NCBI GenBank assembly: GCA_902795965.1
Contig: CADBNI010000029.1
Coordinates: 5,067-69,066, forward strand
DNA: 64,000 nt
Direction of reading: 5' to 3'
Origin: an uncultured bacterium
GTDB taxonomy: Bacteria > Cyanobacteriota > Vampirovibrionia > Gastranaerophilales > Gastranaerophilaceae
In this document: one piece after another, positions 1 to 64,000 of the stretch
How the letters are laid out: every line of letters starts with the position of its first letter
How positions within the stretch are numbered: the first letter of the stretch is position 1
Notes under the pieces: model-generated
Seen by the model: only the letters and a program-made list of their open reading frames with translations
Database searches by the model: none
Told to the model about the DNA's origin: nothing
Program-made: the position numbers and the translations under genes

Positions 1-63
1 ATTTATATTTATCCTTTTTCTTTTTAATTCATCTGTCGAAAACTCCGACCTACTTAGCTGGCT

Positions 64-1773
64 TTACGCGAGCGCATTTCTGACTGCTTCGTTGAAGATT
101 ATTCTTCCTGCGGTTGTTTCAAGTCTTTCACCGTGTTCATCTCTTACAACGATTTTGTCATGCAAATCAATAACACCCACTTCCAATGCGGAAATTGCAT
201 CTTGGAAGTTGTAGAAATAGCCTTTCGGTTCCATTTCGGGATTTTTGATAATAGTCAGGTAATACATACCCAAGACCATATCTTGTGTCGGTGTAATGAT
301 AGGTTTACCCGTTGCGGGAGCCAAGATGTTGTTTGTAGCCAGCATCAACATTCTCGCTTCGGTCTGCGCTTCGATAGAAAGCGGAACGTGAACAGCCATT
401 TGGTCACCGTCAAAGTCGGCGTTGAATGCCGTACATACAAGCGGATGAAGTTGGATTGCACGTCCTTCAACCAATTTCGGTTCAAATGCCTGAATACCTA
501 ATCTGTGAAGGGTCGGGGCACGGTTCAACAATACAGGGTGTCCTTCAATTACTTCTTCAAGGATATCCCATACAACAGCGTCCGAACGCTCAATTTTTTT
601 CTTTGCGGATTTAATATTTTGAACATATCCGCGTTCGATAAGTTTGTTTACTACAAACGGCTTAAACAATTCAATAGCCATTTCTTTCGGCAAACCGCAC
701 TGGTTTAATTTCAACTGCGGTCCTACAACGATAACCGAACGACCCGAGTAGTCAACACGTTTACCCAACAAGTTTTGACGGAAACGTCCTTGTTTACCTT
801 CAATAATGTTGGACAACGATTTCAAAGCTCTGTTATTCGGACCTACAACCGTTCTGCCGCGTCTGCCGTTATCAATCAAAGCATCAACGGCTTCCTGCAA
901 CATACGTTTTTCGTTTCGTACAATAATTTCGGGAGCACCCATTTCCAAAAGTCGTTGCAAACGATTGTTTCTGTTAATAACACGTCTGTACAAATCGTTC
1001 AAATCGGAAGTTGCGAAACGTCCGCCGTCTAATTGAACCATAGGTCTTAAATCAGGCGGAGTAACCGGCAATACGTCCATAATCATCCAAGTCGGATCGG
1101 TTTCCGAAGAAATCAAAGAATCAAGTAACCTCAAGCGTTTAATCAATTTACTTTTCTTTTGAACGGAATTTACGTTTCCTGCAAGTTCTGTTCTGATTTC
1201 TTCCGCAAGTTCATTAATATTAACTTCAGAAAGAAGTTCTTTAATGGCTTCCGCACCGATACCAACTTTAAGTTCCGTATCTTCGTGTTCTGCCATATAA
1301 TCTTCATATTCTTCTTCGGTCAAGAGCTGTAATTTCTTAAACTCGCTTTCACCGGGATTTAGAACAACATAGCTGTTAAAATAGATAACCTGTTCCAAAT
1401 CTTTCAAAGTCATATCAAGCAACAAACCGAGGTAAGAAGGAATACCTTTCAAAAACCAGATGTGAGAAACAGGAGCAGCAAGTTTAATATGTCCCATTCT
1501 CTGGCGTCTTACTTTTGAATCCGTAACTTCAACACCGCAACGTTCGCAGATGATACCTTTGTGTCTTACTCTTTTATATTTACCGCAATAACATTCCCAA
1601 TCCTTTGACGGTCCGAAAATTCTTTCGCAGAACAAACCGTCACGCTCGGGTTTTAATGTACGGTAGTTAATTGTTTCAGGTTTAGTAACTTCACCGTACG
1701 ACCATTTTAGTATTCTTTCGGGTGAAGCGATACTAATTCGTATATAGTCAAAATAATCTATACTTGTTGACAT
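64..1773 (-). CDS. rpoC1: RNA polymerase gamma subunit (split beta-prime N-terminal part)
   Basis: Zn-finger [14 protein letters not shown], catalytic NADFDGD, stops after 569 aa as in cyanobacterial-lineage split rpoC. Confidence 0.97.
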
Positions 1774-1792
1774 TTTTTCTCCTTTATCTTTT

Positions 1793-1857
1793 GTGAAACG
1801 TGAAATGTGAAAGGTTATTTAACGTAAATTTTCACCTTTCACTTCTCACTTTTCACT
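1793..1857. repeat. Hairpin with heptamer tandem-repeat arms (GTGAAAN x3 / TTTCACN x4), STRR-like
   Basis: gtgaaac-gtgaaat-gtgaaag at 1793-1813 and complementary tttcacc-tttcact-tctcact-tttcact at 1830-1857, in the rpoB-rpoC1 spacer. Confidence 0.85.
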
Positions 1858-1860
1858 TAA

Positions 1861-4800
1861 TTATATATCTCCGAATGTAGTCGGTGTTTCAAAGAAATTG
1901 ATGTTCAAGAGTTCGGAATCCATATCCGAGAGAACTCTGCGCGGAGCAGATTTTCTCAAATCGTCCATATCTGTCATCAAATCAACTTCGGCACCGTCTT
2001 TTTTCGCTACCGTAATATCCAAACCGATACTTTGCAATTCTCTTACAAGTACCTTGAAGGATTCGGGAATACCCGGTCTCGGTATGTTGTCACCTTTAAC
2101 GATTGCTTCATAAGCTCTGTTACGTCCGTTGACATCATCTGATTTAATTGTCAACATTTCTTGCAGAGTATAAGCAGCACCGTATGCTTCCAATGCCCAA
2201 ACTTCCATTTCACCGAATCTTTGACCGCCGAATTGAGCTTTACCGCCCAAAGGCTGTTGTGTAACCAGTGAATAAGGACCTGTTGAACGAGCATGGATTT
2301 TATCATCAACAAGGTGAACAAGTTTCAGGATATAAGAAAGACCAACTGCAACCGGTTCATCAAACGGTTCACCGGTTCTTCCGTCAATCAATCTTACTTT
2401 ACCGTCTTCGTTTACCCAATCACAGCCCGATTCTTTGATACCTTTCAAAAGTTCTGCTTTTGTAGCTTTTTCGGACTGATTTTCTCCGTATCTTTCGTCA
2501 AATGACGGAGCTTCATAGTAATTACCGGTCAAATATGCGGCCAAACCAAGTAACAATTCGTAAGTTTGACCAACGTTCATACGAGAAGGAACACCAAGCG
2601 GATTCAAAACGATATCAACAGGAGTTCCGTCAGGCAAGAACGGCATATCTTCTTTCGGTAATATACGGGAAACGATACCTTTGTTACCGTGACGTCCCGA
2701 AAGTTTGTCACCGACAGATACTTTACGTTTTTGAGCGATATAAACTCTTATTACCGTATTAGCACCCGGCGGTAATTCGTCACCTTTTTCTCTGTCAAAT
2801 ACTTTTACGTCAAGAACTCTGCCGCCTTCACCATGAGGTACGCGCAAAGAGTTATCTTTAACATCTCTCGCTTTTTCGGCAAAGATTGCTCTTAACAATT
2901 TTTCTTCGGGCGGGTGTTCTGATTCACCTTTCGGTGTAACCTTACCGACCAAAATATCGTCAGCATAAACTCTTGCACCGATACGAACAATACCGCGTTC
3001 GTCCAAATGTCTCAATGCATCTTCGGATACATTCGGAATTTCGCGGGTAATTTCTTCGGGTCCCAGTTTCGTCTGACGAGCGTCTATTTCCAATTTTTCA
3101 ATGTGAACAGAAGTAAAGATATCATCATGAACACATCTTTCGGAAAGCAGGATAGCATCTTCGTAGTTGTAACCTTCCCAAGGCATATACGCTACAATAA
3201 CGTTTTTACCCAATGAAAGTTCACCGCAGTTTGTAGATGCACCGTCTGCAATAACGTCACCGACTTGAACTTTATCACCTTCGTGAACAAGCGGTTTTTG
3301 GTTAATGCAGGTATCCTGGTTGCTTCTTACATATTTCATTAATGTATAAACATGAGGTTTGTTCTTTTTATCGCGAATAACGATTTCTTCACCGACGACA
3401 CGTTCAACAGTACCGTCAACATCAGATACAATAACCATACCCGAGTCTTTTGCTACACGTTTTTCCATACCCGTACCGACAACAGGTCTTTGGGTAATCA
3501 AAAGAGGTACGGATTGACGTTGCATGTTAGAACCCATCAAAGCACGGTTAGCATCATCATGTTCAATAAACGGAATAAGTGATGTCGCAACAGAAATGAT
3601 TTGGATAGGCGAAACACCTACATAGTCAACTTTGCTTGCCTCACTCATAGTAAATTCCGATCTGTAACGAATAGGAACAAACTCATCTTTAAAACTTCCG
3701 TCTTTATTTAATTTAACGTCAGCAGGAGCGCATCTGTAATCTTCGTCCTCATCAGCAGTCATATAAACAACTTCATCGGTAACTTTTCCGTCTTTTACGA
3801 CAAAGAACGGAGATTCGATAAATCCGTAATCGTTTACTTTTGCGTGAGTAGCCAATGAACCGATAAGACCTGCATTCGGACCTTCAGGAGTTTCAATAGG
3901 ACAAATACGTCCGTAATGTGAAGGGTGAATGTCACGAACCGCAAAACCTGCACGTTCTCTCATCAAACCGCCGGGTCCCAATGCGGAAATACGGCGTTTG
4001 TGAGTTAATTCAGCCAACGGATTAATTTGATCCATGAACTGTGACAACTGGGAACTTCCGAAAAATTCTTTCAACGAAGCTACCAACGGTTTTGTATTCA
4101 AAAGGTTCAACGGAGTGAGAGTTTCGGAATCCTGCAAAGTCATTCTTTCTTTAACAATTCTTTCAATTCTTGAAAGACCGACTCTGAATTGGTTTTGCAA
4201 CAATTCACCGACCGAGCGGATTCTTCTGTTGCCCAAATGGTCGATATCATCAACCGTACCTTCGTCATAAGTCAAATTAATCAAATATTCTATTGATGCG
4301 ACAATATCCTGAACTGTCAAAGTTCTTTGGCTTTTAGGAATATTGAGATTCAATTTTTTATTCAATTTGTAACGACCGACACGACCGATATCGTATTTCT
4401 TTTCATCAAAGAAACGGGCTTCCAATATCGAACGTCCGCCCGCAGCAGATGCGGGATCTCCGGGTCTTAATTTTTTATAAACTTCAACTAAAGCATCATC
4501 GGTAGTTTCTGCCGTATCTTTATCCAAAGTTTTTTTCAAAAATTCAAAGTGAGTGAACAAAGTTTCCATTTCACCAACTGTTATACCCATAGCTTTCAAC
4601 AACGTTGTAGCAAGGATTTTTCTGTTTTTGTCGATTTTAACGTAAATAATATCGTTTGAATCCGTTTCAATTTTCAACCATGCTCCGCGGTTAGGAATCA
4701 TTGTAGCGTTGTACAAACGTTTACCTGCGGGAGAAACTTCACGTTTGAAGTAAACACCGGGAGAACGAACGATTTGAGAAACGATTACACGTTCCGCACC

Positions 4801-5178
4801 GTTAACGATAAACGTACCTTTGTCAGTCATAGTCGGGATATCACCGATATAAACTTCCTGTTCTTTGATTTCACCGCTGTCACGGTTAACCAATCTTACC
4901 ATTACGCGAAGCTGTTTTGCATAAGTTGCGTCATGGATTCTTGCTTCTTCAATCGTATACTTTGCATTGTCGAAAGTATAGTTGGGTAAGAAATGCAATT
5001 CCAATCTTCCCGTATAGTCTTTAATCGGAGAGAAAGAAAGTAATTCTTCTTTCAAACCTTCTTTTAAAAACCATTCAAAAGATTTTTTCTGCACTTCAAT
5101 AAGGTCGGGTAAATCATCCAAACGGGTATGGGGTATACCCATAGGAGTTACTCTTTCTGCGTATTTTGTGTTAGACAT
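1861..5178 (-). CDS. rpoB: RNA polymerase beta subunit
   Basis: [42 protein letters not shown] motifs; 1105 aa. Confidence 0.99.
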
Positions 5179-5326
5179 TAATTCACCTCGTCTATATGTG
5201 TAAGTACCAAAAATTTTCTAACTTGAGGCTGTAAACCTTTCATTTTATTGAGTTTCAACAAAATGAACAAAATGCTTAACCAAATTTAGGCATAGTACAC
5301 CTAAGCTTAATTTAACATCTTACTAA

Positions 5327-5354
5327 ATCATAGTACATCAAATTTTCACGTCAA
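5327..5354 (-). promoter_or_regulatory. Probable sigma70 promoter of rpoB
   Basis: Reverse strand TTGACG-16 bp-TATGAT about 150 bp upstream of the rpoB start. Confidence 0.5.
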
Positions 5355-5603
5355 GAAAATATCGAAAATTTATTAAAAATTTTTGTAACATTTTGTAAAA
5401 ATTTTAATAAAAACAGGTTAAAAGTTTGATTTGTCAAGGCAAATCAGATTTTTTAATTTAATTTTTATAAAATACGATAATATAGTCCAAATTACGTTGT
5501 ACCAATAGTTTACATAATAAATATTATCATAACTTTTTCCCCTCTTAAAAAATATAGATGTATTAAATCTGGTTTTATGCATCCCCTTCTGCTCTATATT
5601 ATT

Positions 5604-5841
5604 GGGGCTTATGCAGCCCCCACACCCCGCAGTTTCTTTCTTGTACCGACAAGAAAGAAACCAAAGAAGCTCCCGACCTGAACTACGTTCGCTAATAATT
5701 TGTACGGCTCAACCTGAGGCGGACAAACTCACTCGGTGTCACCCTGAACTTGTTTCAGGGTCTATCAATGCTAATCGTTCAGACAGTGTCCGCCTTTGTT
5801 GTTGTTTCGCCTACAATTATTGCTCACTACGTTGAGGTCGG
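5604..5841. other. Large multi-hairpin non-coding element (interspersed palindromic repeat or structured ncRNA)
   Basis: GGGGCT/AGCCCC hairpin, perfect 13-bp stem 5632-5661, long imperfect rod CCGACCT(5673)...AGGTCGG(5841) with inner AGGCGGACA/TGTCCGCCT stem. Confidence 0.6.
5737..5763 (+). repeat. GTCA-tagged REP-like palindrome
   Basis: tgtcaccctgaacttgtttcagggtct; same family as 33906-33932. Confidence 0.75.
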
Positions 5842-5883
5842 ATAAATTTTTTGTTTCATTAAGTGGTGATTATAATATGTATC

Positions 5884-5937
5884 GTGCGCTATGCGCACCA
5901 TAAAGAACTTTTCGCCTTTCACTTCTCACGTTTCACT
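5884..5937. repeat. Short palindrome GTGCGCTATGCGCAC plus single heptamer arm (TTTCACN-like x4)
   Basis: Palindrome at 5884-5898; tttcgcc-tttcact-tctcacg-tttcact at 5910-5937. Confidence 0.65.
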
Positions 5938-5997
5938 TCAAATAATATTTATTATAAAAAAGTTCCATGATATAATATATATAGGAAGGGAAATTTC

Positions 5998-6630
5998 ATG
6001 AAAAAGTTTTTTATTATTTTATGTTTGTTATTAGTAGGAAAAGTTGCACTGTCAGCGGATTTGACAGAAATCGTAAAAGTCGAAACCCGACCTGCAGTAT
6101 TAACCGCAAGTCTTGTATTTGACTGGCTTGACGTTACTCAAACCGACCGAGATGCAGTAATTGCAAAATACAGAACCGAATTATTCCCTGAAGACACAGT
6201 TTACAAATACGATAAAAAAGAATTTAAAAATGAATATAAAGATTTTTTGAAAGATGCCGATTATAAACGCCACTATTACTTGGTTGTTAATGATGTAAAA
6301 GAAACCGACACCGAAAACCTGTGCGGGTTTTACAGAAAAAATCTTTTGATTAGCTATGCGGTGCAATACAAAAACGATTTGCGAACCGTTTACTATTATG
6401 ATGTGTTAGGACATTTGAGATACGTGGATAAATTCTCCGAAAACTATCCGAACTATCCTTACATGTCAAAACAATACAGAGTAAATGGAACACTTGTGAG
6501 CGCAATATATTTTATGTCGCATGACATGCAATATATGTATAATGACGACCAAACTTTCCGCGGGGCATGGTACAAAGATAAAATGTATAACGCAAAAGCA
6601 AAACAAATCCTAACGAGAAATAACTGGTAA
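5998..6630 (+). CDS. Hypothetical exported protein
   Basis: 210 aa ORF, RBS AGGAAGGG, N-terminal signal peptide MKKFFIILCLLLVGKVALSA. Confidence 0.8.
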   Translation: MKKFFIILCLLLVGKVALSADLTEIVKVETRPAVLTASLVFDWLDVTQTDRDAVIAKYRTELFPEDTVYKYDKKEFKNEYKDFLKDADYKRHYYLVVNDVKETDTENLCGFYRKNLLISYAVQYKNDLRTVYYYDVLGHLRYVDKFSENYPNYPYMSKQYRVNGTLVSAIYFMSHDMQYMYNDDQTFRGAWYKDKMYNAKAKQILTRNNW

Positions 6631-6747
6631 AATTAACCTATATAATTACACGTATGCAACAGCAGAATAAGAAAACAACTTATGCTATCCTGTTGGAGAG
6701 GTAGTGATTAACTTAGCTGCCTCGCTTCTTAGCCTCTTTATATATTT

Positions 6748-8418
6748 TTATATATCAAACAATTTGTGCAATCTTGTTTGAATATCTTCTTCGTCCAACT
6801 CCTGCGTAATTTTGTTCAAATCTATTGCCATTTGATAATAATTTGCGGCATCATTGATAAATCCCATTGCCTCACTTGCTCGTGCGGCGTTGAAATATGC
6901 CAGAGTATAATTAGGATTGAGTTCAACAGCTTCTTCAAAATACTCAAGAGCTTCTTCCGCATCATTCAGACCATCAAGATATAAAATCCCCAAATTATTC
7001 TGAGCATAGGCATTTGTCGGGTTTAAATCTACGGATTTGTGGAAAGATACAAGTGCTTCTTCAAGATAATCCTTTTCCCAAAGCGCAATTCCCGCTTTTG
7101 AATACCCTCTGTAATCTTCGGGGTTAAGCGTAATTGCATCACAATAAGTTCTTACTGCACTGTCCAAATCATAAGCCGCCATATAAACATCACCAAGTGA
7201 CAGGTACAAATCGTAATTGTTCGGATCAAGAATTAATCCTGCCTGATAAGTTGAAACCGCAGCATCAATATTACCCTTAACTTCCGCATAAACCGACCCC
7301 AAAGCCTGACAAACAATAGATGTCCATTCTGTATCGGGATTAAGCGCAATCGCCTTTTGATAATGTTCGATTGCATCATCATAAAGCTCAGCCTTAGCAT
7401 AAGCATAAGCCAGTGAATTGTTGTAGAAAGGATTTTCGCTATCCTGCTCAAGCGCAAGTTTAAAAGCACTTATTGAATTTATTTTATCTTCTTTTTGAAG
7501 ATACAAATGACCTAATTCATAGTAAATTTGCGCGGTATCAATTTTAAATTCAAGCAATTTTTCGTAACAATCAATCGCTTCGTCATTGTTTTCTGGGAAA
7601 TAGGTCTGCAAAACTGTTGCCAGCTTAATCAAAACTTCGCGATTTAAAGGATTTGATTCCAAAACTTTTCTGTAACAATCGACTGCCAATTCGTTTTCTT
7701 TGTTCTTTAGTGCTATATCACCCATTTTATGATAAAAAATTTCACCGTGATTTGTAGCACTTATCGCTTTACGATAGAAATCTTCCGCGTTTGAATAGAG
7801 TTTAAATTTTTCCAAAAATTTTCCGACAGTGTTGTATGCGAATACGGAAAAATCGTCCGACATGTTTTTGTAAAACATTTTCATAGACGGTTTGTCCCAA
7901 GCAAGCATCAAACTGCCCGAAACAAAATAGTATAAAAAGCTCAAATAGTCAACGGCAGTACCGTTTTGAGAATTAATTTTCTGTAAAATTGATTGAGAAA
8001 GAATTAAACGCGGTCTTGCCGATTTAAATTTTCCCATTTTTATTGCCGATTTAAATTCCTGCTCAGCGGATTTAAAATCTTGAGCCAATTTCATAAAAAA
8101 GCCGGTATAAAGATGCGCATTTATATTTTTCGGAGCAAGCGAAATTGCGGTTTTGCACTGTTCTATTGCGGTTTCAATGCTGATTTGTCCTTGTTCCCAC
8201 ATCAAAGCTGCGAGGCGATAGTACGCTTCGGGCATGGCGGGATCATATTTAACCGCATCTATATAATATTCTATTGCTTCTTGCAGGTCGGTATTTTGCT
8301 GACACACGAGATATTTTTCGTGTGCCTGACGAGCCATTTCCAAAAATTCTTTAGCTTTTTCGGGATTTGCCGCCTGTATCGGCTGTAGTAACATTTGTTC
8401 TGACATCATGAGCTCCAA
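6748..8418 (-). CDS. Tetratricopeptide-repeat protein
   Basis: Many repeats of the A..Y.KA..L.P....Y..LG type. Confidence 0.9.
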   Translation of the reverse strand: MELMMSEQMLLQPIQAANPEKAKEFLEMARQAHEKYLVCQQNTDLQEAIEYYIDAVKYDPAMPEAYYRLAALMWEQGQISIETAIEQCKTAISLAPKNINAHLYTGFFMKLAQDFKSAEQEFKSAIKMGKFKSARPRLILSQSILQKINSQNGTAVDYLSFLYYFVSGSLMLAWDKPSMKMFYKNMSDDFSVFAYNTVGKFLEKFKLYSNAEDFYRKAISATNHGEIFYHKMGDIALKNKENELAVDCYRKVLESNPLNREVLIKLATVLQTYFPENNDEAIDCYEKLLEFKIDTAQIYYELGHLYLQKEDKINSISAFKLALEQDSENPFYNNSLAYAYAKAELYDDAIEHYQKAIALNPDTEWTSIVCQALGSVYAEVKGNIDAAVSTYQAGLILDPNNYDLYLSLGDVYMAAYDLDSAVRTYCDAITLNPEDYRGYSKAGIALWEKDYLEEALVSFHKSVDLNPTNAYAQNNLGILYLDGLNDAEEALEYFEEAVELNPNYTLAYFNAARASEAMGFINDAANYYQMAIDLNKITQELDEEDIQTRLHKLFDI

Positions 8419-8502
8419 TAAGATGTATCATTTTGTCATACGACACTAATTATAATAAACTTTACAAAACTTAATTAATATCGTCTACATGGGGGAGATA
8501 TT

Positions 8503-8826
8503 TTATAAAAGATTTTTTACTACGATATCAACTGCTTTCAGCTTTTGGGTATTATTTTTTATAAACTCTAAATTTGAAATAATTTGTGAATAAATCTTTT
8601 CACTGTCTTCTTTGTCATTTGAACGAAACAAATCCTCAGGAGAAATCTTTAAAATCGTAGAGAGTTTGTCTAAAGTTTTTGCGGAAACAAACCCTTTACC
8701 AGTTTCAATAAGACTGAGCGACTTAACTTCCATTTCCAAAAGCTCCGCGAGTTCACTTTGGGTCAAATTTCTTATTTTGCGGGCTTTTCTGATATTTTCA
8801 CCCAATATTTTACAAACATCCGTCAT
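8503..8826 (-). CDS. XRE/Cro-C1 HTH regulator (cassette 1)
   Basis: LGENIRKARKIRNLTQSELAELLEM...LSLIETGK. Confidence 0.9.
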   Translation of the reverse strand: MTDVCKILGENIRKARKIRNLTQSELAELLEMEVKSLSLIETGKGFVSAKTLDKLSTILKISPEDLFRSNDKEDSEKIYSQIISNLEFIKNNTQKLKAVDIVVKNLL

Positions 8827-8887
8827 TTAATAACTCCTACTTAAAATACTATTGATAAGAAATTATAAGGAAACCCAATCTAATAAC

Positions 8888-8916
8888 TTGACAGAAGTAG
8901 TTTAATACCATATAAT
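8888..8916 (+). promoter_or_regulatory. Consensus sigma70 promoter for pilin-like gene 1
   Basis: TTGACA-17 bp-TATAAT, perfect consensus. Confidence 0.85.
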
Positions 8917-8947
8917 ATGTATATACGGATCCAAAAAGGAGAGTCGC

Positions 8948-9928
8948 ATGGATAATAAAAGTTATGCTTTTACGCTATCAGAAATTCTTATTACTTTAGG
9001 TATTATCGGTGTTGTTGCGGCAATGACTATGCCAGTACTTATCAACAATATCAAGTACCATGGCTATGACGGTGCAAAACGCAAGGTTTTAAATTCAATC
9101 GGCGAGGCGGGACGTCTATTGGCAATCGAAGGAAATTTGGACGGCGCAAGTGATGCCGAAACTTTTGTAAAAGAAAGATTGTCTAAAAAATTGTCTATTG
9201 CAAAAATGTGCGACAGCGCACACCTAACCGATTGCGGATTGCCGAGCAAGTTTTTGAAAACAAATGGCAAAACGGAAATGAACATGCCGACCAAGATGAA
9301 AGGCGGCACTGCAGCAAGTGTATTTAATTATGGAAGTGAGGAAACACAAGCATATGCGGATAAAAACAGTTACGGTTTTGTAACGGGAAACGGCTATAGT
9401 GTAAACTTATTCTACAACGGAGCATGCATACCCGACAAAAGTATGTCTGCAATGTCTACAACGACAGATTCTAATGGAAATCCATATAAATACTACAGAA
9501 TACAAGACCAAATGTGTTTCTTCGCAATTTACGACATGAACGGTAAGGGTGGTCCTAACGTAGTTGGTAAGGATATTGGACTTGTCGGAGTATTCTACCC
9601 GAACGAGGAAACGAAGGCAGTAGCAGCGTTACCTGCGGATTATGATTACAGTGGTGCAGGTCGTGGAGGAGCAAAGTCAACAAGAACGTTCACCACTGCG
9701 CCGAAGGCATGTGATGACCAATTTGGCAAGGACTACCGTATGCCTGATAGGGACGAAGCAGCCCTCATGGCTATGGCAGGCAACCTGCTTGGTATAACGA
9801 ACGGTGGCGGCTACTGGTCCGGTTCAGTAGTTGATTCAGGCTTAGCGTGGCTACAGGACTTCTACGGCGGCAATCGCTACGCCTCTCCGGTTACGTACGG
9901 CACCTACGTCCGGTGCGTCAGGAGATAA
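8948..9928 (+). CDS. Type IV pilin-like protein with C-terminal CLec-type (DGR-target-like) domain
   Basis: A|FTLSEILITLGIIGVVAAMTMP N-methylation motif; C-terminus YWSGS...AW.QDF..G...YVRCVRR. Confidence 0.88.
   Translation: MDNKSYAFTLSEILITLGIIGVVAAMTMPVLINNIKYHGYDGAKRKVLNSIGEAGRLLAIEGNLDGASDAETFVKERLSKKLSIAKMCDSAHLTDCGLPSKFLKTNGKTEMNMPTKMKGGTAASVFNYGSEETQAYADKNSYGFVTGNGYSVNLFYNGACIPDKSMSAMSTTTDSNGNPYKYYRIQDQMCFFAIYDMNGKGGPNVVGKDIGLVGVFYPNEETKAVAALPADYDYSGAGRGGAKSTRTFTTAPKACDDQFGKDYRMPDRDEAALMAMAGNLLGITNGGGYWSGSVVDSGLAWLQDFYGGNRYASPVTYGTYVRCVRR
9797..9928 (+). other. Putative DGR variable region (VR)
   Basis: About 60% GC by hand count versus a much more AT-rich background, many NNC codons, CLec VR motif at the extreme C-terminus. 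Confidence 0.65.
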
Positions 9929-9930
9929 AA

Positions 9931-11811
9931 CTAAAATGCGTGTCTTTCAAGCATTACCATCAAAATTGAAATATCCGCGGGTTTTACACCACCTATTCTT
10001 GAGGCTTGTGCAAGGGTTTTAGGTCGAATTTTTGCCAATTTGTCACGAGTTTCAGACGAAATATGTTCAATTTTTGAATAATCTATATCATCAGGTATCT
10101 TAAACTTGTCCAATTTACCCGCCTGTTCAACCTGCTGCGCCTGACGTTTTAAATATCCGTCATACTTTGTCAAAATTTCAACCTGTTCGGACACATCAAA
10201 CGGAATATTCAACTTCCTTGTCGCCTCATCAATCTTCTTTATAACCTCATAATCAACATTCGGACGTTTCAAAAACTCCGAAATCCTTATCCCTCGGTCA
10301 AGATGTTCGCCATATTGCGCCAAAATCCCGTTTATTTCTTCCGTTGCGGAAATTTTGGCATCTTTTATACGTTCTATTTCCAGCTCAACAGCTTTTTGCT
10401 TATCGGTAAATACCTTAAACTGTGCATCATCAATAAGTCCGATTCTTCTGCCCGTAGGGGTCAATCTTACATCTGCGTTATCCTGTCTTAGCAAAAGTCT
10501 GTATTCCGAGCGCGAAGTAAGCATTCTGTAAGGGTCTTGAATATCTTTTGTTACCAAATCATCAATCAGAGTCCCGATATAAGAAGAACTGCGCGAAAGC
10601 TCCAACATCTCCGAATTATTTATATAATTAAACGCATTTATCCCTGCAACAAGCCCCTGTGCCGCCGCCTCCTCATATCCGCTCGTACCGTTAATCTGTC
10701 CGCCAAAGAACAACCCCTGTATATTCTTTGACATCAAAGAATGTGTGGTCTGAACGGCAGGTACATAATCATATTCAACAGCATAAGCAGGCTTTATAAC
10801 GTGAGCATTTTCAAGCCCCGGGAGAGTTCTGAGCATTTTTAGCTGAACATCTGCGGGCAAACTGCTTGAAAACCCCTGAATATAAACCTCATAAGTTCCG
10901 AGTCCTTCGGGTTCGATAAATATATGATGAGAAGGGTTTTCCGCAAACCGTACAACCTTATCCTCAATAGAAGGACAATATCTCGGACCTACTCCCTGAA
11001 TTAGCCCCTGAAACATTGGTGATTTATCCAAATTCGCCCTAATAATTTCGTGAGTGCGTTCGTTTGTACGAGTCAAATAACAAGGATACTGAGGGCGAAC
11101 GGGACGATTTGGTTTGTAAGAATAAAAATGAAGGGTTTCATCTCCATTTTGGATTGTCATTTTTGAATAATCTATTGTACGCTTATCAACACGCGGAGGA
11201 GTACCTGTTTTTAACTTTTTAATATTAATCCCGTGTTTAATCAAAGATTCGGAAAGTCCATAAGCTGCTTTTTCGCCCATTCTTCCCGCGCTGTAAGAAC
11301 GCAAACCTACAAAGCATCTGCCGTTCAGGGAAGTTCCCGTAGTCAAAACGACAGCCTGAGCAGAGTATTCTATTCCAAACTCGTCAACCGCACCGACTAT
11401 CCTACCGTTTTCGACTTTCAAATCAGTAATACATGCCTGACGAAGATAAATATTTTCATTATTTTCAATAATATTTCTCATATAAGACATATATTGTTTT
11501 TTATCCGATTGAGCGCGCAACGCTCTGACGGCAGGGCCTTTTGACGAATTAAGCATTTTCATCTGAATATAAGTCGCATCGGCAGCTTCACCCATCACTC
11601 CGCCAAGCGCATCAATTTCACGCACAAGCGTTGATTTTGCAGGGCCGCCGATTGCGGGATTGCAAGGCATTAGAGCAATATTATCAATATTAAGCGTTGC
11701 CAAAAGCACCTTTGCTCCTAATTTTGCACATGCAATAGCTGCTTCACAGCCCGCATGCCCCGCACCGACAACAATAATATCGTATTTATTATTCAGATAG
11801 CTCATAAACAT
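9931..11811 (-). CDS. mnmG: tRNA uridine-5-carboxymethylaminomethyl modification enzyme
   Basis: GAGHAGCEAA, PCNPAIGGPAK, GPRYCPSIEDK, GQINGTSGYEEAAAQG. Confidence 0.98.
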   Translation of the reverse strand: MFMSYLNNKYDIIVVGAGHAGCEAAIACAKLGAKVLLATLNIDNIALMPCNPAIGGPAKSTLVREIDALGGVMGEAADATYIQMKMLNSSKGPAVRALRAQSDKKQYMSYMRNIIENNENIYLRQACITDLKVENGRIVGAVDEFGIEYSAQAVVLTTGTSLNGRCFVGLRSYSAGRMGEKAAYGLSESLIKHGINIKKLKTGTPPRVDKRTIDYSKMTIQNGDETLHFYSYKPNRPVRPQYPCYLTRTNERTHEIIRANLDKSPMFQGLIQGVGPRYCPSIEDKVVRFAENPSHHIFIEPEGLGTYEVYIQGFSSSLPADVQLKMLRTLPGLENAHVIKPAYAVEYDYVPAVQTTHSLMSKNIQGLFFGGQINGTSGYEEAAAQGLVAGINAFNYINNSEMLELSRSSSYIGTLIDDLVTKDIQDPYRMLTSRSEYRLLLRQDNADVRLTPTGRRIGLIDDAQFKVFTDKQKAVELEIERIKDAKISATEEINGILAQYGEHLDRGIRISEFLKRPNVDYEVIKKIDEATRKLNIPFDVSEQVEILTKYDGYLKRQAQQVEQAGKLDKFKIPDDIDYSKIEHISSETRDKLAKIRPKTLAQASRIGGVKPADISILMVMLERHAF

Positions 11812-11886
11812 ATTATAACACCAATATTTTTATCTTTACATTTAGAGTTGATTAGTATTAATATAAGAACATAAGGAGGCAAGAAT

Positions 11887-12396
11887 ATGTTAGATAAGAA
11901 AATGGAAGATGCTTTCAACAGTCAGATTAATGCGGAATTGTATTCCGAGTATTTTTATTTGTCAATGAAGGCTTATTTTGAAACATTGAACCTTAAAGGT
12001 TTTGTAAACTGGATGAATGTACAAATTCAGGAAGAACACGCTCATGCAATGGGAATGTTTGATTACGTAAACACCCGCGGCGGCAGAGTTGTTTTGAAAG
12101 CTATTGATGCACCGAAAACGGAATGGCATTCCGTTTTGGAAGTTTTTGAAGATATTTTGAAACACGAACAGTTGGTAACATCATTGATTAACAAACTTGC
12201 AGATGTAGCTGATGAAGTCAAAGACCGCGCGGCTTTGAGCTTTTTGAACTGGTATATAAAAGAACAGGTAGAGGAAGAAGAAAGTGTTGGCGGTGTGCTT
12301 GCGACTTTGCAGTTAATCGGTGACGATAAAAACGCACTGTTTACGCTTGATAAAGAACTTGCTACACGCGTATTCAATCCGCCCGTAATAGGTTAG
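11887..12396 (+). CDS. ftnA: Non-heme ferritin
   Basis: QINAELYSEYFYLSM...QEEHAHAM...WYIKEQVEEE ferroxidase motifs. Confidence 0.93.
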   Translation: MLDKKMEDAFNSQINAELYSEYFYLSMKAYFETLNLKGFVNWMNVQIQEEHAHAMGMFDYVNTRGGRVVLKAIDAPKTEWHSVLEVFEDILKHEQLVTSLINKLADVADEVKDRAALSFLNWYIKEQVEEEESVGGVLATLQLIGDDKNALFTLDKELATRVFNPPVIG

Positions 12397-12406
12397 TTAT
12401 AAAGTC

Positions 12407-12433
12407 AAAAAGGTCGGGAAACCGACCTTTTTT
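12407..12433. terminator. Bidirectional intrinsic terminator
   Basis: aaaaaggtcgg-gaaa-ccgaccttttt between convergent ftnA and higA. Confidence 0.85.
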
Positions 12434-12746
12434 ATATAGCTTTTTGTTTTTTTACAATATTAAACGGTATAATATTTGACAAATCTTTTTCAATTTTACG
12501 TTCCGATTCCAATAGTTCAAAATTGTTTTGCAGACGCAGAAAATACCCTTTTGAAAGCCCTAAATATTTGGTTAATCTCAAATCCGTATCGGCAGTAATT
12601 GACCGTTGTCCTCTGATGATTGCATTAATGCGATTTGACGGCACACCAATAGCGTTTGCAAGTGCATTCTGTGATAACCCTAACGGGTTCAAAAATTCTT
12701 CTTGCAAAACTTCGCCTATATGCGGTATGTCGATAAATTGTGGCAT
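12432..12746 (-). CDS. higA: HigA-family antitoxin
   Basis: HIGEVLQEEFLNPLGLSQNALANAIGV..NRINAIIRGQRSITAD. Confidence 0.92.
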   Translation of the reverse strand: MPQFIDIPHIGEVLQEEFLNPLGLSQNALANAIGVPSNRINAIIRGQRSITADTDLRLTKYLGLSKGYFLRLQNNFELLESERKIEKDLSNIIPFNIVKKQKAI

Positions 12747-12822
12747 AACATTCTCCTTTACTTATATTATGTACTACGTACAACATAAAATCAAGTACCT
12801 AAAAGAATTATTTTTATAAAAC

Positions 12823-13104
12823 TTAATGATAATCTGCTATTTCAACATCATATGCGCTATTATTTTTCCATACAAAACAAACACGCCATTGAGCGTTTAT
12901 CCTTATAGAATATTGTCCTGCTCTATCGCCTTTAAGTTGTTCAAGAAAATTTGACGGTGGTATAAGCAAATCGTCAATAATTTCGGCAGTATCAATCATA
13001 TGCAATTTAATAAAAGCCCTGCGTTGAATATCTTGCGGTAGTTTCTTAGAAAACCGTCCTTTGTATATTTTTTCGGTTTCTTTGCACTTAAAGGTTTTTA
13101 TCAT
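12823..13104 (-). CDS. higB: HigB/RelE-family toxin
   Basis: MIKTF...PSNFLEQLKGDRAGQYSIRINAQWRVCF; upstream of the antitoxin. Confidence 0.92.
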   Translation of the reverse strand: MIKTFKCKETEKIYKGRFSKKLPQDIQRRAFIKLHMIDTAEIIDDLLIPPSNFLEQLKGDRAGQYSIRINAQWRVCFVWKNNSAYDVEIADYH

Positions 13105-13230
13105 GTTATGATTATAACATAAAATCTCCTATAAATAATTTAAATAGTTATATGTTGAACATTATTTGATACTGTGATTTAGGGTTATAAAAAATCTGTC
13201 TTACTGGTAGCAGGTAGGTCGGATAACACG

Positions 13231-14373
13231 TTAAAATGCTTGTTCTCCATTTGTGTTTATAAAGCCAAATTTACCATTTTCATCTTCAGCTTGTGCGAAA
13301 CCGTCAATAAATACGCTACCATTTTTAATATTTCTAATTTTTAAATCACCAAATTCATCAAAATAATTATTATATGAAGAATTATTATAACTTGCAATAA
13401 TTATGTTTTCATTTATATCTAAATTTTTATATTGATGACTTGGACAAATGATTTGTTCATCTTTTTTATTTATAATACCTTTGTGTCCGTATAAATTAGC
13501 AGCTACAGTAATATTACTTTTAACTTTAAACGGACTAACATATTTATACTTAGGTTTTATTCTAACTTGTCGGTTAATATCCATAACTCCTTGCGGAAGT
13601 TTTTTTTCGGATTGAAATAAATTTTTCTTTTTGTAGCTATACCAAATTCCGTCATATGTTGATAAATAGTCATATTTAAAAGGGATAATAATATTAGCGT
13701 AATTATCAATTACACCATATTTATTATAAATCTTACAGATAGCATAACCATTATGAAAATCATAAGCATCTTCAAATATGAAATCTGTTATCCTATTTAA
13801 ATTTTTATCAATATAACAATATTTTGCATTAGGCGCTCCAAAACAAGTAGAAAAACCTTCTTCAAAATGTAAAATGCAAACTTCACTTGGGATATCAAGA
13901 AATTCTTGTTTTGTTAAACTATAATAAAAATATGCAAATGGATGTACTAAAAAATCTTCGGTTGGTACAGAAGTCATTATAATATCATCAGTCAATTTGT
14001 AAAAATCTCTTGTATGATATTTACTTCTAATTATATTATTTCTATCTTTATCTATCAAATAATAATATTTATCATAATTATATTGGTCGTTTGATACTGA
14101 AAAATAATTTTCATCAATTACTTTTATATCAGTATATATAAAATCAAGTATTGTATTTCCCGTAACATTATCGATAGCACCAAAATACTTATTTTTGCCC
14201 ACAATTGAATATTGCTTATTTCCATTATATAGTTTTACAGCATCGTATATAAAATCACAACGAATATTACCGTTTTTATCAACAGCACCCCATTTGTCTT
14301 TTTTCTTAACCCAAGCTAAACCGTTTCGAAAATTCGTCACTAAATCATATTTAAAGTGAAAAACATTATCCAT
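13231..14373 (-). CDS. WG-repeat protein
   Basis: Repeated F.NG.A.VK...KWG.IDKNG units; very AT-rich. Confidence 0.85.
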   Translation of the reverse strand: MDNVFHFKYDLVTNFRNGLAWVKKKDKWGAVDKNGNIRCDFIYDAVKLYNGNKQYSIVGKNKYFGAIDNVTGNTILDFIYTDIKVIDENYFSVSNDQYNYDKYYYLIDKDRNNIIRSKYHTRDFYKLTDDIIMTSVPTEDFLVHPFAYFYYSLTKQEFLDIPSEVCILHFEEGFSTCFGAPNAKYCYIDKNLNRITDFIFEDAYDFHNGYAICKIYNKYGVIDNYANIIIPFKYDYLSTYDGIWYSYKKKNLFQSEKKLPQGVMDINRQVRIKPKYKYVSPFKVKSNITVAANLYGHKGIINKKDEQIICPSHQYKNLDINENIIIASYNNSSYNNYFDEFGDLKIRNIKNGSVFIDGFAQAEDENGKFGFINTNGEQAF

Positions 14374-14375
14374 TT

Positions 14376-14654
14376 TTATACTCTCCTTTCATATAACTGA
14401 TATGCAAAATAAATTGCGGTCAAAACATTGACTATCATCCATATAGGTTTTCCAAGCGGCATTTTGATAATTGGATTATATAAAATTGCAAGTGCAATAA
14501 AAATTGTAATTGTTTCAGTATCAAGTTTAGTTTTTGTTATTACTTCATATATTAACCCAAAACAAATAAAAAATCGGAGTAAGATATAATAACCATAAGG
14601 TAATGGCAATAAAGCAAAAAATAAAAGTATTATAAGAAATATTAGAACTAACAT
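14376..14654 (-). CDS. Small membrane protein (DUF6804-like)
   Basis: LPYGYYILLRF...LYNPIIKMPLGKPIWMIVN. Confidence 0.7.
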   Translation of the reverse strand: MLVLIFLIILLFFALLPLPYGYYILLRFFICFGLIYEVITKTKLDTETITIFIALAILYNPIIKMPLGKPIWMIVNVLTAIYFAYQLYERRV

Positions 14655-14667
14655 ATTAATACCTTAT

Positions 14668-15294
14668 TTAATATAATGTCTGCGCTTCTTGAAATACTAA
14701 ATTCATAAATTTTAATGAAGCGGCTATTGTAAAACTTATTATTGCTTCATCAATATCAGGTAAATTAAATTGAGATACAAAATCTGTAATTACTTTTTTG
14801 GATTGCTTAGTGAATTTATATATTTCTGGTATGGATGCCGTCTTAGAGTAAAATGTTTTACCTATTATTTTTATTTTTGCATCAAAATTGTCAAAATAAG
14901 ATATTAATAAATTCATATCCTCAAAAGACAATCCTTTAATATGCACATTATAAAGTTGTGTATATTTTAATACATCTCCAATTAAAACTTTTTTCATATT
15001 ATCATTAAAATTAGTGTCTAAAGCACAATTTGTTATCGATATAAAATAAAAATACATTACAACTTCAAACATTGTATCATAATATTTTTCAGGATAATAA
15101 CCGTTTTTTCTAATGTAACTTATGTATGGAATATAAAAATTTTCATTATCATATCCATTATAATTTTGTGAAATGGTAGTTTGTGGTCTATCAATATAAT
15201 CAACAGCTTTACATGCAGAGCGAATGATAAATGCGAACAAGCGTATTATCAATATACAGGTAAATATTATAATAAATGCAACAAGTTTCATCAA
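14668..15294 (-). CDS. Hypothetical membrane-anchored protein
   Basis: 208 aa ORF with N-terminal hydrophobic segment. Confidence 0.7.
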   Translation of the reverse strand: MMKLVAFIIIFTCILIIRLFAFIIRSACKAVDYIDRPQTTISQNYNGYDNENFYIPYISYIRKNGYYPEKYYDTMFEVVMYFYFISITNCALDTNFNDNMKKVLIGDVLKYTQLYNVHIKGLSFEDMNLLISYFDNFDAKIKIIGKTFYSKTASIPEIYKFTKQSKKVITDFVSQFNLPDIDEAIISFTIAASLKFMNLVFQEAQTLY

Positions 15295-15434
15295 TCCAAC
15301 CTTAATAGAATTATAAGTCTATTTATGTACTAAAAATAGGACTTATATATACTATTATTACAAATGTAGTTATTTATTTCAATACAAAATTAAAGAAATT
15401 TTACATATTTAGTCCATTTAATCTTTTAAATCTT

Positions 15435-15500
15435 GACTTATTTGTACAATTTGCAAACTCTGTTTGGTCTATACGGGGCTTTAATTTGTACAAATAAGTC
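15435..15500. promoter_or_regulatory. 15-bp perfect inverted repeat in a divergent promoter region
   Basis: GACTTATTTGTACAA (15435-15449) / TTGTACAAATAAGTC (15486-15500). Confidence 0.6.
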
Positions 15501-15527
15501 CAATCATGAAATTAATTGAGGTAAGTT

Positions 15528-15920
15528 GTGGTAAATGAGCTTTTAAACATAGGTCTAAAGATTAGAGAACAAAGAAAGATGTTAGGGTTTTCGCAAGCTG
15601 AACTTGCGGAAATGGTAGATATTACAGGAAAACAAATTCATCGTATAGAATGTGGAAAATGTTCTCCTGCAGCTATAACAATACTTAAAATTATAAAAGT
15701 ATTAAAAATGGATATCAGAGTTTTGGATATTGACAATTTAAACAATTTTAACCCTTTAAGAGATGAGATTTATTCTTTATTAGCCGATGCAACTGATGAA
15801 GAATTATTTATGTACCGCAATGTTATTGATACAATAAGAAGAAGTCAACGACTAACAACAAGACAACGTCAAGAAATTAAAAAAGCAACAAATCTGAAAC
15901 AAAAGGAATTAAAAAAATAA
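15528..15920 (+). CDS. XRE-family HTH regulator
   Basis: IGLKIREQRKMLGFSQAELAEMVDI...IHRIECGK. Confidence 0.88.
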   Translation: MVNELLNIGLKIREQRKMLGFSQAELAEMVDITGKQIHRIECGKCSPAAITILKIIKVLKMDIRVLDIDNLNNFNPLRDEIYSLLADATDEELFMYRNVIDTIRRSQRLTTRQRQEIKKATNLKQKELKK

Positions 15921-15926
15921 TAATGT

Positions 15927-16172
15927 AAGACTTTTCGGAAAAATAAAAAATCGACGAAATTCGCCGATTTTGTTCAAAAATTTTCCCGGAAATGGATTCT
16001 CTACAACCGTTAACGAGGATAGGAAATCCGAGTTTTACGGTTGTGGATGCAAGGCTAACCACGAAATTTTGTTTAACAAACAAAATTTCAAGTGGGGCGA
16101 AGACTTTTCGGGAAAACAAAAAATCGACGAAACTCGCCGATTTTGTTCAAAAATTTTCCCGGAAATGGATTC
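15927..16172. repeat. 73-bp direct repeat (2 copies, 173-bp period) including the tRNA-Gln 3' end
   Basis: 15927-15999 and 16100-16172 are near-identical and both end in TTTTCCCGGAAATGGATTC. Confidence 0.9.
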
Positions 16173-16226
16173 GAACCACTGTTGGATGATCCAGAGTCAT
16201 CAGTCCTGCCGCTAGACGATCCGGGA
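16156..16226 (-). tRNA. tRNA-Gln (CUG)
   Basis: Reverse strand TCCCGGA acceptor, GATGA-CTCTGGA-TCATC anticodon arm, GGTTCGAATCC T-loop; CCA not encoded. Confidence 0.93.
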
Positions 16227-16272
16227 GTGCAAAATCATTATATTACAAACAAAAATTTTGCAACATACTTTT

Positions 16273-17559
16273 TTATAAACTTTTAACGGATTTAATTTGT
16301 TCTTTTACAAACTCGTTATTCGATTGCAGGGATTTAGCTTTTTTAGCCGCATTTTTTGCGCGTTTTTTATACTTGTTATCCTGTGTTTGCTTGTATAAAT
16401 ATTCGTTAGCGTAAGACAAATATAAAAACGGAGTAAAAGAATCCGAAATATTTGATAACTTGCCAAAATATTTTGCGGCATCTCTCATATTACCGTTTCG
16501 GTAATTCATATATGCCAATCGTGTTAATTTCTGCTCAACCGTTTCGGGAGCATAGTAATCTTTCAAGTTATTGTCTGCCAAAATTACTATGGAAACTTTG
16601 TCTGAAGAACGTTTGACGGGCAAGACATTACTGTTGTATATATTAACCCTGCCTTCATCTGCCCAATAAGGACTTGCAAGGCTGATATTCTCTTTTGCTA
16701 TTTTCAACCTTTCCGAAGCAATCGGGTGGGTTTCAAAAAACTTTTTCAACTCGCCTTCGGCTTGAAAAAATTTAAATACCGCCGTACCGTTTTCGGGAGA
16801 ATAACCGGCTTTTGCCATAAGAACAAGTCCTTCGGTATCTGCCATTAACTCCATATCTCTCATTTCATTGTATATGTATTTCATAAAGGCAACATTTGAT
16901 AATCCGATAATTGTAGAATGTGTAGATTCAGCCAAAGCATCAGTTTTGTTATACTTGTTTATCAATTCTATTCTGCGTTGAATATGCCCCAAAAGATTGT
17001 GCGACATTTCGTGCGCTATAACCATGGCAAGCGCATCATCATTGTTGTAAAAAGAGTCATACAGAGCAGTATTAATTATAATAAGATCCGCACTTGTTGC
17101 GTAAGCGTTTACCGTTTCAGTCTCTTTTTCCAAAGCTATGCGCCAGTTCATGTGTTGAAGATTGTTCGCCCTTATTATACGCTCGGCAATTCTGTAAATT
17201 TTGTATAAATCGGCAGAAACAGGTTCTTTTATGGACTGACTCATTTTTTTACTCAAAACGGGTTTCACATCTTTTTCATATATCTTTTCGTCATTTGCTA
17301 ATTTTTGTTTGTATAAATTATCATCAATCGGAATAACTTCCGAAAGTTGAATTAATTTCGGATCTTTTATTTCTTTTTTATACTTCCCTTCGATTGTTCC
17401 TTTCAATTTTATATTATCAAGTGACTGAGTATGTATTTTGACTGTTTGATATTTTTCGTTTTTCTTTGCTTCTTTTATTTGCTTGTCAAGATAGGATGAA
17501 GCAAAAACACAATGATTGGAAACAAGTAAAACCAACAATAAAATTAATATCTTTTTCAT
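16273..17559 (-). CDS. M48-family metallopeptidase, exported
   Basis: Signal peptide, VNAYA, HEMSH zinc motif, THP...ER; TPR-like C-terminus. Confidence 0.88.
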   Translation of the reverse strand: MKKILILLLVLLVSNHCVFASSYLDKQIKEAKKNEKYQTVKIHTQSLDNIKLKGTIEGKYKKEIKDPKLIQLSEVIPIDDNLYKQKLANDEKIYEKDVKPVLSKKMSQSIKEPVSADLYKIYRIAERIIRANNLQHMNWRIALEKETETVNAYATSADLIIINTALYDSFYNNDDALAMVIAHEMSHNLLGHIQRRIELINKYNKTDALAESTHSTIIGLSNVAFMKYIYNEMRDMELMADTEGLVLMAKAGYSPENGTAVFKFFQAEGELKKFFETHPIASERLKIAKENISLASPYWADEGRVNIYNSNVLPVKRSSDKVSIVILADNNLKDYYAPETVEQKLTRLAYMNYRNGNMRDAAKYFGKLSNISDSFTPFLYLSYANEYLYKQTQDNKYKKRAKNAAKKAKSLQSNNEFVKEQIKSVKSL

Positions 17560-17687
17560 AATACATCAATTTTATATTAATTTTAAAAAATTTTCAACCT
17601 ATACACAAAATTTTTTTAAAAACTTAATATTTTATGTACTTTTAGTTATTTTGTTTTATAATCGGAATAAAGGGAAAGAGGTATTTT

Positions 17688-18578
17688 ATGGCATTCAGAT
17701 ATGATGCAGGCGAAGTAATTACCGCAATGGTGACGCCTTTCAATGAAAAAAAGGAAATTGATTATAACAAAGCCGAGGAGTTGGCAAAGTATTTGATTTC
17801 GCATGGTTCGGACGCACTTTTGGTTGCGGGAACTACCGGAGAAGGCCCGACTTTGACGCATGAAGAAGAATTTGAACTTTTGAGTACGGTAAAAAGAGCC
17901 GTTGCAAATAAAGCTAAGGTTATTATGAATGCGGGTTCAAATTCTACACAAACCGCCGTTCGTTCGGCAAAATGGGCGCAAAAAGAAGATGTTGATGCAA
18001 TTCTTTCGGTTGTTCCTTATTACAACAAACCTTCACAGGAAGGCATGATTGAACATTTTTCGGCAGTTGCCGAAAGTACGGATTTACCCGTAATTATTTA
18101 TAATATCCCCGGAAGAACGGGAGTGAACATGCAACCGAAAACTGTCGCTAAACTTGCCGAAAAATATTCCAATATTGTCGGAATAAAACAGAGTTTTGCG
18201 GATATGGACGCTGTTACGGAAATGAAAATATATTGCCCGGAAGATTTTACGATTTATTCGGGTGATGACAGTTTGACTTTGCCGATGATGTCGCTTGGTG
18301 CAAGAGGAGTTGTTTCGGTTGCTTCTCATATTTTCGGTTCGGAAATGAAGTCAATGATTAGAAATTATAAATCGGGAGAATTTCTTGCGGCTTTGAACAT
18401 GCACAAAAAATTGTATCCCGCATTCAGAAAACTCTTTATGGCACCGAATCCCGTACCTGTCAAGGCGGTGCTTGCTCATAAAGAGATTATTGAAGATTAC
18501 GTGAGACGTCCGCTCGTTGAGTTAACTCAAGAACAAAAAGACGAATTGTTTGACGTATTGGATAAAATAAATGATTAA
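17688..18578 (+). CDS. dapA: 4-hydroxy-tetrahydrodipicolinate synthase
   Basis: TAMVTPF, GTTGE, PYYNKP, IYNIPGRTG, catalytic Lys in GIK. Confidence 0.97.
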   Translation: MAFRYDAGEVITAMVTPFNEKKEIDYNKAEELAKYLISHGSDALLVAGTTGEGPTLTHEEEFELLSTVKRAVANKAKVIMNAGSNSTQTAVRSAKWAQKEDVDAILSVVPYYNKPSQEGMIEHFSAVAESTDLPVIIYNIPGRTGVNMQPKTVAKLAEKYSNIVGIKQSFADMDAVTEMKIYCPEDFTIYSGDDSLTLPMMSLGARGVVSVASHIFGSEMKSMIRNYKSGEFLAALNMHKKLYPAFRKLFMAPNPVPVKAVLAHKEIIEDYVRRPLVELTQEQKDELFDVLDKIND

Positions 18579-18620
18579 CCCGTTCGGGCTATAAACCAAC
18601 AAAATAAATTAAAATATAAT

Positions 18621-18651
18621 GAGATTCTTCGGGCTTCGCCCTCAGAATGAC
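18621..18651. repeat. GTCA-tagged REP-like palindrome
   Basis: gagattcttcgggcttcgccctcagaatgac; same ends as 50573-50642. Confidence 0.75.
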
Positions 18652-18675
18652 TAAACAGGAAAAGAGGAATAAAAA

Positions 18676-19983
18676 GTGAAAAACAAAATTTTAATGTTCT
18701 GGTTTATCGTACTTGTAGTGATTGTATCATCAGTCCTCATTTTCGTTAAACCGACAAAATTGGGACTTGACCTCGTAGGAGGTTCAAGATTGATTCTTGA
18801 AGCCGAAACGACCGAAAGTATAGCAAAAATCACCCCTGATGTTATGAACAGACTTCAGTTTGCTATCGAGCAACGTGTTAACAAGTTAGGTGTTGCGGAA
18901 ACGGTAGTTCAACAAGTAGGCGAAAAAAGATTGTTGATAGAAATTCCTAACGTTACCGATTTGAAAGAAGCAAAAGCGTTTATCGGTGAAACGGCACAGT
19001 TGGAATTTAAAAAAGAAGGAAAAGCCGCAGATGGTTCTCCGATATGGGTTTCAACGGGTTTAACGGGACGTGATTTGGCAAAATCTACCTTGAGTACCGA
19101 TCCTTCTGGTCAGTGGGTTGTATCTTTGGATTTTAATGCCGAAGGTGCAAAAAAGTTTGCGGATTTGACAAAAGAACTTGTCGGTCAGCAGATGGCAATT
19201 TTCTTTGACGGTGAGTTGCAATCCGCTCCGCGCGTAAACGAGGCAATATATGGCGGAAAAGCCCAAATTTCGGGCGGAGAAAGCGGTTTTGCTTATGATG
19301 AAGCGGAAAGAATGGTTAATCTGTTGAATGCAGGTGCTTTGCCCGTTCCCGCAAAAATTGTCGAAGAAAATACGGTAGGACCTACTTTGGGTGCGGACAG
19401 TGTCGCTAAATCACAAAAGGCAGGTATAATCGGTTTGTCTTTAGTTATGGTATTTATGATACTTTTCTATCGCGTCCCCGGTTTGATTGCCGACATTGCT
19501 TTGATTATATACAGTTTGATATTGTTTGCTTTGTTCAAAACAATTCCCGTAACCTTGACTCTTGCGGGTATCGCAGGTTTCATTCTTTCAATAGGTATGG
19601 CGGTTGATGCAAATATCCTTATTTTTGAAAGAACGAAAGAAGAATTGAGAGCGGGCAGAAATCTTTTCACCGCAATTAATTCGGGATTTGACAGAGCGTT
19701 TACGAGTATTTTTGACTCAAATATGACAACAATCATAACATGTACAATTCTTTATCTTCTCGGAACAAGTGTTGTAAAAGGATTTGCGCTTACGCTTGCA
19801 ATAGGTGTAATGGTTTCAATGTTCAGTGCAATTACCGTTACCAAAAACTTTATGCACTTGATATTCGGAACGGGTGAATTGAAACGCCCCGCATTGTTCG
19901 GATTAAGAAAAGATGAAATAGGACAGAGTTATGAAGCCGTAGAAACAAAACGTGAAAAAGCACGTTTCGGTATTCTTGATTAG
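18676..19983 (+). CDS. secD: Protein translocase subunit SecD
   Basis: LGLDLVGG, VGPTLG, GMAVDANILIFER. Confidence 0.97.
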   Translation: MKNKILMFWFIVLVVIVSSVLIFVKPTKLGLDLVGGSRLILEAETTESIAKITPDVMNRLQFAIEQRVNKLGVAETVVQQVGEKRLLIEIPNVTDLKEAKAFIGETAQLEFKKEGKAADGSPIWVSTGLTGRDLAKSTLSTDPSGQWVVSLDFNAEGAKKFADLTKELVGQQMAIFFDGELQSAPRVNEAIYGGKAQISGGESGFAYDEAERMVNLLNAGALPVPAKIVEENTVGPTLGADSVAKSQKAGIIGLSLVMVFMILFYRVPGLIADIALIIYSLILFALFKTIPVTLTLAGIAGFILSIGMAVDANILIFERTKEELRAGRNLFTAINSGFDRAFTSIFDSNMTTIITCTILYLLGTSVVKGFALTLAIGVMVSMFSAITVTKNFMHLIFGTGELKRPALFGLRKDEIGQSYEAVETKREKARFGILD

Positions 19984-19997
19984 AAAGGTAAATAAAA

Positions 19998-20978
19998 ATG
20001 ATAAATACAGGAAGAAAAAATACAGTACACGTTGTAAAATTCAGATGGCTATGGATGGCATTGTCGGCATTGCTGTTAATTCCGGGAATTATTGCCATGA
20101 TTTATTCATCGGTTACTTATGCAAATCATGCTCCGATGAAAGTCGGTATTGATTATACGGGCGGAACTATTTTGCAGTACGGTTTGGAACAAAAACTTGA
20201 AAACAGTGATGTTACTAAAACAAGAAGTTCGCTTCAAAGTATAGGGGTTGAAAATCCTTATATCCAAATTTTGAACGTAAACAATACTCAGCAGGAAAAT
20301 ACAAAGTCGAATATCAATTCTATTATTTCAATAAGAACAAAGTTCATTGATAAAGATTCCGATATTCAAGACAAAATCAGTGAGCAGTTGAGCAAAGATT
20401 ATACAAATCCCGAATTGATTTCGGTTAGTTCTGTAGGACCGACAATGGGTAAAGAGTTGTTCAAAAATTCTCTTATCGCATTGACTCTTGCAATTTTAGG
20501 TATTATTGCATATTTGTCGTTCAGATTCAGATTTGATTATGCATTGGCGGCAATTTTGGGTCTGGTTCATGACGTAATCTTTGTTTGCGGTGTGTTCTCA
20601 ATATTAGGGCTTGTTTATAACGTTCAGATTGACGGATTATTTGTAACTGCAATTTTAACGGTAATCGGGTTCTCCGTACACGATACAATCGTTGTATTTG
20701 ACAGAATAAGAGAAAATTTGAGATACTATTCAAAGAAAATGTCGTTTGGAGAAATTGTTGATGCTTCCGTAAACCAAACATTGACAAGAAGTATCAATAC
20801 ATCATTGACAACATTGATTACTCTTGCGGCATTATATTTCTTTGGCGGTGTAACAACAAGAGATTTTGTCTTGTGTATGATACTCGGTATCGTAATCGGT
20901 ACATACTCAAGCATCTTCTTCTGCAGTATGCTTGTTGATTTCTGGAACGATAAGAAAACGGCTACACAAGCAGCGTAA
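19998..20978 (+). CDS. secF: Protein translocase subunit SecF
   Basis: GIDYTGG, VGPTMG, GFSVHDTIVVFDRIRE. Confidence 0.97.
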   Translation: MINTGRKNTVHVVKFRWLWMALSALLLIPGIIAMIYSSVTYANHAPMKVGIDYTGGTILQYGLEQKLENSDVTKTRSSLQSIGVENPYIQILNVNNTQQENTKSNINSIISIRTKFIDKDSDIQDKISEQLSKDYTNPELISVSSVGPTMGKELFKNSLIALTLAILGIIAYLSFRFRFDYALAAILGLVHDVIFVCGVFSILGLVYNVQIDGLFVTAILTVIGFSVHDTIVVFDRIRENLRYYSKKMSFGEIVDASVNQTLTRSINTSLTTLITLAALYFFGGVTTRDFVLCMILGIVIGTYSSIFFCSMLVDFWNDKKTATQAA

Positions 20979-20999
20979 AACATATAAATTATAAATCAC

Positions 21000-21031
21000 A
21001 AAAAATCTTCGCTTATTGCGAAGATTTTTTT
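21000..21031. terminator. Bidirectional intrinsic terminator
   Basis: aaaaaatcttcgc-ttatt-gcgaagattttttt. Confidence 0.85.
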
Positions 21032-21299
21032 ATTCATACAAAAAATCCCACCTGTAATCGAGTCTGTCCTCAAGCATTTTCAGTAATTCGGAAGGGCGCA
21101 TACCCAATCCGAGTGCCAAACGCCAAAATGTCGTTAACTGCGGATCTTTTTTGCCGTCCAAAATATAGTGAACAACACTTCGAGGTAAATCACTCTCATA
21201 AGCTAAAATAGACTTTCTTTTTTTATCTTTTAATTCGTTAACAACCTCTCCAAGAAGTTTGCATATTTTTTTGTTAATTTCCGCTTTAGATACTTGCAT
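21030..21299 (-). CDS. XRE-like HTH protein
   Basis: LAYESDLPRSVVHYILDGKKDPQLTTFWRLALGLGMRPSEL. Confidence 0.8.
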   Translation of the reverse strand: MQVSKAEINKKICKLLGEVVNELKDKKRKSILAYESDLPRSVVHYILDGKKDPQLTTFWRLALGLGMRPSELLKMLEDRLDYRWDFLYE

Positions 21300-21350
21300 A
21301 AATTTAATTTATCTGTTATTATAAAAGAAAAATGTCTCGTACGAGACGTT

Positions 21351-22502
21351 TTAAGTTTTGAGTACCGCTTTAATAGCCTCAATCATGCCTGTTTCGTCAG
21401 CGATATTTTTGCCTGCGATATCAAATGCCGTTCCGTGTCCGGGAGAAGTTCTTATTATATCAAGACCTATCGTCATATTAACTGTTTTGTCACCCGCAAC
21501 GATTTTTATCGGGATTAGTCCCTGATCGTGGTAATTGGCGATATAGCAATCGTATTTAGAGGTATGGAGGTATGGAGGCATAGAGGTATAGCTATTATCA
21601 GTTTGCTGTTCTTGTGAAGTTTTATCAATATTACTACTATTAAATAGCCTTACCTCCAGCCCTCCAGCCCTCCAGCCCTCCATATATTCCCTCGCCGCTC
21701 CTACAAACAACGTATCCGCAGGCAAGGGGCTTGTGATATTTATACCTTTTGCGCGCAATTCTTCAACCGCAGGCTGCAAAATCTCGATTTCCTCACGTCC
21801 TAATATCCCGTCCTCTCCCGAATGCGGATTAAACCCGCAAAGCGCAAATTTCGGGTCATTTATTCCGAGATGCGAAACAAAAAACTCTTTCAAATTACTA
21901 ATTTTTTCTACAACCATATCTTTGGTCAAATTTATCTCTTTCAAAGGAACATGTCTTGTTAAAAGTAAAACCCTGAAATTCCCTGCTACAAAAAGCATTT
22001 CCGCCAACTGATTATCATGCGCAAGGTATTTCTGCAAAATTTCCGTTTGTCCGTTGAAATTATGCCCTGCCAAATGCATTGCGTTTTTTGCAACAGGCGC
22101 GGTTACAATAGCTTTTGCCCCAATCTCGCAAGCTAATTTTACCGACCGAAACGAAAATTCCCCAGCCTCTTTGGTGACTTTCCCAGGCTCAATTTCTGCA
22201 TTATAGGGAATTTCGAGCAGTTCATAAGCGGAGGTATGGAGGTATAGAGGTATAGAGGTATAGCTATTACCGGTTTGTGGTTCATGTTGAATTTCACCAA
22301 CACAACTGTTATTAAATTGCCATACATCCATACCTCCAGACATCCATACATCCGAATAATACTCCAAAATCTTTCTATTCGAAATAATCACAACTTTATC
22401 GGGCGGAAGATTTAGTTTTGCCAAAGCCTTAATCGTAATTTCCGCGCCGATACCGTTCGGGTCGCCCGTTGTAATAACAATTTTGTCAGAATATTTACTC
22501 AT
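21351..22502 (-). CDS. pdxA: PdxA-family dehydrogenase (probably four-carbon acid sugar PdxA2) with two in-frame repeat insertions
   Basis: GDPNGIGAE, NPHSGE, PADTLF, YHDQGLIPIK, RTSPGHGTAFDIAG; adjacent to a DUF1537 kinase. Confidence 0.92.
   Translation of the reverse strand: MSKYSDKIVITTGDPNGIGAEITIKALAKLNLPPDKVVIISNRKILEYYSDVWMSGGMDVWQFNNSCVGEIQHEPQTGNSYTSIPLYLHTSAYELLEIPYNAEIEPGKVTKEAGEFSFRSVKLACEIGAKAIVTAPVAKNAMHLAGHNFNGQTEILQKYLAHDNQLAEMLFVAGNFRVLLLTRHVPLKEINLTKDMVVEKISNLKEFFVSHLGINDPKFALCGFNPHSGEDGILGREEIEILQPAVEELRAKGINITSPLPADTLFVGAAREYMEGWRAGGLEVRLFNSSNIDKTSQEQQTDNSYTSMPPYLHTSKYDCYIANYHDQGLIPIKIVAGDKTVNMTIGLDIIRTSPGHGTAFDIAGKNIADETGMIEAIKAVLKT
21559..21680. repeat. 122-bp palindromic element with octamer tandem arms, in-frame in pdxA
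   Basis: 4x GAGG(T/C)AT(G/A) + GCTATT + 46 nt + AATAGC + CTTACCTC and 3x CAGCCCTC. Confidence 0.88.
22231..22352. repeat. Second 122-bp palindromic octamer-arm element, in-frame in pdxA
   Basis: 4x GAGGTAT(G/A) + GCTATT + 46 nt + AATTGC + 4x CA(T/G)AC(A/C)TC. Confidence 0.88.
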
Positions 22503-23814
22503 TCAATCCGCCATGAGATTCAAAATATTTTAAAATATCAATAAGCGTATTTGCACCGCCCAAATTACCCGATTTTGTCACAATCCATTGTGCGTTATGA
22601 TCAAGCGAAAGTGCTATTGCAGGCGCAACTTCATCTACAAGCTGAAGCTGATAAGCTCCGATGGCAGAACAACATTTGTAAGAAGTCTCACCGCCGAGAG
22701 TAATCAAAATTGCCTCTTTTTTCTCCAAAACCCTCTTTGTCAAATCGGAAAGAAAATCCGTAATAACATTTGCCAAATTAGCTTTTGTTAATTCCGCATT
22801 CAAAGAATCGTCCGAAAATCCGTCAAAATCAGCAATTAATTTTGAAGTATGCACAACAACGGTATTGTCAAAATTGAGGTTTGAAACGACTCTGTCAACC
22901 AATTCGTCCGTTACGCCGTTCAAAACGGTTTTTAAATCAAAACTAATTGAAAGCACGTTTTCAAATTCGTCACTGTTTTCAAGCTGTTCAATCTGTTTTG
23001 CCGTAATTTGCGTGGCACTTCCCGACACAATAAATTTCGGCAAAGTCGGAAAAGTTTTTGTAATATGTTCACTTTCCAAATCAGCAAGCCAATATTCACT
23101 CAAAGCCTGTGCAAAAGATGCAGTTCCGGTAGGAAGAATTTTATTATCGGTTTTTTTGATGGCAAGTGCGATTTGTTCAATATCAACGGTAGAAACCGCA
23201 TCACAAACGATAAGTTTTTTGCCCTCAGCAATCAATTCTTTTATTCGCTGTAAAATCGGACCTGCCCCTTTCATAACGGTTTTCAGTTCAATTTGCCCGA
23301 CAATATTTTTATATTCATCAGAAAGTTGATTTCTCAACAATGTAGGCAGGTGAGATTCCGCAATGGGAGAATGCGGATCGCGCGCCATTTCGGTTCTTTC
23401 AATGGGTACTCCGCGCAAAAGATGATATCCGCCGACAGTAGTCCTTGTTTCTGCAGGAAATGCGGGAACTATAACCGACGCTTCGTAGTCAAATACCGAA
23501 AGTATTGCCAAAACTTCAACCGCAATGTTTCCTCTGATTGTGGAATCTATTTTCTTATAAATAAAATCAGGATTAATTTTTTCCGCAAACATCTTTGCGG
23601 TTTTAACAACTTTATCAAAAGCCGATTGCGAATCAATATTTCTTGATTCTGTTGATATCGCCCAAGTTTGAGTACCTTTAATATTCAAAGGTTCAATTTC
23701 ATCGGAAAGCAGAATTTGGGTATTAGCACCCTTCAGGTGAAACTGAAGTGCCGTATCGTTAGCTCCCGTCAAATCATCGGCAATAATTCCCGCTATATTT
23801 GAATTAATTATCAT
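22495..23814 (-). CDS. Four-carbon acid sugar kinase family (DUF1537)
   Basis: IADDLTGANDT, YKKIDSTIRGN, LGGETS, VTKSGNLG. Confidence 0.92.
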   Translation of the reverse strand: MIINSNIAGIIADDLTGANDTALQFHLKGANTQILLSDEIEPLNIKGTQTWAISTESRNIDSQSAFDKVVKTAKMFAEKINPDFIYKKIDSTIRGNIAVEVLAILSVFDYEASVIVPAFPAETRTTVGGYHLLRGVPIERTEMARDPHSPIAESHLPTLLRNQLSDEYKNIVGQIELKTVMKGAGPILQRIKELIAEGKKLIVCDAVSTVDIEQIALAIKKTDNKILPTGTASFAQALSEYWLADLESEHITKTFPTLPKFIVSGSATQITAKQIEQLENSDEFENVLSISFDLKTVLNGVTDELVDRVVSNLNFDNTVVVHTSKLIADFDGFSDDSLNAELTKANLANVITDFLSDLTKRVLEKKEAILITLGGETSYKCCSAIGAYQLQLVDEVAPAIALSLDHNAQWIVTKSGNLGGANTLIDILKYFESHGGLNE

Positions 23815-24146
23815 ATCTGTTCAATATCTCTTTTTGAACCCAAAAGTCTTATGCTGTTTGCAATTACAAAGAAACTTTCTTTATCTGCGCCTGTTGCCTT
23901 ATCCGTCCATTTATTTTGAGAAATTCTTGCGTCTATAGCGACTTGAACACCTTTTTTTACATATTCGCCCGCAAATTCGGCAAGTTTATCCCACACATCA
24001 ACATTAAACCAATCCGCAACTTCGGATTTTGTTTTAGCATCCCAACGGTTTACCGCAACTGAAAAATTAGCCTTAACTTTACCCGATTCAAAATATCTTA
24101 TTTCGGCATCACGTCCGACTCTGCCTACCAAAACTACTGAATTCAT
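23811..24146 (-). CDS. ssb: Single-stranded DNA-binding protein (short form)
   Basis: MNSVVLVGRVGRDAEIRYFESG...ADWFNVDVWDKLAE. Confidence 0.9.
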   Translation of the reverse strand: MNSVVLVGRVGRDAEIRYFESGKVKANFSVAVNRWDAKTKSEVADWFNVDVWDKLAEFAGEYVKKGVQVAIDARISQNKWTDKATGADKESFFVIANSIRLLGSKRDIEQI

Positions 24147-24300
24147 AATAACCTCATTTCTTTAAATACATTTTACACCAAAAAGTAAAAAACCTTAAAA
24201 ATGTGTAAATTTTTGTTAATAGATTTTTGATTTATAAATATATATAACCGTTTGCAATTCAAGTTTGCTTTTGGTATAAATTAAACATACAAAGGAAAGA

Positions 24301-26349
24301 ATGATGAGCAAATATTTATTGGAAATCGGCTGTGAAGAATTGCCTTATAAATTTATACCGTCAGCAATCAATCAACTAAAAACGGGATTTGAAAACTTTT
24401 TAAACTCTAATAAAGTTGCATTTGATGACGTAAAAGTTTACGCTACACCGCGCAGGCTTGCCGTAATCATTTCGGGACTCGAAAAATTCGGCAAAGATGA
24501 AGAAAAAATCGTAAAAGGCCCTATAAAAAAAGTAGCTTATGACGAAAACGGAAATCTTACGAAAGCAGGTGAAGGTTTTTGCAAGAAAAACGGGATTGAA
24601 CCTGACGATTTGTATTTGGAAAACGATTATATCCACGCAAAAATCGTGATTAAAGGAAAACCGATTGTCGAACTTTTGAAAGACAATGTTCCTTCAATCG
24701 TCTTGAAACTTCAAGGGTCGCATTTTATGCGCTGGTCTGATAATGACGAAAAATTCTCCCGCCCAATAAGATGGATTGTTTCAATACTTGATAATGAAGA
24801 AGTTAAAATAAAAATTATCGACAAAGAAAGTTCCAATGTTTCGCGCGGTCACAGATTTGCTCAACAGGAAGTATATATTAACAATCCCGACGATTATATC
24901 GAACTTATGCGCAACTGCTGTGTAATTGTCGATCAGGAAGAACGCAGACAAAGAATTATCGACAGAGCAAAAGAAGAAGCCCAAAAATTGGGGGCAGAAC
25001 CTTATTATACGGACGATTTGCTTGAAGAAGTAACATTTATTACGGAATATCCCGTTCCTGCGGTTTGCGAATTTAACCCGGAATATTTGAGATTACCCGA
25101 AGAATTGGTAGTTACCGTAATGGCGGTTCATCAAAGATATTTTGCACTCTATAAAGATGGCAAATTGATTAACAAATTTATTACAATGACGAATTATCTC
25201 GGTGACGAATTTGAAAACATAAAAGCGGGTAATGTTCGCGTAATCAAAGCTCGTCTTGATGATGCGGTATTCTTCTTTAACGAAGATACAAAACGTCCGC
25301 TTGAAAGTTATCTTGAAGATATCAAAGGTATTACCTTCCAAAAAGGTATGGGAACAATGTTTGACAAGGCTCAAAGACTTGTAAAACTTTCCAAATTGAT
25401 GATTGACGACAACAAGTCCGTTGAAAGAACCGCACTGCTTGCAAAAGCCGATTTGGCAACCAAATTGGTATTTGAATTTACCGAACTTCAAGGCTTTATC
25501 GGTGCGGATTACGCAAAAGTATCGGGAGAAACAAATGAAGTTGCGGAAGGTATAAAAGAACATTATTTCCCGCTCAATGCTGACGGAGAAATTGCAAAGA
25601 CTCTTGAAGGTCAGATTGTCGGTATTGCAGACAAGATTGATAATATTTGTGCTGTGTTTGCCGAAGGCAAAAAGCCGACAGGTTCATCAGATCCGCTCGG
25701 TGTAAGGCGTGCCGCTTTAGGTATAATAAGAACCGTTCTCGCAAACGATTTAAAAATCGATCTTGCACTTTTGGTTAATGAAGCATTGTTATTACTGCCG
25801 ATAGCCAAGAAAGGCGAAAATTTTGTCGACAAACTTAAAAGCACGGCAGGGTCGGTTGTCTCAAGGGTTTCCGGCATGGTTACGGGTGAAATTTATGACT
25901 TTTTTATCCAAAGATTAATAATTTTCTTGTCCGAAAAATATCCGAAAAATATTTTGGAAGCCTGTGCCGCAAGTAAAAATCCGCTCTCTGATTTGACGGA
26001 TTACGTAAAACGTGTTGAAGCAGTTTCAAAACTAAATTCGCCTGAGGTTTTGGAGAGTGCAAACAGAGTATTGAGAATTTTGAAAGAAGATTCAAAAAGA
26101 CAGGTCGATAAGAACTTGTTTGTTGTTCCTGCTGAGAACATGCTCTTATCTCAGATTAAAACTGTTGACGAAAACGCTGATTACGACACGTATTTAGCCC
26201 AATTAAAAGACATAAATCCTTCTGTTCAAAAATTCTTTAATGACGTACTTGTCATGGATAAAGATGAAAATGTTAAAGAAAACAGGTTGGCACTTTTGAC
26301 TTTGCTAAAGTCAAAATACAATCACCTTGCGGATTTCAGTAAATTATAA
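24301..26349 (+). CDS. glyS: Glycine-tRNA ligase beta subunit
   Basis: LLEIGCEELP, ATPRRLA, FSRPIRW, GN.RVIKARLDDA.FF, GSSDPLGVRR. Confidence 0.97.
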   Translation: MMSKYLLEIGCEELPYKFIPSAINQLKTGFENFLNSNKVAFDDVKVYATPRRLAVIISGLEKFGKDEEKIVKGPIKKVAYDENGNLTKAGEGFCKKNGIEPDDLYLENDYIHAKIVIKGKPIVELLKDNVPSIVLKLQGSHFMRWSDNDEKFSRPIRWIVSILDNEEVKIKIIDKESSNVSRGHRFAQQEVYINNPDDYIELMRNCCVIVDQEERRQRIIDRAKEEAQKLGAEPYYTDDLLEEVTFITEYPVPAVCEFNPEYLRLPEELVVTVMAVHQRYFALYKDGKLINKFITMTNYLGDEFENIKAGNVRVIKARLDDAVFFFNEDTKRPLESYLEDIKGITFQKGMGTMFDKAQRLVKLSKLMIDDNKSVERTALLAKADLATKLVFEFTELQGFIGADYAKVSGETNEVAEGIKEHYFPLNADGEIAKTLEGQIVGIADKIDNICAVFAEGKKPTGSSDPLGVRRAALGIIRTVLANDLKIDLALLVNEALLLLPIAKKGENFVDKLKSTAGSVVSRVSGMVTGEIYDFFIQRLIIFLSEKYPKNILEACAASKNPLSDLTDYVKRVEAVSKLNSPEVLESANRVLRILKEDSKRQVDKNLFVVPAENMLLSQIKTVDENADYDTYLAQLKDINPSVQKFFNDVLVMDKDENVKENRLALLTLLKSKYNHLADFSKL

Positions 26350-26431
26350 AGATTTGTAAACTTTGTATGTAAAAAAGTAAATTATTTTTTTGAGGATACT
26401 TTAAAATAGTACAAAGAAAAAGGAGTAGGAA

Positions 26432-26740
26432 ATGCTCGACAGACTTAAAAATCTTAAAATCGTAAAAAAATTAGGTGAAGGAATCAGCCCGAAACTGCGC
26501 TGGTTAAATTTCATGAGTATAAATAAAGACAAATCATCTTCGGATTATATCAGTATGATAAGCGGAGTTGAGGAGTTGAAATCAAGTTCTGACGAACGTA
26601 AGCTCGAAGCAATGGTCAGACAACAACTCAAAGAGGAGTTCCCGAATATCGAGAACATGAAATCTTATGAGCTTCTTGTAGATGCGGTAATCCACAATTA
26701 CAAGAAAAAACAGCTTCAGGCTATGGACGAGGCTGAGTAG
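26432..26740 (+). CDS. Hypothetical protein
   Basis: 102 aa ORF, strong RBS AGGAG, followed by a terminator. Confidence 0.7.
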   Translation: MLDRLKNLKIVKKLGEGISPKLRWLNFMSINKDKSSSDYISMISGVEELKSSSDERKLEAMVRQQLKEEFPNIENMKSYELLVDAVIHNYKKKQLQAMDEAE

Positions 26741-26756
26741 CCCGTTAAAAACAAAG

Positions 26757-26780
26757 ACGCACCCGAAAGGGTGTTTTTTT
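26757..26780 (+). terminator. Intrinsic terminator
   Basis: caccc-gaaa-gggtg followed by a T-run. Confidence 0.75.
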
Positions 26781-26935
26781 GTGGGCGTTTCCTTCCCCGA
26801 GAAGGTTGGGGGTTCAACCCCCTCAACGTACCTTCCGTTCCTCTTGCCTTCTTGCCCTCACTTAACTTTATTCCCGATACGTACTAATCAAACTTACCCA
26901 ACTTACTTTGCTTACCTGACTCCGCTTAACAACTC
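26781..26935. repeat. Intergenic stack of degenerate 8- and 9-nt tandem repeats and a small hairpin
   Basis: ctcttgcc-ttcttgcc; cttacccaa-cttactttg-cttacctga; ggttggggg/cccctcaac. Confidence 0.5.
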
Positions 26936-27033
26936 ATAATATAAATATCTTAATTTTCTTGTTTGGGTTATAATAATAATGAACTAAAGGAAGTGTATAA
27001 CATAAGGCGCGAAATGCGCAGAAAGAGAAAATT

Positions 27034-29178
27034 ATGACAGTACCTGAAACAAAGAAATTTGAAATCGAAATCGGCGGTAAAACTGTTACCGTTGAAACAG
27101 GGAAGTATGCTCAATCAGCTAACGGTTCGGTTACGGTAAGATGCGGCGACACTATGTTGTTCGTTCACTGCTGTGTATCAAAAGAACCGAGAGTCGGTAT
27201 CGACTTTTTCCCTCTATTAATCGACTATGAAGAAAGAATGTCATCAATCGGTCGTATCCCCGGAGGTTACAACCGCTCGGAAGGTAAAGCAAGCGACAAA
27301 GCTATTCTTATTTCAAGATTGATTGACAGACCCATCAGACCCCTGTTCCCGAAAGGTTACAGAAACGATATACAAATCGTAGCTCAATTATTCAGCTATG
27401 ATCAGCAAAATCAGCCCGATACCCTCGCAATGCTCGGTGCATCTTGTGCATTGATGCTTTCGGGAGCTCCTTTTGAAGGTCCTATCGGTGCGGTAAGAGT
27501 TTCGCGTGACGAAAACGGACAAATGATTGCCAACCCGACTCACCAGCAAGCTGACAAATCAGACCTCGACATTGTTGTTGCAGGTACGCACGACAGCGTT
27601 ATTATGGTTGAAGCAGGCTGCAAATTCGTTACGGAAGATGATATTATGAATGCGGTTGAATTTGCTCAAGTTGAAATCAAAAAACAATGTGAAGCTCAAC
27701 TTGAATTTGCAAAAGCATGCGGTGTCGAAAAAGAAGTTTTCACAAATCCTTATGACACAACGGAAATCAAGAAAATCATTGATGAAACCGCTCACGATAT
27801 GATTTTTGATGCTTATCACAATTTTGACAGAACATACAGACAAGAAAAACTTGAAGAAGCTAAAAAACTTGTCAAAGAAAAAATTGACGCATTGCCCGAA
27901 GACGATTATTCCAAAAAGATTATGGAAGAAACGGGAATCGACTTTGTTGCGGAAGAATTCAAAAACGCAGAAAAGAAAATTATGCGTACAATGATTTTGG
28001 ACGAAGGTGTCAGAGCAGACGGAAGAAAACCTCACGATGTCCGTCCTATCTGGTGCGAAGTCGGTGTTATTCCGCGCGCTCACGGTTCTGCGGTATTTAC
28101 GAGAGGTCAAACTCAAGTTTTGTCGGTTGCAACCCTTGCAGGTCCGGGTATGAAACAGGAACTTGACGGAGTTGACCCCGAAACGGAAAAAACTTATATG
28201 CACAAATATATTTTCCCCGGTTTCTCGGTAGGTGAAGTAAAACCCCTCAGAGGTCCCGGCAGACGTGAAGTCGGACACGGAAATTTGGCAGAACGCGCAA
28301 ATGTTCCCGCACTTCCTTCACAAGAAGAATTCGGTTATACAATCCGCGTAACTTCAGACGTTCTTGAATCCAACGGTTCAACGTCAATGGCATCAACCTG
28401 CGGTTCTTCAATGGCATTGATGAATGCGGGTGTTCCCGTAAAATGTATGATTGGCGGTGTTGCAATGGGTATGATTACCGAAGAAGGCAAAGAACCCGTT
28501 GTATTGACAGATATTCAAGGCATTGAGGACTTCCTCGGCGATATGGACTTCAAAGTAACGGGTAACGATACGGGTATTACCGCATTGCAAATGGATATGA
28601 AAGCAAAAGGTATTGCAAACGATACATTGCGCAGAGCTTTGGCTCAGGCTAAAGAAGGCAGATTGCACATCTTGGGCAAAATGAGAGAAGTAATTACCGC
28701 TCCTGCAGATCATTTGTCACCGTTTGCACCGAGCATTTCGACAATGACAATTCCCGTTGACGATATCGGAACGGTAATCGGACCAGGCGGAAAACAAATT
28801 CGTTCAATCATTGATGCATCGGGTGCGGAAATCGACATTCAGGATAACGGTGTTGTAACAATCACTTCCAACGATCAGGAAGGTGCTGAAATTGCAAAAC
28901 GCATGATTAGAGAACTCACCTTCAAACCCGAAGCAGGAATGGTTTTGAAAGGAAAAGTCGTAAGAATTATTCCTATCGGTGCGTTTGTAGAACTTGCTCC
29001 GGGTAAAGACGGCATGGTTCATATTTCACAGGTTTGCAACGAAAGAATTGATGCAATCGAACCTCACCTCACAATCGGTCAGGAAGTAATCGTTAAGGTA
29101 ATCAAAATTGATGACAAAGGCAGAGTAAACCTTACAATCAAAGGTGTTACCGACGAAGAAAAAGCAAACGTTCAATAA
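27034..29178 (+). CDS. pnp: Polyribonucleotide nucleotidyltransferase
   Basis: FFPLLIDYEER, RLIDRPIRPLFP, RREVGHG, SNGSTSMAS, GDMDFKV; KH and S1 domains. Confidence 0.98.
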   Translation: MTVPETKKFEIEIGGKTVTVETGKYAQSANGSVTVRCGDTMLFVHCCVSKEPRVGIDFFPLLIDYEERMSSIGRIPGGYNRSEGKASDKAILISRLIDRPIRPLFPKGYRNDIQIVAQLFSYDQQNQPDTLAMLGASCALMLSGAPFEGPIGAVRVSRDENGQMIANPTHQQADKSDLDIVVAGTHDSVIMVEAGCKFVTEDDIMNAVEFAQVEIKKQCEAQLEFAKACGVEKEVFTNPYDTTEIKKIIDETAHDMIFDAYHNFDRTYRQEKLEEAKKLVKEKIDALPEDDYSKKIMEETGIDFVAEEFKNAEKKIMRTMILDEGVRADGRKPHDVRPIWCEVGVIPRAHGSAVFTRGQTQVLSVATLAGPGMKQELDGVDPETEKTYMHKYIFPGFSVGEVKPLRGPGRREVGHGNLAERANVPALPSQEEFGYTIRVTSDVLESNGSTSMASTCGSSMALMNAGVPVKCMIGGVAMGMITEEGKEPVVLTDIQGIEDFLGDMDFKVTGNDTGITALQMDMKAKGIANDTLRRALAQAKEGRLHILGKMREVITAPADHLSPFAPSISTMTIPVDDIGTVIGPGGKQIRSIIDASGAEIDIQDNGVVTITSNDQEGAEIAKRMIRELTFKPEAGMVLKGKVVRIIPIGAFVELAPGKDGMVHISQVCNERIDAIEPHLTIGQEVIVKVIKIDDKGRVNLTIKGVTDEEKANVQ

Positions 29179-29216
29179 TTAAGGTATTAGCGCATTAAAG
29201 CACTGATATATTAAGT

Positions 29217-29250
29217 AAAAAGCGGTTTTAATTTATAAAGACCGCTTTTT
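29217..29250. terminator. Bidirectional intrinsic terminator
   Basis: aaaaagcggt...accgcttttt. Confidence 0.8.
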
Positions 29251-29271
29251 GTTTTTTAATAAATTAGTCAA

Positions 29272-29478
29272 CTATTTTTTTGTAATTGTAATCTTATAAC
29301 CTAAATGGTCAAGTATGTTGAATACTTCGCTAAATCTTATTGTGCCATTGCGAAATTTTGATGAAATGTTGTTTGATAATGGCATTTTTATACCTTTTTC
29401 ACGCAATTCTCTTAGGACTCTTGCCATTGATTTACACTCTTTAACCAATAATATTTTAATTTCTTCATGTATGTTCAT
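29272..29478 (-). CDS. Small Cro-like HTH protein (cassette 2); likely start MNIHEE
   Basis: IKILLVKECKSMARVLREL...NNISSKFRNGTIRFSEVFNILDHLGYKI; homologous to 40281-40490. Confidence 0.72.
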   Translation of the reverse strand: MNIHEEIKILLVKECKSMARVLRELREKGIKMPLSNNISSKFRNGTIRFSEVFNILDHLGYKITITKK

Positions 29479-29507
29479 GCATTTTATTTTAGCTAAATTC
29501 AATGTTA

Positions 29508-29536
29508 TTGACAAAATAATAAGTACATGATATTAA
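29508..29536 (+). promoter_or_regulatory. sigma70-like promoter for pilin-like gene 2
   Basis: TTGACA-17 bp-TATTAA. Confidence 0.55.
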
Positions 29537-29604
29537 TATTTATGTTAATATGCTATATTGATGAATTGCAATAAAAATATAGTATGAATATTAAGGAGAA
29601 AAAT

Positions 29605-30261
29605 ATGAGTAAAAATGGTTTTACCTTAGCGGAAGTTTTGATAACATTGGGAATAATAGGTGTTGTTGCTGCAATTACAATGCCGTCACTCATAAAACAT
29701 TATCAGCAACAGGTTGTTATAAGCAGGCTAAAAAAATTCTATACAAACATTAATCAGGCAATAAAAATGTCGGAAGTTGAAAACGGCAGTTGCGAAAACT
29801 GGGATATGCCCACAGGCGATGGAAATTATGTCGGTTTGGCGTTTTTTAACAAATATTTGGCAAATTATTTAAAGTATCATGATGTATCGCTTAGCGATAT
29901 AGTTACATATGATGAACATGGCAACAAAAATGCTATCCAAAGGTACCTGATAAAATTTGCAGATGGTTCCGCCATGACAATTCATTACAGTGGTGGTATA
30001 GATATATCTTTCTATATTTACGCATCAAAAATTACTGATGCACAATTGGGTAAAAATAAATTTTCATTTGATTTTGAGAAAAACAACTCTAAGTCGAAAA
30101 AATGTTCGGTTGAACCATACACACTCACATGGGACGGAACAAGAGAACATTTAAAAACACACCCAAGATACGGGTGTAGTGAAACCTCGATAGCAAAAAC
30201 ATTTTGTGCAAAACTTATACAATATGACGGTTGGAAAATCAGTAAAGACTATCCTTGGTAA
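29605..30261 (+). CDS. Type IV pilin-like protein (cassette 2)
   Basis: RBS AAGGAG, MSKNG|FTLAEVLITLGIIGVVAA; ends CAKLIQYDGWKISKDYPW. Confidence 0.9.
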   Translation: MSKNGFTLAEVLITLGIIGVVAAITMPSLIKHYQQQVVISRLKKFYTNINQAIKMSEVENGSCENWDMPTGDGNYVGLAFFNKYLANYLKYHDVSLSDIVTYDEHGNKNAIQRYLIKFADGSAMTIHYSGGIDISFYIYASKITDAQLGKNKFSFDFEKNNSKSKKCSVEPYTLTWDGTREHLKTHPRYGCSETSIAKTFCAKLIQYDGWKISKDYPW

Positions 30262-30300
30262 TATTTTTATGCTACAATATCAAAAAAAGGAGCAGGAATT

Positions 30301-31347
30301 ATGTTTGATGTTGTAACGATTGGAAGTGCTACGATGGACGTTTTTGTAGAATGCGAAGACGCAAATATCGTATCGGTTTCTACAAAAAATAAAAAATCAG
30401 AGTTTATGAGCTACCCTTACGGAGCTAAAGTCGAAATGACCGACTTTGATTCGCGCGTGGGAGGCGGAGGAATTAATACCGCATGCAACTTTGCAAACCT
30501 CGGGTATAAAACAAGCGCAATCTTTAAAATCGGTGACGATATTTATTCTGCAGGTATTCTAAAATCATTTAAAGGCTCTAAAGTTGACCTTTCAAATATC
30601 ATCTGCGACAAAAAAATAAGCACAGGTTTTTCAATTATCTTAGTAAGTTTTCAAGGTGACAGAACAGTGCTTGCTCACCGCGGTGCTAACGCAAAAATCA
30701 AAAAATCAGATATAAATTTTGAAGCTATAAAACAAGCACAACTCCTATATATAGCTCCGCTTAACGGTGAAAGTACAAAGGTGCTTGACGATTTGGTAAC
30801 TTTTGCAAAAGAAAATGATGTGACCGTTTGTTTCAACGCAGGAACATCAAGCATAAAAAAAGGATTTAACTACATGAAAAAAATCCTTGAAAATGCCCAC
30901 ATAGTAGTTCTTAACAAAGAAGAAGCATCTATGGCAACGGGAATTCAGGTCAGACCCGACACAAGCAAAGAAAAGTTCTCGGAAGAACCAATCCACCCCG
31001 ATTTAAAAGCTATGTTTAAAAAGCTCAAAGTCCGCGATTATCAGGTAATCGTAATAACAGACGGCGGTAACGGAGCTTATGCTTACGACGGTCATAATTA
31101 TTACATATGCCCCGTATTTGACGGGCCTGTTGTGTCAACTCTCGGAGCGGGTGATGCCTTTGCCTCGACTTTCTGCGGAGCTTTGGCAAAAAACCGCATA
31201 GATATCGGCAAAGCTCTTATGTATGCCTCTGTAAATTCTTCGGGTGTCGTTTCAAAATTCGGTGCAACTCAAGGGCTTATGACTTTTGAAGAAATCGAAA
31301 ACACACTTATGCAAAATCCCGATTATAAGTACAAAATTGTGGAATAA
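30301..31347 (+). CDS. PfkB-family carbohydrate kinase
   Basis: GGGGIN, VSTLGAGDAFAS. Confidence 0.92.
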   Translation: MFDVVTIGSATMDVFVECEDANIVSVSTKNKKSEFMSYPYGAKVEMTDFDSRVGGGGINTACNFANLGYKTSAIFKIGDDIYSAGILKSFKGSKVDLSNIICDKKISTGFSIILVSFQGDRTVLAHRGANAKIKKSDINFEAIKQAQLLYIAPLNGESTKVLDDLVTFAKENDVTVCFNAGTSSIKKGFNYMKKILENAHIVVLNKEEASMATGIQVRPDTSKEKFSEEPIHPDLKAMFKKLKVRDYQVIVITDGGNGAYAYDGHNYYICPVFDGPVVSTLGAGDAFASTFCGALAKNRIDIGKALMYASVNSSGVVSKFGATQGLMTFEEIENTLMQNPDYKYKIVE

Positions 31348-31362
31348 TTTACGGGACAGGCA

Positions 31363-32139
31363 TTAATTATCAATATCATCTTCTAAGTTTTTAACAAGCT
31401 CATAATCCCATACGAGTGTTGCTATCGTAAGAAAATAAACGAGCAATATTCCCGTTATAAATTGCGAAAGTTTGGTAATTAAGTGTTGATTGGTAGAAAT
31501 CGTAAATCCGATTTCACCCGCATCACCGCGATACATTACAGCTACAACCACACCTGCAATAAAAAATATTAAAAATATCAGCGTAAAAACAATAACATAA
31601 GAACAAATTATTACCCATAAACGTTTCAAAATAAGCAAAATATAATTTTTAAAATTCAAATGTTTTATGAGGGAATATGCGTCATCATTATTAAAATTGT
31701 ACGAAAATCCCGCCTGCAAGGTTGTCAAAGGAACTGTCAAAAGCATTTCAACAACAAATGCCAATCCCGCATACTTAGTAAAAAATGCCGTAAAAAACAA
31801 CGGAACACCCGCCAAAAATATTAAAAACAATAACTTGTTCAACGGCAGTTTGAACGAGCGCATATCAGCCTCAGGCAGTTCTCTTTCGTGCAAAAACAGA
31901 GTTTCGTAACCCGTAAAGAAAAAAGCAAACAAAATCCACAAAATACCGTAAGCGCATTTTTCAAGCAAATTGACATTTTCTGCACCCATAATCGTTACAT
32001 AAGCATTAAAAAGCCCCACAATTCCGCAAACCGAAAATAGCAAAAGTTGCCGCGAAAATGCCTCTCTGCCCTTATATAATTTTGATAAAGCCTCTGATGT
32101 ATACATATCTTCGCACCCATTATAACAGTTTAAAACCAA
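31363..32139 (-). CDS. Hypothetical integral membrane protein
   Basis: 258 aa with multiple hydrophobic segments. Confidence 0.75.
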   Translation of the reverse strand: MVLNCYNGCEDMYTSEALSKLYKGREAFSRQLLLFSVCGIVGLFNAYVTIMGAENVNLLEKCAYGILWILFAFFFTGYETLFLHERELPEADMRSFKLPLNKLLFLIFLAGVPLFFTAFFTKYAGLAFVVEMLLTVPLTTLQAGFSYNFNNDDAYSLIKHLNFKNYILLILKRLWVIICSYVIVFTLIFLIFFIAGVVVAVMYRGDAGEIGFTISTNQHLITKLSQFITGILLVYFLTIATLVWDYELVKNLEDDIDN

Positions 32140-32174
32140 ATTGCAAGAATATATTTTTCAGGTAAAATTTTATT

Positions 32175-33254
32175 ATGGATATTGAAACAAAACAACTTTA
32201 TAACACTCTGAAAACACGATTTGAAAAGATAAATACATTTGATACAAACACCCTTCAAAAAGAAATTGAAAATTTGGAAGGTCAGCTTCAAACCCCCGAA
32301 GTTTGGGCTGATCAAAAAAAAGCATCCGAATTAGGTTCAAAAGTGCGTGACATAAAAGATAACCTTGAATTTGTCACAAAATGGCAGGGAGTACTTGATG
32401 ATTGCGAAACCGCTTTTGAAATTGCTGACGAAGAATTGATAGCGGAATGCGGTCAGGCTTTGAACGAGATGTCCAAAGCACTTGATAAATTTGAGATTAA
32501 ACAAATGCTTAACGGTGAATATGATGATGCCGATGCGATTTTAACAATAAATGCAGGCGCGGGCGGAACGGACGCTCAGGATTGGGCAAGTTTGCTCCTT
32601 AGAATGTACTCACGCTGGTGCGAAAGCAGGAATTGGAAAGTCGAACTTTTAGACAAATTGGACGGCGATGAAGCGGGAATAAAATCCGCAACAATTAAAA
32701 TTACGGGAAAATATGCGTACGGATATTCAAAAGCGGAAAAGGGAGTTCACAGACTTGTAAGGATTTCTCCTTTTAATGCTAACGGCAAACGACAGACAAG
32801 TTTTGCCTCGGTCGAAGTTTCACCGATTATAGAGGATTTTGAAAAAACGATTACAATCCCGCCCGAAGAACTTGAGATTGACACAATGCGTTCGGGAGGT
32901 GCGGGCGGTCAAAACGTTAACAAAGTCGAAACCGCGGTAAGGATTTTGCACAAACCCACAGGTATTGTCGTAAAATGTCAGCAGGAACGCTCTCAACTTC
33001 AAAACAAAGAAAACGCAATGCAGATTTTGGCATCAAAACTTCTTGCAATCCGCCAAGCCGAACACGAAAAGAAATTGGCTGAGTTGAAAGGCGAAAACGT
33101 TGATATTAATTTCGGTTCACAGATACGTTCTTACGTTTTTCATCCGTATAAAATGGTTAAAGATCACCGCACAAACTTTGAAGTCGGAAATGTCGATTCG
33201 GTCATGGACGGAGATTTGGACGGCTTTGTCGAAGCGTATTTGAAGATGAAATAA
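32175..33254 (+). CDS. prfB: Peptide chain release factor 2
   Basis: [19 protein letters not shown] (SPF motif), [10 protein letters not shown]. Confidence 0.97.
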
Positions 33255-33255
33255 T

Positions 33256-34179
33256 TTACCAGGGATAATCCTTGCTGATTTTCCAACCGTCATGCATTAT
33301 TTTTGCTGCGCAATATACTCCGCTACCGTTGCATTCCCCGTTTGGATAGCCATACGGGACAATTTGTCCGTTAGCCGTTCTTATAAAGAAAAACACATCT
33401 CTTCCCAGTTTATTTGGTTGTTTAGCTCCATTCAAATCAACTGTCATATATCCGCCGGCATTACCCGGTTTTGCCATGATTTGGAGTAAAGTCCCGTCCC
33501 CCAATATCATAGTAATTCTACTTCCGCTTCCTGTTATATCGTGGCCGTGAACATTCCCGTTAAGATCATAAAATGGCTTGATTGAGGTATAACCGCAATC
33601 ACTCGGAGAAGTACATAATTTTGCAGATTTTAAATAAGGTTTCCAATAAATTCTATAATAATTAGAAATACCGATATCATCAATAGCCTGCCAATTTACA
33701 TACTCTCCGTTTTCTGCTTCCGACAATTTCATTGCCTGATTTAATATTGAATAAAACTTTTTTAATTGTGTTACGGTTTTATGTTTTTGATAATTTGTAA
33801 TCATAACAGGCATGGTTATCGCCGCGACAACTCCGATAATGCCAAGGGTAATGAGGACTTCAGCGAGGGTAAAGGCGGATTTCTTGGCAGACTTTCCGTC
33901 TTTCACGTCATTCTGAACTTGTTTCAGAATCTCGTCTTGAGATGCTGAATCGCGGAGGTCAATCCGACGTTCAGCATGACGGAATGTCTGTTGTGAGAAG
34001 TGAAATGTGAAAGGTGAGAAGTTCTTTAAGGGTAATATTGAACCCCTCACCCGCATTTGTACGGCTCCGCCTACAAATGCTCCCTCTCCCCGTTGGGGCG
34101 AGGGATGATTTTTTGTAAATTCTTTACTCACTCCACTCACCTCACTAACTTCACTCACTCTCTTATTATCTTTGTTCAT
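33256..34179 (-). CDS. Type IV pilin-like protein with 102-aa repeat-derived leader (cassette 3)
   Basis: KSA|FTLAEVLITLGIIGVVAA after the leader; ends CAAKIMHDGWKISKDYPW; RBS AGGAGG. Confidence 0.88.
   Translation of the reverse strand: MNKDNKRVSEVSEVSGVSKEFTKNHPSPQRGEGAFVGGAVQMRVRGSILPLKNFSPFTFHFSQQTFRHAERRIDLRDSASQDEILKQVQNDVKDGKSAKKSAFTLAEVLITLGIIGVVAAITMPVMITNYQKHKTVTQLKKFYSILNQAMKLSEAENGEYVNWQAIDDIGISNYYRIYWKPYLKSAKLCTSPSDCGYTSIKPFYDLNGNVHGHDITGSGSRITMILGDGTLLQIMAKPGNAGGYMTVDLNGAKQPNKLGRDVFFFIRTANGQIVPYGYPNGECNGSGVYCAAKIMHDGWKISKDYPW
33906..34161. repeat. Stack of four repeat types within the pilin leader
   Basis: GTCA-REP pair 33906-33981; heptamers 33993-34020; CCCCTCACCC..CCCTCTCCC..GAGGG palindrome 34043-34104; nonamers 34126-34161. 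Confidence 0.8.
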
Positions 34180-34230
34180 AAATACCTCCTTTGTTAATAT
34201 ACATTACAGAATAAAACATGTTTACATGTA

Positions 34231-34259
34231 ATTATAACATGTATAGTTATATTATTCAA
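34231..34259 (-). promoter_or_regulatory. sigma70 promoter for pilin-like gene 3 with ACATGT palindromes
   Basis: Reverse strand TTGAAT-17 bp-TATAAT; three ACATGT sites at 34216-34242. Confidence 0.75.
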
Positions 34260-34290
34260 CCCTTTAAATTAAAATTGATAAAATAAGTTT

Positions 34291-34497
34291 ATGATTAAGA
34301 ACAGATTATCAATAATTTTGGGCGAGCAGAGAATGCGAGTATCAGAGCTTTCGAGGTTGACAGGTATAAGCCAGAATGCGCTCAACAATATTTATCATAA
34401 TAAAACTAAAGGTGTTGATTTTGATACTTTAAACAGGATTTGTAATGTATTAAGATGCAATTCTCAAGAGTTATTTGAATTTACGCCTGATACATAA
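34291..34497 (+). CDS. XRE/Cro-C1 HTH regulator (cassette 3)
   Basis: MIKNRLSIILGEQRMRVSELSRLTGISQNALNNIYHNKTKGVDFDTLNRIC. Confidence 0.9.
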   Translation: MIKNRLSIILGEQRMRVSELSRLTGISQNALNNIYHNKTKGVDFDTLNRICNVLRCNSQELFEFTPDT

Positions 34498-34501
34498 TAA
34501 A

Positions 34502-34521
34502 AGACTCCCTTGCGGGAGTCT
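34502..34521. terminator. Terminator-like hairpin between convergent genes
   Basis: agactccc-ttgc-gggagtct. Confidence 0.65.
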
Positions 34522-34553
34522 CTATGTAGTTAAAGAAAGAAATTATGTGTAGA

Positions 34554-35624
34554 TTATGCTGCTTTGGCAGGTTCAAGTTGTTCCAATTTAGCGAGTGCTG
34601 CCGTTGCCGCTTCCTGAACATTTTTGTCCTGATCGTTCTTTGCGATTGAGAACACTGTGTTCAAGTCTTGTTTGTACGCGGGTTGTTGAATGTAGCTGAG
34701 AGCTTCGATTGCTGAAGTTCTAACCATCGGATTCGGGTTATTTTTCAACTGTTCAACAATTTGAGCCGCTCCGGGGAGTTCTGTCAAAGGTACTGTTGCA
34801 CCCGTCAATTTTGCGACTTCTTCACCGTACAATTTCTGCATTATTGCAGATGTGAACATTGCATAACTCTTGTTGCGTTCTGCCTGTTCCATAGGAGTTA
34901 TTTTGCCTGCCAACTGTTTTTCGGCATCAGAAAGTTGTTCACCTTTCATCATTTTTTGTCTTGCCGCAATCTGTTCGGGCGTAGGACCTTCAAGTTTGCT
35001 TGAGTCGGCATTAATTATATTATTTAAAGCATTTACGATTTTTTCGTCAAGCAATTCGGTTGCTTTTTGAGGTTCATCTTTTACCATATTTGCAATTTCT
35101 TCCATTGCATTTGCCTGAACTTCAAAATCGGGATTTGTCAATTTTGCAATAAAGGAATTTAAATCAACCTGCGGAGTCATGGGTTCGGGAGGTACAACCT
35201 CTACCTTCGGAGCTTCCGCTTGAGCTTTCGGTTCTGCGGGTTGAGTAACCGCGGGAGCCGGAGCATTTATATTTTGCTGTTGAATTACTTGCTGAGGAGG
35301 TATTGCCGCAACCGGTTGTTCCTGAGGCATGCAAACCGGGCAAGGAGGACATACCGTTTGTTGAGGCATGTAATAAGGTTGGGCTTGTGCCTGCGGATAT
35401 TCATACAACTGAGCTTGCGGATAGCTGTAATAAGGATTTGTTACCGGGGCATACTGAGGAGCGTACTGCGGAACATTCATTGCGACCTGTCCGACACCGG
35501 GTGCGCTCACCGAGGGGTTGTGAACATCAATCTTTACTGCGTTATAATTTGGGGCAGGTAATGCCTGAGGCATTACGGGAATCTGTTGTAAGTAAGGATT
35601 GATTGCATTTGGAGCTTGAATCAT
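34554..35624 (-). CDS. Pro/Gln-rich N-terminal, HEAT-repeat C-terminal protein
   Basis: Low-complexity PQ-rich region; NPMVRTSAIEAL and DKNVQEAATAAL HEAT-like helices. Confidence 0.75.
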   Translation of the reverse strand: MIQAPNAINPYLQQIPVMPQALPAPNYNAVKIDVHNPSVSAPGVGQVAMNVPQYAPQYAPVTNPYYSYPQAQLYEYPQAQAQPYYMPQQTVCPPCPVCMPQEQPVAAIPPQQVIQQQNINAPAPAVTQPAEPKAQAEAPKVEVVPPEPMTPQVDLNSFIAKLTNPDFEVQANAMEEIANMVKDEPQKATELLDEKIVNALNNIINADSSKLEGPTPEQIAARQKMMKGEQLSDAEKQLAGKITPMEQAERNKSYAMFTSAIMQKLYGEEVAKLTGATVPLTELPGAAQIVEQLKNNPNPMVRTSAIEALSYIQQPAYKQDLNTVFSIAKNDQDKNVQEAATAALAKLEQLEPAKAA

Positions 35625-35801
35625 CTAATTTCTTCCTTTCGATAAAATAGAGTCTTAATTTTATTCTACTGTTTAAATATCCGTAAAGATAAAAAATTGC
35701 CAAAATCTCTAAAAATTTTAATAAAACTTAACAAACAATCCGTTTTGTTACAAATTTTGCCTATATTTTGTTTATGCTATAATTAAGTTAGGGGATTATT
35801 A

Positions 35802-36767
35802 ATGATAATAAATAAGAATGAAAGAAAATCAATAAGATCGGCATTCGGAAAAACCCTTGCCGAATTGGGCAGAAAAAACCCGAATATAGTAGTTTTGGAC
35901 GCGGATTTGTCCTGTTCTACACAAACTCAAATTTTTGCAAAAGAGTTTCCCGACAGATTTTTCAACTGCGGAATTGCAGAACAAGACATGATATCAACTG
36001 CGGCAGGACTTGCCTCTGCGGGCAAAATTCCGTTTGCGGCAACATTTGCAATGTTTGCAACCGGAAGAACGTATGACCAAATTAGAAATTCCGTATGCTA
36101 TCCCGAATTTAACGTAAAAATTGTAGGTACGCACGGAGGAATTACCGTAGGCGAAGACGGTGCGACCCATCAGGCATTAGAAGACGTATCTCTTATGCGT
36201 TCAATCCCGAACATGACGGTTATTGTACCGTCTGATTGCAGGGAATGCGAACAGACAATAAAATTTGCGGCAGAAAATTACGGGCCTATGTACATAAGAA
36301 TTCCGCGTACCAACGTTTGCGATATCTTTGACGAAAATTACGAATTTGATTTTTGCAAAGCCAATGTATTGGAAGAAGGTTCGGAAGTTACCGTAATTTC
36401 TAACGGAGAAACTCTTGCCGAAGTCATTGAAGCATGCGAAAACCTGAAACAAAAGGGTTATTCCATACAAATAATAAGCCTTCCGGTCGTAAAACCGCTT
36501 GATGTTGCAACAATTATCGAAAGCGTCAAAAAAACAAATTTCGTTATTACGGTTGAAAATCATTCGATTATCGGAGGTTTGGGAAGTGCCGTATGTGAAC
36601 TTTTAGCGGAATATTATCCCGTTCCCGTCCACAGAATTGGCTTAAACGATACATTCGGACAAAGCGGAAGATGGGACAATCTGCTTGACTATTACGGGTT
36701 GAGTGCGGAAAAACTTGAAATTACAATAAAAAAATATATTGATAAATATCGTCTAATAAGGAATTAA
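35802..36767 (+). CDS. Transketolase, C-terminal (pyrimidine-binding) subunit
   Basis: FFNCGIAEQ, GEDGATHQALED, TVENHSIIGGLGSAV. Confidence 0.93.
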   Translation: MIINKNERKSIRSAFGKTLAELGRKNPNIVVLDADLSCSTQTQIFAKEFPDRFFNCGIAEQDMISTAAGLASAGKIPFAATFAMFATGRTYDQIRNSVCYPEFNVKIVGTHGGITVGEDGATHQALEDVSLMRSIPNMTVIVPSDCRECEQTIKFAAENYGPMYIRIPRTNVCDIFDENYEFDFCKANVLEEGSEVTVISNGETLAEVIEACENLKQKGYSIQIISLPVVKPLDVATIIESVKKTNFVITVENHSIIGGLGSAVCELLAEYYPVPVHRIGLNDTFGQSGRWDNLLDYYGLSAEKLEITIKKYIDKYRLIRN

Positions 36768-36769
36768 AC

Positions 36770-37447
36770 ATGATTCAATTCAGATCGGTTACAAAAAAAT
36801 ACAAAAACGATAACTATGCACTAAAAAATGTTAATCTTGATATACTATCGGGAGAATTTGTATTTATAGTAGGAGCATCGGGAGCGGGAAAATCAACCCT
36901 GATGAAACTTCTCTATAACGAAGAACGCCCTACAAGCGGAACGGTTACAATCGGAGGCATAAATGTTGCAAACCTCCCGAGCGACAAAGTTCCGAACTTG
37001 AGAAGATGCATGGGAATTGTTTTTCAAGATTACAAATTACTCCAAAATCAAAGTGTTTTTGATAACGTTGCCTACGTAATCAGAACTCTCGGAATAAGTA
37101 CAAAAGAAATTAACGCAAGAGTTTCGGGAGCATTAAAAATCGTAGGCTTATATAACAAAATGAATGCATTTCCCTCTGAACTTTCTGGCGGTGAACAACA
37201 AAGAGTCGGTATCGCTCGTGCAATCGTAAACGGGCCTCCGCTTTTGATTGCGGACGAACCGACAGGAAACCTTGATCCGAAAAATTCAATGGAAATTATG
37301 CAAATTTTGGATCAAATTAACCAGCGCGGAATTACGGTAATTGTTTCAACACACGATAACGCAATGGTTGATTATTTCAGAAAAAGAGTTATTACGCTTG
37401 ACAAAGGCGAAATTGTAAGAGATATACAAGCAGGTACTTATGACTAA
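36770..37447 (+). CDS. ftsE: Cell division ATP-binding protein FtsE
   Basis: GASGAGKST, VFQDYKLL, LSGGEQQRV, ADEPTGNLD. Confidence 0.93.
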   Translation: MIQFRSVTKKYKNDNYALKNVNLDILSGEFVFIVGASGAGKSTLMKLLYNEERPTSGTVTIGGINVANLPSDKVPNLRRCMGIVFQDYKLLQNQSVFDNVAYVIRTLGISTKEINARVSGALKIVGLYNKMNAFPSELSGGEQQRVGIARAIVNGPPLLIADEPTGNLDPKNSMEIMQILDQINQRGITVIVSTHDNAMVDYFRKRVITLDKGEIVRDIQAGTYD

Positions 37448-38348
37448 TCCTAAAGCAAAAATTAAGAAAAAAGTAAAAAAACACATACCTAAAGATTGGT
37501 TGTGTGAGCTTAGAATTTTATACAGACTTACAAAAGAAACAATCCATGACATTCACAGAACGGGGATTGTAAACCTTGTAATCATAACAACGATGGCGGC
37601 AATATTGATGATTTTCGGTTCATTTTTCAGATCCGCAATATCAATATCTTCATTTGCTCACGAATTGGGTAATGTATTAGAGTTATCCGTATATTTAAAA
37701 GATAATACTGATGCAAATATCGTAAAAAACAGGGTAAAAGAATTTGAACACGTTGAAAATGTTACCGTTATACCTAAAAACACATCATGGGTAAACCTGA
37801 AACGAGAAATGGACTTGCCGGACATTGACAATCCTTTGCCGGACACACTTCATGTCAAAGTTGACAAACCCGAAAACATTGAATCGGTATTCAAAGACGT
37901 TAAACAACTTAAATCCGTTGAAGATGTAAGCTATGCGCAAGATTTGGCAAAAAAAATCGAAGCATTAAATCATATTGTAAATATCATAACGGTATTTGTC
38001 GTGATTGTTATGGCGATTTTGACAATTACGATTATTAACAACACTATTCAGCTTGTAATTCAATCAAGGAAAGATGAAATCGAGATTATGCGCCTTATGG
38101 GTGTTTCCAACTGGTACATAAGATTTCCGTTAATTATGCAGGGGGCATTTTACGGATTTACGGGTGCATTGATTGCGGTATTACCTTTAAATGTTGTTCA
38201 AAACGGGCTTAATCACATGCACCAATTCTTTATGGTACCGACACCTTTGTATGCACAAAATCTCGTAATTGCGGTTATGTTTGCAATGGCAATTATGTTC
38301 GGTGCAGGCGGAAGTTTCTTATGTATCAAGAAACATTTGCAGGTGTAG
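37440..38348 (+). CDS. ftsX: Cell division permease FtsX
   Basis: NPLPDTLHVK, INNTIQL.IQSRKDEIEIMRLMG...YIRFP. Confidence 0.92.
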   Translation: MTNPKAKIKKKVKKHIPKDWLCELRILYRLTKETIHDIHRTGIVNLVIITTMAAILMIFGSFFRSAISISSFAHELGNVLELSVYLKDNTDANIVKNRVKEFEHVENVTVIPKNTSWVNLKREMDLPDIDNPLPDTLHVKVDKPENIESVFKDVKQLKSVEDVSYAQDLAKKIEALNHIVNIITVFVVIVMAILTITIINNTIQLVIQSRKDEIEIMRLMGVSNWYIRFPLIMQGAFYGFTGALIAVLPLNVVQNGLNHMHQFFMVPTPLYAQNLVIAVMFAMAIMFGAGGSFLCIKKHLQV

Positions 38349-38351
38349 TTT

Positions 38352-39551
38352 ATGAATATACTCATAATATCAAACGATAATGAATTTGCACATGCTTTAA
38401 GCAAAAAACTCGTTTTTTTGCGAAAAAGCGATATTGTTAAAATATCTTCTTATAAAGAGGCGATAAATGAGGTTGAAATTTTTACTCCAAATATAGTGCT
38501 TGTCCATGAAAATACGATTAAGACAACTACTAATCTTATAAAAAAAATCGGCAAAAACAAATGTTTCAGCATTATGCTTATGGCAAATTCGCTCAATTCC
38601 GATTTAATACTTTCGGCTTCGGATAACGGAATTGACGATTTTGTACTTTCTACGGCAGAAGATTTTGAACTTGTAATTAGAATTATCAATAACGCAAAGC
38701 ACAATTCCACAAAGCTAAAACTTTACCGAAACGAAAAGATTTTGGAACAGTTAAAAGTTATTGATGAATTAACGGGAATTTACAGTTACAATTACGCAAA
38801 ACAGGTAATAGAAAATGCTATAGATGAAGATTTGGTTACAGAGGGAAGTTTTGTGGTGCTTTCACCCTCAAATAATTCAAAAATAGAATTTTCTGCGGAA
38901 AAATTTACGGAACTCTTAAAAACTTTGTTGCGATGCCGTGACATAATAACTCTTGGGCGCGGAAACAATTTTTATCTGTTTTTGCCCGAAACGAACATGA
39001 ACGGTGCAATAGCAGTAATAAATAAGATAAGCGAACAGACTTCGCTTGAAATTTGTGCGGGAATTACTGATATTTCGGGCAAATCATTTAATGAATTTGA
39101 GCATTCGGGTCTGAAAGCTGTTGCGCAAGCCATTGCAACCAATGCGGAATACGTTATTGCGGAAGATAAAACGGAAGATATAGCAGAAGAATGGCTTGAT
39201 AACGGTGATAAAAATTACAAAATATTCCGCCAAATGTTTAAGAAAAAATTAGAAAAGGTCATTATTCCCGTATTCTATGCTTTGCAGGAAAGTTATGACG
39301 GCAAGTTGTTTAATACAAAAATCGAACAGTATACGGTCGAAAACCTGTGTGTTTTCAATTTGCGCAACAAAAAATCAGACAGTTCATTAAAAATTATTTA
39401 TCCGGGCTTTGCAAAAGTTATAGTTTCGATTGAACACGAAGGGCTTGACAGTCCCGAAAACAAACAATTTGACTTAAAACTCTCCGAAATTACGCAGAGC
39501 AAATTAACAGAATTAATCGAAAATTTCATCAAAGAATTTAAGTCGAGGTAA
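38352..39551 (+). CDS. Degenerate receiver + degenerate GGDEF-like protein
   Basis: REC-like N-terminus, DELTGIYSY, GRGNNF in place of the GGDEF loop, LPETN. Confidence 0.6.
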   Translation: MNILIISNDNEFAHALSKKLVFLRKSDIVKISSYKEAINEVEIFTPNIVLVHENTIKTTTNLIKKIGKNKCFSIMLMANSLNSDLILSASDNGIDDFVLSTAEDFELVIRIINNAKHNSTKLKLYRNEKILEQLKVIDELTGIYSYNYAKQVIENAIDEDLVTEGSFVVLSPSNNSKIEFSAEKFTELLKTLLRCRDIITLGRGNNFYLFLPETNMNGAIAVINKISEQTSLEICAGITDISGKSFNEFEHSGLKAVAQAIATNAEYVIAEDKTEDIAEEWLDNGDKNYKIFRQMFKKKLEKVIIPVFYALQESYDGKLFNTKIEQYTVENLCVFNLRNKKSDSSLKIIYPGFAKVIVSIEHEGLDSPENKQFDLKLSEITQSKLTELIENFIKEFKSR

Positions 39552-39553
39552 AT

Positions 39554-40168
39554 TCAGAATTTGAACGGGTAATCTTTTGGAATTTTCCAACCGTTCATTT
39601 GTATTAATTTGGTACAATGTGCAGGATTTGATGTATCTGCTCTGCAACCGAAATAACTGTCGTTTAAAAACTCTTCAACCGTTTCATATTCCTGTCCGCC
39701 ATATTCATAAGGCATAACTGCACCTTCCTCTACACGGAACATAAATGGAAAATATTCTCGACCTGCCAATTTGCTTTCTTTTGACCAGTTGGCTGCTACC
39801 GGACAAAAATTCCACCCATATGCCGAAATACTCAACAAACTGCCATCTGCAAAATATATATCAACTACATTAACATTATGTAATTCGTTATATTCAACTT
39901 TCAGAGGTTTTAAATATTTGGCGAGATATTTTTTATACCACTCCTCTGATTTTCTCAATGTCAAAGCATCCCAATATTCAGTTTCAGAATTATCAATTTC
40001 AGACATCTTGATTGCTTGATTTATTACCGAATAAAATTTTGCCAATCGAGTTTCAACAACACTTTTCTTATAGTTCTGCACAAGTACAGGTATCGTCATT
40101 GCCGCAACTACACCGATTATTCCTATGGTTATCAAAACTTCCGCAAGAGTAAAAGCTCTTTTATTCAT
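39554..40168 (-). CDS. Type IV pilin-like protein (cassette 4)
   Basis: MNKRA|FTLAEVLITIGIIGVVAA; ends CTKLIQMNGWKIPKDYPFKF. Confidence 0.9.
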   Translation of the reverse strand: MNKRAFTLAEVLITIGIIGVVAAMTIPVLVQNYKKSVVETRLAKFYSVINQAIKMSEIDNSETEYWDALTLRKSEEWYKKYLAKYLKPLKVEYNELHNVNVVDIYFADGSLLSISAYGWNFCPVAANWSKESKLAGREYFPFMFRVEEGAVMPYEYGGQEYETVEEFLNDSYFGCRADTSNPAHCTKLIQMNGWKIPKDYPFKF

Positions 40169-40233
40169 AGAATTTTCCTTTCTGATTTACATAATTCTTA
40201 ATAATTCAATTAAATTCATGACGTGTTAAGAAT

Positions 40234-40262
40234 ATTATAACCTGTTTTAGAAAATTTGTCAA
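40234..40262 (-). promoter_or_regulatory. Consensus sigma70 promoter for pilin-like gene 4
   Basis: Reverse strand TTGACA-17 bp-TATAAT. Confidence 0.85.
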
Positions 40263-40280
40263 GTACAATATAATTAAATT

Positions 40281-40490
40281 ATGGATATAAGAAACGATAT
40301 TAAATATTGCATGGCACGCGAAGCCGTCACATTCAAACGATTAGCCGAATTAATGACCGAAAAAACAGGGAAGAAATATACAATCAACAGCCTTTCGGGA
40401 AAACTTATCCGTGAAAGCATTACACTTAAAGAAGCATTACAAGTATTAGAGATTTTAGGATACGACCTCAATATTAATAAACGCCCATAA
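40281..40490 (+). CDS. Small Cro-like HTH protein (cassette 4)
   Basis: IKYCMAREAVTFKRLAELMTEK...NSLSGKLIRESITLKEALQVLEILGYDL; homologous to 29272-29478. Confidence 0.78.
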   Translation: MDIRNDIKYCMAREAVTFKRLAELMTEKTGKKYTINSLSGKLIRESITLKEALQVLEILGYDLNINKRP

Positions 40491-41427
40491 TATCCGATTT
40501 TATCTGCTCTTTTAATTCGTCAAGGGAATTGAATCTGCGTTCGGGACGGAGCATTTTTTCAAAACTAACCTCAATCGTTTCTCCGTATATATCTTCATCA
40601 AAATCAAGAATATGGACCTCTAATATTGCTTTGCTTCCGCTGACCGTAGGTCGAACACCGTAATTTGCAACGGCTTTATAATAGGTATAGAGGCATGGAG
40701 GCATAGAGGTATGGCTATTATCAGTAGTTTCTTGCTTAGTTACCTTGTCTGCGGTCTGAACTTCTGCGGCATACACTCCGTAAGGTAAATTTATCAACTC
40801 AGACGGATATTCAAGATTTGCAGTCCTAAAACCTATCGTCCTGCCGATTTGATTACCCTTGACAACCTCTCCGCGTACAAAAAATTTATAACCAAGCATA
40901 CTGTTCGCTTTTTCAATCTTACCTTCCGACAAAAATTTGCGAATTGCAGTACTGCTGATTATTTCCGATTCATATTTTTTGGGAGGCAGTTCAAAATATT
41001 CATAGCCGAACTTTTTCGCATTATCTTTCAAAAACTTCGGATTTCCCGATTTTTTGTACCCGAAATTGTGATTCCAACCCGTAGATATGGCAACCGGAGT
41101 GAAATTCTTTACCAAACAATCTTTCAAATAATCCTCAGCCGTCAACCCCGAAATTTCTTCAAAATCCAACTCATAAAGATAATCAACTCCAAACTCTGCA
41201 ATTTTTTCCTCACGCATTTCGCGAGTCAAAATATACTTAGGACAAACACCCCAAAAATAACAACAAGGATGATCCCTAAACGTAATAACAGCCGACTTTG
41301 TACCGTTTTGTTTTGCATAATCAACGGCACTTTTTATAACCGCCTGATGTCCCGAATGAACTCCGTCAAAAAAACCGAGCGCAAGCGATAAATTGGGATT
41401 TTTATTTAATTCTGTAAATATTTGCAT
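40474..41427 (-). CDS. ribF: Bifunctional riboflavin kinase/FAD synthetase with in-frame repeat insertion
   Basis: GFFDGVHSGH, ISSTAIR, GRTIGFRTANL, LEVHILDF..DIYGE. Confidence 0.95.
   Translation of the reverse strand: MQIFTELNKNPNLSLALGFFDGVHSGHQAVIKSAVDYAKQNGTKSAVITFRDHPCCYFWGVCPKYILTREMREEKIAEFGVDYLYELDFEEISGLTAEDYLKDCLVKNFTPVAISTGWNHNFGYKKSGNPKFLKDNAKKFGYEYFELPPKKYESEIISSTAIRKFLSEGKIEKANSMLGYKFFVRGEVVKGNQIGRTIGFRTANLEYPSELINLPYGVYAAEVQTADKVTKQETTDNSHTSMPPCLYTYYKAVANYGVRPTVSGSKAILEVHILDFDEDIYGETIEVSFEKMLRPERRFNSLDELKEQIKSDIMGVY
40682..40745. repeat. Half copy of the octamer-arm element, in-frame in ribF
   Basis: taggtata-gaggcatg-gaggcata-gaggtatg-gctatt-atcagt; encodes TDNSHTSMPPCLYT. 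Confidence 0.8.
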
Positions 41428-41447
41428 CTTCTTTTATATTATAGGAC

Positions 41448-41476
41448 TTGAAAAATTATGGTAAATAGTTTATAAT
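41448..41476 (+). promoter_or_regulatory. sigma70 promoter of putative antitoxin sRNA
   Basis: TTGAAA-17 bp-TATAAT. Confidence 0.7.
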
Positions 41477-41482
41477 AAAAAC

Positions 41483-41561
41483 ACAGGGTGGCACCTTGAG
41501 TAAGTGCCGATACTCTGAGAAATCGAAGTAGCACCTATCTTATCGGGTAGGTGTTACTTTT
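41483..41561 (+). ncRNA. Putative ~80-nt antisense (antitoxin) sRNA
   Basis: Promoter upstream, GGCAC/GTGCC hairpin, terminator hairpin 41526-41561 with a T-run, no ORF. Confidence 0.6.
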
Positions 41562-41614
41562 ATTATGTATAAAATCAAGCAAACAATAATTAATGTTAGA
41601 TTGATATTTTCCAT
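41540..41614 (-). CDS. Putative type I toxin, 24-aa hydrophobic peptide MENINLTLIIVCLILYIIKVTPTR
   Basis: Strong RBS AAAGGAGG 6 nt before ATG; single TM-like core with basic tail; too short for the ORF track. Confidence 0.65.
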   Translation of the reverse strand: MENINLTLIIVCLILYIIKVTPTR

Positions 41615-41719
41615 AATTGACCTCCTTTCCTCGGAACAATCGACCGAAATCGAAGTATTAACTGTTGTGTCGATGTTTCTTGGATTAGAGTATCTTTTAC
41701 CCTGTATCAATGTTCAAAA

Positions 41720-41741
41720 AAGGCGGAAAATTTTCCGCCTT
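41720..41741 (-). terminator. aspS intrinsic terminator
   Basis: aaggcgg-aaaatttt-ccgcctt with a T-run on the reverse strand. Confidence 0.75.
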
Positions 41742-41750
41742 CTAAAAATG

Positions 41751-43529
41751 TTATTTTGTATGTGCCGTACTCTTTAAATGAAGTTCTCTCAACTGCTGTA
41801 ATGAGGCTTCACCCGGAGCATCACTCATAAGATCTTTAGCACCTGAATTTTTCGGGAATGCTATTACATCTCTGATACTTTCCGTTCTGCACAACAGAGC
41901 AACAAGTCTGTCCAAACCGATTGCAAGTCCTGCATGAGGCGGAGTTCCGTATTGCAGGGCATTTACCATAAATCCGAATTTTTCTTCGGCTTCTTCCTGA
42001 GTTAAGCCAAGAGCCTTAAAGATTGCCGACTGAACTTCCGATGAATGAATTCTGACAGATCCTCCGCCCAACTCTGTTCCGTTATAAACGATATCATAAG
42101 CGATTGATTTTACGTTACCCAAATCACCCGATTTTAATTTGTCCAAATCCTCAATACAAGGTGATGTGAACGGGTGGTGCATTGCCATAAATCTGCCTTC
42201 TTCATCAGACCATTCAAACATCGGGAAATCAACAACCCAAAGAAGATTGTGTTTGCTTTCGTCAATCAAATCCAATCTTTTACCGAAATACAATCTCAAT
42301 CTGCCCATAATGTCATAAACCAATTTCGGCTTATCTGCAACAAAGAAGATTATATCGCCACTTTGAGCCTGTGCGCGATCTTGAATAGCTTTTGCCTGTT
42401 CTTCGGTCACAAACTTGAGTACGGGAGATTTTGCCGTTCCGTCCTCATTATAAATAATATTCGCAAGAGCTTTCGCACCGAATGAAACAGCCAATTTCGT
42501 AATATCATCAATATCTTTTCTTGAGAATTTAGCACCGCCGGGGATTCTTATACCGCGAACTATACCACCGTTTTCAAGCGTATTTTTAACAATTTGAAAT
42601 TCCGATTGAAGAATAATATCTCCGATATCAAAGAGTTCCAAGCCAAATCTCGTATCGGGTTTGTCGGAACCGTATCTGTCCATAGCCTCCTGCCAAGGCA
42701 TTTGAATAAACGGAGGTTTAACCTCAACACCCGCAGCTTTGAATGTATCTACAATCAAACCTTCTACGGTTTTTATTACATCCTGTTGTTCCACAAACGA
42801 CATTTCAAGGTCAATCTGCGTAAACTCGGGCTGTCTGTCCGCACGCAAATCTTCATCTCTGAAACATTTTGCGATTTGGTAATATTTTTCGATACCGCCG
42901 ACCATCAACAGTTGTTTAAAAATTTGAGGAGATTGAGGAAGTGCATAGAACTTCCCTTCCTGAACACGAGAAGGAACAAGGTAATCTCTCGCACCTTCGG
43001 GAGTTGTTTTAATCAAAATCGGAGTTTCAACTTCCAAAAAGTCCTGATTATTCAAATAATTGCGTGCCGCCTGACAAATTTTATGACGTAAAGTCAAATT
43101 ATGAAGCATACTTTCACGTCTTATATCAAGGTATCTGTATTTCAAGCGAACATCTTCCGATACGTTTTCATCATCAAGGACAAAAGGTAAAGTTTTTGCC
43201 TCTGACAAGATTTCGACAAATTCGGGATACATTTCAACCTGTCCCGTCGGATATTTTTCGTTGTAAGTTTCTTCGGGACGTTTTGAAACTTTTCCTTTTA
43301 CCGTAATAACATATTCGGATCTGACTTTTTCAAAAACTTTATGGACTTCGGGATTGATTTGAGGGTTTGCCACCAACTGGAAAAATCCGCTTCTGTCACG
43401 CAATTCAATAAACAAAATTCCGCCGAGGTCACGAATAGTTGATGCCCAGCCCGATAGTGTAACTTCTTCATTCAAATTGCTTAGATTTAATTCTCCGCAA
43501 TTATGGTCTTTCAATCGTGTTTTTATCAT
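41751..43529 (-). CDS. aspS: Aspartate-tRNA ligase
   Basis: RDLGGILFIELRDRSG, FYALPQSPQ, FRDEDLRADRQPEFTQ, PPHAGLAIGLDR. Confidence 0.98.
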   Translation of the reverse strand: MIKTRLKDHNCGELNLSNLNEEVTLSGWASTIRDLGGILFIELRDRSGFFQLVANPQINPEVHKVFEKVRSEYVITVKGKVSKRPEETYNEKYPTGQVEMYPEFVEILSEAKTLPFVLDDENVSEDVRLKYRYLDIRRESMLHNLTLRHKICQAARNYLNNQDFLEVETPILIKTTPEGARDYLVPSRVQEGKFYALPQSPQIFKQLLMVGGIEKYYQIAKCFRDEDLRADRQPEFTQIDLEMSFVEQQDVIKTVEGLIVDTFKAAGVEVKPPFIQMPWQEAMDRYGSDKPDTRFGLELFDIGDIILQSEFQIVKNTLENGGIVRGIRIPGGAKFSRKDIDDITKLAVSFGAKALANIIYNEDGTAKSPVLKFVTEEQAKAIQDRAQAQSGDIIFFVADKPKLVYDIMGRLRLYFGKRLDLIDESKHNLLWVVDFPMFEWSDEEGRFMAMHHPFTSPCIEDLDKLKSGDLGNVKSIAYDIVYNGTELGGGSVRIHSSEVQSAIFKALGLTQEEAEEKFGFMVNALQYGTPPHAGLAIGLDRLVALLCRTESIRDVIAFPKNSGAKDLMSDAPGEASLQQLRELHLKSTAHTK

Positions 43530-43628
43530 TTCTTCCTTCTTTCTGTATGGACTTAACATAAGTTTAACAAAAACATGAAAAATATTAAATATTTTTTAAA
43601 TTTTATTAAATTAAGTTACTAACGTAAT

Positions 43629-43661
43629 AAGGCACTAAGCCGAATATAAACTTAGTGCCTT
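43629..43661. terminator. Hairpin downstream of the SPFH gene
   Basis: aaggcactaag...cttagtgcctt 11-bp stem. Confidence 0.6.
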
Positions 43662-43684
43662 AATTACAATATTTTATTTTATTT

Positions 43685-44656
43685 TTATTTTTTATCAAAC
43701 ATTTGTTTGATACCGTCAACGGAAGACAAAATACCCGTAGCCTCATAAGGCATATAAACGACTTTGTTGTCTTTGCCGTCTGTAATTGCAGTCAAGGTTT
43801 CAAGATATTTCATTGCGATAAGATATTTGTCGGGCTGGCCTTTGTCTGCCAAAGCATCAATAATTCTTTGAATGGCTTCTTTTTCGGCATCAGCTTCAAT
43901 AATACGAGCCTGCGCAACACCTTCCGCTCTCAAAATTTCCGCCTGCTTTGCACCTTCAGCGGTTCTGATTGCGGCTTCTCTTTCACCTTCCGCATTTTTA
44001 ATTGCAGCTTCTTTAAGACCTTCGGCTTCCGTAATACGAGCCTGCTTATCTCTGTCAGCTTTCATCAATTTATCCATTGATGCTTGAATATCAGCGGGCG
44101 GGAAAATATCCTGAATTTCAACACGATTAACCTTGACACCCCATTTGTTGGTTGCCTCGTCAAGCGTTGTTCTGAGTTCATCATTAATTTTTCCGCGGGA
44201 AGTCAAAGTTTCTTGCAAATCCATTTGACCTACCAGGTTTCTTAAAGTTGTCTGAGTCAATTTTTCAATAGCATCAGGCAGGTTTTCAATTTCATAAACC
44301 GCACTTTTGGCGTCAACAATTTGGAAATAAATCAATGCGTTAATCGTGATTGAAACGTTATCCTTTGTAATTACGTTTTGGCGGGGAAAATCATACATTT
44401 GTTCTCTCAAATCAATTCGGTCAACAGCTTTGAGATAATAATAACTTCTTCCGTCAAGACCTTTTTGTGAAACTTTTTTCAAAATTCCTCTGGGAGCTTC
44501 CAATATCGGAAAAATAAAATTAGGACCTGCACGCAAAGTTTTTTCGTAACGTCCCATTCTTTCAATGATAACTTCCTGTTGCTGTTGAACAATGATAATG
44601 CCTTTGAAAACATAAATCAAAAGAGCAACAAATAAAATCAGTAATAAAATTGACAT
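43685..44656 (-). CDS. SPFH/band 7 (QmcA-like) protein
   Basis: ITKDNVSITINA, LTQTTLRNLVG, WGVKVNRVEI, AEG repeats. Confidence 0.93.
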   Translation of the reverse strand: MSILLLILFVALLIYVFKGIIIVQQQQEVIIERMGRYEKTLRAGPNFIFPILEAPRGILKKVSQKGLDGRSYYYLKAVDRIDLREQMYDFPRQNVITKDNVSITINALIYFQIVDAKSAVYEIENLPDAIEKLTQTTLRNLVGQMDLQETLTSRGKINDELRTTLDEATNKWGVKVNRVEIQDIFPPADIQASMDKLMKADRDKQARITEAEGLKEAAIKNAEGEREAAIRTAEGAKQAEILRAEGVAQARIIEADAEKEAIQRIIDALADKGQPDKYLIAMKYLETLTAITDGKDNKVVYMPYEATGILSSVDGIKQMFDKK

Positions 44657-44658
44657 AA

Positions 44659-45084
44659 TTATATCCTTTCTACGGTTAATACCAAACTGTCATATTTCAC
44701 AATACGTACTTCTTCTCCTGCGGGAATAGGTTCATCAACCTCGGCGCGTGCTTCCCAACGTTCGTCATAAATTGAAATAGCTCCCGAAAATTTACCGACA
44801 GGTTCTTTCACTTTAACAATTTTACCGATATATTTACCCTCCATACCGGTTTCTTTTTCCTTGTCATTTTTGTTTTTAACCAAAATAGGACGTAAAAACA
44901 GAATTGAAAGTATTGATAAAACGACAAAAATTACCGTCAAATTAATCCAATTTTCAATAAACAATGCAAATACAGCCGTAATAAATCCCGCTACCGCAAG
45001 ATTTAAGAAAAACATTGAGGGGACGAGCATTTCAAGAATAATAAAAATCAACCCCGCAATAGCAAAAACCTGCCACAAAACCAT
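44659..45084 (-). CDS. NfeD-family protein
   Basis: Hydrophobic N-terminus, ERWEA...GEEVRIV OB-fold; canonical partner of SPFH. Confidence 0.88.
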   Translation of the reverse strand: MVLWQVFAIAGLIFIILEMLVPSMFFLNLAVAGFITAVFALFIENWINLTVIFVVLSILSILFLRPILVKNKNDKEKETGMEGKYIGKIVKVKEPVGKFSGAISIYDERWEARAEVDEPIPAGEEVRIVKYDSLVLTVERI

Positions 45085-45138
45085 TTACTCTCTCCTTTTT
45101 ACAAAAGGATTTTAACATATTTTTCGGTATTCGTCAAC

Positions 45139-45168
45139 AAAAAAGCTCCTCAAAATGAGGAGCTTTTT
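45139..45168. terminator. Intrinsic terminator
   Basis: aaaaaagctcctc-aaaat-gaggagcttttt. Confidence 0.8.
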
Positions 45169-45182
45169 ATATAATTAATTTA

Positions 45183-45941
45183 CTAAACCAATTCAACAAC
45201 TTTCAAAGCGTTTCTTGATGCGATTTCAACAAGACTTTTTACTGTTGCCATCATTGACAAAGTTGAATCCATTTTGTTGATGCAAGAACCGCAGCCGATA
45301 GCTGATGCACCTGCCGCAAACGCAAACGGTGCAGTTGTCGGATTGATTGCTGTTGCTGTCATAATCGGCAAATCAATGTTTCTTGAAAGTTCAATCGTAT
45401 TGGAAATAGTCAATTCAGCTCTTTCCATCAAGCCTTTAACACCTTCCGATACGCTGCTTGAAGAATAATGACCTTCTGTTTGAATCAAATCAATACCCAT
45501 AGTTTCCAATTTTCTGCCCAATTCGATTTGTTCATTAATTGAAAGAGTTCCGGGAATTGTTACGCTGAAAAATACTTTAGTGTCACCCAACAAGCTCAAT
45601 GTTTCGCTAACCAAAGACAAAACGCTTTCTGCTGAGAATGACATACCTTTTTTGTAAAGAACGTCAAAGTTACCCAATTCGATTGCATCTGCGCCTAATT
45701 CAACCGCTTTAACCAATTCTGACGGAACGATTGATGATACAAAAATCGGCATATCCGTCATTTCTCTGATTTCGGAAACGATTTCGGGTTTTGCACAGAT
45801 ATCAACAGCGGATGCTCCGCCTTGTTCTGCTGATGTAACAACTTTTTTGATATTTTCGATATCAAAATTGTCGATACCCGCAATAACTTTTACTGCTCTT
45901 TTTTCTGTCAAATGTTGTCTAAATGTTTCAATTCTGCTCAT
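45183..45941 (-). CDS. DUF561/Ycf23-family protein
   Basis: VKVIAGIDNFD, ELGNFD.LY, AAGASAIGCGS. Confidence 0.8.
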   Translation of the reverse strand: MSRIETFRQHLTEKRAVKVIAGIDNFDIENIKKVVTSAEQGGASAVDICAKPEIVSEIREMTDMPIFVSSIVPSELVKAVELGADAIELGNFDVLYKKGMSFSAESVLSLVSETLSLLGDTKVFFSVTIPGTLSINEQIELGRKLETMGIDLIQTEGHYSSSSVSEGVKGLMERAELTISNTIELSRNIDLPIMTATAINPTTAPFAFAAGASAIGCGSCINKMDSTLSMMATVKSLVEIASRNALKVVELV

Positions 45942-46079
45942 AATAATTTTCCTTTCACATAAATTCTTGAGTAGATTATACATTAAAATTGTAATAATTA
46001 CAATAACTAATCCGAAAAAATTTTTCGGCATAATGCATTACGGAAAAAAATGTGAAAACATTGGGTTGTGAGGGATAAT

Positions 46080-46775
46080 ATGAGAAAAAAATTTATTGCA
46101 ATCTTTATTTATACAATTTTTGCCATGCCCGTATTCGCACAAAATTTCAGTGCGGACGAAATGCTTAATATAAATATTTATGAAAAAGTCAGTCCCGCAA
46201 TCGTGTCGATTGACGCAAATCTTGATGACGGATTTTCTGCGGGAACGGGTTGTGTTGTCAGGTCGGACGGAATAATCCTTACGGGTTCGCACGTAATTGA
46301 GGGCGCAAAAGATATTGACGTAACAACTTCGGGCGGTAAAATTTATAAGGCTACAATTTTGAAAGACAAATTAGGCAAAAATAAAGACCTTGCTATATTA
46401 AAAATCAATCCGAAACAAAATTTAAAAACCGTTGTATTCGGAGATTCAGAGCAGGTTAAAGTAGGGCAGAAAATTCTTGCAATCGGCAATCCGTTTGGAT
46501 TTTCGGGAACATTAACCTCAGGGATTGTGTCAAGAATTGACTACACAAAAGGCAGAATACAAACAGACGCGGCAATAAACCCCGGGTGTTCGGGCGGACC
46601 GCTTGTAAATTCACAGGGTGAAGTTATAGGAATTTCTCAGTCAATTTACAACCCCGATAACAATATTTCAAATATCGGAATAGGCTTTGCAATCCCCGTT
46701 AATGAGGCAAAAAAATACCTGACCGCCTCAAGCCTGAACGAACTAACCAACAAACAAAAATTTGCAAGCAAATAA
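46080..46775 (+). CDS. Trypsin-like serine protease (HtrA-like, no PDZ)
   Basis: Signal peptide, ILTGSHV, DLAIL, QTDAAINPGCSGGPL. Confidence 0.9.
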   Translation: MRKKFIAIFIYTIFAMPVFAQNFSADEMLNINIYEKVSPAIVSIDANLDDGFSAGTGCVVRSDGIILTGSHVIEGAKDIDVTTSGGKIYKATILKDKLGKNKDLAILKINPKQNLKTVVFGDSEQVKVGQKILAIGNPFGFSGTLTSGIVSRIDYTKGRIQTDAAINPGCSGGPLVNSQGEVIGISQSIYNPDNNISNIGIGFAIPVNEAKKYLTASSLNELTNKQKFASK

Positions 46776-47441
46776 TTACCAAGGATAGTCTTTACTGATT
46801 TTCCAACCGTCCGTTAATATTAAAGCAGAACAAGCAGTTCCGATGCTTTTACAATTCATTATAATACTATCTCTTTCTTCAGGCTCGGTAAACGCTTTAA
46901 TTTGCCCGCTTGGTTCGACTTTAAATCTGAAAACATCTTTACCATAGACGTTTGGTTTATTGTTTCCGTTTATATCAATTATTAAAACTATTATACCCGG
47001 ATCTCCGGGAGGTCTTGAAACAAGGACCTCCGAGCCGTTCGCAAGAAACAATCTTTGCGCCCTTTCACTATAATAAACAAGTTCGTAAGCAGGTTGTGGC
47101 GGATTTCCATCCATAGTACCTCTGTCAAATTCACATTCACCAACAGTTGAACAATTACATTTTTTCAGAACTTTTAGGTATGGTTCAAAATACTTTTCAC
47201 TTACCTGCACAGCATTTTCGCAACCATAATATTGAGAATCAACAAAAATTTCATCATAATCTTTTATTGCTAAATTTAAAGCCTGAGAAAGTAAAGCATA
47301 AGTACTTTTTAAACGGCTAACCGTAACATGCTTTTGATAATTAGTAATCACAGTCGGCATGGTAACCGCTGCAACAACACCTATTATGCCAAGAGTAATA
47401 AGAACTTCAGCTAAAGTAAAGGCTCTTTTATTTAATGCCAT
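46776..47441 (-). CDS. Type IV pilin-like protein (cassette 5)
   Basis: MALNKRA|FTLAEVLITLGIIGVVAA; ends CSALILTDGWKISKDYPW. Confidence 0.9.
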   Translation of the reverse strand: MALNKRAFTLAEVLITLGIIGVVAAVTMPTVITNYQKHVTVSRLKSTYALLSQALNLAIKDYDEIFVDSQYYGCENAVQVSEKYFEPYLKVLKKCNCSTVGECEFDRGTMDGNPPQPAYELVYYSERAQRLFLANGSEVLVSRPPGDPGIIVLIIDINGNNKPNVYGKDVFRFKVEPSGQIKAFTEPEERDSIIMNCKSIGTACSALILTDGWKISKDYPW

Positions 47442-47464
47442 AATAACTCCTTCCTTATACACTC

Positions 47465-47493
47465 ATGTTAATCATATTTTTTAAAAATTTCAA
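47465..47493 (-). promoter_or_regulatory. sigma70-like promoter for pilin-like gene 5
   Basis: Reverse strand TTGAAA-17 bp-TAACAT; ACATGATTTT direct repeat just upstream. Confidence 0.6.
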
Positions 47494-47583
47494 TACGCTA
47501 AAACCTAATTGTAACATGATTTTACATGATTTTTGTAGAAATTATTCGACTGAAAAATAACAAATACATTTTAAAATATAAAA

Positions 47584-47793
47584 ATGGGGCTTAAAAAGAT
47601 ACAAAACGAATTAGGCAGAAGATTGCGCGATTTGAGGCTTGAAAGAGAGCTTACTCAGGAAGAATTGGCTTTTGAAGTGAAAATATCAAGAGATCACCTC
47701 TCAAACATTGAAAACGGTAAATTCCCGATAAATATCAAGACACTTTACAAATTATCAAAATTTTTTGATGTTGATATTAAGTATTTCTTTTAA
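47584..47793 (+). CDS. XRE/Cro-C1 HTH regulator (cassette 5)
   Basis: LGRRLRDLRLERELTQEELAFEVKISRDHLSNIENGK. Confidence 0.92.
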   Translation: MGLKKIQNELGRRLRDLRLERELTQEELAFEVKISRDHLSNIENGKFPINIKTLYKLSKFFDVDIKYFF

Positions 47794-47816
47794 TATTTTT
47801 ATGCTATTATTCATTT

Positions 47817-48548
47817 ATGATTGAATTTTTGGGTTTATGCGTTCAAAATTTAATATCAAGCATAAAATACCTGTTTAGGGTTAGATTTTCTGCGGTTATA
47901 GCACAGGCGGCGGCAATCAGTTACGATTCTTTACCGATTTCGCTCATAATCGCTTTTATTGCGGCTGCGGTAATCACAATTCAGGTTTCCAAACAGTTCC
48001 TTATGAGCGGTGCGGAAGCGTATATCGGCGGGACAATCGCTATCGTTATGATTAGAGAAATCGCTCCGGGGTTTGCGGCACTTGCAATAGGAGCGCGCGC
48101 CGGAACGGCTATTTCTGCGGAAATCGCAAACATGCAGGTTACAAGTCAGGTTGATGCAATAAAAACACTGAAAGTCGACCCCGTAGGATATTATTTTACA
48201 CCAAGAATTTTGGCGGGTGCATTAACCGTTCCCATGGTTGTTTTAATCGCAGAATTTATCGGAATTGCCGGCGGAATGGTTGTTTCTCATGCCACAATAG
48301 GATTGCACCCCGCAAGATATCTGCATTCGGCATGGCTTTGGATTGCGACAAGAGATATTTACATAAGTCTTTTGAAAGCCTCAATATTTGGCGGATTAAT
48401 AGCTTTGGTTTGTGCAACGCAAGGTTACAGAACCAAAGGCGGTGCAAAGGAAGTCGGTATTTCAACCACGCAGGCGGCAATCCGCTCCACAATATATCTT
48501 TTAATAGCAGATTTCTTATTAAATCTTGTGTTTTATATTTTTAAATAA
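47817..48548 (+). CDS. mlaE: MlaE-family ABC permease
   Basis: IREIAPGFAALAIGARAGTAISAEIANM..TSQVDAIKTLKVDPVGY..PR. Confidence 0.9.
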   Translation: MIEFLGLCVQNLISSIKYLFRVRFSAVIAQAAAISYDSLPISLIIAFIAAAVITIQVSKQFLMSGAEAYIGGTIAIVMIREIAPGFAALAIGARAGTAISAEIANMQVTSQVDAIKTLKVDPVGYYFTPRILAGALTVPMVVLIAEFIGIAGGMVVSHATIGLHPARYLHSAWLWIATRDIYISLLKASIFGGLIALVCATQGYRTKGGAKEVGISTTQAAIRSTIYLLIADFLLNLVFYIFK

Positions 48549-48741
48549 ATTTAGCATATTTTGCGGGCAAAAAATTATATAAAAATATACTTGCTTTTGT
48601 CTCAATAGCTTTTGAAGAATACTTATAAACTTGTTTATACAAATCTAATTCAACAGGAGTGAGTCCCGTTTTTTGCATAAGTTTTGTATATGCATATGAT
48701 TTACTTAATAACGTAAAATATTTATAGACAGATTTAAACAT
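48541..48741 (-). CDS. Small hypothetical protein
   Basis: 66 aa ORF filling the gap between mlaE and the PilB-like gene. Confidence 0.4.
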   Translation of the reverse strand: MFKSVYKYFTLLSKSYAYTKLMQKTGLTPVELDLYKQVYKYSSKAIETKASIFLYNFLPAKYAKFI

Positions 48742-48806
48742 AACAACCTAACCTTAAATTTATAAAGTATTTTTTTTAATAAAAAATGTTATTATTTTAA
48801 GTTATT

Positions 48807-50189
48807 TTAAGCCAAATACTTCTGAACGGTTTCTTTGCTGAATACTTCCACGCTTTCGGGCGAATGAATAAATATCATACAACTTATTATGGATTTTAGG
48901 GTTTCAAAATCCGAAAATGAAAGTTTGTAGCGCAAATCTTCCATATTATTCGCCAAAAACTCCATAATAATCGTTTTATCATCAAAAACAAGACTCGAAA
49001 AATAATCAAAAGAATCCTTCGTCTTAATCCCTTCAAGATAAATTATATCAGGCGACTGAAATTCAATAAACCTTGATGCCTTGTCCATATTAAATCCGAC
49101 ATTTTCATTAAGTTCGCATTGATGCACCTTAGAAAGATTATATTTTGCAATACTTTCCAGCGTCATAATATTTTTGTTATGTTCTGCAGCCTCAAGTAAA
49201 AGCGAATAAATTATGTGTGTTTTGCCACTCAAAGGCGATCCGCAAACGATAATTATCCCCGGGTTTTGCAAAGCTGATTTAATAAGATTTAAATTTGTTT
49301 CCGATTTTATAATTTTGTTCAATGCTTTTGGAGGTTTATAAATTTTTAGGAAAATTCTTTCACCCATAATGGTCGGAAATGTTGAAATGCTTGCGACAAC
49401 ATTAATATCGTCAACTTTGAAATTCAATTTTCCAAGCTGGGGAACTTCACTCACATTTACGTCTAATTCGGCAAGAGTTTTGAGTTTTGCAACAAATGAT
49501 GAAGTCAAAACAGACGGGATATTTCCTTTATTTTGAATTTCACCGTTCTTTTTGAAATTTACGGCAAACCCATCATCTTCTCTTTGGAAAGTAACTTCAT
49601 GAACACCTTCCAAAATTGCCTGTTTCAAAATCGAGCGAATAATTTTTTGTATATGATTGTCGGACAAATCTTCACTGTGCAATTCATCACGCCAATCAAA
49701 TCCCAAACCCGAATTTGTATAAATTTCACCGACACTGATTTCGGATTTATAAAGTTCGGATATTTTTTTCAAAATACTTGTTTCTGATGAAACAACGGGT
49801 TCAATGGAGCATTCGGCAGTTTCGATAACCTTATCAATCGCAAACAAATCCAAAGGATCAGCCATGGCAACCGTCAATGTATCTTCAATTTTGAAAAGCG
49901 GAATAATTTTATATTTTTTCGCATCATTCGCGCTGATATATTTGAGACATTTTTCATCAATCGTATAATCATCAAGATTGACGTACGGAATATGCAGTTT
50001 TGCCTCCAAAAATTTGAGAATTGTTTCTTCCGAAAGCGTACCTGAATTAATCAACACCTGTCCGATATTAATATTTTCGGCATTAGCAATTTCCTGTGCC
50101 TGCTCGATTGTTTCGTAGGCGACAAGTCCTGCTCTGACAAGGTCATATTTAAGTTTTTCAAGAGTTTTGTTAGTTACGAATGTTTCCAT
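48807..50189 (-). CDS. GspE/PilB-like protein with degenerate ATPase motifs
   Basis: T2SSE N-terminal domain (LTVAMADPLD), PQLGK, Walker A variant GSPLSGKT, Walker B region PDIIYLEG, truncated C-terminus. Confidence 0.8.
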   Translation of the reverse strand: METFVTNKTLEKLKYDLVRAGLVAYETIEQAQEIANAENINIGQVLINSGTLSEETILKFLEAKLHIPYVNLDDYTIDEKCLKYISANDAKKYKIIPLFKIEDTLTVAMADPLDLFAIDKVIETAECSIEPVVSSETSILKKISELYKSEISVGEIYTNSGLGFDWRDELHSEDLSDNHIQKIIRSILKQAILEGVHEVTFQREDDGFAVNFKKNGEIQNKGNIPSVLTSSFVAKLKTLAELDVNVSEVPQLGKLNFKVDDINVVASISTFPTIMGERIFLKIYKPPKALNKIIKSETNLNLIKSALQNPGIIIVCGSPLSGKTHIIYSLLLEAAEHNKNIMTLESIAKYNLSKVHQCELNENVGFNMDKASRFIEFQSPDIIYLEGIKTKDSFDYFSSLVFDDKTIIMEFLANNMEDLRYKLSFSDFETLKSIISCMIFIHSPESVEVFSKETVQKYLA

Positions 50190-50192
50190 AAT

Positions 50193-50558
50193 TTAATTAT
50201 TCAAATATTGTTCAACTTTTTTAACAACTTCGTCAAGTTCAAAAGGTTTTGTAATATATTCATCAGCACCCGTTTCTTCTCCGATAAGTTTGTCTTCCTC
50301 CTGAGAACGTGCCGTAACCATTAAAATCGGAATATTTTTATATTTAGCATCATACTTTAACAAACGGCTGATTTTATACCCGTTAATTTTCGGCATCATA
50401 ACGTCCAAAATCATCAAATCGGGAACAAGTTCTTTTGCCAATTTCAAACCGTCCTCACCGTTATAAGCGCAATAGCAGGAAAATCCCGCAGCCTCAAGTA
50501 CAAATTTTAAACTTTCCACTATATCTTGTTCATCATCAACTATCAAAATTTTTTTCAT
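50193..50558 (-). CDS. Single-domain response regulator
   Basis: ILIVDDE, PDLMILDVMMP, LMVTA, YITKPF. Confidence 0.95.
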   Translation of the reverse strand: MKKILIVDDEQDIVESLKFVLEAAGFSCYCAYNGEDGLKLAKELVPDLMILDVMMPKINGYKISRLLKYDAKYKNIPILMVTARSQEEDKLIGEETGADEYITKPFELDEVVKKVEQYLNN

Positions 50559-50572
50559 AAAATACCTTTTAT

Positions 50573-50642
50573 GAGATTCTTCGGCTTACGTCATCCTGAG
50601 CAAAGCGAAGGATCTCATATGATTTTTCAGCCTCAGAATGAC
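50573..50642. repeat. Nested GTCA-tagged REP-like elements
   Basis: Outer gagattcttcggct...agcctcagaatgac enclosing cgtcatcctgagcaaagcgaaggatct (50589-50615). Confidence 0.75.
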
Positions 50643-50760
50643 CAATGATATTATAGCATGTTATTCGGATACTTCCATTTTGTTAATATTTGTTAAATTG
50701 TACCTTTATAAAGCAAAAATTTATCTTTACGTATTTTGAATCGTACAAGGAAGGAATGAT

Positions 50761-51837
50761 ATGATAGGTAAAATTTTTGGAAATAAATCAAGTGAAACAG
50801 CTAATTCAGTATTAAATATGTTAAAGAAAGAAGAACCCGTATTTCGCTTTAATCAAGACGGTTGGGAAACAATAGGTGTACAAACAAGAGCCAAAGATAC
50901 AAGAACACCCGCCCAAATTGATGCGACACTTGATGCATTAGCGGAAAGAATACCGGTTTTAAGAGAATTCAGAGAACAAATAAAATCAATGAAACCCATT
51001 GACAGAGCATTAATATCCGATACTGCAGAAATATCGAACAAACTCGAACTTCTCCCGACAAACATAAGAATGGTAGAAAACAGAGCCAAAGACGGCAAAA
51101 GCATTTTAGGAGTACTGCTTCCAAAATTAATAAAAGCCTCTAAAGAAAATCCTGCAATACTGAAATTTACCCGCGAAATTCTTAACAGTACCGATACTCA
51201 AACAAGTAAATATTTTCTTTCAAAGATTGCAGGCTTTAATCCGCAGGCAATTTTGGAAAGAGATGAAGCTATCCAAAATATCGTTTACAGAGAAGCAAGC
51301 CAAATGCGTTTCGATTCAAATGAGAAATATTCACAATATGTAGAAAACAGAATTGCTGAACTTGAAAAACGTTATCCTATCGAATATTCACAAAAAACAA
51401 TAACAGATGACACAAAATCAGGTGAATTAATTGATGCTTCAACTGATATGATAATACCGATCGGAAAACGAACACTAAACGGAATGTATCCCGTAACATT
51501 TAAAAGGCAACATAACTTCCTTGATGCAATGGGAATATTCTTAAACCCTGAAATCAGACCCGAGAATGTTCGATTTTTAAGAAAAATTTGTGATGTATTG
51601 GATAGCATAAAAACCCAAAAAGATATTCCCATAGACTTATTCCCGTTTTTAAAAACTAATATTCCGAAATCACAAGCGGAATTAAACCTTGCCAAATTAC
51701 CGCAAGCGGTAAAAGATGCAGAAAAAGCGGGTAAAGATATTGAGGCAACAAATTTCATAATGAGTAACGTTAATTTTGTAAAACCTTATACAAAGCCTGA
51801 CGTTACGAGGGAACTGAAATACGTTCCAGCGGAATAA
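50761..51837 (+). CDS. Hypothetical protein
   Basis: 358 aa ORF with RBS AAGGAAGG. Confidence 0.75.
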   Translation: MIGKIFGNKSSETANSVLNMLKKEEPVFRFNQDGWETIGVQTRAKDTRTPAQIDATLDALAERIPVLREFREQIKSMKPIDRALISDTAEISNKLELLPTNIRMVENRAKDGKSILGVLLPKLIKASKENPAILKFTREILNSTDTQTSKYFLSKIAGFNPQAILERDEAIQNIVYREASQMRFDSNEKYSQYVENRIAELEKRYPIEYSQKTITDDTKSGELIDASTDMIIPIGKRTLNGMYPVTFKRQHNFLDAMGIFLNPEIRPENVRFLRKICDVLDSIKTQKDIPIDLFPFLKTNIPKSQAELNLAKLPQAVKDAEKAGKDIEATNFIMSNVNFVKPYTKPDVTRELKYVPAE

Positions 51838-53491
51838 TAAAATAGAATTTTGAACCTTTATTCAACTCACTGTCACACCAAATTGCGCCTTTATGCGCCT
51901 GCAAAAGCTGTTTTGCAATCGGCAAACCGAGTCCCGTTCCGCCCGCTTTTCGTGACAGGGAATTTTCTATCTGAGCGAATTTATCAAATGCGTGAACCAA
52001 ATCATCAGAGGCAATACCTATACCTTCATCTGCAACGCAAACCCTTACATAATCACCCGACAAATCCTTTATTTCATCTCTGAAATATTCGTTAATCTTA
52101 ATATTTTCGGCATTCACAATATCTGATGAAATTTTTATCGTTCCACCTTCGGGAGTGAATTTTATCGCGTTTGAAACAAGATTTGTCAAAACCTGTTCAA
52201 GCCTTTGCGCATCAGCATTTATATCGGGAATATTATCCGCCTCACATGTCAAAAGTTCCAAACCTTTTGACTTAGCAACTTCCGACAGTGCTGATTTTAC
52301 ATAACCTATTACGGAATTTATATTTGTGGGGGCAAATTTAAATTCCATCTTGCCCGCTTCAATCTTAGACAAATCAAGCAGGTCGTTAATAATACCCGAA
52401 AGCCTTTTGACATTTCGCATGGCCATTGACAAAAAATTATCCGCGGATTGCGTAATTTCTCCGCATCTTCCGCTCATCAAAATATCAAGCGAATTTTTAA
52501 TTGAAGTCAAAGGGGTTCTGAGTTCATGTGAAACGATTGAAATAAATTCGGATTTTAATCGTTCAAGTTTTGCTAATTTTGCATTAGCTTCAATTATTTC
52601 CTGATAAAGAGTTGCACTCTTTAAGGGAAGCGCAACCTGTTGTGCTATTGTTTGAAAACAAGTCGCATCATCTGCGGTGAACGGGTTTTCCTTAAATATT
52701 TCCACAAACCCGAAACAGTTATCTCCCAAACTAATCGGAGCAAGCATATTGTCATACTGAAAAAGCGTAAAAGTAAACCTGCTTGCCGGATATTTTATGT
52801 GTTTTATTACCTTTAAGGTATCAATATTAATTTCAAAAGGTACTTTTTTCCCTTCAAATGCAGAATTGTAGTTCAAAATTGTTCTTAACTTTATTGCGGA
52901 AATAAGTTCGTCCGAAAGCTCATAAAGAGAATTTATAATCAAAACGGGTTTATCCTCGGTACACAACGACAATGTACAATTTAAGGAAAAACTCAACGCT
53001 CTGTCCATACCTTCAATCATATATTGAATTAATTTGTTTTTATCCAGAGTACCCGCAAATTTTGAACTTGTTTCATATAAAACATTTTGCCGATAAAGAC
53101 TGTCCGCCAAATCTTTGTTGGAATTTGAAAGCATTTCAAGCGCATTTTTCATTCTTAAATTTATGTTTATTGTCGATATAATTAAGTCCTCCGACATATC
53201 CGAGGTAATAAAGGCATTTGCATATTTAATCAGTTCTTTATCAACCGCAGAGGATTCGATATAAAAGATAACACCTGTTGATTCACAAAGAGTTTTAATC
53301 GTTTTGTACAAAAGTTTTAAATCAGGGACATTAGAATCAACCAAAATTATATCGGGCATATCTGCGGAAATAATATCGTTTACCAAACCTATATCCGAAA
53401 CATGTGAATAATCATAAGGATTTTTATTCAAAATCCCGTCAAATTTTTTTATATAATTAACATTCTCCGACACAAACAAAATTTTAATCAT
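51803..53491 (-). CDS. Sensor histidine kinase (REC-like, GAF, HisKA, HATPase)
   Basis: SIVSHELRTPLT, QVLTNLVSNAIKFT, DEGIGI, GGTGLGL. Confidence 0.95.
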   Translation of the reverse strand: MIKILFVSENVNYIKKFDGILNKNPYDYSHVSDIGLVNDIISADMPDIILVDSNVPDLKLLYKTIKTLCESTGVIFYIESSAVDKELIKYANAFITSDMSEDLIISTININLRMKNALEMLSNSNKDLADSLYRQNVLYETSSKFAGTLDKNKLIQYMIEGMDRALSFSLNCTLSLCTEDKPVLIINSLYELSDELISAIKLRTILNYNSAFEGKKVPFEINIDTLKVIKHIKYPASRFTFTLFQYDNMLAPISLGDNCFGFVEIFKENPFTADDATCFQTIAQQVALPLKSATLYQEIIEANAKLAKLERLKSEFISIVSHELRTPLTSIKNSLDILMSGRCGEITQSADNFLSMAMRNVKRLSGIINDLLDLSKIEAGKMEFKFAPTNINSVIGYVKSALSEVAKSKGLELLTCEADNIPDINADAQRLEQVLTNLVSNAIKFTPEGGTIKISSDIVNAENIKINEYFRDEIKDLSGDYVRVCVADEGIGIASDDLVHAFDKFAQIENSLSRKAGGTGLGLPIAKQLLQAHKGAIWCDSELNKGSKFYFIIPLERISVPS

Positions 53492-53552
53492 ATTCTAATT
53501 TTAAAAAATTATTTGTATTGAGGCAAATAAGTTAAAATTTTGTTATGTTGTT

Positions 53553-53912
53553 TTAAGCATTTTCTTTTAATTTTGCATCAACTGCGCTATCGATAAGCGA
53601 ATTTATGCTTATACCGTCTATCTTTGCTTTTTTGGCAAGATTATAATGTTTAATATTAGTAGTCCTATATGTTATGTTACCTTTATAATCTTTAATACTG
53701 ATAGGTTCGGGGATATGCATATTATTTGCAAGACTTGTTTCAAGGTAGGCTTTTAAAGCATCATCAAGATTTTTCATACATTCCTGACGAGTGTCGGCAC
53801 AGGTCATATTTCTTTCCAATTCAACAATACTTCCAAGATAACAATTATCGACATCACTCCATTCAATAATGTAACTGTAAGGTAAATTCAAATAATATTC
53901 CAAATTTTTCAT
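53553..53912 (-). CDS. hicB: HicB-family antitoxin
   Basis: LEYYLNLPYSY...IPEP...YKGNITYR...LAKKAKIDGISINSLI. Confidence 0.85.
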   Translation of the reverse strand: MKNLEYYLNLPYSYIIEWSDVDNCYLGSIVELERNMTCADTRQECMKNLDDALKAYLETSLANNMHIPEPISIKDYKGNITYRTTNIKHYNLAKKAKIDGISINSLIDSAVDAKLKENA

Positions 53913-53913
53913 T

Positions 53914-54156
53914 TTAAGCCTCCTCAATTTGTATCATATTTTGAAGTTTTAAAACCATATAAGGTTTTAAAGGATTTTGCGTAAGCACTATTGTAATTGA
54001 CGGTCTGTTAAGTTTTCTGAATGTCAGATGAGAACTTCCTCCCGAAGGACCTGATGCGACATATCCGTAATAATCAAGTATTTTACACGCTTCAGCGGGT
54101 GTAATATCGGATTTACCCGATATGATTTTTTGAATTAACTTATCACGTTTTGTCAT
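53914..54156 (-). CDS. hicA: HicA-family toxin
   Basis: ILDYYGY....GGSSHLTFRK...LKPYMV. Confidence 0.85.
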   Translation of the reverse strand: MTKRDKLIQKIISGKSDITPAEACKILDYYGYVASGPSGGSSHLTFRKLNRPSITIVLTQNPLKPYMVLKLQNMIQIEEA

Positions 54157-54203
54157 ACTATTATGATAGCATATTTGCTATCATTTGTCAAGTGCAAATA
54201 GTA

Positions 54204-56399
54204 TCATTTACGTTTTTGAGTTTTATTTTTCCCGTTATTTTTGCGGGGAGCTTTTTGCGGAGTGTAAGAAGTTTGAATACGTTTTACGCTGTAAACATCA
54301 GGGATTGCCTGAATACTTAAAATAACTTTTTTCAGAGTTTCTATGTTATCAAGTTCAATACCGAGTTCAATAATACCTAATTTACCGCTTTTGGATTTTA
54401 CGTTTGCATAATTAATATTTGTATTGTTATCGGAAACTGCTGCTATAACATCTTTTAACAAGCCCATTTTTTCGGAAGTTTCGACACGAATAGTCGTACT
54501 GTAAGTTTTGTTGGCATTGTCACCCGACCATTTAATATCCATTAACCTTTCGGGTTCTATATGATCCAAAGTTTGGCAGTCGACACGGTGTACCGTAACC
54601 CCCTTTGCGCGCGTAACAACACCGACAATAGGTTCTCCCGGGATAGGCGAACAGCATTTTGCAATAGAATACATCAAACCTTCAAGCCCGATAATATCCT
54701 TTTCGCCTTTGCGTTTTGATATTCCATGAAACTCATGCGGTTTTACGGGTTCCGGTTTCTTTAATTTGTTTATAATCTTGTTGACGGTCGTTTCTCCGTA
54801 ACCGAGAGCTGCAAACAAATCATCTGCCGAAAGATAATTCATCTGCTTTGCAACAGTATCAAACTCGCCCGATTTAAAATGTTCGTCAAAAACAGCTTTG
54901 GTCAGTTCGTGTTCAAGATTTGCCCTGCCGACTTCAATATGTTCTTCGCGGTTATTTTTCTTAAACCATTGTTTAATCTTTGATGCCGCCTGTTTTGTTA
55001 CAACAAAATTAAGCCAATCGAGGCGCGGAGCGGGAGTCTTTGAGGTCAAAATTTCAACAATATCTCCGTTATGGAGTTTTGTATCCAACTGCGCAATTCT
55101 CCCGTTTACCAAAGCTCCGACCGTTTTGTTACCTACTTCGGAGTGAATTCTGTACGCAAAATCAACGGGAGTAGCATTTACGGGCAAGTCAAAAACATCA
55201 CCGTTAGGAGTGAACGCAAAAACCTGATCGGAAAACAAATCCAATTTAACAGAATTTACATAGTCTTCCGCAGAAGGCATTTCTTTGTTGTATTCGACTA
55301 ATTTTCGCATCCAGGAAAACTGTCTGTCTGAAGTTGCATCAGCTTTTTGAGAGCCTTTTTCTTTGTATCTCCAGTGTGCGGCAACACCGTATTCTGCAAC
55401 TTCGTGCATTTCCCAGGTACGAATTTGTACTTCCAAAGGTTTTGAACGAGGACCTATAACCGAAGTGTGCAAAGACTGATACATATTACCTTTCGGCATT
55501 GCGATATAATCTTTAAATCTGCCGGGAATCGGTTTAAATTGCGAGTGAATAAGCCCCAAAACCTCATAGCATTCTTTTTCGGTATCAACGATAACACGTA
55601 CGGCGGTAATATCATAAAGGTCATGAAATGCGATATTTAAGCGTTTCATTTTACTGTAAATACTGTAATAATGCTTTGCGCGCCCCGTAATTTGAGCATT
55701 TATACCGCTCTTTTTAACATCTTGCGAAATTTTGTCAATAAGAAGTTTTACTGTATCTTCTCTTTCAGCCTTTGTCTGCGCAACAAGCTGAGCGATTTCA
55801 AAATATTTATCGGGTTCGAGATAACGAAGCGACAAATCTTCAAGTTCCGCCTTAATCCTCCCGATACCTAAACGATTTGCGAGCGGAGCAAAGATATCAA
55901 GGGTTTCGCGGGCAATTTTTTGTTGTTTGTTTGCCGCCATAAAGTTAAGAGTTCGCATATTATGCAATCTGTCGGCAAGTTTTAGAAATATTATTCTCGT
56001 ATCGCTTGCCATTGCAATAAAAAGACGTCTGAAATTTTCCGCTTGACGTTCTTCGTTTGATTTAAACTGTAATTTTCCTAATTTTGTAACCCCCTGAACC
56101 AGAGTCAAAACATCTTTTCCGAAACGTTCTTCAATTTCTTCGGGTTTTGTATCCGTATCTTCAAGAATATCGTGTAAAAAAGCAGCTTCAAGCGTATGCG
56201 AATCCACCTTCAACCCCAAAAGAATTTTTGCAACTTCAACAGGGTGAATAATATAAGGTTCTTCGGAAATTCGATACTGTCCTTCGTGCAAACGTTTTGC
56301 AAAAAGGTATGCCTTCTCAATTTCCGCAATTTCGTTTTCGGGTCTTTTTTGGGCAACAAGCTCATTTTTTATATCTTCAAAAAGCGATTTTTCACTCAT
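54204..56399 (-). CDS. relA: Bifunctional (p)ppGpp synthetase/hydrolase
   Basis: HD motif LHDILEDT, KLADRLHNMRTL, YQSLHT, EVQIRT, TGS and ACT domains. Confidence 0.96.
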   Translation of the reverse strand: MSEKSLFEDIKNELVAQKRPENEIAEIEKAYLFAKRLHEGQYRISEEPYIIHPVEVAKILLGLKVDSHTLEAAFLHDILEDTDTKPEEIEERFGKDVLTLVQGVTKLGKLQFKSNEERQAENFRRLFIAMASDTRIIFLKLADRLHNMRTLNFMAANKQQKIARETLDIFAPLANRLGIGRIKAELEDLSLRYLEPDKYFEIAQLVAQTKAEREDTVKLLIDKISQDVKKSGINAQITGRAKHYYSIYSKMKRLNIAFHDLYDITAVRVIVDTEKECYEVLGLIHSQFKPIPGRFKDYIAMPKGNMYQSLHTSVIGPRSKPLEVQIRTWEMHEVAEYGVAAHWRYKEKGSQKADATSDRQFSWMRKLVEYNKEMPSAEDYVNSVKLDLFSDQVFAFTPNGDVFDLPVNATPVDFAYRIHSEVGNKTVGALVNGRIAQLDTKLHNGDIVEILTSKTPAPRLDWLNFVVTKQAASKIKQWFKKNNREEHIEVGRANLEHELTKAVFDEHFKSGEFDTVAKQMNYLSADDLFAALGYGETTVNKIINKLKKPEPVKPHEFHGISKRKGEKDIIGLEGLMYSIAKCCSPIPGEPIVGVVTRAKGVTVHRVDCQTLDHIEPERLMDIKWSGDNANKTYSTTIRVETSEKMGLLKDVIAAVSDNNTNINYANVKSKSGKLGIIELGIELDNIETLKKVILSIQAIPDVYSVKRIQTSYTPQKAPRKNNGKNKTQKRK

Positions 56400-56431
56400 G
56401 ATATAATCATAATACAGATTTTATTCAAATT

Positions 56432-56749
56432 TTGCAAGTATTAAATGAGGAAATTATGATAAAAGAGGCAGAAAACGGTATTATACTGGGATTTAGAATT
56501 TCTCCGAACGCATCAAAAAACGAATTTATAAAAAACGGCGACGAAATTAAAATAAAAATTACCGCCCCGCCCGTTGACGGAAAGGCAAACAAATTTTTGA
56601 TAAAATTTTTGTCCGACACGTTTAAAGTGCCAAAAACTTATATTACACTCGTCAAAGGTGAAACTTCAAAAGATAAAATAATATCTTTCAACAACATTTC
56701 CAAAGAAAAAATCGAAGAAATCAAAAGTTTTGTAAATTCTTTGAAATAA
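56432..56749 (+). CDS. DUF167/YggU-family protein
   Basis: ISPNASKN...KIKITAPPVDGKANKFL...KGETSKDK. Confidence 0.88.
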   Translation: MQVLNEEIMIKEAENGIILGFRISPNASKNEFIKNGDEIKIKITAPPVDGKANKFLIKFLSDTFKVPKTYITLVKGETSKDKIISFNNISKEKIEEIKSFVNSLK

Positions 56750-56824
56750 TTTGCTTGCAAAATAATATTTATTATATATTATAAAAAACATAATGATTAC
56801 AAAAATCCTTTCAAAATTACATCA

Positions 56825-56925
56825 TAACCACCATATAGTCCTTGAAAGACTGTAAGGTTGTGGTGCAAACTTATTCAACTCTATAAATAGTCTTTCAAGG
56901 TGATTGTTAAGACTATTTTTTTTTT
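56825..56925 (+). promoter_or_regulatory. Candidate transcription attenuator (terminator/antiterminator)
   Basis: Terminator AATAGTCTT/AAGACTATT plus 10 T; competing 12-bp stem CCTTGAAAGACT(56840)/AGTCTTTCAAGG(56889). Confidence 0.55.
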
Positions 56926-56941
56926 GAGTGGAGTAAATTTT

Positions 56942-58135
56942 ATGAATGTATCAAATATTTTATCGGCAATAGGCAATAATAACAGTGTATACCCCTTAAT
57001 AGTCCGCGATTGCGGGATTGAAGTTCCCGTAAAAATCGCAATGACTTATGAACAAAACAAAAAGGAATCAAAAAAAGTTGCGTACCTTGCGGCAAGAGAA
57101 AGATTTTTGGACGAATACGCTACTTCTGCGGTTTGGCTTGGCGGGATACCTTTAATAGGCAAATTATGCAACTTTTTTATTAAGAAAAAGGGACTTAATC
57201 CCGATGTAAATCTAAAACTGTTTCAAAACGACAAATATCAGGGAATTGATATTAATATTCAAAAATTTAAAAATATAGCTCCGGAAGCGGTTAAAGATTT
57301 GCAAAAAGTAAAAACGAACAAAAAATTGTTTGAAAAACTTTTGGCAGGAAAATTTTTACTTTCAACATCAATACCTATTTTGTTTATGGGATTTATTTTA
57401 CCCAAACTTGTTTTTAAATCTTCCGCCAAAAAGATTGCCGAGTTAAAAGAAAATAAGACGCAAAATCCGTCATTTACGGGGAATTGGATATCAAAAGCCG
57501 CAAACTTTTCCGCGCAGGACAAAATGGCGGTAACGGACGGAGGATATGCTGTCGGACGTGTTACGACAGCAAGAAACAAAAACGAATCACTTGATTTGGC
57601 TTTCAAAATGACAGGCATGATGTTTTTGAATTTTGTTATGCCAAAACAAATAGAAAAATTTCTCAATAAGATGACGGGTGTAACATTAGACCCCGTTATG
57701 CTCGCGGATAAAGAGTTTTTGAAAGAGGTTAAAAATAACACGCTCAAACTTCCAAAAACATCCGCTCCCGAAGATTTGTTTAAATTTATTGACAATCCCG
57801 CCAACAAAGATACGTTCTTTATAAAATACGCAAATAAATTCGGCAAAATAAAGACGTTGCAAAACGGAATACGTGACCCGCGCGAATTTGTTGACGTACA
57901 AGCTCTCGGAAATTTTAGAAACAATATTGATAACTTTATCAAAAATTCAAAAAATTCCGCTGATTTTGAAAAATTTGTCAAAAAATCCAAAATTTCAAAG
58001 ACCGCAAATATACTTACAAATGTTGTACTCAGCAGTTTTTTGCTTGCTTATGCATTACCGAAAGCGCAATTTGCATTCAGAAAAGTGGTGACAGGTTCTG
58101 ATATTGAACCCGGACTTGTGCAAGCTAAAATGTAA
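56942..58135 (+). CDS. Hypothetical membrane protein
   Basis: RBS GGAG before ATG 56942; several hydrophobic segments; internal NPSFTG motif. Confidence 0.78.
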   Translation: MNVSNILSAIGNNNSVYPLIVRDCGIEVPVKIAMTYEQNKKESKKVAYLAARERFLDEYATSAVWLGGIPLIGKLCNFFIKKKGLNPDVNLKLFQNDKYQGIDINIQKFKNIAPEAVKDLQKVKTNKKLFEKLLAGKFLLSTSIPILFMGFILPKLVFKSSAKKIAELKENKTQNPSFTGNWISKAANFSAQDKMAVTDGGYAVGRVTTARNKNESLDLAFKMTGMMFLNFVMPKQIEKFLNKMTGVTLDPVMLADKEFLKEVKNNTLKLPKTSAPEDLFKFIDNPANKDTFFIKYANKFGKIKTLQNGIRDPREFVDVQALGNFRNNIDNFIKNSKNSADFEKFVKKSKISKTANILTNVVLSSFLLAYALPKAQFAFRKVVTGSDIEPGLVQAKM

Positions 58136-58205
58136 AAATTTATTAAGATACTGACAAAAATTTATATGTTCATACTTTAATCACAATATTATAAAAGGAG
58201 TAAAT

Positions 58206-58616
58206 ATGGATTTAAAAATTAACGGCTACGGACAGTCATTCGGCGGTTTTATCCAAGCACAGCAGGGTAAAATAGCGGGTTTGACGCAGGAAGTTGCTAC
58301 AAAAATGGCAGAAGCACTAAAAGATACAAAAAGTGACGTCATTTTGCGTGACGGCAAAGTTTTGGTACATGATGTATTTAACGGACATGTTTATAGCGTA
58401 TTACCTTATAGACCGGAATATATGCCTTATTCACGAAAAACAATGATACAATATCCGGTAAAAATTAACGGTATTGATACGGTTTACAATGTACAATACA
58501 AAACACCGCAAAATCACATGAACAGAATAGGCGGTGAAATAGAGCAGAAAAAAGGAATTGAGCTTCAACTTCTTTCCGCACGTGAAATTGCATTGGATAT
58601 CGACAGAAAATTTTAG
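58206..58616 (+). CDS. Hypothetical protein (paralog A, QSFG N-terminal motif)
   Basis: RBS AAGGAG; shares motifs with the next ORF. Confidence 0.75.
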   Translation: MDLKINGYGQSFGGFIQAQQGKIAGLTQEVATKMAEALKDTKSDVILRDGKVLVHDVFNGHVYSVLPYRPEYMPYSRKTMIQYPVKINGIDTVYNVQYKTPQNHMNRIGGEIEQKKGIELQLLSAREIALDIDRKF

Positions 58617-58630
58617 AAAGGATAAAACAA

Positions 58631-59197
58631 ATGAATATTACACCAATTAATCAAAACAACAACTCTCAATCTTTTGGAATGGCTCTCAAAATTAGCAGTG
58701 ACGGAGCTAAAAAACTTGCCGAAAAATTTCATTCATACAGCGATCCTATGATTGCCGAAAAATATTTTATGCAAGATATAGGCGAACCGATAAACAAATT
58801 GAAAAGTAAAGTTCTTTATGACGGTAAACGTGTTATTGTAGAAGATGAAGCCGGCTTAAAATCTTATGAAGTTTTAGATAATAATGTCGGCACTATGATG
58901 CCGTTTTCACCCAAAGAAAGTAATTACAGAACAATCGGATTCCACGTAAAAGAAATCGGAGCAGACGAAACTTCCGTATACAGAGTAAATTATCCCGAAC
59001 CTCAGAACAAAGGCGGTGGACTTAGCAACACTCTTGCATTGGCAAGCGGAGATAATTTGAAATTGTTATGCGCAAGAGAAATTGCGACCGACATGGACAA
59101 AATAGCAGCTAAACAGGCAGAACAGGCATACACAAACACCTTAAAAGGAAAAGCCGTAGAAGAAACTGCAAGCAGACTTGCAGAAATATTCGGCTAA
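58631..59197 (+). CDS. Hypothetical protein (paralog B, QSFG N-terminal motif)
   Basis: LLCAREIATDMDK versus LLSAREIALDIDR in the previous ORF. Confidence 0.75.
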   Translation: MNITPINQNNNSQSFGMALKISSDGAKKLAEKFHSYSDPMIAEKYFMQDIGEPINKLKSKVLYDGKRVIVEDEAGLKSYEVLDNNVGTMMPFSPKESNYRTIGFHVKEIGADETSVYRVNYPEPQNKGGGLSNTLALASGDNLKLLCAREIATDMDKIAAKQAEQAYTNTLKGKAVEETASRLAEIFG

Positions 59198-59214
59198 AAA
59201 TTTTAATTGCATAA

Positions 59215-59244
59215 AAAAAAGAAGCCTTAATAGGCTTCTTTTTT
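59215..59244. terminator. Bidirectional intrinsic terminator
   Basis: aaaaaagaagcct-taat-aggcttctttttt. Confidence 0.85.
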
Positions 59245-61819
59245 ACTGCGGTTTTACGATTGAAACAATATAATTATCGGTAAAATATTTGTTTGCAACC
59301 TCGATAATATCGGATTCGGTTACGGAATTTATCAGTTTTACGTAATTTTCGTCAAATCCGTACCCCCTGCCCGAAGCCTCAAACCAACCGATAGTAGTTG
59401 CTTTATCCAAATTTGTTTCCTGTCCGATAATATATTGTCCCAAGAGTTTGTCTTTTGCCTCCTGCAATTCTTTTGAGCCGACAAATTCATTTTTAAATCT
59501 GAAAACTTCCTCTTTCATTCTCTTTTGCGCATAATTCAAATTTTCGGGATTTGTACCGATATAAACGATAAACATACCCTTCAAAACATTCGGCGAATAC
59601 TGCGAACCCAACTGATAGGCAAGTCCGTCCTTATCTCTGAGATTTTTGAAAAGTCGCGAACTCATGCCCGTACCCAAAATTGAATCTATAACCTGAAGCG
59701 CTGCATAATCTTTTGCATTCGTAACCCCTGAGGTTTGCCAGCCCATAAATATCCAATCGGTTTTTAAATCCTTCACGCTTGTTTGAGAACGCTTTGCCGC
59801 CGTCAATGAAGGGATTGAATATTTTGCAAATTCAAACTTTTCCCCCAATTTACCATCAAAAATCTTTGTAAACTCGGAGATTGTTTCGTCCTTATCGACA
59901 TTTCCGTTTATCGAAATAACAACATTTTTCGGATAAAACGCTTTGTCATAATATTCTTTCACATCTTTTTGAGTAATTTTCGGCAACGATTTTTCCAAAA
60001 CCGAATTTGAAACCGAATACGGAGAACCTTCAAAAATCAGCGTTTTAAAATTATCAAGCGCAATATTCAAAGGAATATCTTTGCTTTTCTTTATTGCCGC
60101 AAGTTTATCGGTTTTAACCTTGCCGATTTCCGTTTCGTCCAAAGCTGCTCGGTTTATTATTTCGTCCAAGATATCCAAAGTCTTTGAGTATTCGTTTTTT
60201 GTTGTCAAAACTGTTATTGTAAAGCTGTCGGGTTTTACTGAAGGCGCAATTTTTATCCCATTATCTTCGAGATATTTCGCAAATTCAACCGCTGAATAGT
60301 TCTTTGTACCTTTCAACAGAACAGATGCGGTGAGATTTGCAGTTCCGGGTGTTTTTTCGGTAAACTGACCACCGTTTGAAAAAATACTTATAGCAACTAT
60401 ATCATTAGCTTCATTCGGTGTCAAAAGCAATGTTGCGCCGTTTGAGAGTTCGTATTTTTGCGTATTTTTGACCGCACCAATCAATTTTGCCTGCGAGGTT
60501 GTTTGAGTTTTTGCGGAAACTTTTACCTCTTTTGCGCTTTCGGGCAAAAGTATTGAAACCGCACTCTTATCCTGTCCGAGATATTTATTTGCAACACGTT
60601 TTACATCATTTGCCGTAACACGTTTTATATTATCAAGATAATCCTCATAAAATTTTATTCCGTCAGTCGTAACGAAAGTATATCCGATTTCACCCGCAAT
60701 ATTTGTAATTGATTCGCGCTCGTAATAAGTGTTTCGCTCAATAATATTTTTTGCAAGCCGTAACTGTTCGGAAGTTACACCGTTCTTTTGAAATTCTTTT
60801 ATCTCGTCAAAAATACATTGTTGAAGTTTTTCAGCCTTTTCGGGTTCAAATGTTGCCGAAATATAAAATATCCCGTCATCTTTAAAGCCTGTATTCGCAG
60901 CTCCGATTGACGTTGCAAGTCTTTTATTCTCTTTGATGTTTTGATAAAATACGGAGGATTTGCCTTCACCCAAAACGGTAGATAAAATATCAAGCGCATA
61001 AGAATCCGCACCGTCAATTTTTACCCCTCGAAAACCGATTAGCATATAACCTGTTTGAGTATCGCCGTAAACGACATTTTTAACTTGAGATGTCAGAATT
61101 TTTTCTTTCGGATAAACATTATTCAACGGCTTTTTGTATTCTGCATTAAAATATTTTTTAACCGCATCAAACGCATCTTGAGAATTTACATCTCCGACAA
61201 TTATCGTAACCATATTTGATGGATTGTAATACTTGTTGTAATACTCAAGAATTTTATCCCTGTGAATTGTACTTACGATATCTGCCGTTCCTATTACTTT
61301 TCGTTTATATGGGTGGTTTGTATAAAGCAATTTTACCAAATTGTCATATACAAGCGTATTCGGAGAATTTGCATCTTTCATAATTTCTTCGATAACGACT
61401 TTGCGCTCTTTTTCAAGCTCTTTGCGCGGAATAAGAGGGTGAAGAAGCATATCCGCATGCATTTCCAATGCCAAATTAAAATCTTTTGAAGGAATAGTTA
61501 TGTAATAATGCGTAAAATCCTTGCTTGTAGCTGCATTTGTGACAGCTCCTTTTGTTTCGAGAATTTTGTCAAACTCTCCGGGTGCATGATTTGTTGAGCC
61601 TTTAAAAAACAGATGTTCCAAAAAGTGTGAAACCCCGTTATTTTCATCATTTTCATTTATTGAGCCCGTTTTTATCCAGGTGTCAATCGTTACAATCGGA
61701 TTTGTTTTAACTTCCTGAATAACAACGGTTTGACCGTTATCTGTTTTATATACGTTCAAATCCGCTGCCATAACGGCATTCGCAAATACAATAATCAACA
61801 ATACAAAAAATTTTTTCAT
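59243..61819 (-). CDS. M16-family zinc peptidase (fused halves), exported
   Basis: Signal peptide, HFLEH inverted zinc motif, NAATSKDFTHYY, LFKNLRDKDGLAY. Confidence 0.93.
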   Translation of the reverse strand: MKKFFVLLIIVFANAVMAADLNVYKTDNGQTVVIQEVKTNPIVTIDTWIKTGSINENDENNGVSHFLEHLFFKGSTNHAPGEFDKILETKGAVTNAATSKDFTHYYITIPSKDFNLALEMHADMLLHPLIPRKELEKERKVVIEEIMKDANSPNTLVYDNLVKLLYTNHPYKRKVIGTADIVSTIHRDKILEYYNKYYNPSNMVTIIVGDVNSQDAFDAVKKYFNAEYKKPLNNVYPKEKILTSQVKNVVYGDTQTGYMLIGFRGVKIDGADSYALDILSTVLGEGKSSVFYQNIKENKRLATSIGAANTGFKDDGIFYISATFEPEKAEKLQQCIFDEIKEFQKNGVTSEQLRLAKNIIERNTYYERESITNIAGEIGYTFVTTDGIKFYEDYLDNIKRVTANDVKRVANKYLGQDKSAVSILLPESAKEVKVSAKTQTTSQAKLIGAVKNTQKYELSNGATLLLTPNEANDIVAISIFSNGGQFTEKTPGTANLTASVLLKGTKNYSAVEFAKYLEDNGIKIAPSVKPDSFTITVLTTKNEYSKTLDILDEIINRAALDETEIGKVKTDKLAAIKKSKDIPLNIALDNFKTLIFEGSPYSVSNSVLEKSLPKITQKDVKEYYDKAFYPKNVVISINGNVDKDETISEFTKIFDGKLGEKFEFAKYSIPSLTAAKRSQTSVKDLKTDWIFMGWQTSGVTNAKDYAALQVIDSILGTGMSSRLFKNLRDKDGLAYQLGSQYSPNVLKGMFIVYIGTNPENLNYAQKRMKEEVFRFKNEFVGSKELQEAKDKLLGQYIIGQETNLDKATTIGWFEASGRGYGFDENYVKLINSVTESDIIEVANKYFTDNYIVSIVKPQ

Positions 61820-61873
61820 GATATCCCTCTCTAAAATACAGAATACCATAAATTAATTGTTATGTTAAATCCG

Positions 61874-62176
61874 TCAACGGATTAACTTTTTGATTAACGG
61901 GATTGATGCACAAACCGCGACAATACCAAATATAATCTTTACGGAAAGCGGAGTATTTTTCTCTCTTATATCTTTACTTTTTTTCATTGACTGATAAATA
62001 TCGCGGTTTAGATTGCAAAATTCTGCAGTCGCAACTCTGTCCGAATACAAAACGGGCTTAAAATGGTCATCGGGCGGAATGATAACACCTACATTCAAAG
62101 GCGTGTTTTTCATATGCGCATTTACGTCACTTTTCGGCGCATTAATATTACTGTTTACACCATTCACACTTTCCAT
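61874..62176 (-). CDS. Small hypothetical protein with C-terminal TM segment
   Basis: ORF ending IIFGIVAVCASIPLIKKLIR; start uncertain. Confidence 0.55.
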   Translation of the reverse strand: MESVNGVNSNINAPKSDVNAHMKNTPLNVGVIIPPDDHFKPVLYSDRVATAEFCNLNRDIYQSMKKSKDIREKNTPLSVKIIFGIVAVCASIPLIKKLIR

Positions 62177-62234
62177 AAATTCAATAAAACAAAACATACC
62201 CAAAAATTGCCCTAATATATATTTATATTAAGTA

Positions 62235-62262
62235 TTGACAAAAGTTTGTTAACCCGTAGAAT
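62235..62262 (+). promoter_or_regulatory. sigma70 promoter of the rubredoxin operon
   Basis: TTGACA-16 bp-TAGAAT. Confidence 0.6.
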
Positions 62263-62297
62263 AAATTAAGTGTTATCTTAAAAAAGGAGAGAAAATT

Positions 62298-62435
62298 ATG
62301 GAAAAATACGTTTGCACGGTATGCGGTTATGTTTATGATCCCGAAGAAAACGGCGGTGTAAAATTTGAAGATTTGGCAGACGATTACGCTTGCCCTCTTT
62401 GCGGTGTTGGTAAGGATATGTTTGAACAACAATAG
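62298..62435 (+). CDS. Rubredoxin (45 aa; not in the ORF track)
   Basis: [16 protein letters not shown]...[14 protein letters not shown]; RBS AAGGAG. Confidence 0.95.
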
Positions 62436-62444
62436 GAGTTATCC

Positions 62445-62987
62445 ATGAAAGATTTAAAAGGAACAAAAACCGAGCAAAACCTCCTTGCGGCTTTTGCAGG
62501 GGAATCGCAAGCGCGTAACAAATACACATATTACGCTTCGCAAGCAAAAAAAGAAGGTTATGTTCAAATAAGCAAACTCTTTGAAGAAACTGCCAACAAC
62601 GAAAAAGAACACGCTAAAATTTGGTTCAAGGCACTTCATGGCGGAAAAGTCGCCGATACTTTGACAAACCTCAAAGATGCGGCAGCGGGCGAAAATTTTG
62701 AATGGACGGAAATGTATCCGCAGTTCGCCAAAGAAGCTAAAGAAGAAGGTTTTGACGATTTGGCTGCATTATTTGAACTTGTTGCAAAAATTGAAAAAGC
62801 GCACGAAGAAAGATACAAAAAACTTCTTGAAAGCGTTGAAAACAAAACCGTTTTTGTTTCAAAAGAAATTGTTGTTTGGGAATGCGCTAACTGCGGTCAT
62901 ATTCACGTCGGAGAAAAAGCTCCCGAATTGTGTCCCGTATGCAATCACCCGCAGGCTTATTTCTTTAGAAAAGTTGAAAATTATTAA
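62445..62987 (+). CDS. rbr: Rubrerythrin
   Basis: [21 protein letters not shown]-terminal CANCG...CPVCNHP. Confidence 0.95.
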
Positions 62988-63028
62988 TAGGGAACTTCGT
63001 GTTCCCTTATTTTTTATAAGGAGAAAAA

Positions 63029-64000
63029 ATGAAATTTCAAGAAATTAAGAATAACGTATTTTATTGCGGTTTGAACGACAGAGATAGAAAAATGTTTGAC
63101 GAACTTATTCCGCTTGAAAACGGGACGAGCTACAATTCTTATCTCGTAAAGGGTTCGGAAAAAACGGCAATAATTGACACTATGTACCCCCCGTTTACCG
63201 AAGAATATCTTAAAAATTTTGACGAAAACGGTATTGCAAAAGTGGATTACATAATCGAAAACCACGGGGAACAAGACCATTCGGGTTCAATACCCGCATT
63301 GTTGGAAAAATTTCCCGAAGCAATCGTTGTTACAAACGCAAAAGTTGCCGAAAATATTCAGTCAATGCTTCATGTTTCTCCCGAAAAAATTAAAGTTATT
63401 TCAAACAACGAAGAATTATCACTCGGCGATAAGACTTTGCAATTTATAATTGCTCCGGGGGTTCATTGGCCGGACACTATGTTTACGCTTATCAAAGAAG
63501 ATAATATGCTTTGTACGTGCGACTTTTTGGGTGCGCATTACACGTTTGATAACGTTATTGCAACACCGTCAAAAGAACTTGAACACAGCGCAAAACGTTA
63601 TTATGCGGAAATTATGATGCCGTTTAGAATGATGTGCAAAAAATATACGCAAATGATTAAAGATATGAATATCGAATACGTTTTACCGAGCCACGGCCCT
63701 GTTTATAAAGATCCGTCATTTATATTGGATTTGTATACGGACTGGACTGCCGATACACCCAAAAACCTTGTCGTGCTGCCGTATGTATCAATGTACGAAA
63801 GCACAAAATCTATGATTGACTACATTGCGGACAAACTTAACGCTCAAGGTATCGAAACATTCAAATTTGATATAATTGATGATGATTTGGGTGATTTGGC
63901 AATGAGTCTTGTTGATGCTGCTACAATAGTTTTGGGAACATCAATGGTACTTGCAGGTCCTCACCCCGCCGCGGTAAATATTGCATATCTTGCATCTGTT
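63029..64000 (+). CDS. fprA: Flavodiiron protein (FprA family), truncated by the window end
   Basis: GTSYNSYLVKG, NHGEQDHSGS, VHWPDTM, HYTFD, PSHGPV, YVSMYEST. Confidence 0.9.
   Translation, partial: MKFQEIKNNVFYCGLNDRDRKMFDELIPLENGTSYNSYLVKGSEKTAIIDTMYPPFTEEYLKNFDENGIAKVDYIIENHGEQDHSGSIPALLEKFPEAIVVTNAKVAENIQSMLHVSPEKIKVISNNEELSLGDKTLQFIIAPGVHWPDTMFTLIKEDNMLCTCDFLGAHYTFDNVIATPSKELEHSAKRYYAEIMMPFRMMCKKYTQMIKDMNIEYVLPSHGPVYKDPSFILDLYTDWTADTPKNLVVLPYVSMYESTKSMIDYIADKLNAQGIETFKFDIIDDDLGDLAMSLVDAATIVLGTSMVLAGPHPAAVNIAYLASV

Follow-up and report, generated by a model that had tools for sequence, protein, structure and literature searches.

Within the 64,000 nucleotides of DNA analysed here (henceforth the window), five genes for type IV pilin-like proteins each stand head-to-head with a gene for a small HTH protein, the two starting on either side of a shared gap (Table 1). 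The source is an uncultured gut relative of cyanobacteria with a small, 1.8-Mb genome. It belongs to the Gastranaerophilales, which are common in human and animal gut communities yet uncultured, and whose encounter with the host is almost undescribed. All five pairs proposed in a preliminary description of this DNA proved real when the open reading frames were checked (5/5), and its count of five out of five pilins is correct: these are the only matches to Pfam N_methyl inside the window.

Table 1. Features of the five HTH/pilin-like cassettes, in coordinates of the window.
Feature	Position	Strand	Description
Cassette 1 regulator	8503..8826	-	107-aa Xre-type HTH; Pfam HTH_19/HTH_3/HTH_26 above cut-off; ORF
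Cassette 1 shared gap	8827..8947	+	TTGACA 8888-8893, 17 nt, TATAAT 8911-8916, both perfect
Cassette 1 pilin-like gene	8948..9928	+	326 aa; N_methyl above cut-off; TIGR02532
Cassette 2 regulator	29272..29478	-	68 aa, ATG at 29478; third HTH family (DUF6471-like); own HMM E 8e-29
Cassette 2 shared gap	29479..29604	+	pilin -35 TTGACA at 29508-29513
Cassette 2 pilin-like gene	29605..30261	+	218 aa; DUF6613 E 3e-24; N_methyl; C-terminus GWKISKDYPW
Cassette 3 pilin-like gene	33256..34179	-	pilin proper from ~33906 (VKDGKS..AFTLAEV)
Cassette 3 shared gap	34180..34290	-	TTGAAT 34259-34254, 17 nt, TATAAT 34236-34231
Cassette 3 regulator	34291..34497	+	68 aa; HTH_26 (Cro/C1-type) E 1.6e-20
Cassette 4 pilin-like gene	39554..40168	-	204 aa; DUF6613
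Cassette 4 shared gap	40169..40280	-	pilin TTGACA 40262-40257, 17 nt, TATAAT 40239-40234
Cassette 4 regulator	40281..40490	+	69 aa; third HTH family; DUF6471 E 2e-4 (below cut-off); own HMM E 1e-31
Cassette 5 pilin-like gene	46776..47441	-	221 aa; N_methyl above cut-off; C-terminus GWKISKDYPW
Cassette 5 shared gap	47442..47583	-	tandem AAAATCATGT repeat (47533-47514), then TACAAT
Cassette 5 regulator	47584..47793	+	69 aa; HTH_3 E 3e-16

Type IV pilins and other proteins with a class III signal peptide are marked by an N-terminal G/A-F-T-L-x-E motif for cleavage and methylation, which includes Glu5. The window pilins carry this motif, Glu5 included, with N-termini that read (K/N)(G/A)FTLAEVLITLGIIGVVAA, and all five score above the cut-offs of Pfam N_methyl and NCBIfam TIGR02532 (16.3 bits). 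The reading frame of cassette 3 extends beyond the pilin proper through ca. 270 nt of repeat elements up to a Shine-Dalgarno (SD) sequence and an ATG at 34179, and the cassette 1 protein represents a long class with a weakly Lcl_C-like C-terminus (Pfam). In a structural model of the cassette 2 pilin (pLDDT 93), an N-terminal helix of 53 residues (8-60) leads into a predicted head built on a five- to six-stranded β-sheet, for which a Foldseek search of the PDB returned no pilin and no other match at E<0.05. The genome encodes a prepilin peptidase (PilD, Peptidase_A24 at C38:11913-12266) and four T2SSE-family ATPases, one of them within the window (48807-50189, minus strand). Since the head has no match among solved structures, solely the N-terminus and this machinery point to display on a pilus. 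We found no paper on DUF6613, and the cassettes offer a way into this family of pilin heads, which has no solved relative or known function.

The regulators come from at least two HTH families, as had been claimed. Those of cassettes 1, 3 and 5 contain HTH_3-clan domains above the family cut-offs (HTH_3, HTH_19 or HTH_26), and those at 29272 and 40281 (cassettes 2 and 4) belong to a separate, 23-member family of ca. 70 aa that resembles DUF6471 weakly, below threshold. An AlphaFold model of this third family (pLDDT 94) predicts a four-helix fold, with the HTH domains of HipB, C.Esp1396I and TP901-1 CI as its best structural matches (Foldseek, TM 0.66-0.69, probability 0.9 or more, E-values weak); a profile search with the family against PDB sequences gave nothing meaningful. 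The HTH paralogues of the genome all differ from one another, the closest being 58% identical and the median 29%. Homopolymer runs of eight or more are no commoner in their genes than in controls, and phase variation by slippage in the HTH genes was rejected on this ground.

Most partner HTHs are bare DNA-binding domains of 68-80 aa, those of 68-70 aa lacking a sensor domain, and about 40% measure 95-120 aa and carry a C-terminal extension, as does the cassette 1 regulator, whose gene has an SD sequence. That extension could bind a ligand or partner, as would suit a reading in which the HTHs are condition-specific regulators, comparable to the locally acting ones of substrate-utilisation loci, and each pilin-like protein is induced non-stochastically by its own signal (for example a host glycan or partner protein). 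The lectin-like Lcl_C-type domain (a weak match) at the end of the long pilin class fits as well, but most of the HTHs have no room for a sensor, and a hundred separate signals for a 1.8-Mb genome are implausible; we consider this reading improbable.

The pairing extends far beyond the window. A small HTH gene faces 116 of 136 pilin-like genes genome-wide across a median gap of 121 bp, as counted with heuristic gene calls and gene starts in a fragmented metagenome assembly of 85 contigs. The pilin-like genes that remain unpaired are mostly contig-end genes or machinery-type pilins within operons. As upstream neighbour, a divergent HTH gene occurs at 87 of 119 pilins (~73%) versus 18 of 1680 other genes (~1%), far above chance. 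Roughly 230 genes, and about 7% of the genome's DNA, thus follow one recurring HTH/pilin-like design in ca. 116 dispersed units. The dispersed repertoire envisaged in the preliminary description is borne out, with a dedicated regulator and a strong promoter for every member, and there is no silent-cassette locus, again as described. Our literature search returned no published account of a divergent layout of pilin-like genes with private HTH genes and nothing linking pilins of Gastranaerophilales or Melainabacteria with regulators; the genome paper of the relative MEL.A1 nowhere mentions pili.

The promoters in the shared gaps are markedly asymmetric. Of the 116 gaps, 74 have a perfect TTGACA on the pilin strand and 3 have one on the HTH strand, compared with 23 of 184 control gaps; about 36% of the cassette gaps do without it. 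Inside the window, the two perfect TTGACA-17-TATAAT promoters noted earlier were recovered in cassettes 1 and 4, with 10/12 matches in cassettes 2 and 3. The cassette 1 promoter sits 60 nt upstream of the pilin ATG, the pilin promoter of cassette 4 is the sole 12/12 match of a promoter scan within 20 kb, and the cassette 5 gap holds a second promoter-like site with 9/12 matches (47493-47465). In the complete genome of MEL.A1, TTGACA lies upstream of 16 of 31 paired versus 5 of 48 unpaired pilins (p=8e-5), which indicates that the strong promoter accompanies having a regulator.

On the opposite strand, a TATAAT-like box ends 4-10 nt upstream of the start codon in 59 of 116 HTH genes versus 175 of 1219 others (p=4e-18). 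The distance peaks sharply at 6 nt, and the box and an SD sequence are mutually exclusive (55 versus 4). Because about half of the HTH genes thus lack a ribosome-binding site and have a -10 box 6-7 nt upstream of the ATG, they probably give rise to leaderless mRNAs. In the window, -10-like TAAAAT boxes end 6 nt from the HTH ATG in cassettes 3 and 5. The scan placed the HTH promoter of cassette 2 at 29514-29486 (TTGTCA-17-TAAAAT, the -10 ending 7 nt from the ATG), with its -35 (29514-29509) overlapping the pilin -35 on the other strand. That of cassette 4 (TTTAGA 40246-40251, 17 nt, TATAAT 40269-40274) ends 6 nt from the HTH ATG, which suggests a leaderless mRNA here too, and it interlocks with the pilin promoter. 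Such interlocking of the two promoters, seen in the window in cassettes 2 and 4, is frequent among the cassettes.

Candidate operators differ from gap to gap. The gaps have 12-mers in common at about the background rate and no common motif. The repeated ACATG boxes mentioned earlier are real in cassette 3, where three ACATGT boxes surround the -10 (34242-34237, 34229-34224 and 34221-34216), but the motif is merely 2.4-2.8x enriched genome-wide; ACATG was rejected as a general operator and is a private motif of some cassettes. Cassette 2 contains an ATATTAA/TTAATAT palindrome at and downstream of the -10, and a few gaps have unique palindromes with arms of 13-22 nt. Around the promoters, inverted repeats exceed those of shuffled sequences in length (6.9 versus 6.2, p~8e-4), and palindromes with at least two G/C per arm show no enrichment (29 of 116 gaps versus 43 of 184), so that statistical support for the putative operator palindromes is modest. 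Orthologous gaps in MEL.A1 retain the spacer and flanking palindromes, e.g., TATCAAT..TTGACAAATTGATA and TTAGTAAT..ATTACTAA.

Comparison with relatives separates the two halves of the cassette. Twenty-two HTHs have orthologues in MEL.A1 that are 63-87% identical, but the pilins beside these orthologues are merely 16-56% identical, and at one syntenic locus the pilin next to the orthologous HTH is of a different class. Across species, HTH and promoter are conserved and the pilin body varies. As the HTH orthologues are conserved but the pilins are non-orthologous, each HTH with its promoter has the look of a lasting expression site, private to one cassette, whose pilin cargo can be exchanged. 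Within the genome, the DNA of different cassettes is homologous from the pilin start codon onwards, unrelated HTHs adjoin pilins that are up to 98% identical, and the distances of HTHs and pilins are uncorrelated (Mantel rho -0.11 for the Xre type, n=88; +0.10 for the third family, not significant), i.e., HTH and pilin show no co-phylogeny. Duplication or mobility as a unit was rejected given the Mantel result and the near-identical pilins beside unrelated HTHs; the earlier suggestion of cassettes mobile as units likewise fits neither the missing co-phylogeny nor cassette 2, which is flanked by no repeats or target duplications.

Cassette content varies between genomes of the genus: cassette 2 is absent at the syntenic sites of 9 same-genus genomes and cassette 5 at those of about 29. 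Such presence and absence would be expected if adjacency reflected history and not regulation, through preferential insertion of pilin or HTH genes beside each other or as the remnant of a mobile element, toxin-antitoxin module or defence system. Close homologues of the cassette 5 HTH that adjoin a 187-aa tyrosine recombinase in two congeners, and generic Xre matches to antitoxin models, lean the same way. Against it, more than 100 cassettes share the strong promoter, the leaderless HTH start and a fixed head-to-head geometry, and neither a recombinase nor a repeat or target duplication is found at them. The antitoxin and defence matches all lie far below cut-offs. A type II toxin-antitoxin module was rejected because the matches to HipB, PezA, HigA and MqsA are all of this kind and because the divergent orientation is unsuited to a toxin-antitoxin operon. 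Membership in anti-phage defence was rejected since, in PADLOC, the pilins match nothing and the HTHs match, apart from the restriction-modification (R-M) 'Control_protein' models (E~1e-9), generic HTH models. Carriage by phages was rejected too, with only three weak partial matches in 2.9 million viral contigs. We consider history without regulation very improbable.

The mechanism we favour, and regard as fairly probable, is that a private HTH repressor gates the strong pilin promoter within each self-contained cassette. A small λ-repressor-like HTH, often made from a leaderless mRNA, would be transcribed from a weak promoter that interlocks or stands back-to-back with the near-consensus sigma-70 promoter of the pilin gene. 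Bound to cassette-specific sites inside the 110-150 bp gap, it would keep the strong promoter off and adjust its own amount. With no two HTHs and no two gaps alike, the ca. 116 pilin-like genes could be repressed or relieved independently of one another. Their products, with a class III signal peptide and variable head, would presumably be processed by PilD and displayed as binding subunits by type IV filament machinery, and over evolutionary time the regulator and promoter would stay in place, the pilin body being replaced or diverging very fast. The parts that we infer are binding of the HTH in the gap, repression by it, and whatever ON/OFF behaviour follows. Counting against this model, the majority of pilin-like genes in relatives do without a partner HTH, which is present for 31 of 79 in MEL.A1 and for 31 of 72 in other species; the modest palindrome statistics, the gaps that lack a perfect -35 and the missing sensor domain of the 68-70-aa HTHs count against it as well.

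The preliminary description had likened the cassettes to phage switches. A bistable switch of the cI/cro type consists of two divergent, mutually repressing HTH genes; each cassette has one HTH gene, and its divergent partner encodes a pilin, so there is no two-repressor pair. Nearest to that idea, and a refinement of the repressor model, is a reading in which the HTH is a dual activator-repressor that shuts down the pilin promoter while boosting its own weak, leaderless promoter, giving a heritable two-state epigenetic switch and regulator-based phase variation. With a strong target promoter and, interlocked with it, a weak promoter for a leaderless regulator mRNA, the cassette resembles half a λ switch in its geometry, C.PvuII is an autogenous activator-repressor expressed from a leaderless mRNA (PMC2175313), and both the 'Control_protein' matches and the structural match to C.Esp1396I (TM 0.66) agree with it. 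The second repressor is absent, however, positive autoregulation and cooperativity have to be assumed, and simple negative autoregulation would damp noise and not create it; we consider this reading doubtful.

Bolder, and in our judgement rather unlikely, is the proposal of a new type of regulator-based surface variation, in which ca. 100 fixed sites would combine orthogonal, leaderless CI- or C-protein-like autoregulated repressors and interlocked consensus promoters with swapped pilin bodies and heritable ON/OFF states per site. Pilin bodies would be swapped by recombination at conserved 5' (and 3') coding ends, and the heritable states would leave every cell with a particular subset of the pilus adhesins.

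Returning to the gating model, the layout probably allows the cell to shut off or free one surface protein without affecting the others, and the commitment of about 7% of the DNA to one design implies that selection has strongly favoured a large and fast-changing set of surface proteins under individual control. Should the proposed regulation hold, the cell surface would vary without DNA rearrangement or silent copies. The genome would then hold ca. 100 small, natural and mutually non-cross-reacting repressor/operator pairs on consensus sigma-70 promoters, which could be tested in Escherichia coli and might serve the building of genetic circuits.

Several known systems share parts of this design. 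Large sets of N-methyl pilin-like paralogues per genome are also found as the PilE-like genes of Elusimicrobium minutum and the planctomycete N_methyl+DUF1559 proteins, which comprise tens to hundreds of class III signal-peptide paralogues of unknown function; we know of no private divergent regulator reported for these families. Neisseria pilE/pilS pairs one expressed locus with promoterless silent copies that act by gene conversion. It resembles the cassettes in its large repertoire of pilins, variable in the middle and conserved at both ends, and in the evidence here for exchange of pilin bodies, but the copies described here all come with a complete promoter and start codon and with a regulator of their own. 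Bacteroides capsular loci vary by DNA inversion, antitermination and trans-inhibition (invertible promoters, UpxY/UpxZ). They too give a gut commensal a variable surface from many alternative loci with locus-specific regulators; the inverted repeats flanking the five window gaps are only short, imperfect and AT-rich, no recombinase is adjacent or seen linked to a cassette, and, with no convincing flanking repeats at these gaps, invertible promoters of the fim or Bacteroides type seem unlikely. The modular pilins PilB and PilC of Streptococcus sanguinis join an N-terminal pilin module to a variable head with a presumed role in adhesion (PMC8179133, PMC9934059). The fusion of a pilin module to a variable functional head is shared, but such pilins number a handful per genome inside a pil operon, whereas more than 100 pilin-like genes are scattered over this genome, every one having a promoter and a regulator to itself.

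The regulatory half has its own parallels. In λ CI at PRM/PR and in tetR/tetA of Tn10, a divergent repressor is expressed from a weak promoter (leaderless for cI), with operators between the promoters. The likeness lies in a divergent repressor gene that adjoins or overlaps a strong target promoter; the cassettes differ in lacking a Cro-like second repressor or an inducer-binding domain, and their target is a surface protein and not a regulator or pump. R-M controller proteins (C.PvuII, C.Esp1396I, C.AhdI) resemble the cassette HTHs as Xre-type HTHs of 70-80 aa that autoregulate through private palindromic boxes overlapping their own promoter. They differ in being co-transcribed with a nuclease gene, whose expression they time after transfer; the cassettes have no R-M genes beside them, their neighbours being pilin-like and housekeeping genes, and in each of the ca. 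116 copies within one genome the HTH gene stands divergent from a pilin-like gene.

The preliminary description placed five divergent pairs of a pilin-like gene and a small helix-turn-helix (HTH) gene in the window, and we confirmed all five at the positions claimed; its statement that every pilin is so paired also holds, as the only N_methyl matches within the window are these five cassette pilins. The surroundings are indeed unrelated housekeeping genes (TPR protein/mnmG, pnp/pfkB, prfB, ribF and trypsin-like protease/mlaE). The prepilin motif (K/N)(G/A)FTLAEVLITLGIIGVVAA is present in each of the five proteins, and each scores above cut-off for Pfam N_methyl and NCBIfam TIGR02532; DUF6613 is matched by three or four of them, and GWKI(S/P)KDYP(W/F) forms the C-terminus of four. 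Pilin 1 is one of a class of ~330-aa proteins with a C-terminus weakly resembling the Lcl C-terminal lectin-like domain, whose members share 83-92% DNA identity over ~500 nt and yet face unrelated HTHs. Just past cassette 5 lies a T2SSE-family (PilB/PilT/GspE-like) ATPase gene.

As described earlier, more than one HTH family is represented: three window partners are ordinary Xre-type proteins (HTH_3/19 or HTH_26), and two belong to a ~70-aa family barely recognised by Pfam (DUF6471, below cut-off), of which a custom-built HMM gathered 23 members in the genome. The confident AlphaFold model of this third family (pLDDT 94) finds its best structural matches in HipB, C.Esp1396I, TP901-1 CI and POU-specific domains (TM 0.66-0.69), all of them lambda-repressor-like HTH domains; the small size of the protein keeps the E-values weak.

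The window's genome, a 1.81-Mb metagenome-assembled genome (97% complete, 85 contigs) from the genus that also includes 'Candidatus Melainabacteria bacterium MEL.A1' (CP017245.1, a published complete genome), contains 136 N_methyl, 143 HTH_3 and 66 DUF6613 matches. With the third family included, a divergent small HTH gene lies upstream of 116 of the 136 pilin-like genes (85%) across gaps of 0-384 bp (median 121 bp); 95 partners are Xre-type and 21 third-family. Among the 20 unpaired genes, about six lie at contig ends and about six, with atypical N-termini and in operons, are probably true machinery pilins. Based on crude gene calls, the upstream neighbour is a divergent HTH for 87/119 pilins vs 18/1680 other genes, which bears out the proposed association. 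Together the cassettes occupy 7.2% of the genome (130 kb); genes for a prepilin peptidase and for four T2SSE-family ATPases were also found. Many contigs end in or beside pilin-like genes; the conserved N-terminal coding stretch of pilins probably broke the assembly, so pilin and cassette counts are lower bounds.

The shared gaps are strongly asymmetric. Of the 116 gaps, 74 have a perfect TTGACA on the pilin strand, ~77 nt ahead of the pilin start and followed ~17 nt later by a TATAAT-like box, vs 3/116 on the HTH strand and 23/184 on either strand of control divergent gaps; in a promoter scan of 20 kb the sole 12/12 match was at cassette 4. In MEL.A1, the perfect hexamer precedes 16/31 paired vs 5/48 unpaired pilins (p=8e-5): strong promoter and regulator go together. 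On the HTH side, a TATAAT-like hexamer ends 4-10 nt before the start in 59/116 genes vs 175/1219 other genes (p=4e-18), and exactly 6-7 nt before it in 43%. This box almost never coincides with a Shine-Dalgarno-like motif (55 vs 4), which is itself scarcer at HTH genes (30%) than at pilins (72%) or other genes (51%). Leaderless mRNAs are therefore the probable templates for about half of the regulators. Ordinary genes show such a box at exactly 6 nt from the start codon in ~8% of cases, so leaderless mRNAs may be widespread in this organism. The commonest distance between the pilin -35 and the HTH ATG is 15-20 nt; in cassette 4 the spacer of the pilin promoter contains the HTH -35, and in cassette 2 the -35 hexamers of the two promoters overlap, one on each strand, so that a weak and a strong promoter are interlocked.

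The regulators appear to be kept mutually distinct. Within the genome the closest pair of partner HTHs is 58% identical (median 29%), different gaps share 12-mers at about background rate, and beyond the pilin coding region no DNA similarity between cassettes was found. Gap-specific repeats over the promoter are frequent: the ACATG boxes noted previously are present as three ACATGT around the -10 of cassette 3, the cassette 5 gap has tandem AAAATCATGT, and TTCATGTATACATGA (twice) and ACGCGTATACGCGT occur elsewhere. As a class, inverted repeats near cassette promoters exceed those of shuffled or control promoters only modestly in length (p~8e-4), and a stricter GC-containing criterion applied to the gaps gave no enrichment; operator assignment therefore rests mainly on individual cases and between-species conservation.

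Pairing was less complete in MEL.A1 (31/79 pilin-like genes, 39%, vs 104/118, 88%, in the window's genome by the same pipeline), and 31/72 testable pilins were paired at 80 loci from other Gastranaerophilales genomes. Clear orthologues of 22 of the 31 MEL.A1 partner HTHs (63-87% identity) occur among the window-genome partners, and their gaps align between genomes, spacer and flanking palindromes included. The pilin bodies beside them are only 16-56% identical, the best pilin match across both genomes reaches at most 55%, and the co-phylogeny envisaged in the preliminary description revealed no co-diversification (Mantel rho -0.11). At one syntenic locus, with a flanking 900-aa gene 86% and an HTH 72% identical, pilins of 239 and 340 aa align over the first 54 residues only; at another, flanks are 60-85%, the HTH 87% and the pilin 34% identical. 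These alignments point to regulator plus promoter as the stable unit, behind which the pilin is replaced or diverges extremely fast. The N-terminal coding stretch (72-88% DNA identity among paralogues) and DYPW-type 3' end (75% on average) offer homology for a putative exchange of bodies.

Small repeat elements seem to insert between promoter and pilin N-terminus. In cassette 3, an open frame of ~270 nt runs from a Shine-Dalgarno motif and ATG at 34179 to the pilin motif and holds VSEVSEVSGVS, PSPQRGEG, FSPFTFHFS and hairpins, pieces of which lie upstream of other pilins. MEL.A1 has 33 copies of an element with hairpin GCTACGCACGTAGC, 22 within 300 nt of a pilin motif and, in at least six pilins, inserted in frame right after AFTLAE with the motif duplicated (AFTLAEGATHVAHWNNSRKIAFTLAEVLITL); no copies were found in the window's genome.

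Sites also turn over. Cassette-free junctions exist in congeners: pnp-pfkB has an empty 111-126-bp gap in two and an unrelated ~720-aa gene in seven, cassette 2 (without flanking repeats) being confined to the window's genome among those compared, and protease-mlaE is empty in ~16 and holds a class IV aminotransferase gene in ~13, with a cassette in none. Around pnp, gene order is scrambled between species of the genus, with PNPase 90-97% identical and pnp-pfkB the sole adjacency kept. Genomes of the genus carry 17-112 pilin-like genes (median 73; other families of the order, 13.5), and DUF6613 occurs in 18/18 congeners examined vs 0/12 genomes of other families. Within the genus, pilin counts rise with the number of loosely counted HTH candidates (rho 0.60), the window's genome being by far the highest.

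Some of this genome's small HTHs that lack a pilin partner face other paralogous families, including GT2-type glycosyltransferases and MTEVSKVGQ... proteins, so the private-regulator design may extend to further surface-related genes. The closest homologues of the cassette 5 regulator (HTH5) in two congeners have a 187-aa stand-alone tyrosine recombinase (Phage_integrase, E 3e-30) as one neighbour and, divergently, a gene for a secreted non-pilin protein as the other. Three such enzymes, possible global recombinases, are encoded in the window's genome.

Coordinates of cassettes and associated features (G, C and L numbers denote genomes, contigs and loci; G000, window's genome; G048, MEL.A1)
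Feature	Source	Position
Cassette 1, HTH/pilin	window	8503/8948
Cassette 2, HTH/pilin	window	29272/29605
Cassette 3, HTH/pilin	window	34291/33256
Cassette 4, HTH/pilin	window	40281/39554
Cassette 5, HTH/pilin	window	47584/46776; HTH5 47584..47793 (+)
Pilin 1, C-terminal region	window	9700-9928
Cassette 3 repeat elements	window	33907-34179 (-)
Pieces of these elsewhere, examples	G000	FSPFTFHFS on C85; HGGGKNCL on C73, C52
T2SSE-family ATPase	window	48807-50189 (-)
Two further small HTH_3 genes, one facing a 208-aa membrane-anchored non-pilin protein	window	14668-15294(-) / 15528-15920(+); 12432-12746(-)
pnp surroundings compared	window; L081-L100	8034-48033
Contig ends at pilin-like genes, examples	G000	C21:216, C64:29, C85:15339, C71:14418, C22, C49, C35, C36, C53
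HTHs facing non-pilin families	G000	C26:4501, C32:31791, C46:9848; C21:34473, C59:14466, C61:1046, C66:27507
Three stand-alone tyrosine recombinases	G000	C2:10760-11320, C21:21007-21525, C46:36161-36607
HTH5-homologue loci	L213; L214	G046:C42:119500-123000; G036:C41:23500-27000
Hairpin-element examples	G048 (CP017245.1); L101-L194	near 686609, 945659, 546109

The cassette is best read as a private repressor gating a strong promoter: a consensus pilin promoter would not need an activator, the regulator is found together with such a promoter, and at interlocked promoters one bound protein could control both. Cassettes may behave as bistable switches, graded silencers or signal-responsive units. 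Full-text literature searches gave no paper on DUF6613, nor any that pairs pilins with regulators in Gastranaerophilales/Melainabacteria; pili go unmentioned in the MEL.A1 genome paper. Among known regulators the closest analogues are restriction-modification (R-M) controller proteins, among which C.PvuII is a small, autogenous, leaderless HTH (PMC2175313), as proposed for the cassette regulators, and lambda CI at PRM/PR. Judged by context, the cassettes belong to neither system: they have no R-M gene and no second repressor, the latter also disposing of the cI/cro-type switch suggested earlier. The analysis adds the near-saturated pairing in the window's genome, a leaderless and interlocked arrangement of promoters, the association of strong promoters with paired pilins, orthologous HTHs beside pilins that are not orthologous, and syntenic sites found empty.

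Follow-up and report, generated by a model that had tools for sequence, protein, structure and literature searches.

A family of octamer-armed palindromic repeats lying in frame within pdxA and other housekeeping genes of a gut member of the Gastranaerophilales

Introduction

How can a conserved enzyme gene hold two long hairpin-like repeats in its reading frame and still look like an intact gene? The question is raised by pdxA, a gene of the vitamin-B6 type, in a 64,000-nucleotide stretch of DNA (hereafter the window) from a 1.8-Mb gut Gastranaerophilales (Melainabacteria/Vampirovibrionia) MAG of 85 contigs. A first-pass annotation, made from the letters of the window, had described two palindromic segments in this gene and proposed that they belong to a new coding-compatible mobile micro-element. 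Here, we describe the anatomy of the two copies, their relatives across the genome, the state of the same sites in other species, and the readings that could account for them.

Results

Anatomy of the two pdxA copies. On the minus strand of the window, a single open reading frame called as PdxA by Pfam houses both copies, A and B.

21351-22502, minus strand: host gene, PdxA-family (PdxA2-like) dehydrogenase, 383 aa (ORF list; Pfam PF04166, 7.7e-81)
21559-21680, minus strand: copy A (site 2), 122 nt, flanked by PADTLF and YDCYIANYHDQG, encoding ...EGWRAGGLEVRLFNSSNIDKTSQEQQTDNSYTSMPPYLHTS
21559-21590, minus strand: copy A coding-strand 3' arm, four octamers TATACCTC TATGCCTC CATACCTC CATACCTC (in plus-strand letters, GAGGTATG GAGGTATG GAGGCATA GAGGTATA)
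21591-21648, minus strand: copy A core, coding strand GCTATTTAATAG...CTGATAATAGC, composed of GCTATT (21591-21596), a 46-nt spacer (21597-21642) and AATAGC (21643-21648)
21649-21680, minus strand: copy A coding-strand 5' arm, three times GGAGGGCT plus GGAGGTAA, an octamer flavour unlike that of the 3' arm (in plus-strand letters, CTTACCTC then three times CAGCCCTC)
22231-22352, minus strand: copy B (site 1), 122 nt, encoding DVWMSGGMDVWQFNNSCVGEIQHEPQTGNSYTSIPLYLHTS, with arm (22231-22262), GCTATT (22263-22268), 46-nt spacer (22269-22314), AATTGC (22315-22320) and arm (22321-22352)

The top PDB matches of the pdxA product are 2hi1 (PdxA2) and 6e85 (D-threonate 4-phosphate dehydrogenase), and the gene overlaps the stop of the upstream gene for a DUF1537-type four-carbon acid sugar kinase (22495-23814), a neighbour that hints at a D-threonate pathway. 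The host gene is intact and, like the enzyme core that it encodes, is under strong purifying selection (dN/dS of 0.075-0.081 versus three relatives).

Read base by base, both segments share one architecture, as the first-pass annotation had claimed, namely four 8-mers (GAGGTATR), GCTATT, 46 nt, AAT[AT]GC and four inverse 8-mers, and they are 77% identical over 128 nt. Its claim of a single orientation and frame also stands, the start-to-start spacing being 672 nt (3 x 224), and the encoded peptides end in QTDNSYTSMPPYLHTS and QTGNSYTSIPLYLHTS, as it had read them. The insert that it had placed between the PADTLF and YHDQG motifs is copy A; copy B stands in place of the GGLNKD/GKLDKD loop of relatives, and the insert peptide segments of PdxA include NSYTSMPPYLHTSK and ...TSQEQQTDNSYTSMPPYLHTSK. 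Two of its statements needed amendment. The arms, described as palindromic, are indeed inverted, but their complementarity is only 75% in copy A, where GAGGTATR faces CAGCCCTC, and 80% in copy B. Likewise, the addition of ~41 aa per copy was an overestimate: measured against the nearest insert-free allele at site 1 and the common 14-16-aa loop form at site 2, the net gains are ~+37 and ~+35 codons, respectively, because 11-17 nt of the original loop is absent, and 122 is not divisible by 3. The octamer pattern occurs 10 times in the window and 0 times in 100 shuffles.

A repeat family dispersed over the genome. The genome-wide search suggested earlier, with the expression (GAGG[TC]AT[AG]){3,}GCTATT, returned 5 matches, and a looser scan extended these to 55 octamer-array loci; by BLAST, arms and core are present on >25 contigs. 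A full element consists of two inverted half-units flanking a 40-46-nt spacer, each half-unit being (A/T)AATAGC followed by four 8-nt repeats (YATACCTC on one strand). The idea that the length of the element, and not its sequence, is constrained was not borne out: other copies range from ~60 to 122 nt (measured windows 82-128 nt, short flanks included), many family members are half-elements with a single arm, spacers are homologous among full copies (that of copy A with those of the rpe copy, the radical-SAM-gene copy and the copy on contig C31), and the 3' arm is almost invariably four times YATACCTC. Arms most often hold 4 units and at most 4-5. Counted over the whole genome, arrays with 4 or more units number 58 for period 7 and 44 for period 8. 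Numerous contig ends of this MAG fall in octamer arrays.

Copies inside genes. About one-third of the loci are inside open reading frames, and intergenic copies outnumber genic ones; 21 loci lie within frames that run for 250 aa or more without a stop. Fourteen copies reside in 10 Pfam-verified housekeeping genes, i.e., pdxA, ribF, murF, rpe, ligA, mfd, dnaX, cca and two radical-SAM genes (Pfam matches Mur ligase, Rpe, radical SAM twice, LigA, Mfd, DnaX, PolyA_pol/CCA, RibF and PdxA). The ribF copy is the third one of the window.

40474-41427, minus strand: ribF (Pfam Flavokinase and FAD_syn)
40682-40724, minus strand: third window copy, a half-element in ribF with four octamers plus GCTATTATCAG, second arm absent

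It encodes TDNSHTSMPPCLYTY inside the riboflavin kinase domain. All 14 copies within verified genes have the identical orientation, and the peptide that they encode is ...DNS[HY]TSIPPYLHTS or GGMDVWQFNN. Every 3' half in a gene (13/13) uses the frame DNS[HY]TS (frame 0); frame 1 is open too, yet none of the 13 uses it. Copies within genes are open in the host frame, whereas none of the three sense frames is open in the intergenic copies on contigs C31 and C43. The YATACCTC strand has no stop in any of its three frames, whereas GAGGTATAG on the opposite strand yields TAG. Altogether, copies in genes are constrained to keep the frame open, to lie in one orientation and to have a net length that is a multiple of three; a selection filter accounts only partly for the exclusive use of frame 0.

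Empty sites in relatives. An alignment of PdxA orthologs, proposed earlier, found empty sites in both related species and distant taxa, and the ancestral-loop reading, which the first-pass annotation had named as a refutation of its own proposal, fails. Site 1 is empty in 27 of the 27 aligned relatives (28-genome and 15-protein alignments), most of which are likewise empty at site 2 or have a short loop there. Of 80 species, 34 have a site-2 loop of 5 aa, 25 one of 14-16 aa and 14 one of 30-41 aa. Across whole genomes, this one and those of the relatives G014 and G013 are rich in the element, and congeners such as G015, G008 and G020 are free of it. Species of the same genus as well as other genera are without the pdxA inserts, and the PdxA sequences of the PDB run straight across site 2 in the alignment. 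Similarly, nearly all relatives lack the rpe insert and the two inserts of murF. The insertion boundaries, and the distinction between insertion and loss at site 2, are approximate because the nearest insert-free relatives are only 80-86% identical at the DNA level. As judged from these alignments, the inserts appear to be insertions and not ancestral loops.

Predicted structure. Placing the inserts with AlphaFold, also suggested by the first-pass annotation, gave an AF2 core with pLDDT of 85-95 and inserts at 25-38 without secondary structure, the residues below 50 being 280-313 (copy A) and 58-88 (copy B). Both inserts are thus predicted to be disordered excursions from a confident core.

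Search for a mobilizer and for known families. For Y1/RAYT (PF01797), there was no match in this genome or in its most element-rich relative (G014; 38 element matches), and matches in other relatives were uncorrelated with element presence, so that RAYT/Y1 was rejected as the mobilizer. The flanks of 12 copies and the comparison with the nearest empty alleles, which are only 80-86% identical, revealed no consistent target-site duplication; a CG dinucleotide flanks both sides in 2-3 of the 12. No transposase-sized ORF was seen between inverted arrays among the 55 loci, in an assembly that breaks at repeats and from which a parent element may be missing. No sign of a phage carrier emerged, the core-plus-arm word having zero exact matches in viral contigs; among metagenome contigs, one small contig was related and two further matches were due to chance. 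The proposed new coding-compatible mobile micro-element is upheld as dispersed and coding compatible, and its distribution suggests mobility, with neither transposase nor target duplication found. The element matches no known RNA family of Rfam 15, where a permissive E-value retrieved only sub-threshold microRNA-hairpin look-alikes (35 bits versus a gathering score of 97). A search of the literature on Melainabacteria repeats returned nothing relevant.

Discussion

We propose that the two pdxA segments are probably copies of a short, non-autonomous, selfish palindromic repeat that behaves like a Rickettsia palindromic element (RPE) and whose insertion into a gene is tolerated solely when the result is translatable. 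In this model, the element or its halves would disperse across the genome via a trans-acting activity, and the majority of genic insertions would be lethal, leaving the present copies as survivors. The survivors would be those (i) in the sole stop-free orientation and frame, (ii) in permissive loops, linkers and leader peptides, and (iii) with a net length that is a multiple of three. They would be transcribed and translated along with the host protein, each contributing a disordered loop of 35-45 residues rich in Ser, Thr, Pro and Tyr (...QFNN...DNS[HY]TSIPPYLHTS), with an effect on the host that is presumably neutral. The arms of copy A, of the rpe copy and of the copy on contig C59, in which differing octamers pair poorly, are contrary to a simple one-piece hairpin transposon. 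What is new here is the combination of four-octamer tandem arms of lineage-specific sequence, separable half-elements, and other repeat families reusing the same permissive loops.

Alternatively, an active process could write or renew the arms in place as arrays of some four units of 7-8 nt each, for example by directional gene conversion or by templated repeat addition at breaks. This reading comes from three observations: octamer flavours are species specific (YATACCTC here only, YTGNCNTC in the relatives G014, G007 and G012, YTAYCYTC in G013); the rpe, radical-SAM-gene and pdxA site 2 elements join an old-flavour 5' arm to a new-flavour 3' arm; and one pdxA loop holds four-unit hairpins of differing flavour in sister lineages. 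We regard in-place writing as unlikely. Repeated insertion into one of few permissive loops is the simpler reading of the arm differences at site 2, because site 1 is also taken, in other species, by an unrelated small palindrome. If in-place writing were true, it would represent repeat dynamics undescribed for bacterial MITE, REP and RPE families, and the YATACCTC strand, open in all frames, would be a built-in means of remaining translatable.

A domesticated role is, in our view, rather improbable. The inserts would then act as mRNA regulators, with RNase III or pausing sites formed from GGAGG/CCUCC words, or as functional lineage-specific surface loops. The arms are indeed Shine-Dalgarno-like GGAGG runs paired with CCUCC, the sister species P0002 still has the 3' half of the site-1 insert, and a single frame is used in 13/13 halves despite a second open frame. 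However, the same peptide recurs in leader peptides, in linkers and in enzymes without a common function, disorder is predicted for the inserts, and intergenic copies exceed genic ones. Moreover, sister species differ in the sequence and length of the inserts, which change rapidly, and the inserts are lost in many lineages.

It is very unlikely that the segments never reach the protein, being excised from the mRNA like an intron or bypassed by a hopping ribosome, with the long arms joining the flanks. The mRNA strand can form very stable hairpins that juxtapose the element ends (-54.9 kcal/mol, z -6.4, for copy A; -53.3 kcal/mol, z -7.5, for copy B), the antisense hairpins are weaker, and the 122-nt length is not divisible by 3, all of which would suit removal or bypass. 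Nevertheless, removal would work with a closed frame and with any net length, yet 14/14 copies in verified genes have an open frame and a net length that is a multiple of three, and stops do occur in intergenic copies. The hairpin is impossible for several genic copies, which either are half-elements or have arms that do not complement each other, and Rfam gives no intron or ribozyme family. The excess of sense over antisense stability comes from G.U pairs, which correspond exactly to TATAG-to-TATGG changes avoiding TAG; it thus reflects stop-codon avoidance, and sense-hairpin stability was rejected as a selected RNA structure.

Local expansion of non-mobile, hypervariable loops by short-tandem-repeat slippage would explain the tandem 8-mer arms, the variable length of both PdxA loops among the 80 species, and the site-2 arrays of other lineages, which consist of 7-mers or of 8-mers unlike those here. 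It is nonetheless highly improbable, and the dispersal of homologous copies already contradicts it: slippage at a locus could not bring one core (GCTATTTAAT...GATAATAGC), together with homologous spacers and matching octamers, to 10 genes that are unrelated and to dozens of positions between genes, and arrays stop at 4-5 units, whereas slippage would spread their lengths. Finally, a wrong joining of repeats into pdxA by the assembler or a binning error, conceivable in an 85-contig MAG with many contig ends in these repeats, can for practical purposes be dismissed, since the exact 383-aa PdxA is encoded on at least 4 other contigs, including one from the independent Logan assembly of run ERR3275101, a fragment 98% identical to pdxA has the same site-2 insert, and two open in-frame joins within one gene are not expected of a random mis-join.

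The translatable, probably selfish repeat that we favor has consequences beyond pdxA. At least two to three repeat families would be read through in pdxA, ribF, murF, ligA, dnaX, mfd, rpe, cca and others. The entry of repeats into proteins can be studied in dozens of sister species with sequenced genomes, in which the sites are empty, occupied or differently occupied; the tolerant loops, the decay rate and the seeding of new peptide segments are measurable across them. In practice, gene models and orthologue alignments are inflated and distorted by the inserts, which also break assemblies of Gastranaerophilales MAGs and should be masked or annotated.

Comparison with known systems

Cyanobacterial heptamer arrays (STRR) and small dispersed repeats (SDR) were reportedly described by Elhai et al. 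(2008, Genome Res 18:1484). These share with our element the same broad phylum, tandem 7-8-nt units, a tiny modular organization of nested or adjacent repeats, and hairpin potential. In contrast, their unit sequences appear to be different, and our element has two inverted arms of fixed length and is tolerated within essential coding sequences.

REP/REPIN sequences, mobilized by the Y1 transposase RAYT (PMC3116915, PMC3733652), are likewise short singlets and inverted doublets, numerous, non-autonomous and hairpin forming. Unlike these, the present family occurs in a genome without a RAYT gene and carries neither a GTAG nor a CGTC tag; its half-unit (AATAGC plus four octamers) is itself non-palindromic, whereas the REP unit is an imperfect palindrome of 20-40 nt. 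About one-third of the loci of the present family fall within genes, a setting not shared by the extragenic REPs. Among bacterial MITEs are Correia, ERIC/IRU, Nezha and others. They resemble our element in being small and present in many copies, in having terminal inverted repeats (here 32-nt arms) and in sometimes fusing in frame with host ORFs, intragenic in-frame ERIC copies having been reported (PMC10969869). They differ in that the termini here are tandem-octamer arrays, some copies having two octamer types, and not unique TIRs; in addition, neither a consistent target-site duplication (flanks of 12 copies) nor a parent IS with matching ends (55 loci) was found here.

The closest counterparts are the RPEs, in-frame insertions in unrelated metabolic genes according to a review (PMC10969869), which summarizes RPE-1 to RPE-10 from Ogata et al. 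(2000, Science 290:347). Like these dispersed palindromic repeats of 100-150 bp, our element is 122 nt long, with arms 75-80% complementary, on >25 contigs; it lies in frame in many unrelated housekeeping genes with a conserved peptide and one orientation, and leaves the host enzymes intact, neither a transposase nor an obvious target duplication being known. RPE insertion sites are compatible with the protein fold, as in surface loops; here, AF2 predicts the inserts to be unstructured on a confident core. The differences lie in the host, a gut member of the Cyanobacteriota with relatives named Candidatus Gastranaerophilales or Melainabacteria and not an intracellular alphaproteobacterium, in the four-tandem-octamer arms that vary between species, and in half-elements that occur on their own. 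By analogy, the element appears to work like an RPE, and we do not file it as a member; common descent is neither shown nor expected. It would thus represent an RPE-type phenomenon of comparable scale in a free-living gut lineage of non-photosynthetic Cyanobacteriota.

RESULTS

Two octamer-armed elements in an intact pdxA gene

The 383-aa open reading frame that carries the two elements is PdxA (PF04166, 7.7e-81 by Pfam). Our base-by-base reading matches the architecture claimed for both in the first-pass annotation (octamer arm, 6-bp stem, 46-nt spacer) and, as their starts lie 672 nt (3 x 224) apart, also their common orientation and frame.

Features of pdxA and of its elements in the window (+ strand coordinates for the elements)
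21351-22502, minus strand, pdxA ORF, 383 aa (ORF list, Pfam)
21559-21680, copy A (pdxA site 2), whole element
21559-21590, copy A, first arm, four GAGGTATR octamers
21591-21596, copy A, GCTATT
21597-21642, copy A, 46-nt spacer
21643-21648, copy A, AATAGC
21649-21680, copy A, second arm, four inverse octamers
22231-22352, copy B (pdxA site 1), whole element
22231-22262, copy B, first arm, four GAGGTATR octamers
22263-22268, copy B, GCTATT
22269-22314, copy B, 46-nt spacer
22315-22320, copy B, AATTGC
22321-22352, copy B, second arm, four inverse octamers
40682-40724, third copy, one-armed, inside ribF

The copies are 77% identical, with arm complementarity of 75% in A and 80% in B. The octamer pattern gave 10 matches in the window versus 0 in 100 shuffles, the extra matches coming from the ribF copy. 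An assembly artefact was ruled out, since the identical 383-aa protein occurs on other public contigs, including an independent Logan assembly of ERR3275101, and a 98%-identical fragment likewise bears the site-2 insert.

All PdxA signature motifs are intact in the translated alignment, and dN/dS is 0.075 to 0.081 (295 shared codons, versus three relatives). AlphaFold2, proposed earlier for placing the inserts and run here on a 60-sequence alignment, modelled the core with confidence (pLDDT 85-95 around both sites); the two inserts, residues 58-88 and 280-313, came out at pLDDT 25-38 and without secondary structure. Among solved structures, PdxA2 (2hi1) and D-threonate 4-phosphate dehydrogenase (6e85) come closest. 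The gene overlaps with a DUF1537-type sugar-acid kinase gene at the end of the latter. Given this coupling of a PdxA2-like gene to a DUF1537 (SBD_N/NBD_C) four-carbon acid sugar kinase (window 21351-23814), the "pdxA" product may act in catabolism or salvage, with D-threonate or 4-hydroxythreonate phosphate as substrate, and not in classical PLP synthesis.

Insertions rather than ancestral loops

The first-pass annotation took the inserts as acquired, ancestral loops being the case that would speak against it, and the ortholog alignment that it proposed bears this out: the sites are empty or short in most relatives, and other genera lack the inserts. We aligned and translated pdxA DNA of G000, the genome holding the window, with that of 27 others from its genus and order (28 in all); the site-1 octamer element was found in G000 only. 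Site 2 is a minimal loop (..KALN directly followed by YDCC..) in twelve congeners and has 14-22 aa in several; in G014 and the G017/G002/G007/G012 group, it holds inserts that are also octamer-armed but differ in sequence (TTGCCATC, TTGTCCTC). Site 2 was sized in 80 species-level relatives: 34 have a loop of 5 aa, 25 one of 14-16 aa, 3 one of 22 aa, and 14 one of 30-41 aa. Other genera, as well as the solved Escherichia coli and Salmonella proteins, are continuous across this site. G012 (occupied) and G005 (minimal loop) are sisters, with support of 99/91.

Closer relatives were retrieved by protein search and their pdxA DNA was aligned. One (P0014, 295 aa) has both sites empty, and another (P0007) has site 1 empty and a different octamer hairpin (ACTATTCA) at site 2. 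A 391-aa protein (P0002) shares with G000 the 3' half of the site-1 element (ATAAATAGC plus CATACCTC x4), its 5' part being different, and carries a heptamer-armed hairpin (TGGAAAG x4 / CTTTCAA x4) at site 2. Its length reflects four modules stacked in frame at site 1 in this sister species (locus L030, 10100-10400): GCTAAGCA x3, a CCTTCCCCGGACGGGGAAGG palindrome, CCTTTCAA x4, and CATACCTC x4.

The net gain is ~37 codons at site 1 (versus the insert-free allele) and ~35 codons at site 2 (versus the common 14-16-aa form), the frame being restored because ~11 and ~17 nt of old loop were lost alongside the 122-nt element; these boundaries are approximate since the nearest relatives are 80-86% identical in DNA. 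Both MurF inserts are absent in nearly all relatives and the Rpe insert in about 20, with only an orthologous 5' arm and core remnants kept in the rpe gene of G014. To judge from these alignments, the pdxA, MurF, and Rpe segments appear to be insertions and not ancestral loops.

At the same point of site 1, two relatives (G014, locus L002; G016, locus L011) have an unrelated ~27-nt palindrome, AGTCATTCTGAACTTGTTTCAGAATCT, read as SHSELVSES or CHSELVSES, which also occurs there in the relatives' proteins P0003, P0004, P0008, P0013, P0028, and P0039. Site 1 is, therefore, a permissive loop used by unrelated repeats. In G000, intergenic repeats contain a near-identical word (contig C84, around position 140).

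A genome-wide family built from half-elements

G000 comprises 1.8 Mb in 85 contigs (C numbers below), at 36% G+C. The genome-wide regular expression proposed earlier returned 5 matches, and a more tolerant scan found 55 loci with consecutive GAGGTATR-type octamers; BLAST with either copy gave matches to arm plus core on over 25 contigs. Full copies lie in rpe (C20), in a radical-SAM gene (C59), and in intergenic C31 and C43, whose spacers show homology with the A and B spacers: GCTATTTAAT(A/G)...GTGAAAT.CAACA...(C/T)(T/C)GATAATAGC. There are also shorter copies (about 60-95 nt) and many half-elements with a single arm. Arms mostly have four units and essentially never more than five. The most faithfully recurring unit is the half-element, in which four YATACCTC octamers follow (A/T)AATAGC; two inverted half-elements make up the full element.

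The word ATAGC + (NNNNCNTC)x3 was counted 18 times in G000, 38 in G014, and 22 in G013. Five further congeners have 1-7 occurrences and another 16 have none; in the 12 other genera sampled, there is 1 match. The reversed control pattern gave 1 match. Among 41 genomes, the YATACCTC version is confined to the species of G000, other octamer types being YTGNCNTC (G014, G007, and G012) and YTAYCYTC (G013). Copy A, rpe, and C59 join a 5' arm of older type (GGAGGGCT, GAAGNCAG) to a YATACCTC 3' arm, and the 5' arm in rpe has its ortholog in the 5' arm of G014. Most simply, half-elements would insert beside older ones or replace parts of them, only the stop-free strand being renewable inside genes. Active rewriting of the octamer arms seems improbable.

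Intergenic regions of G000 are mosaics of several small repeat modules. Many contigs end in a composite repeat, a TTTTGGGGCTAAAGCCCCAAAA hairpin, 2-4 octamers, then GACAAAAGTACGATAAGTAAGGTAAGTGTG (C68 1-45, C81 1-30, C84 1-40, C13 1-30, C17 185-220, C60 1-25, C3 8630-8679, and C8 225-260), and these composites are the cause of the assembly fragmentation. Two further repeat families were observed. One has the same kind of architecture, hairpins with arms of 4-5 tandem heptamers (NNGTGAA ... TTCACNN) usually in inverted pairs 60-90 nt apart; G000 has 58 period-7 arrays of at least four units, and since variant units keep their order from copy to copy, the arrays are inherited whole, as a unit. 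The other, of 74-78 nt, also has in-frame copies in housekeeping genes, whose reading is always ..HSEA.K.(I/D)M.SFA.L.MT..EESH; it has ~10 longer copies (22 BLAST matches if short fragments are counted), and three of these lie in ORFs of 288-1175 aa.

Other repeat families in G000
Window 1827-1854, 5908-5935, 33990-34017, heptamer-armed hairpins
C14 7511-7545 / 7607-7641 and C32 14646-14680 / 14740-14774, examples of heptamer-armed hairpins elsewhere
C20 26906-26983 (rpe), C46 28235-28308 (mfd), C49 1665-1738, 74-78-nt family in genes
Window 50569-50642, 74-78-nt family, intergenic

Copies inside genes and their reading

In G000, 21 loci lie within stop-free frames of at least 250 aa, 14 of them in ten genes of Pfam-confirmed identity.

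Genes with Pfam-confirmed identity
PdxA, 2 copies
RibF, 1 copy
MurF-type Mur ligase, 2 copies
Ribulose-phosphate 3-epimerase (rpe), 1 copy
Radical-SAM proteins, two genes, 1 copy each
NAD-dependent DNA ligase, 1 copy
Mfd, 2 copies
DnaX, 1 copy
CCA/poly(A) polymerase-family enzyme, 2 copies

The coding strand is the same element strand in 14/14 of these copies, the 3' half always reading (D/G)N(S/N)[HY]TSIPPYLHTS and the 5' half GGMDVWQFNN or a variant. The YATACCTC strand is stop-free in all frames; its complement, GAGGTATAG, has TAG. The host frame is open in every intragenic copy and all three sense frames are closed in intergenic C31 and C43, as expected if insertion is indiscriminate and genes retain only translatable elements.

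Additional copies occur within two prepilin leader peptides, at the first codons of RmlD, and shortly upstream of UvrC and of a large secreted protein. Upstream of and into rmlD (C38 17008-17442), two inverted octamer arrays flank ~370 nt, and the ribosome-binding site, start codon, and first ~16 codons (MNNTNSIPPDLQTSIPR) apparently come from the element. In the long N-terminal extensions of two prepilin-type genes (C8 12401-12437 and C46 23950-23986), half-elements directly precede the KK(A/T)AFTLAEVL processing motif, such that the inserted peptide would be removed along with the leader.

On the mRNA strand, copies A and B give hairpins of -54.9 and -53.3 kcal/mol (z -6.4 and -7.5), more stable than on the antisense strand (-44.6 and -40.4 kcal/mol), which could suggest excision from the mRNA or ribosome bypass. 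However, the extra stability is due to G.U pairs where the 5' arm has TATGG in place of TATAG, i.e., to stop avoidance. The hairpin also cannot form in half-elements or where the arms are non-complementary, and the open frames and net multiples of three in every intragenic copy would be needless if the elements were removed. An Rfam search of the elements gave no matching family. We infer that the inserts are translated.

DISCUSSION

The first-pass observation of the two palindromic elements stands, and its reading as a coding-compatible mobile element is largely right, with translation and the means of spread being inferred. No Y1/RAYT transposase was found in G000 or G014, nor the element in viral contigs. 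The proposed search for target duplications, in the flanks of copies and nearest empty alleles, yielded no consistent one. None of the octamer loci showed an ORF of transposase size between inverted arrays; as the G000 assembly breaks at these repeats, an autonomous parent element could be missing from it.

Tandem 7-8-mers with nesting are known from cyanobacterial STRR/SDR repeats, which resemble the G000 arrays. Our literature searches found no account of elements like those in pdxA from Melainabacteria. The relatives are recorded as Candidatus Gastranaerophilales, Candidatus Melainabacteria, and "Clostridium sp. CAG:768/967/729", from human and animal guts.

Among known systems, the element shares only inverted repeats with IS-derived MITEs, and it differs from REP/REPIN-RAYT systems in having neither RAYT nor tag and in not being extragenic. 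Rickettsia palindromic elements (RPE) are palindromic and lie in frame in unrelated metabolic genes (PMC10969869). The pdxA element, likewise palindromic and ~120 bp long, also occurs in frame in metabolic genes unrelated to one another and encodes a conserved peptide, but its host belongs to another phylum, and we liken the two by function without claiming family membership. The G000 elements are RPE-like, in-frame palindromic repeats, and probably selfish. Their octamer-array arms and modular halves are unusual compared with RPE, and the many sister genomes make the evolution of the element tractable.

What the first reader, a model, noticed from the sequence alone, without database searches (positions are those of the whole stretch)
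41448..41717. Unannotated type I toxin-antitoxin-like locus between ribF and aspS
Seen: a reverse-strand 24-aa hydrophobic ORF with AAAGGAGG RBS; a convergent ~80-nt sRNA with TTGAAA-17-TATAAT promoter; a shared hairpin (41526-41561) overlapping the toxin stop; and a 12-bp direct repeat GAAATCGAAGTA at 41519-41530 (in the sRNA) and 41646-41657 (toxin 5' UTR), making the sRNA complementary to both ends of the mRNA. CAGGGT/GATACTCT also recurs inverted at 41687-41704. Known: this is the layout of the Enterococcus pAD1 par (Fst/RNA II) system. Inference: a new type I TA family; the peptide lacks the Fst motif.
Basis: partly seen in the sequence, partly recalled or inferred. Interest (0 to 1): 0.7.

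Follow-up and report, generated by a model that had tools for sequence, protein, structure and literature searches.

The report
New type I toxin-antitoxin family, Melainabacteria
A 270-bp insert between two housekeeping genes of an uncultured gut Melainabacterium encodes a 24-residue membrane peptide and an opposing ~80-nt RNA that pairs with the peptide's mRNA; more than 100 related copies share this layout, so it looks like a previously undescribed type I toxin-antitoxin family, although neither expression nor toxicity has been tested.

Summary
The module (41446-41717) is a compact insertion. In many species of the same genus ribF and aspS lie only 26-90 nt apart. It belongs to a multi-copy family found almost only in gut Gastranaerophilales (Melainabacteria). 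I collected 126 distinct modules encoding 99 distinct 20-29-aa peptides (consensus MxNFNLxLxLIFLILxILKNGSxxxR).

The small RNA's two hairpins keep their pairing through compensatory changes. It folds far better than its complement (-33.5 vs -21.1 kcal/mol). The short repeat that makes it complementary to the toxin 5'UTR differs between loci but matches within each locus (cognate duplex -14.8 vs non-cognate -9.1 kcal/mol).

The inverted CAGGGT/GATACTCT motif also co-varies within loci. Its mismatches are nearly all G·U-compatible, which suggests a 5'-3' fold-back of a read-through toxin mRNA.

Peptide and RNA match no Pfam, NCBIfam, PDB or Rfam family, and the peptide lacks the Fst PXXXG motif. 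The layout is par-like, but the module is not a member of the Fst family.

Copies also sit in prophage tail and lysis regions.

The parts
41446..41717 (.). Whole ~270-bp module, inserted between the ribF promoter and the aspS terminator
   Evidence: In same-genus genomes the ribF-aspS spacer is only 26-90 nt and lacks the module (empty site read in L166).
41448..41476 (+). sRNA (antitoxin) promoter TTGAAA-17-TATAAT
   Evidence: 11/12 consensus match. The hexamers are conserved at the same place in the family alignment.
41483..41566 (+). Predicted ~80-nt antisense sRNA. The start is inferred 7 nt after the -10 box; the end is the T-run after the terminator.
   Evidence: Fold -35 kcal/mol, z -5.4. 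15 of 19 consensus pairs carry compensatory changes in 116 homologues. The sRNA strand folds better than its complement in 121 of 122 cases. Covariance model (CM) R1 scores it 67 bits.
41484..41517 (+). sRNA 5' domain: P1 (CAGGGT 41484-89 with ACTCTG 41512-17) enclosing hairpin P2 (GGCAC 41490-94 with GTGCC 41504-08)
   Evidence: P2 pairs co-vary: CG 62 / UA 48, GC 97 / CG 16. In P1, GGG or GAG co-varies with CCC, CUC or CCU.
41519..41530 (+). sRNA recognition element GAAAUCGAAGUA, complementary to the toxin 5'UTR
   Evidence: Exact 12-nt direct repeat. Cognate duplex energy is -14.8 vs -9.1 kcal/mol for non-cognate pairs, p 1e-53. G·U is tolerated in the real orientation (81 vs 34).
41525..41560 (.). 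Shared terminator hairpin, strong on the sRNA strand and weaker on the mRNA strand; holds the toxin stop codon in its loop
   Evidence: Many U·G pairs on the sRNA strand become A·C mismatches on the mRNA strand.
41540..41614 (-). 24-aa hydrophobic peptide ORF MENINLTLIIVCLILYIIKVTPTR (putative toxin)
   Evidence: 99 distinct homologous peptides of 20-29 aa. 17 of 20 loci found through the sRNA alone carry the intact ORF at a fixed distance.
41621..41628 (-). Shine-Dalgarno AAAGGAGG, 6 nt before the ATG
   Evidence: Read. AAAGG(A/G)GG is conserved in the family.
41634..41679 (-). 5'UTR hairpin (arms 41669-79 and 41634-44) that presents the sRNA target in its loop
   Evidence: Inverted repeat I8. 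It is present in the predicted minimum-free-energy (MFE) fold. The arms change in step between loci, e.g. AUCGAC/GUCGAU, AUCAGC/GCUGAU, CUGACC/GGUUAG.
41646..41657 (-). sRNA target UACUUCGAUUUC in the toxin 5'UTR, 17 nt upstream of the SD
41687..41705 (-). Toxin mRNA 5' motif ACAGGGUAAAAGAUACUCU, an inverted copy of the two halves of the sRNA 5' domain
   Evidence: (I11). It co-varies with the sRNA motif within loci. Differences are 34 G·U-compatible vs 2 incompatible transitions. The 228-nt read-through RNA closes 5' to 3' in its MFE fold, z -5.2.
41706..41717 (-). Region where a toxin promoter would lie. The match is weak: either AACATT as a poor -10, or TTGAAC-17-GATACT running into the motif.
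   Evidence: Best sigma-70 match placed like the family's promoters is only 6/12, whereas 72 of 113 family members reach at least 8/12.

Best explanation
This is a self-contained type I toxin-antitoxin-like module of a family not described before.

Anatomy, shown by sequence and comparison. The minus strand encodes a small mRNA for a 24-aa single-helix membrane peptide. The plus strand encodes a convergent ~80-nt sRNA from a strong promoter. The two genes overlap at a shared terminator hairpin, so the sRNA is fully complementary to the last codons and 3' end of the mRNA. A 12-nt single-stranded element of the sRNA also pairs with the loop of a hairpin in the toxin 5'UTR, 17 nt upstream of the SD. 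That second contact is locus-specific: its sequence differs between copies, including the two copies in this genome, but always matches within a copy.

Mechanism, inferred.
- The sRNA keeps the peptide from being made. It could block a ribosome stand-by or entry site upstream of the SD, as in tisB/IstR-1 and zorO/OrzO. It could also mark the duplexes for RNase cleavage.
- A read-through form of the toxin mRNA runs to about 41478. In that form its 5' end (ACAGGGU..GAUACUCU) pairs with the antisense of the sRNA's 5' domain. This closes the molecule 5' to 3' as in hok or aapA1 mRNAs and keeps it stable and inert.
- If made, the peptide inserts into the membrane and is toxic.
For: Anatomy.

Family:
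- 33 of 61 relatives matched by BLASTN.
- At least 119 stretches in 185,579 species genomes, nearly all labelled Melainabacteria, Gastranaerophilales or Vampirovibrio.
- 126 modules with 99 distinct peptides.
- The sRNA CM hits 103 of 401 genomes of the class, up to 7 copies per genome, some in tandem arrays.

sRNA is a real structured RNA:
- 15 of 19 pairs have compensatory changes.
- The sRNA strand folds at -33.5 vs -21.1 kcal/mol for its complement (121 of 122 cases).

RNA-RNA pairing:
- The repeat varies between loci but is kept within each locus.
- Cognate duplexes average -14.8 vs -9.1 kcal/mol for non-cognate (p 1e-53).
- The true orientation beats the complemented one (81 vs 34, p 1.5e-7).

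Fold-back:
- Cognate -20.0 vs non-cognate -14.2 kcal/mol.
- 34 G·U-compatible vs 2 incompatible transitions.
- The 228-nt read-through fold has z -5.2.
- Helix A is 90-93% paired with compensatory changes.

TA-like genetics:
- The module is an insertion with non-syntenic copies.
- The second copy in this genome has a different repeat.
- Among 20 loci found through the sRNA, 3 have a truncated or frame-shifted ORF but keep the sRNA. Only 1 of 126 loci found through the ORF lacks the sRNA.
- Complete modules sit in prophage tail-fibre and endolysin regions.

No alternative identity: no Rfam, Pfam, NCBIfam or PDB match.
Against:
- Toxicity and rescue are untested, and the organism is uncultured.
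- The focal copy's toxin promoter is a poor sigma-70 match (6/12). This particular copy may express little toxin, or only by read-through of the aspS terminator.
- The sRNA's 5'UTR target does not cover the SD or the start codon, so direct occlusion as in par is not evident.
- An energy-based strand-asymmetry test of the 5'-3' helices was neutral (60 vs 60). The excess of T in the mRNA where the sRNA has C could also come from relaxed constraint plus AT bias.
- The codon-position test is biased, because the search pattern fixed many second positions.
- The modules are phylogenetically related, so the p-values overstate independence.
Confidence: 0.75

Rival explanations
1. The module is an antisense-regulated small membrane protein that is not a toxin, for example a regulator or accessory subunit of a membrane complex. 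The sRNA would tune expression rather than neutralise a poison.
For: Everything shown here (conserved ORF, sRNA, pairing) is equally compatible with a non-toxic peptide. Pfam gives only noise-level hits to small membrane proteins such as phospholamban, SMIM43 and the BhlA holin.
Against: - The module is multi-copy, non-syntenic, found in tandem arrays and carried on prophages.
- Each copy has its own locus-specific recognition code.
- Decayed copies lose the ORF but keep the sRNA.

These features are typical of type I TA loci and hard to explain for a housekeeping micro-protein. No conserved partner gene lies next to the module.
Confidence: 0.13
2. The focal copy is a silenced or decaying member. 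The sRNA is made but the toxin gene is no longer transcribed, so the locus acts at most as an orphan antitoxin.
For: The toxin promoter is only a 6/12 match and abuts the aspS terminator, whereas most family members have a better promoter placed 4-9 nt upstream of the motif (strong examples). Orphan-sRNA relics exist elsewhere in the family.
Against: ORF, SD, 5'UTR hairpin, 12/12 repeat match and 5' motif are all intact in the focal copy. Weak toxin promoters are normal for type I systems (general knowledge). Read-through from aspS is possible.
Confidence: 0.2
3. The module is a miniature mobile element (MITE-like) whose terminal inverted repeats are the CAGGGT/GATACTCT motifs. The ORF and 'sRNA' would be incidental.
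For: It is a ~270-bp unit flanked by inverted repeats, multi-copy, and inserted in intergenic DNA, with empty sites in relatives.
Against: - The inverted repeats differ between copies within one genome but match within a copy. That is not expected for ends recognised by one transposase.
- The ORF stays open, with conservative substitutions, in 99 variants.
- Promoters, SD and terminator are conserved. Hairpins carry compensatory changes and strong strand asymmetry.
- No target-site duplication was seen.
Confidence: 0.03
4. The region is a cis-regulatory leader of ribF, such as a riboswitch or attenuator with a leader peptide.
For: It lies directly upstream of ribF on the same strand as the small ORF.
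Against: - It is absent from the ribF-aspS spacer of all 40 other species of the genus searched.
- Homologues sit in unrelated contexts, including prophages.
- There is no Rfam match, FMN riboswitch included.
- A ribF promoter-like site (41465-41438) lies downstream of the module.
Confidence: 0.02

Closest known systems
par (Fst / RNA II) of Enterococcus faecalis pAD1 and the Fst/Ldr family (PMC7472228)
   Same: Both have convergent promoters, a shared intrinsic terminator that gives complementary 3' stem-loops, DNA direct repeats read in opposite directions that give a second contact near the mRNA 5' end, and a small single-helix hydrophobic peptide. Both are multi-copy and occur on chromosomes and on mobile elements or phages. 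Both sequester the extreme 5' end of the toxin RNA within the molecule.
   Different: - There is no sequence relation: Pfam Fst, Ldr and the other toxin models do not match.
- The peptide is 20-29 aa, with no PXXXG motif, no conserved Trp and only a very short basic tail.
- There is one repeat (8-12 nt), not DRa plus DRb. It lies in a 5'UTR hairpin loop 17-21 nt upstream of the SD, not over the SD and start codon.
- The sRNA is ~85 nt and carries an extra structured 5' domain.
- The host phylum is Melainabacteria (Cyanobacteriota), not Firmicutes.
hok/sok (plasmid R1) and aapA1/IsoA1 (Helicobacter pylori)
   Same: The primary toxin mRNA is predicted to be locked by a long-distance 5'-3' pairing (the fold-back inhibition element fbi in hok; the 5'-3' long-distance interaction (LDI) in aapA1). 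The system is multi-copy, and the toxins are membrane peptides.
   Different: Here the 3' partner of the fold-back would be the antisense of the antitoxin's own 5' domain, reached only by read-through of the first terminator. There is no mok-like leader ORF. Peptides and RNAs are unrelated. The fold-back is inferred from covariation only.
tisB/IstR-1 and zorO/OrzO (E. coli)
   Same: The antitoxin pairs with a short (12-20 nt) stretch of the 5'UTR upstream of the SD rather than with the SD itself. This suggests competition for a stand-by or entry site.
   Different: Those antitoxins are divergently encoded trans-type sRNAs with no 3' overlap. Here the sRNA also overlaps the toxin 3' end. No stand-by site has been demonstrated.
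Ibs/Sib and other very short type I toxins (18-19 aa)
   Same: The toxins are extremely short and almost purely hydrophobic, and the loci are repeated in the genome.
   Different: Sib RNAs are fully antisense to the whole ibs ORF. There is no sequence similarity.
MsoT1/MsoA1 of Microcystis aeruginosa (PMC12390103)
   Same: It is a candidate type I TA from the cyanobacterial lineage, with an antitoxin complementary to the toxin 3' end.
   Different: MsoT1 is 63 aa with two predicted helices and is unrelated. That paper states type I systems were otherwise known only in Proteobacteria, Firmicutes and Tenericutes. The present family is in the non-photosynthetic sister class.

Membership tests
Fst/Ldr toxin family (par-type loci) | Toxin matches the Fst/Ldr sequence family (Pfam Fst_toxin / Ldr_toxin models) | tested here: not met
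   hmmscan of the focal peptide and of 99 family peptides against Pfam-A at E<=10 gave no type I toxin family. NCBIfam gave none.
Fst/Ldr toxin family (par-type loci) | PXXXG motif in the transmembrane helix, conserved Trp, charged C-terminal tail (PMC7472228) | tested here: not met
   MENINLTLIIVCLILYIIKVTPTR and the consensus MxNFNLxLxLIFLILxILKNGSxxxR have no Pro or Gly in the helix and no Trp. The tail is 1-8 residues, polar or basic.
Fst/Ldr toxin family (par-type loci) | Convergent promoters and a shared bidirectional intrinsic terminator | tested here: met
   The sRNA promoter scores 11/12 and the hairpin is at 41525-41560. Both are conserved in the family. The toxin promoter is weak in the focal copy but good in most relatives. 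These are sequence predictions only.
Fst/Ldr toxin family (par-type loci) | Pair of direct repeats (DRa, DRb) whose pairing sequesters the SD and start codon | tested here: not met
   A single repeat (12 nt) lies 17 nt upstream of the SD. A second, partial repeat (D2, 79%) is not conserved in an obvious way.
Fst antitoxin RNA and other antitoxin RNA families in Rfam | Match to a curated covariance model | tested here: not met
   cmscan of 41300-41850 at E<=10 returned only terminator-like and noise hits; no antitoxin family matched.
Type I toxin-antitoxin system (generic) | Small (<60 aa) hydrophobic protein encoded next to an antisense RNA gene | tested here: met
   The arrangement is conserved in 126 modules.
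Type I toxin-antitoxin system (generic) | Antitoxin RNA base-pairs with the toxin mRNA | tested here: met
   In silico only. There is a ~45-nt 3' overlap plus a 12-bp 5'UTR contact. Covariation shows as cognate vs non-cognate energies and G·U strand asymmetry.
Type I toxin-antitoxin system (generic) | Both RNAs are expressed | not testable with these tools
Type I toxin-antitoxin system (generic) | Protein is toxic when over-produced, and the RNA prevents its synthesis | not testable with these tools
   This needs experiments. The only indirect hint is that decayed copies keep the sRNA and lose the ORF (3 of 20 vs 1 of 126 the other way).

The most novel reading that the evidence does not exclude
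The family may be a type I TA design in which the antitoxin gene does double duty. Its sense transcript is the antitoxin. Its antisense strand, reached by read-through of the leaky first terminator, supplies the 3' half of a 5'-3' clamp that locks the toxin mRNA. Transcription, termination and antitoxin binding at one 35-bp segment would then decide together whether the toxin message is inert or active.

Each copy carries its own short 'address' (dozens of variants), which gives arrays of mutually orthogonal toxin-antitoxin pairs. Some copies ride on prophages as maintenance or exclusion cassettes. This would be the first well-populated type I TA family in the Cyanobacteriota lineage.
Probability: 0.35. 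Interest if true: 0.75.

Novelty: new member of a known kind. Interest (0 to 1): 0.58.

Why it matters
[quoted passage not shown] A single experimental candidate exists in Microcystis (PMC12390103). No paper in the searched library links them to Melainabacteria.

- The family extends the class to uncultured, non-photosynthetic gut relatives of cyanobacteria. Gene callers miss both partners there; the peptide is absent from a 5.8-billion-protein collection.
- More than 100 natural variants carry co-varying recognition sequences. They form a ready-made data set on how sRNA-mRNA specificity evolves, and a source of orthogonal regulator pairs.
- The prophage-borne copies suggest roles in prophage maintenance or phage exclusion in a poorly known gut lineage.

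Tried and rejected
- Protein homology searches: the peptide is too short.
- Rfam, Pfam, NCBIfam and PDB: no meaningful match.
- GenBank phages and PLSDB plasmids: no match.
- BLASTN of the module against its own genome missed the second copy. The covariance model found it.
- Gapped global alignment of the mRNA motif to the sRNA 5' domain gave contaminated substitution counts. I replaced it with an ungapped anchored comparison.
- The energy-based strand-asymmetry test of the 5'-3' helices was neutral.
- pN/pS and codon-position diversity are not usable as evidence, because the search pattern fixed many codon positions.
- The count of structure pairs on the MAFFT alignment under-counts pairing in the variable helices because of misregister. 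It is still above the shuffles and peaks at slide 0.
- Whole-molecule RNAduplex of the UTR against the sRNA gave a meaningless long duplex.
- ribF leader and MITE readings were rejected on distribution and on within-genome variation of the inverted repeats.

Full report
**Observation.**
- The minus-strand ORF 41614..41540 encodes MENINLTLIIVCLILYIIKVTPTR. AAAGGAGG lies at 41628..41621, 6 nt upstream.
- The plus-strand promoter TTGAAA-17-TATAAT (41448-41476) matches 11/12.
- A 16-pair hairpin followed by a T-run (41525-41560) holds the toxin stop codon in its loop.
- The exact 12-nt direct repeat GAAATCGAAGTA is at 41519-41530 and 41646-41657.
- The inverted motif is CAGGGT 41484-89 / GATACTCT 41509-16 against AGAGTATC 41687-94 / ACCCTG 41699-704.
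- The predicted sRNA (41483-41566) folds into a 5' domain (P1 enclosing hairpin P2), a short single-stranded linker and the terminator: -35 kcal/mol, z -5.4.
- No Rfam family matches.

**The module is an insertion and belongs to a family.** In many species of the same genus ribF and aspS are separated by only 26-90 nt. The spacer there holds just a ribF promoter and the aspS terminator (empty site read in L166). None of the 40 other species searched has the module at this site. The insert is therefore about 41446-41717.

Homologous modules occur elsewhere.
- BLASTN found them in 33 of 61 relatives, often several per genome.
- A degenerate pattern for the ORF start found at least 119 stretches among 185,579 species genomes. 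Nearly all are labelled Melainabacteria, Gastranaerophilales or Vampirovibrio, and some form tandem arrays with a period of ~325 nt.
- From these I extracted 126 distinct modules with 99 distinct peptides of 20-29 aa, consensus MxNFNLxLxLIFLILxILKNGSxxxR.
- A covariance model of the sRNA (R1) hit 103 of 401 genomes of the class. Almost all strong hits are in one family, in 28 of 136 genera, with up to 7 copies per genome.
- One full module lies in another family of the order (L019).
- The model also revealed a second copy in the window's own genome on contig C31. Its peptide is MDNFNLTLIMLFLILFITRNDTHNKM, and it has a different repeat (TTCAATCTC) and a different motif half B.

**The sRNA is a real structured RNA.** In 116 homologues, 15 of 19 consensus pairs keep pairing through double changes, for example CG 62 / UA 48, CG 60 / UA 50, and AU 61 / GC 28 / GU 23. 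The sRNA strand folds at -33.5 kcal/mol on average against -21.1 for its reverse complement, better in 121 of 122 cases. Many U·G pairs exist only on that strand. The 'bidirectional' terminator is therefore much stronger for the sRNA than for the mRNA.

**The sRNA and the mRNA co-evolve.** The direct repeat has dozens of different sequences across loci, such as ACTTCGATTTC, TTAGACTTTC, TAGACCTC, CTTAGAACTC and TTCAAGCTTC. It is nevertheless repeated within each locus.
- Duplex energies between the sRNA linker and the 5'UTR average -14.8 kcal/mol for cognate pairs and -9.1 for non-cognate pairs (p 1e-53).
- The true orientation is better than the doubly complemented one (81 vs 34, p 1.5e-7). 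G·U pairs are therefore tolerated as expected for RNA-RNA pairing rather than mere DNA repetition.
- The target sits in the loop of a 5'UTR hairpin whose arms also change in step between loci. It lies 17-21 nt upstream of the SD.

**The inverted motif.** Because it is inverted in DNA and the genes converge, both RNAs begin with the same sequence, not complementary ones.
- Half A (CAGGGT or CAGAGT, or GGGGC in a second class) and half B (GATACTCT, GATGCCTT, GACAGCTC, GAATCTCT and others) differ among loci, even within one genome. They match within a locus.
- Cognate pairing of the mRNA 5' motif with the antisense of the sRNA 5' domain averages -20.0 vs -14.2 kcal/mol for non-cognate pairs.
- In an anchored comparison, 34 of 36 transition differences are of the kind that gives G·U in that pairing, and 2 give A·C.
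- A minus-strand RNA reading through to about 41478 folds with these two helices closing the molecule: -64.6 kcal/mol, z -5.2.
- On the MAFFT alignment helix A is 90-93% paired with compensatory changes. The whole-structure signal exceeds all shuffles and peaks at slide 0.
- Against this, an energy-based strand test was neutral. The dominant T-for-C differences could reflect relaxed constraint plus AT bias.

I rate the fold-back at roughly even odds. The repeats (6-9 bp, interrupted) are too short for gene conversion. They vary within genomes, which argues against transposase ends.

**Coding and TA-like behaviour.** Twenty loci were found through the sRNA model alone, so the sample is unbiased with respect to the ORF.
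- 17 of the 20 carry the intact ORF at a fixed distance, with the same M-[DEN]-x-[FI]-N start and a hydrophobic core.
- The other three keep the sRNA but have a truncated or frame-shifted ORF.
- Only one of 126 ORF-ascertained modules lacks the sRNA. It is the last unit of a tandem array.

This asymmetry, the multi-copy non-syntenic distribution and the orthogonal 'addresses' are what is expected of toxin-antitoxin pairs. Six IMG/VR viral contigs from one metagenome carry complete modules between tail-fibre or tail-fibre-assembly genes and a tail chaperone plus endolysin. The family therefore also travels on prophages.

**Comparison with known systems.** The layout is that of par of pAD1: convergent promoters, a shared terminator, and direct repeats read in opposite directions (PMC7472228). 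The module still fails the family's defining tests.
- There is no Pfam or NCBIfam match for any of 99 peptides.
- There is no PXXXG motif, no conserved Trp and no charged tail.
- There is one repeat, placed upstream of rather than over the initiation region.
- There is no Rfam antitoxin match.

The upstream target recalls tisB/IstR-1 and zorO/OrzO. The possible 5'-3' lock recalls hok and aapA1. A 2025 paper states that type I systems are known only from Proteobacteria, Firmicutes and Tenericutes, plus a candidate in Microcystis whose toxin is a 63-aa two-helix protein (PMC12390103). No paper in the library combines type I TA with Melainabacteria.

**Caveats.**
- The focal copy's toxin promoter matches sigma-70 consensus only 6/12 and abuts the aspS terminator. 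By contrast, 72 of 113 relatives reach at least 8/12 with the start at the motif. This copy may be weakly expressed or silent.
- The statistics treat related loci as independent.

**Verdict.** This is a new, well-populated family of par-like type I toxin-antitoxin candidates in gut Melainabacteria. It is not a member of the Fst family, and its function remains to be shown.

Noticed in passing
Own genome, contig C31 about 8610-8870 (L157:1010-1270), outside the window: A second complete copy of the family. Its peptide is MDNFNLTLIMLFLILFITRNDTHNKM, its repeat is TTCAATCTC and its 5' motif is GCAGGGT..AAAGACTCT. All three differ from the focal copy but match its own sRNA. Its toxin promoter (TATAAT) is better than the focal one.
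   Followed up: partly
Own genome, contig C71 (L002:415-640), outside the window: A different candidate type I TA-like module. A TTGAAA-17-TATAAT promoter drives a ~70-nt RNA that starts ACATAGGGGCAAGCCCC. It converges on a 24-aa hydrophobic ORF, MLDKIIVLLFIATLFIVALKISHL, which has a strong SD (AAAAGGAGGG). The sRNA model R1 does not detect it, so it may be a second family that shares the promoter and 5' start.
   Followed up: no
L188-L193 (IMG/VR UViGs from metagenome 3300045988): Complete modules sit inside tailed-phage regions. They lie between tail-fibre or tail-fibre-assembly genes and a tail assembly chaperone plus endolysin (PHROG hits), the typical position of a phage 'moron'.
   Followed up: partly
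ribF-aspS spacer in same-genus genomes (G034, G022, G001, G030, G013, G031 and others): The same spacer is 26-90 nt in many species but 430-1230 nt in others, and none of those holds this module. The site seems to be a hot spot for different insertions. The other inserts were not examined.
   Followed up: no
L180:1340-1500 and L172:1340-1480: These are orphan sRNA genes whose toxin 5' half has been replaced. In L180 the replacement is two copies of a palindromic REP-like repeat (GTAGGTTGGGCATAC.TGCCCAACTATATAA). In L172 it is a tRNA gene and its terminator.
   Followed up: partly
window 41438-41465 (minus strand): A ribF promoter-like site (TTTACC-16-TATAAT, 10/12) overlaps the sRNA promoter back to back. 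The insert may therefore have altered or co-opted ribF promoter context.
   Followed up: no
L011 (G014:C5 about 36295-36810): A tandem pair of modules. The second unit has lost its ATG (ATAAGAAAGATATC...) while keeping the SD, the rest of the ORF and the sRNA.
   Followed up: no
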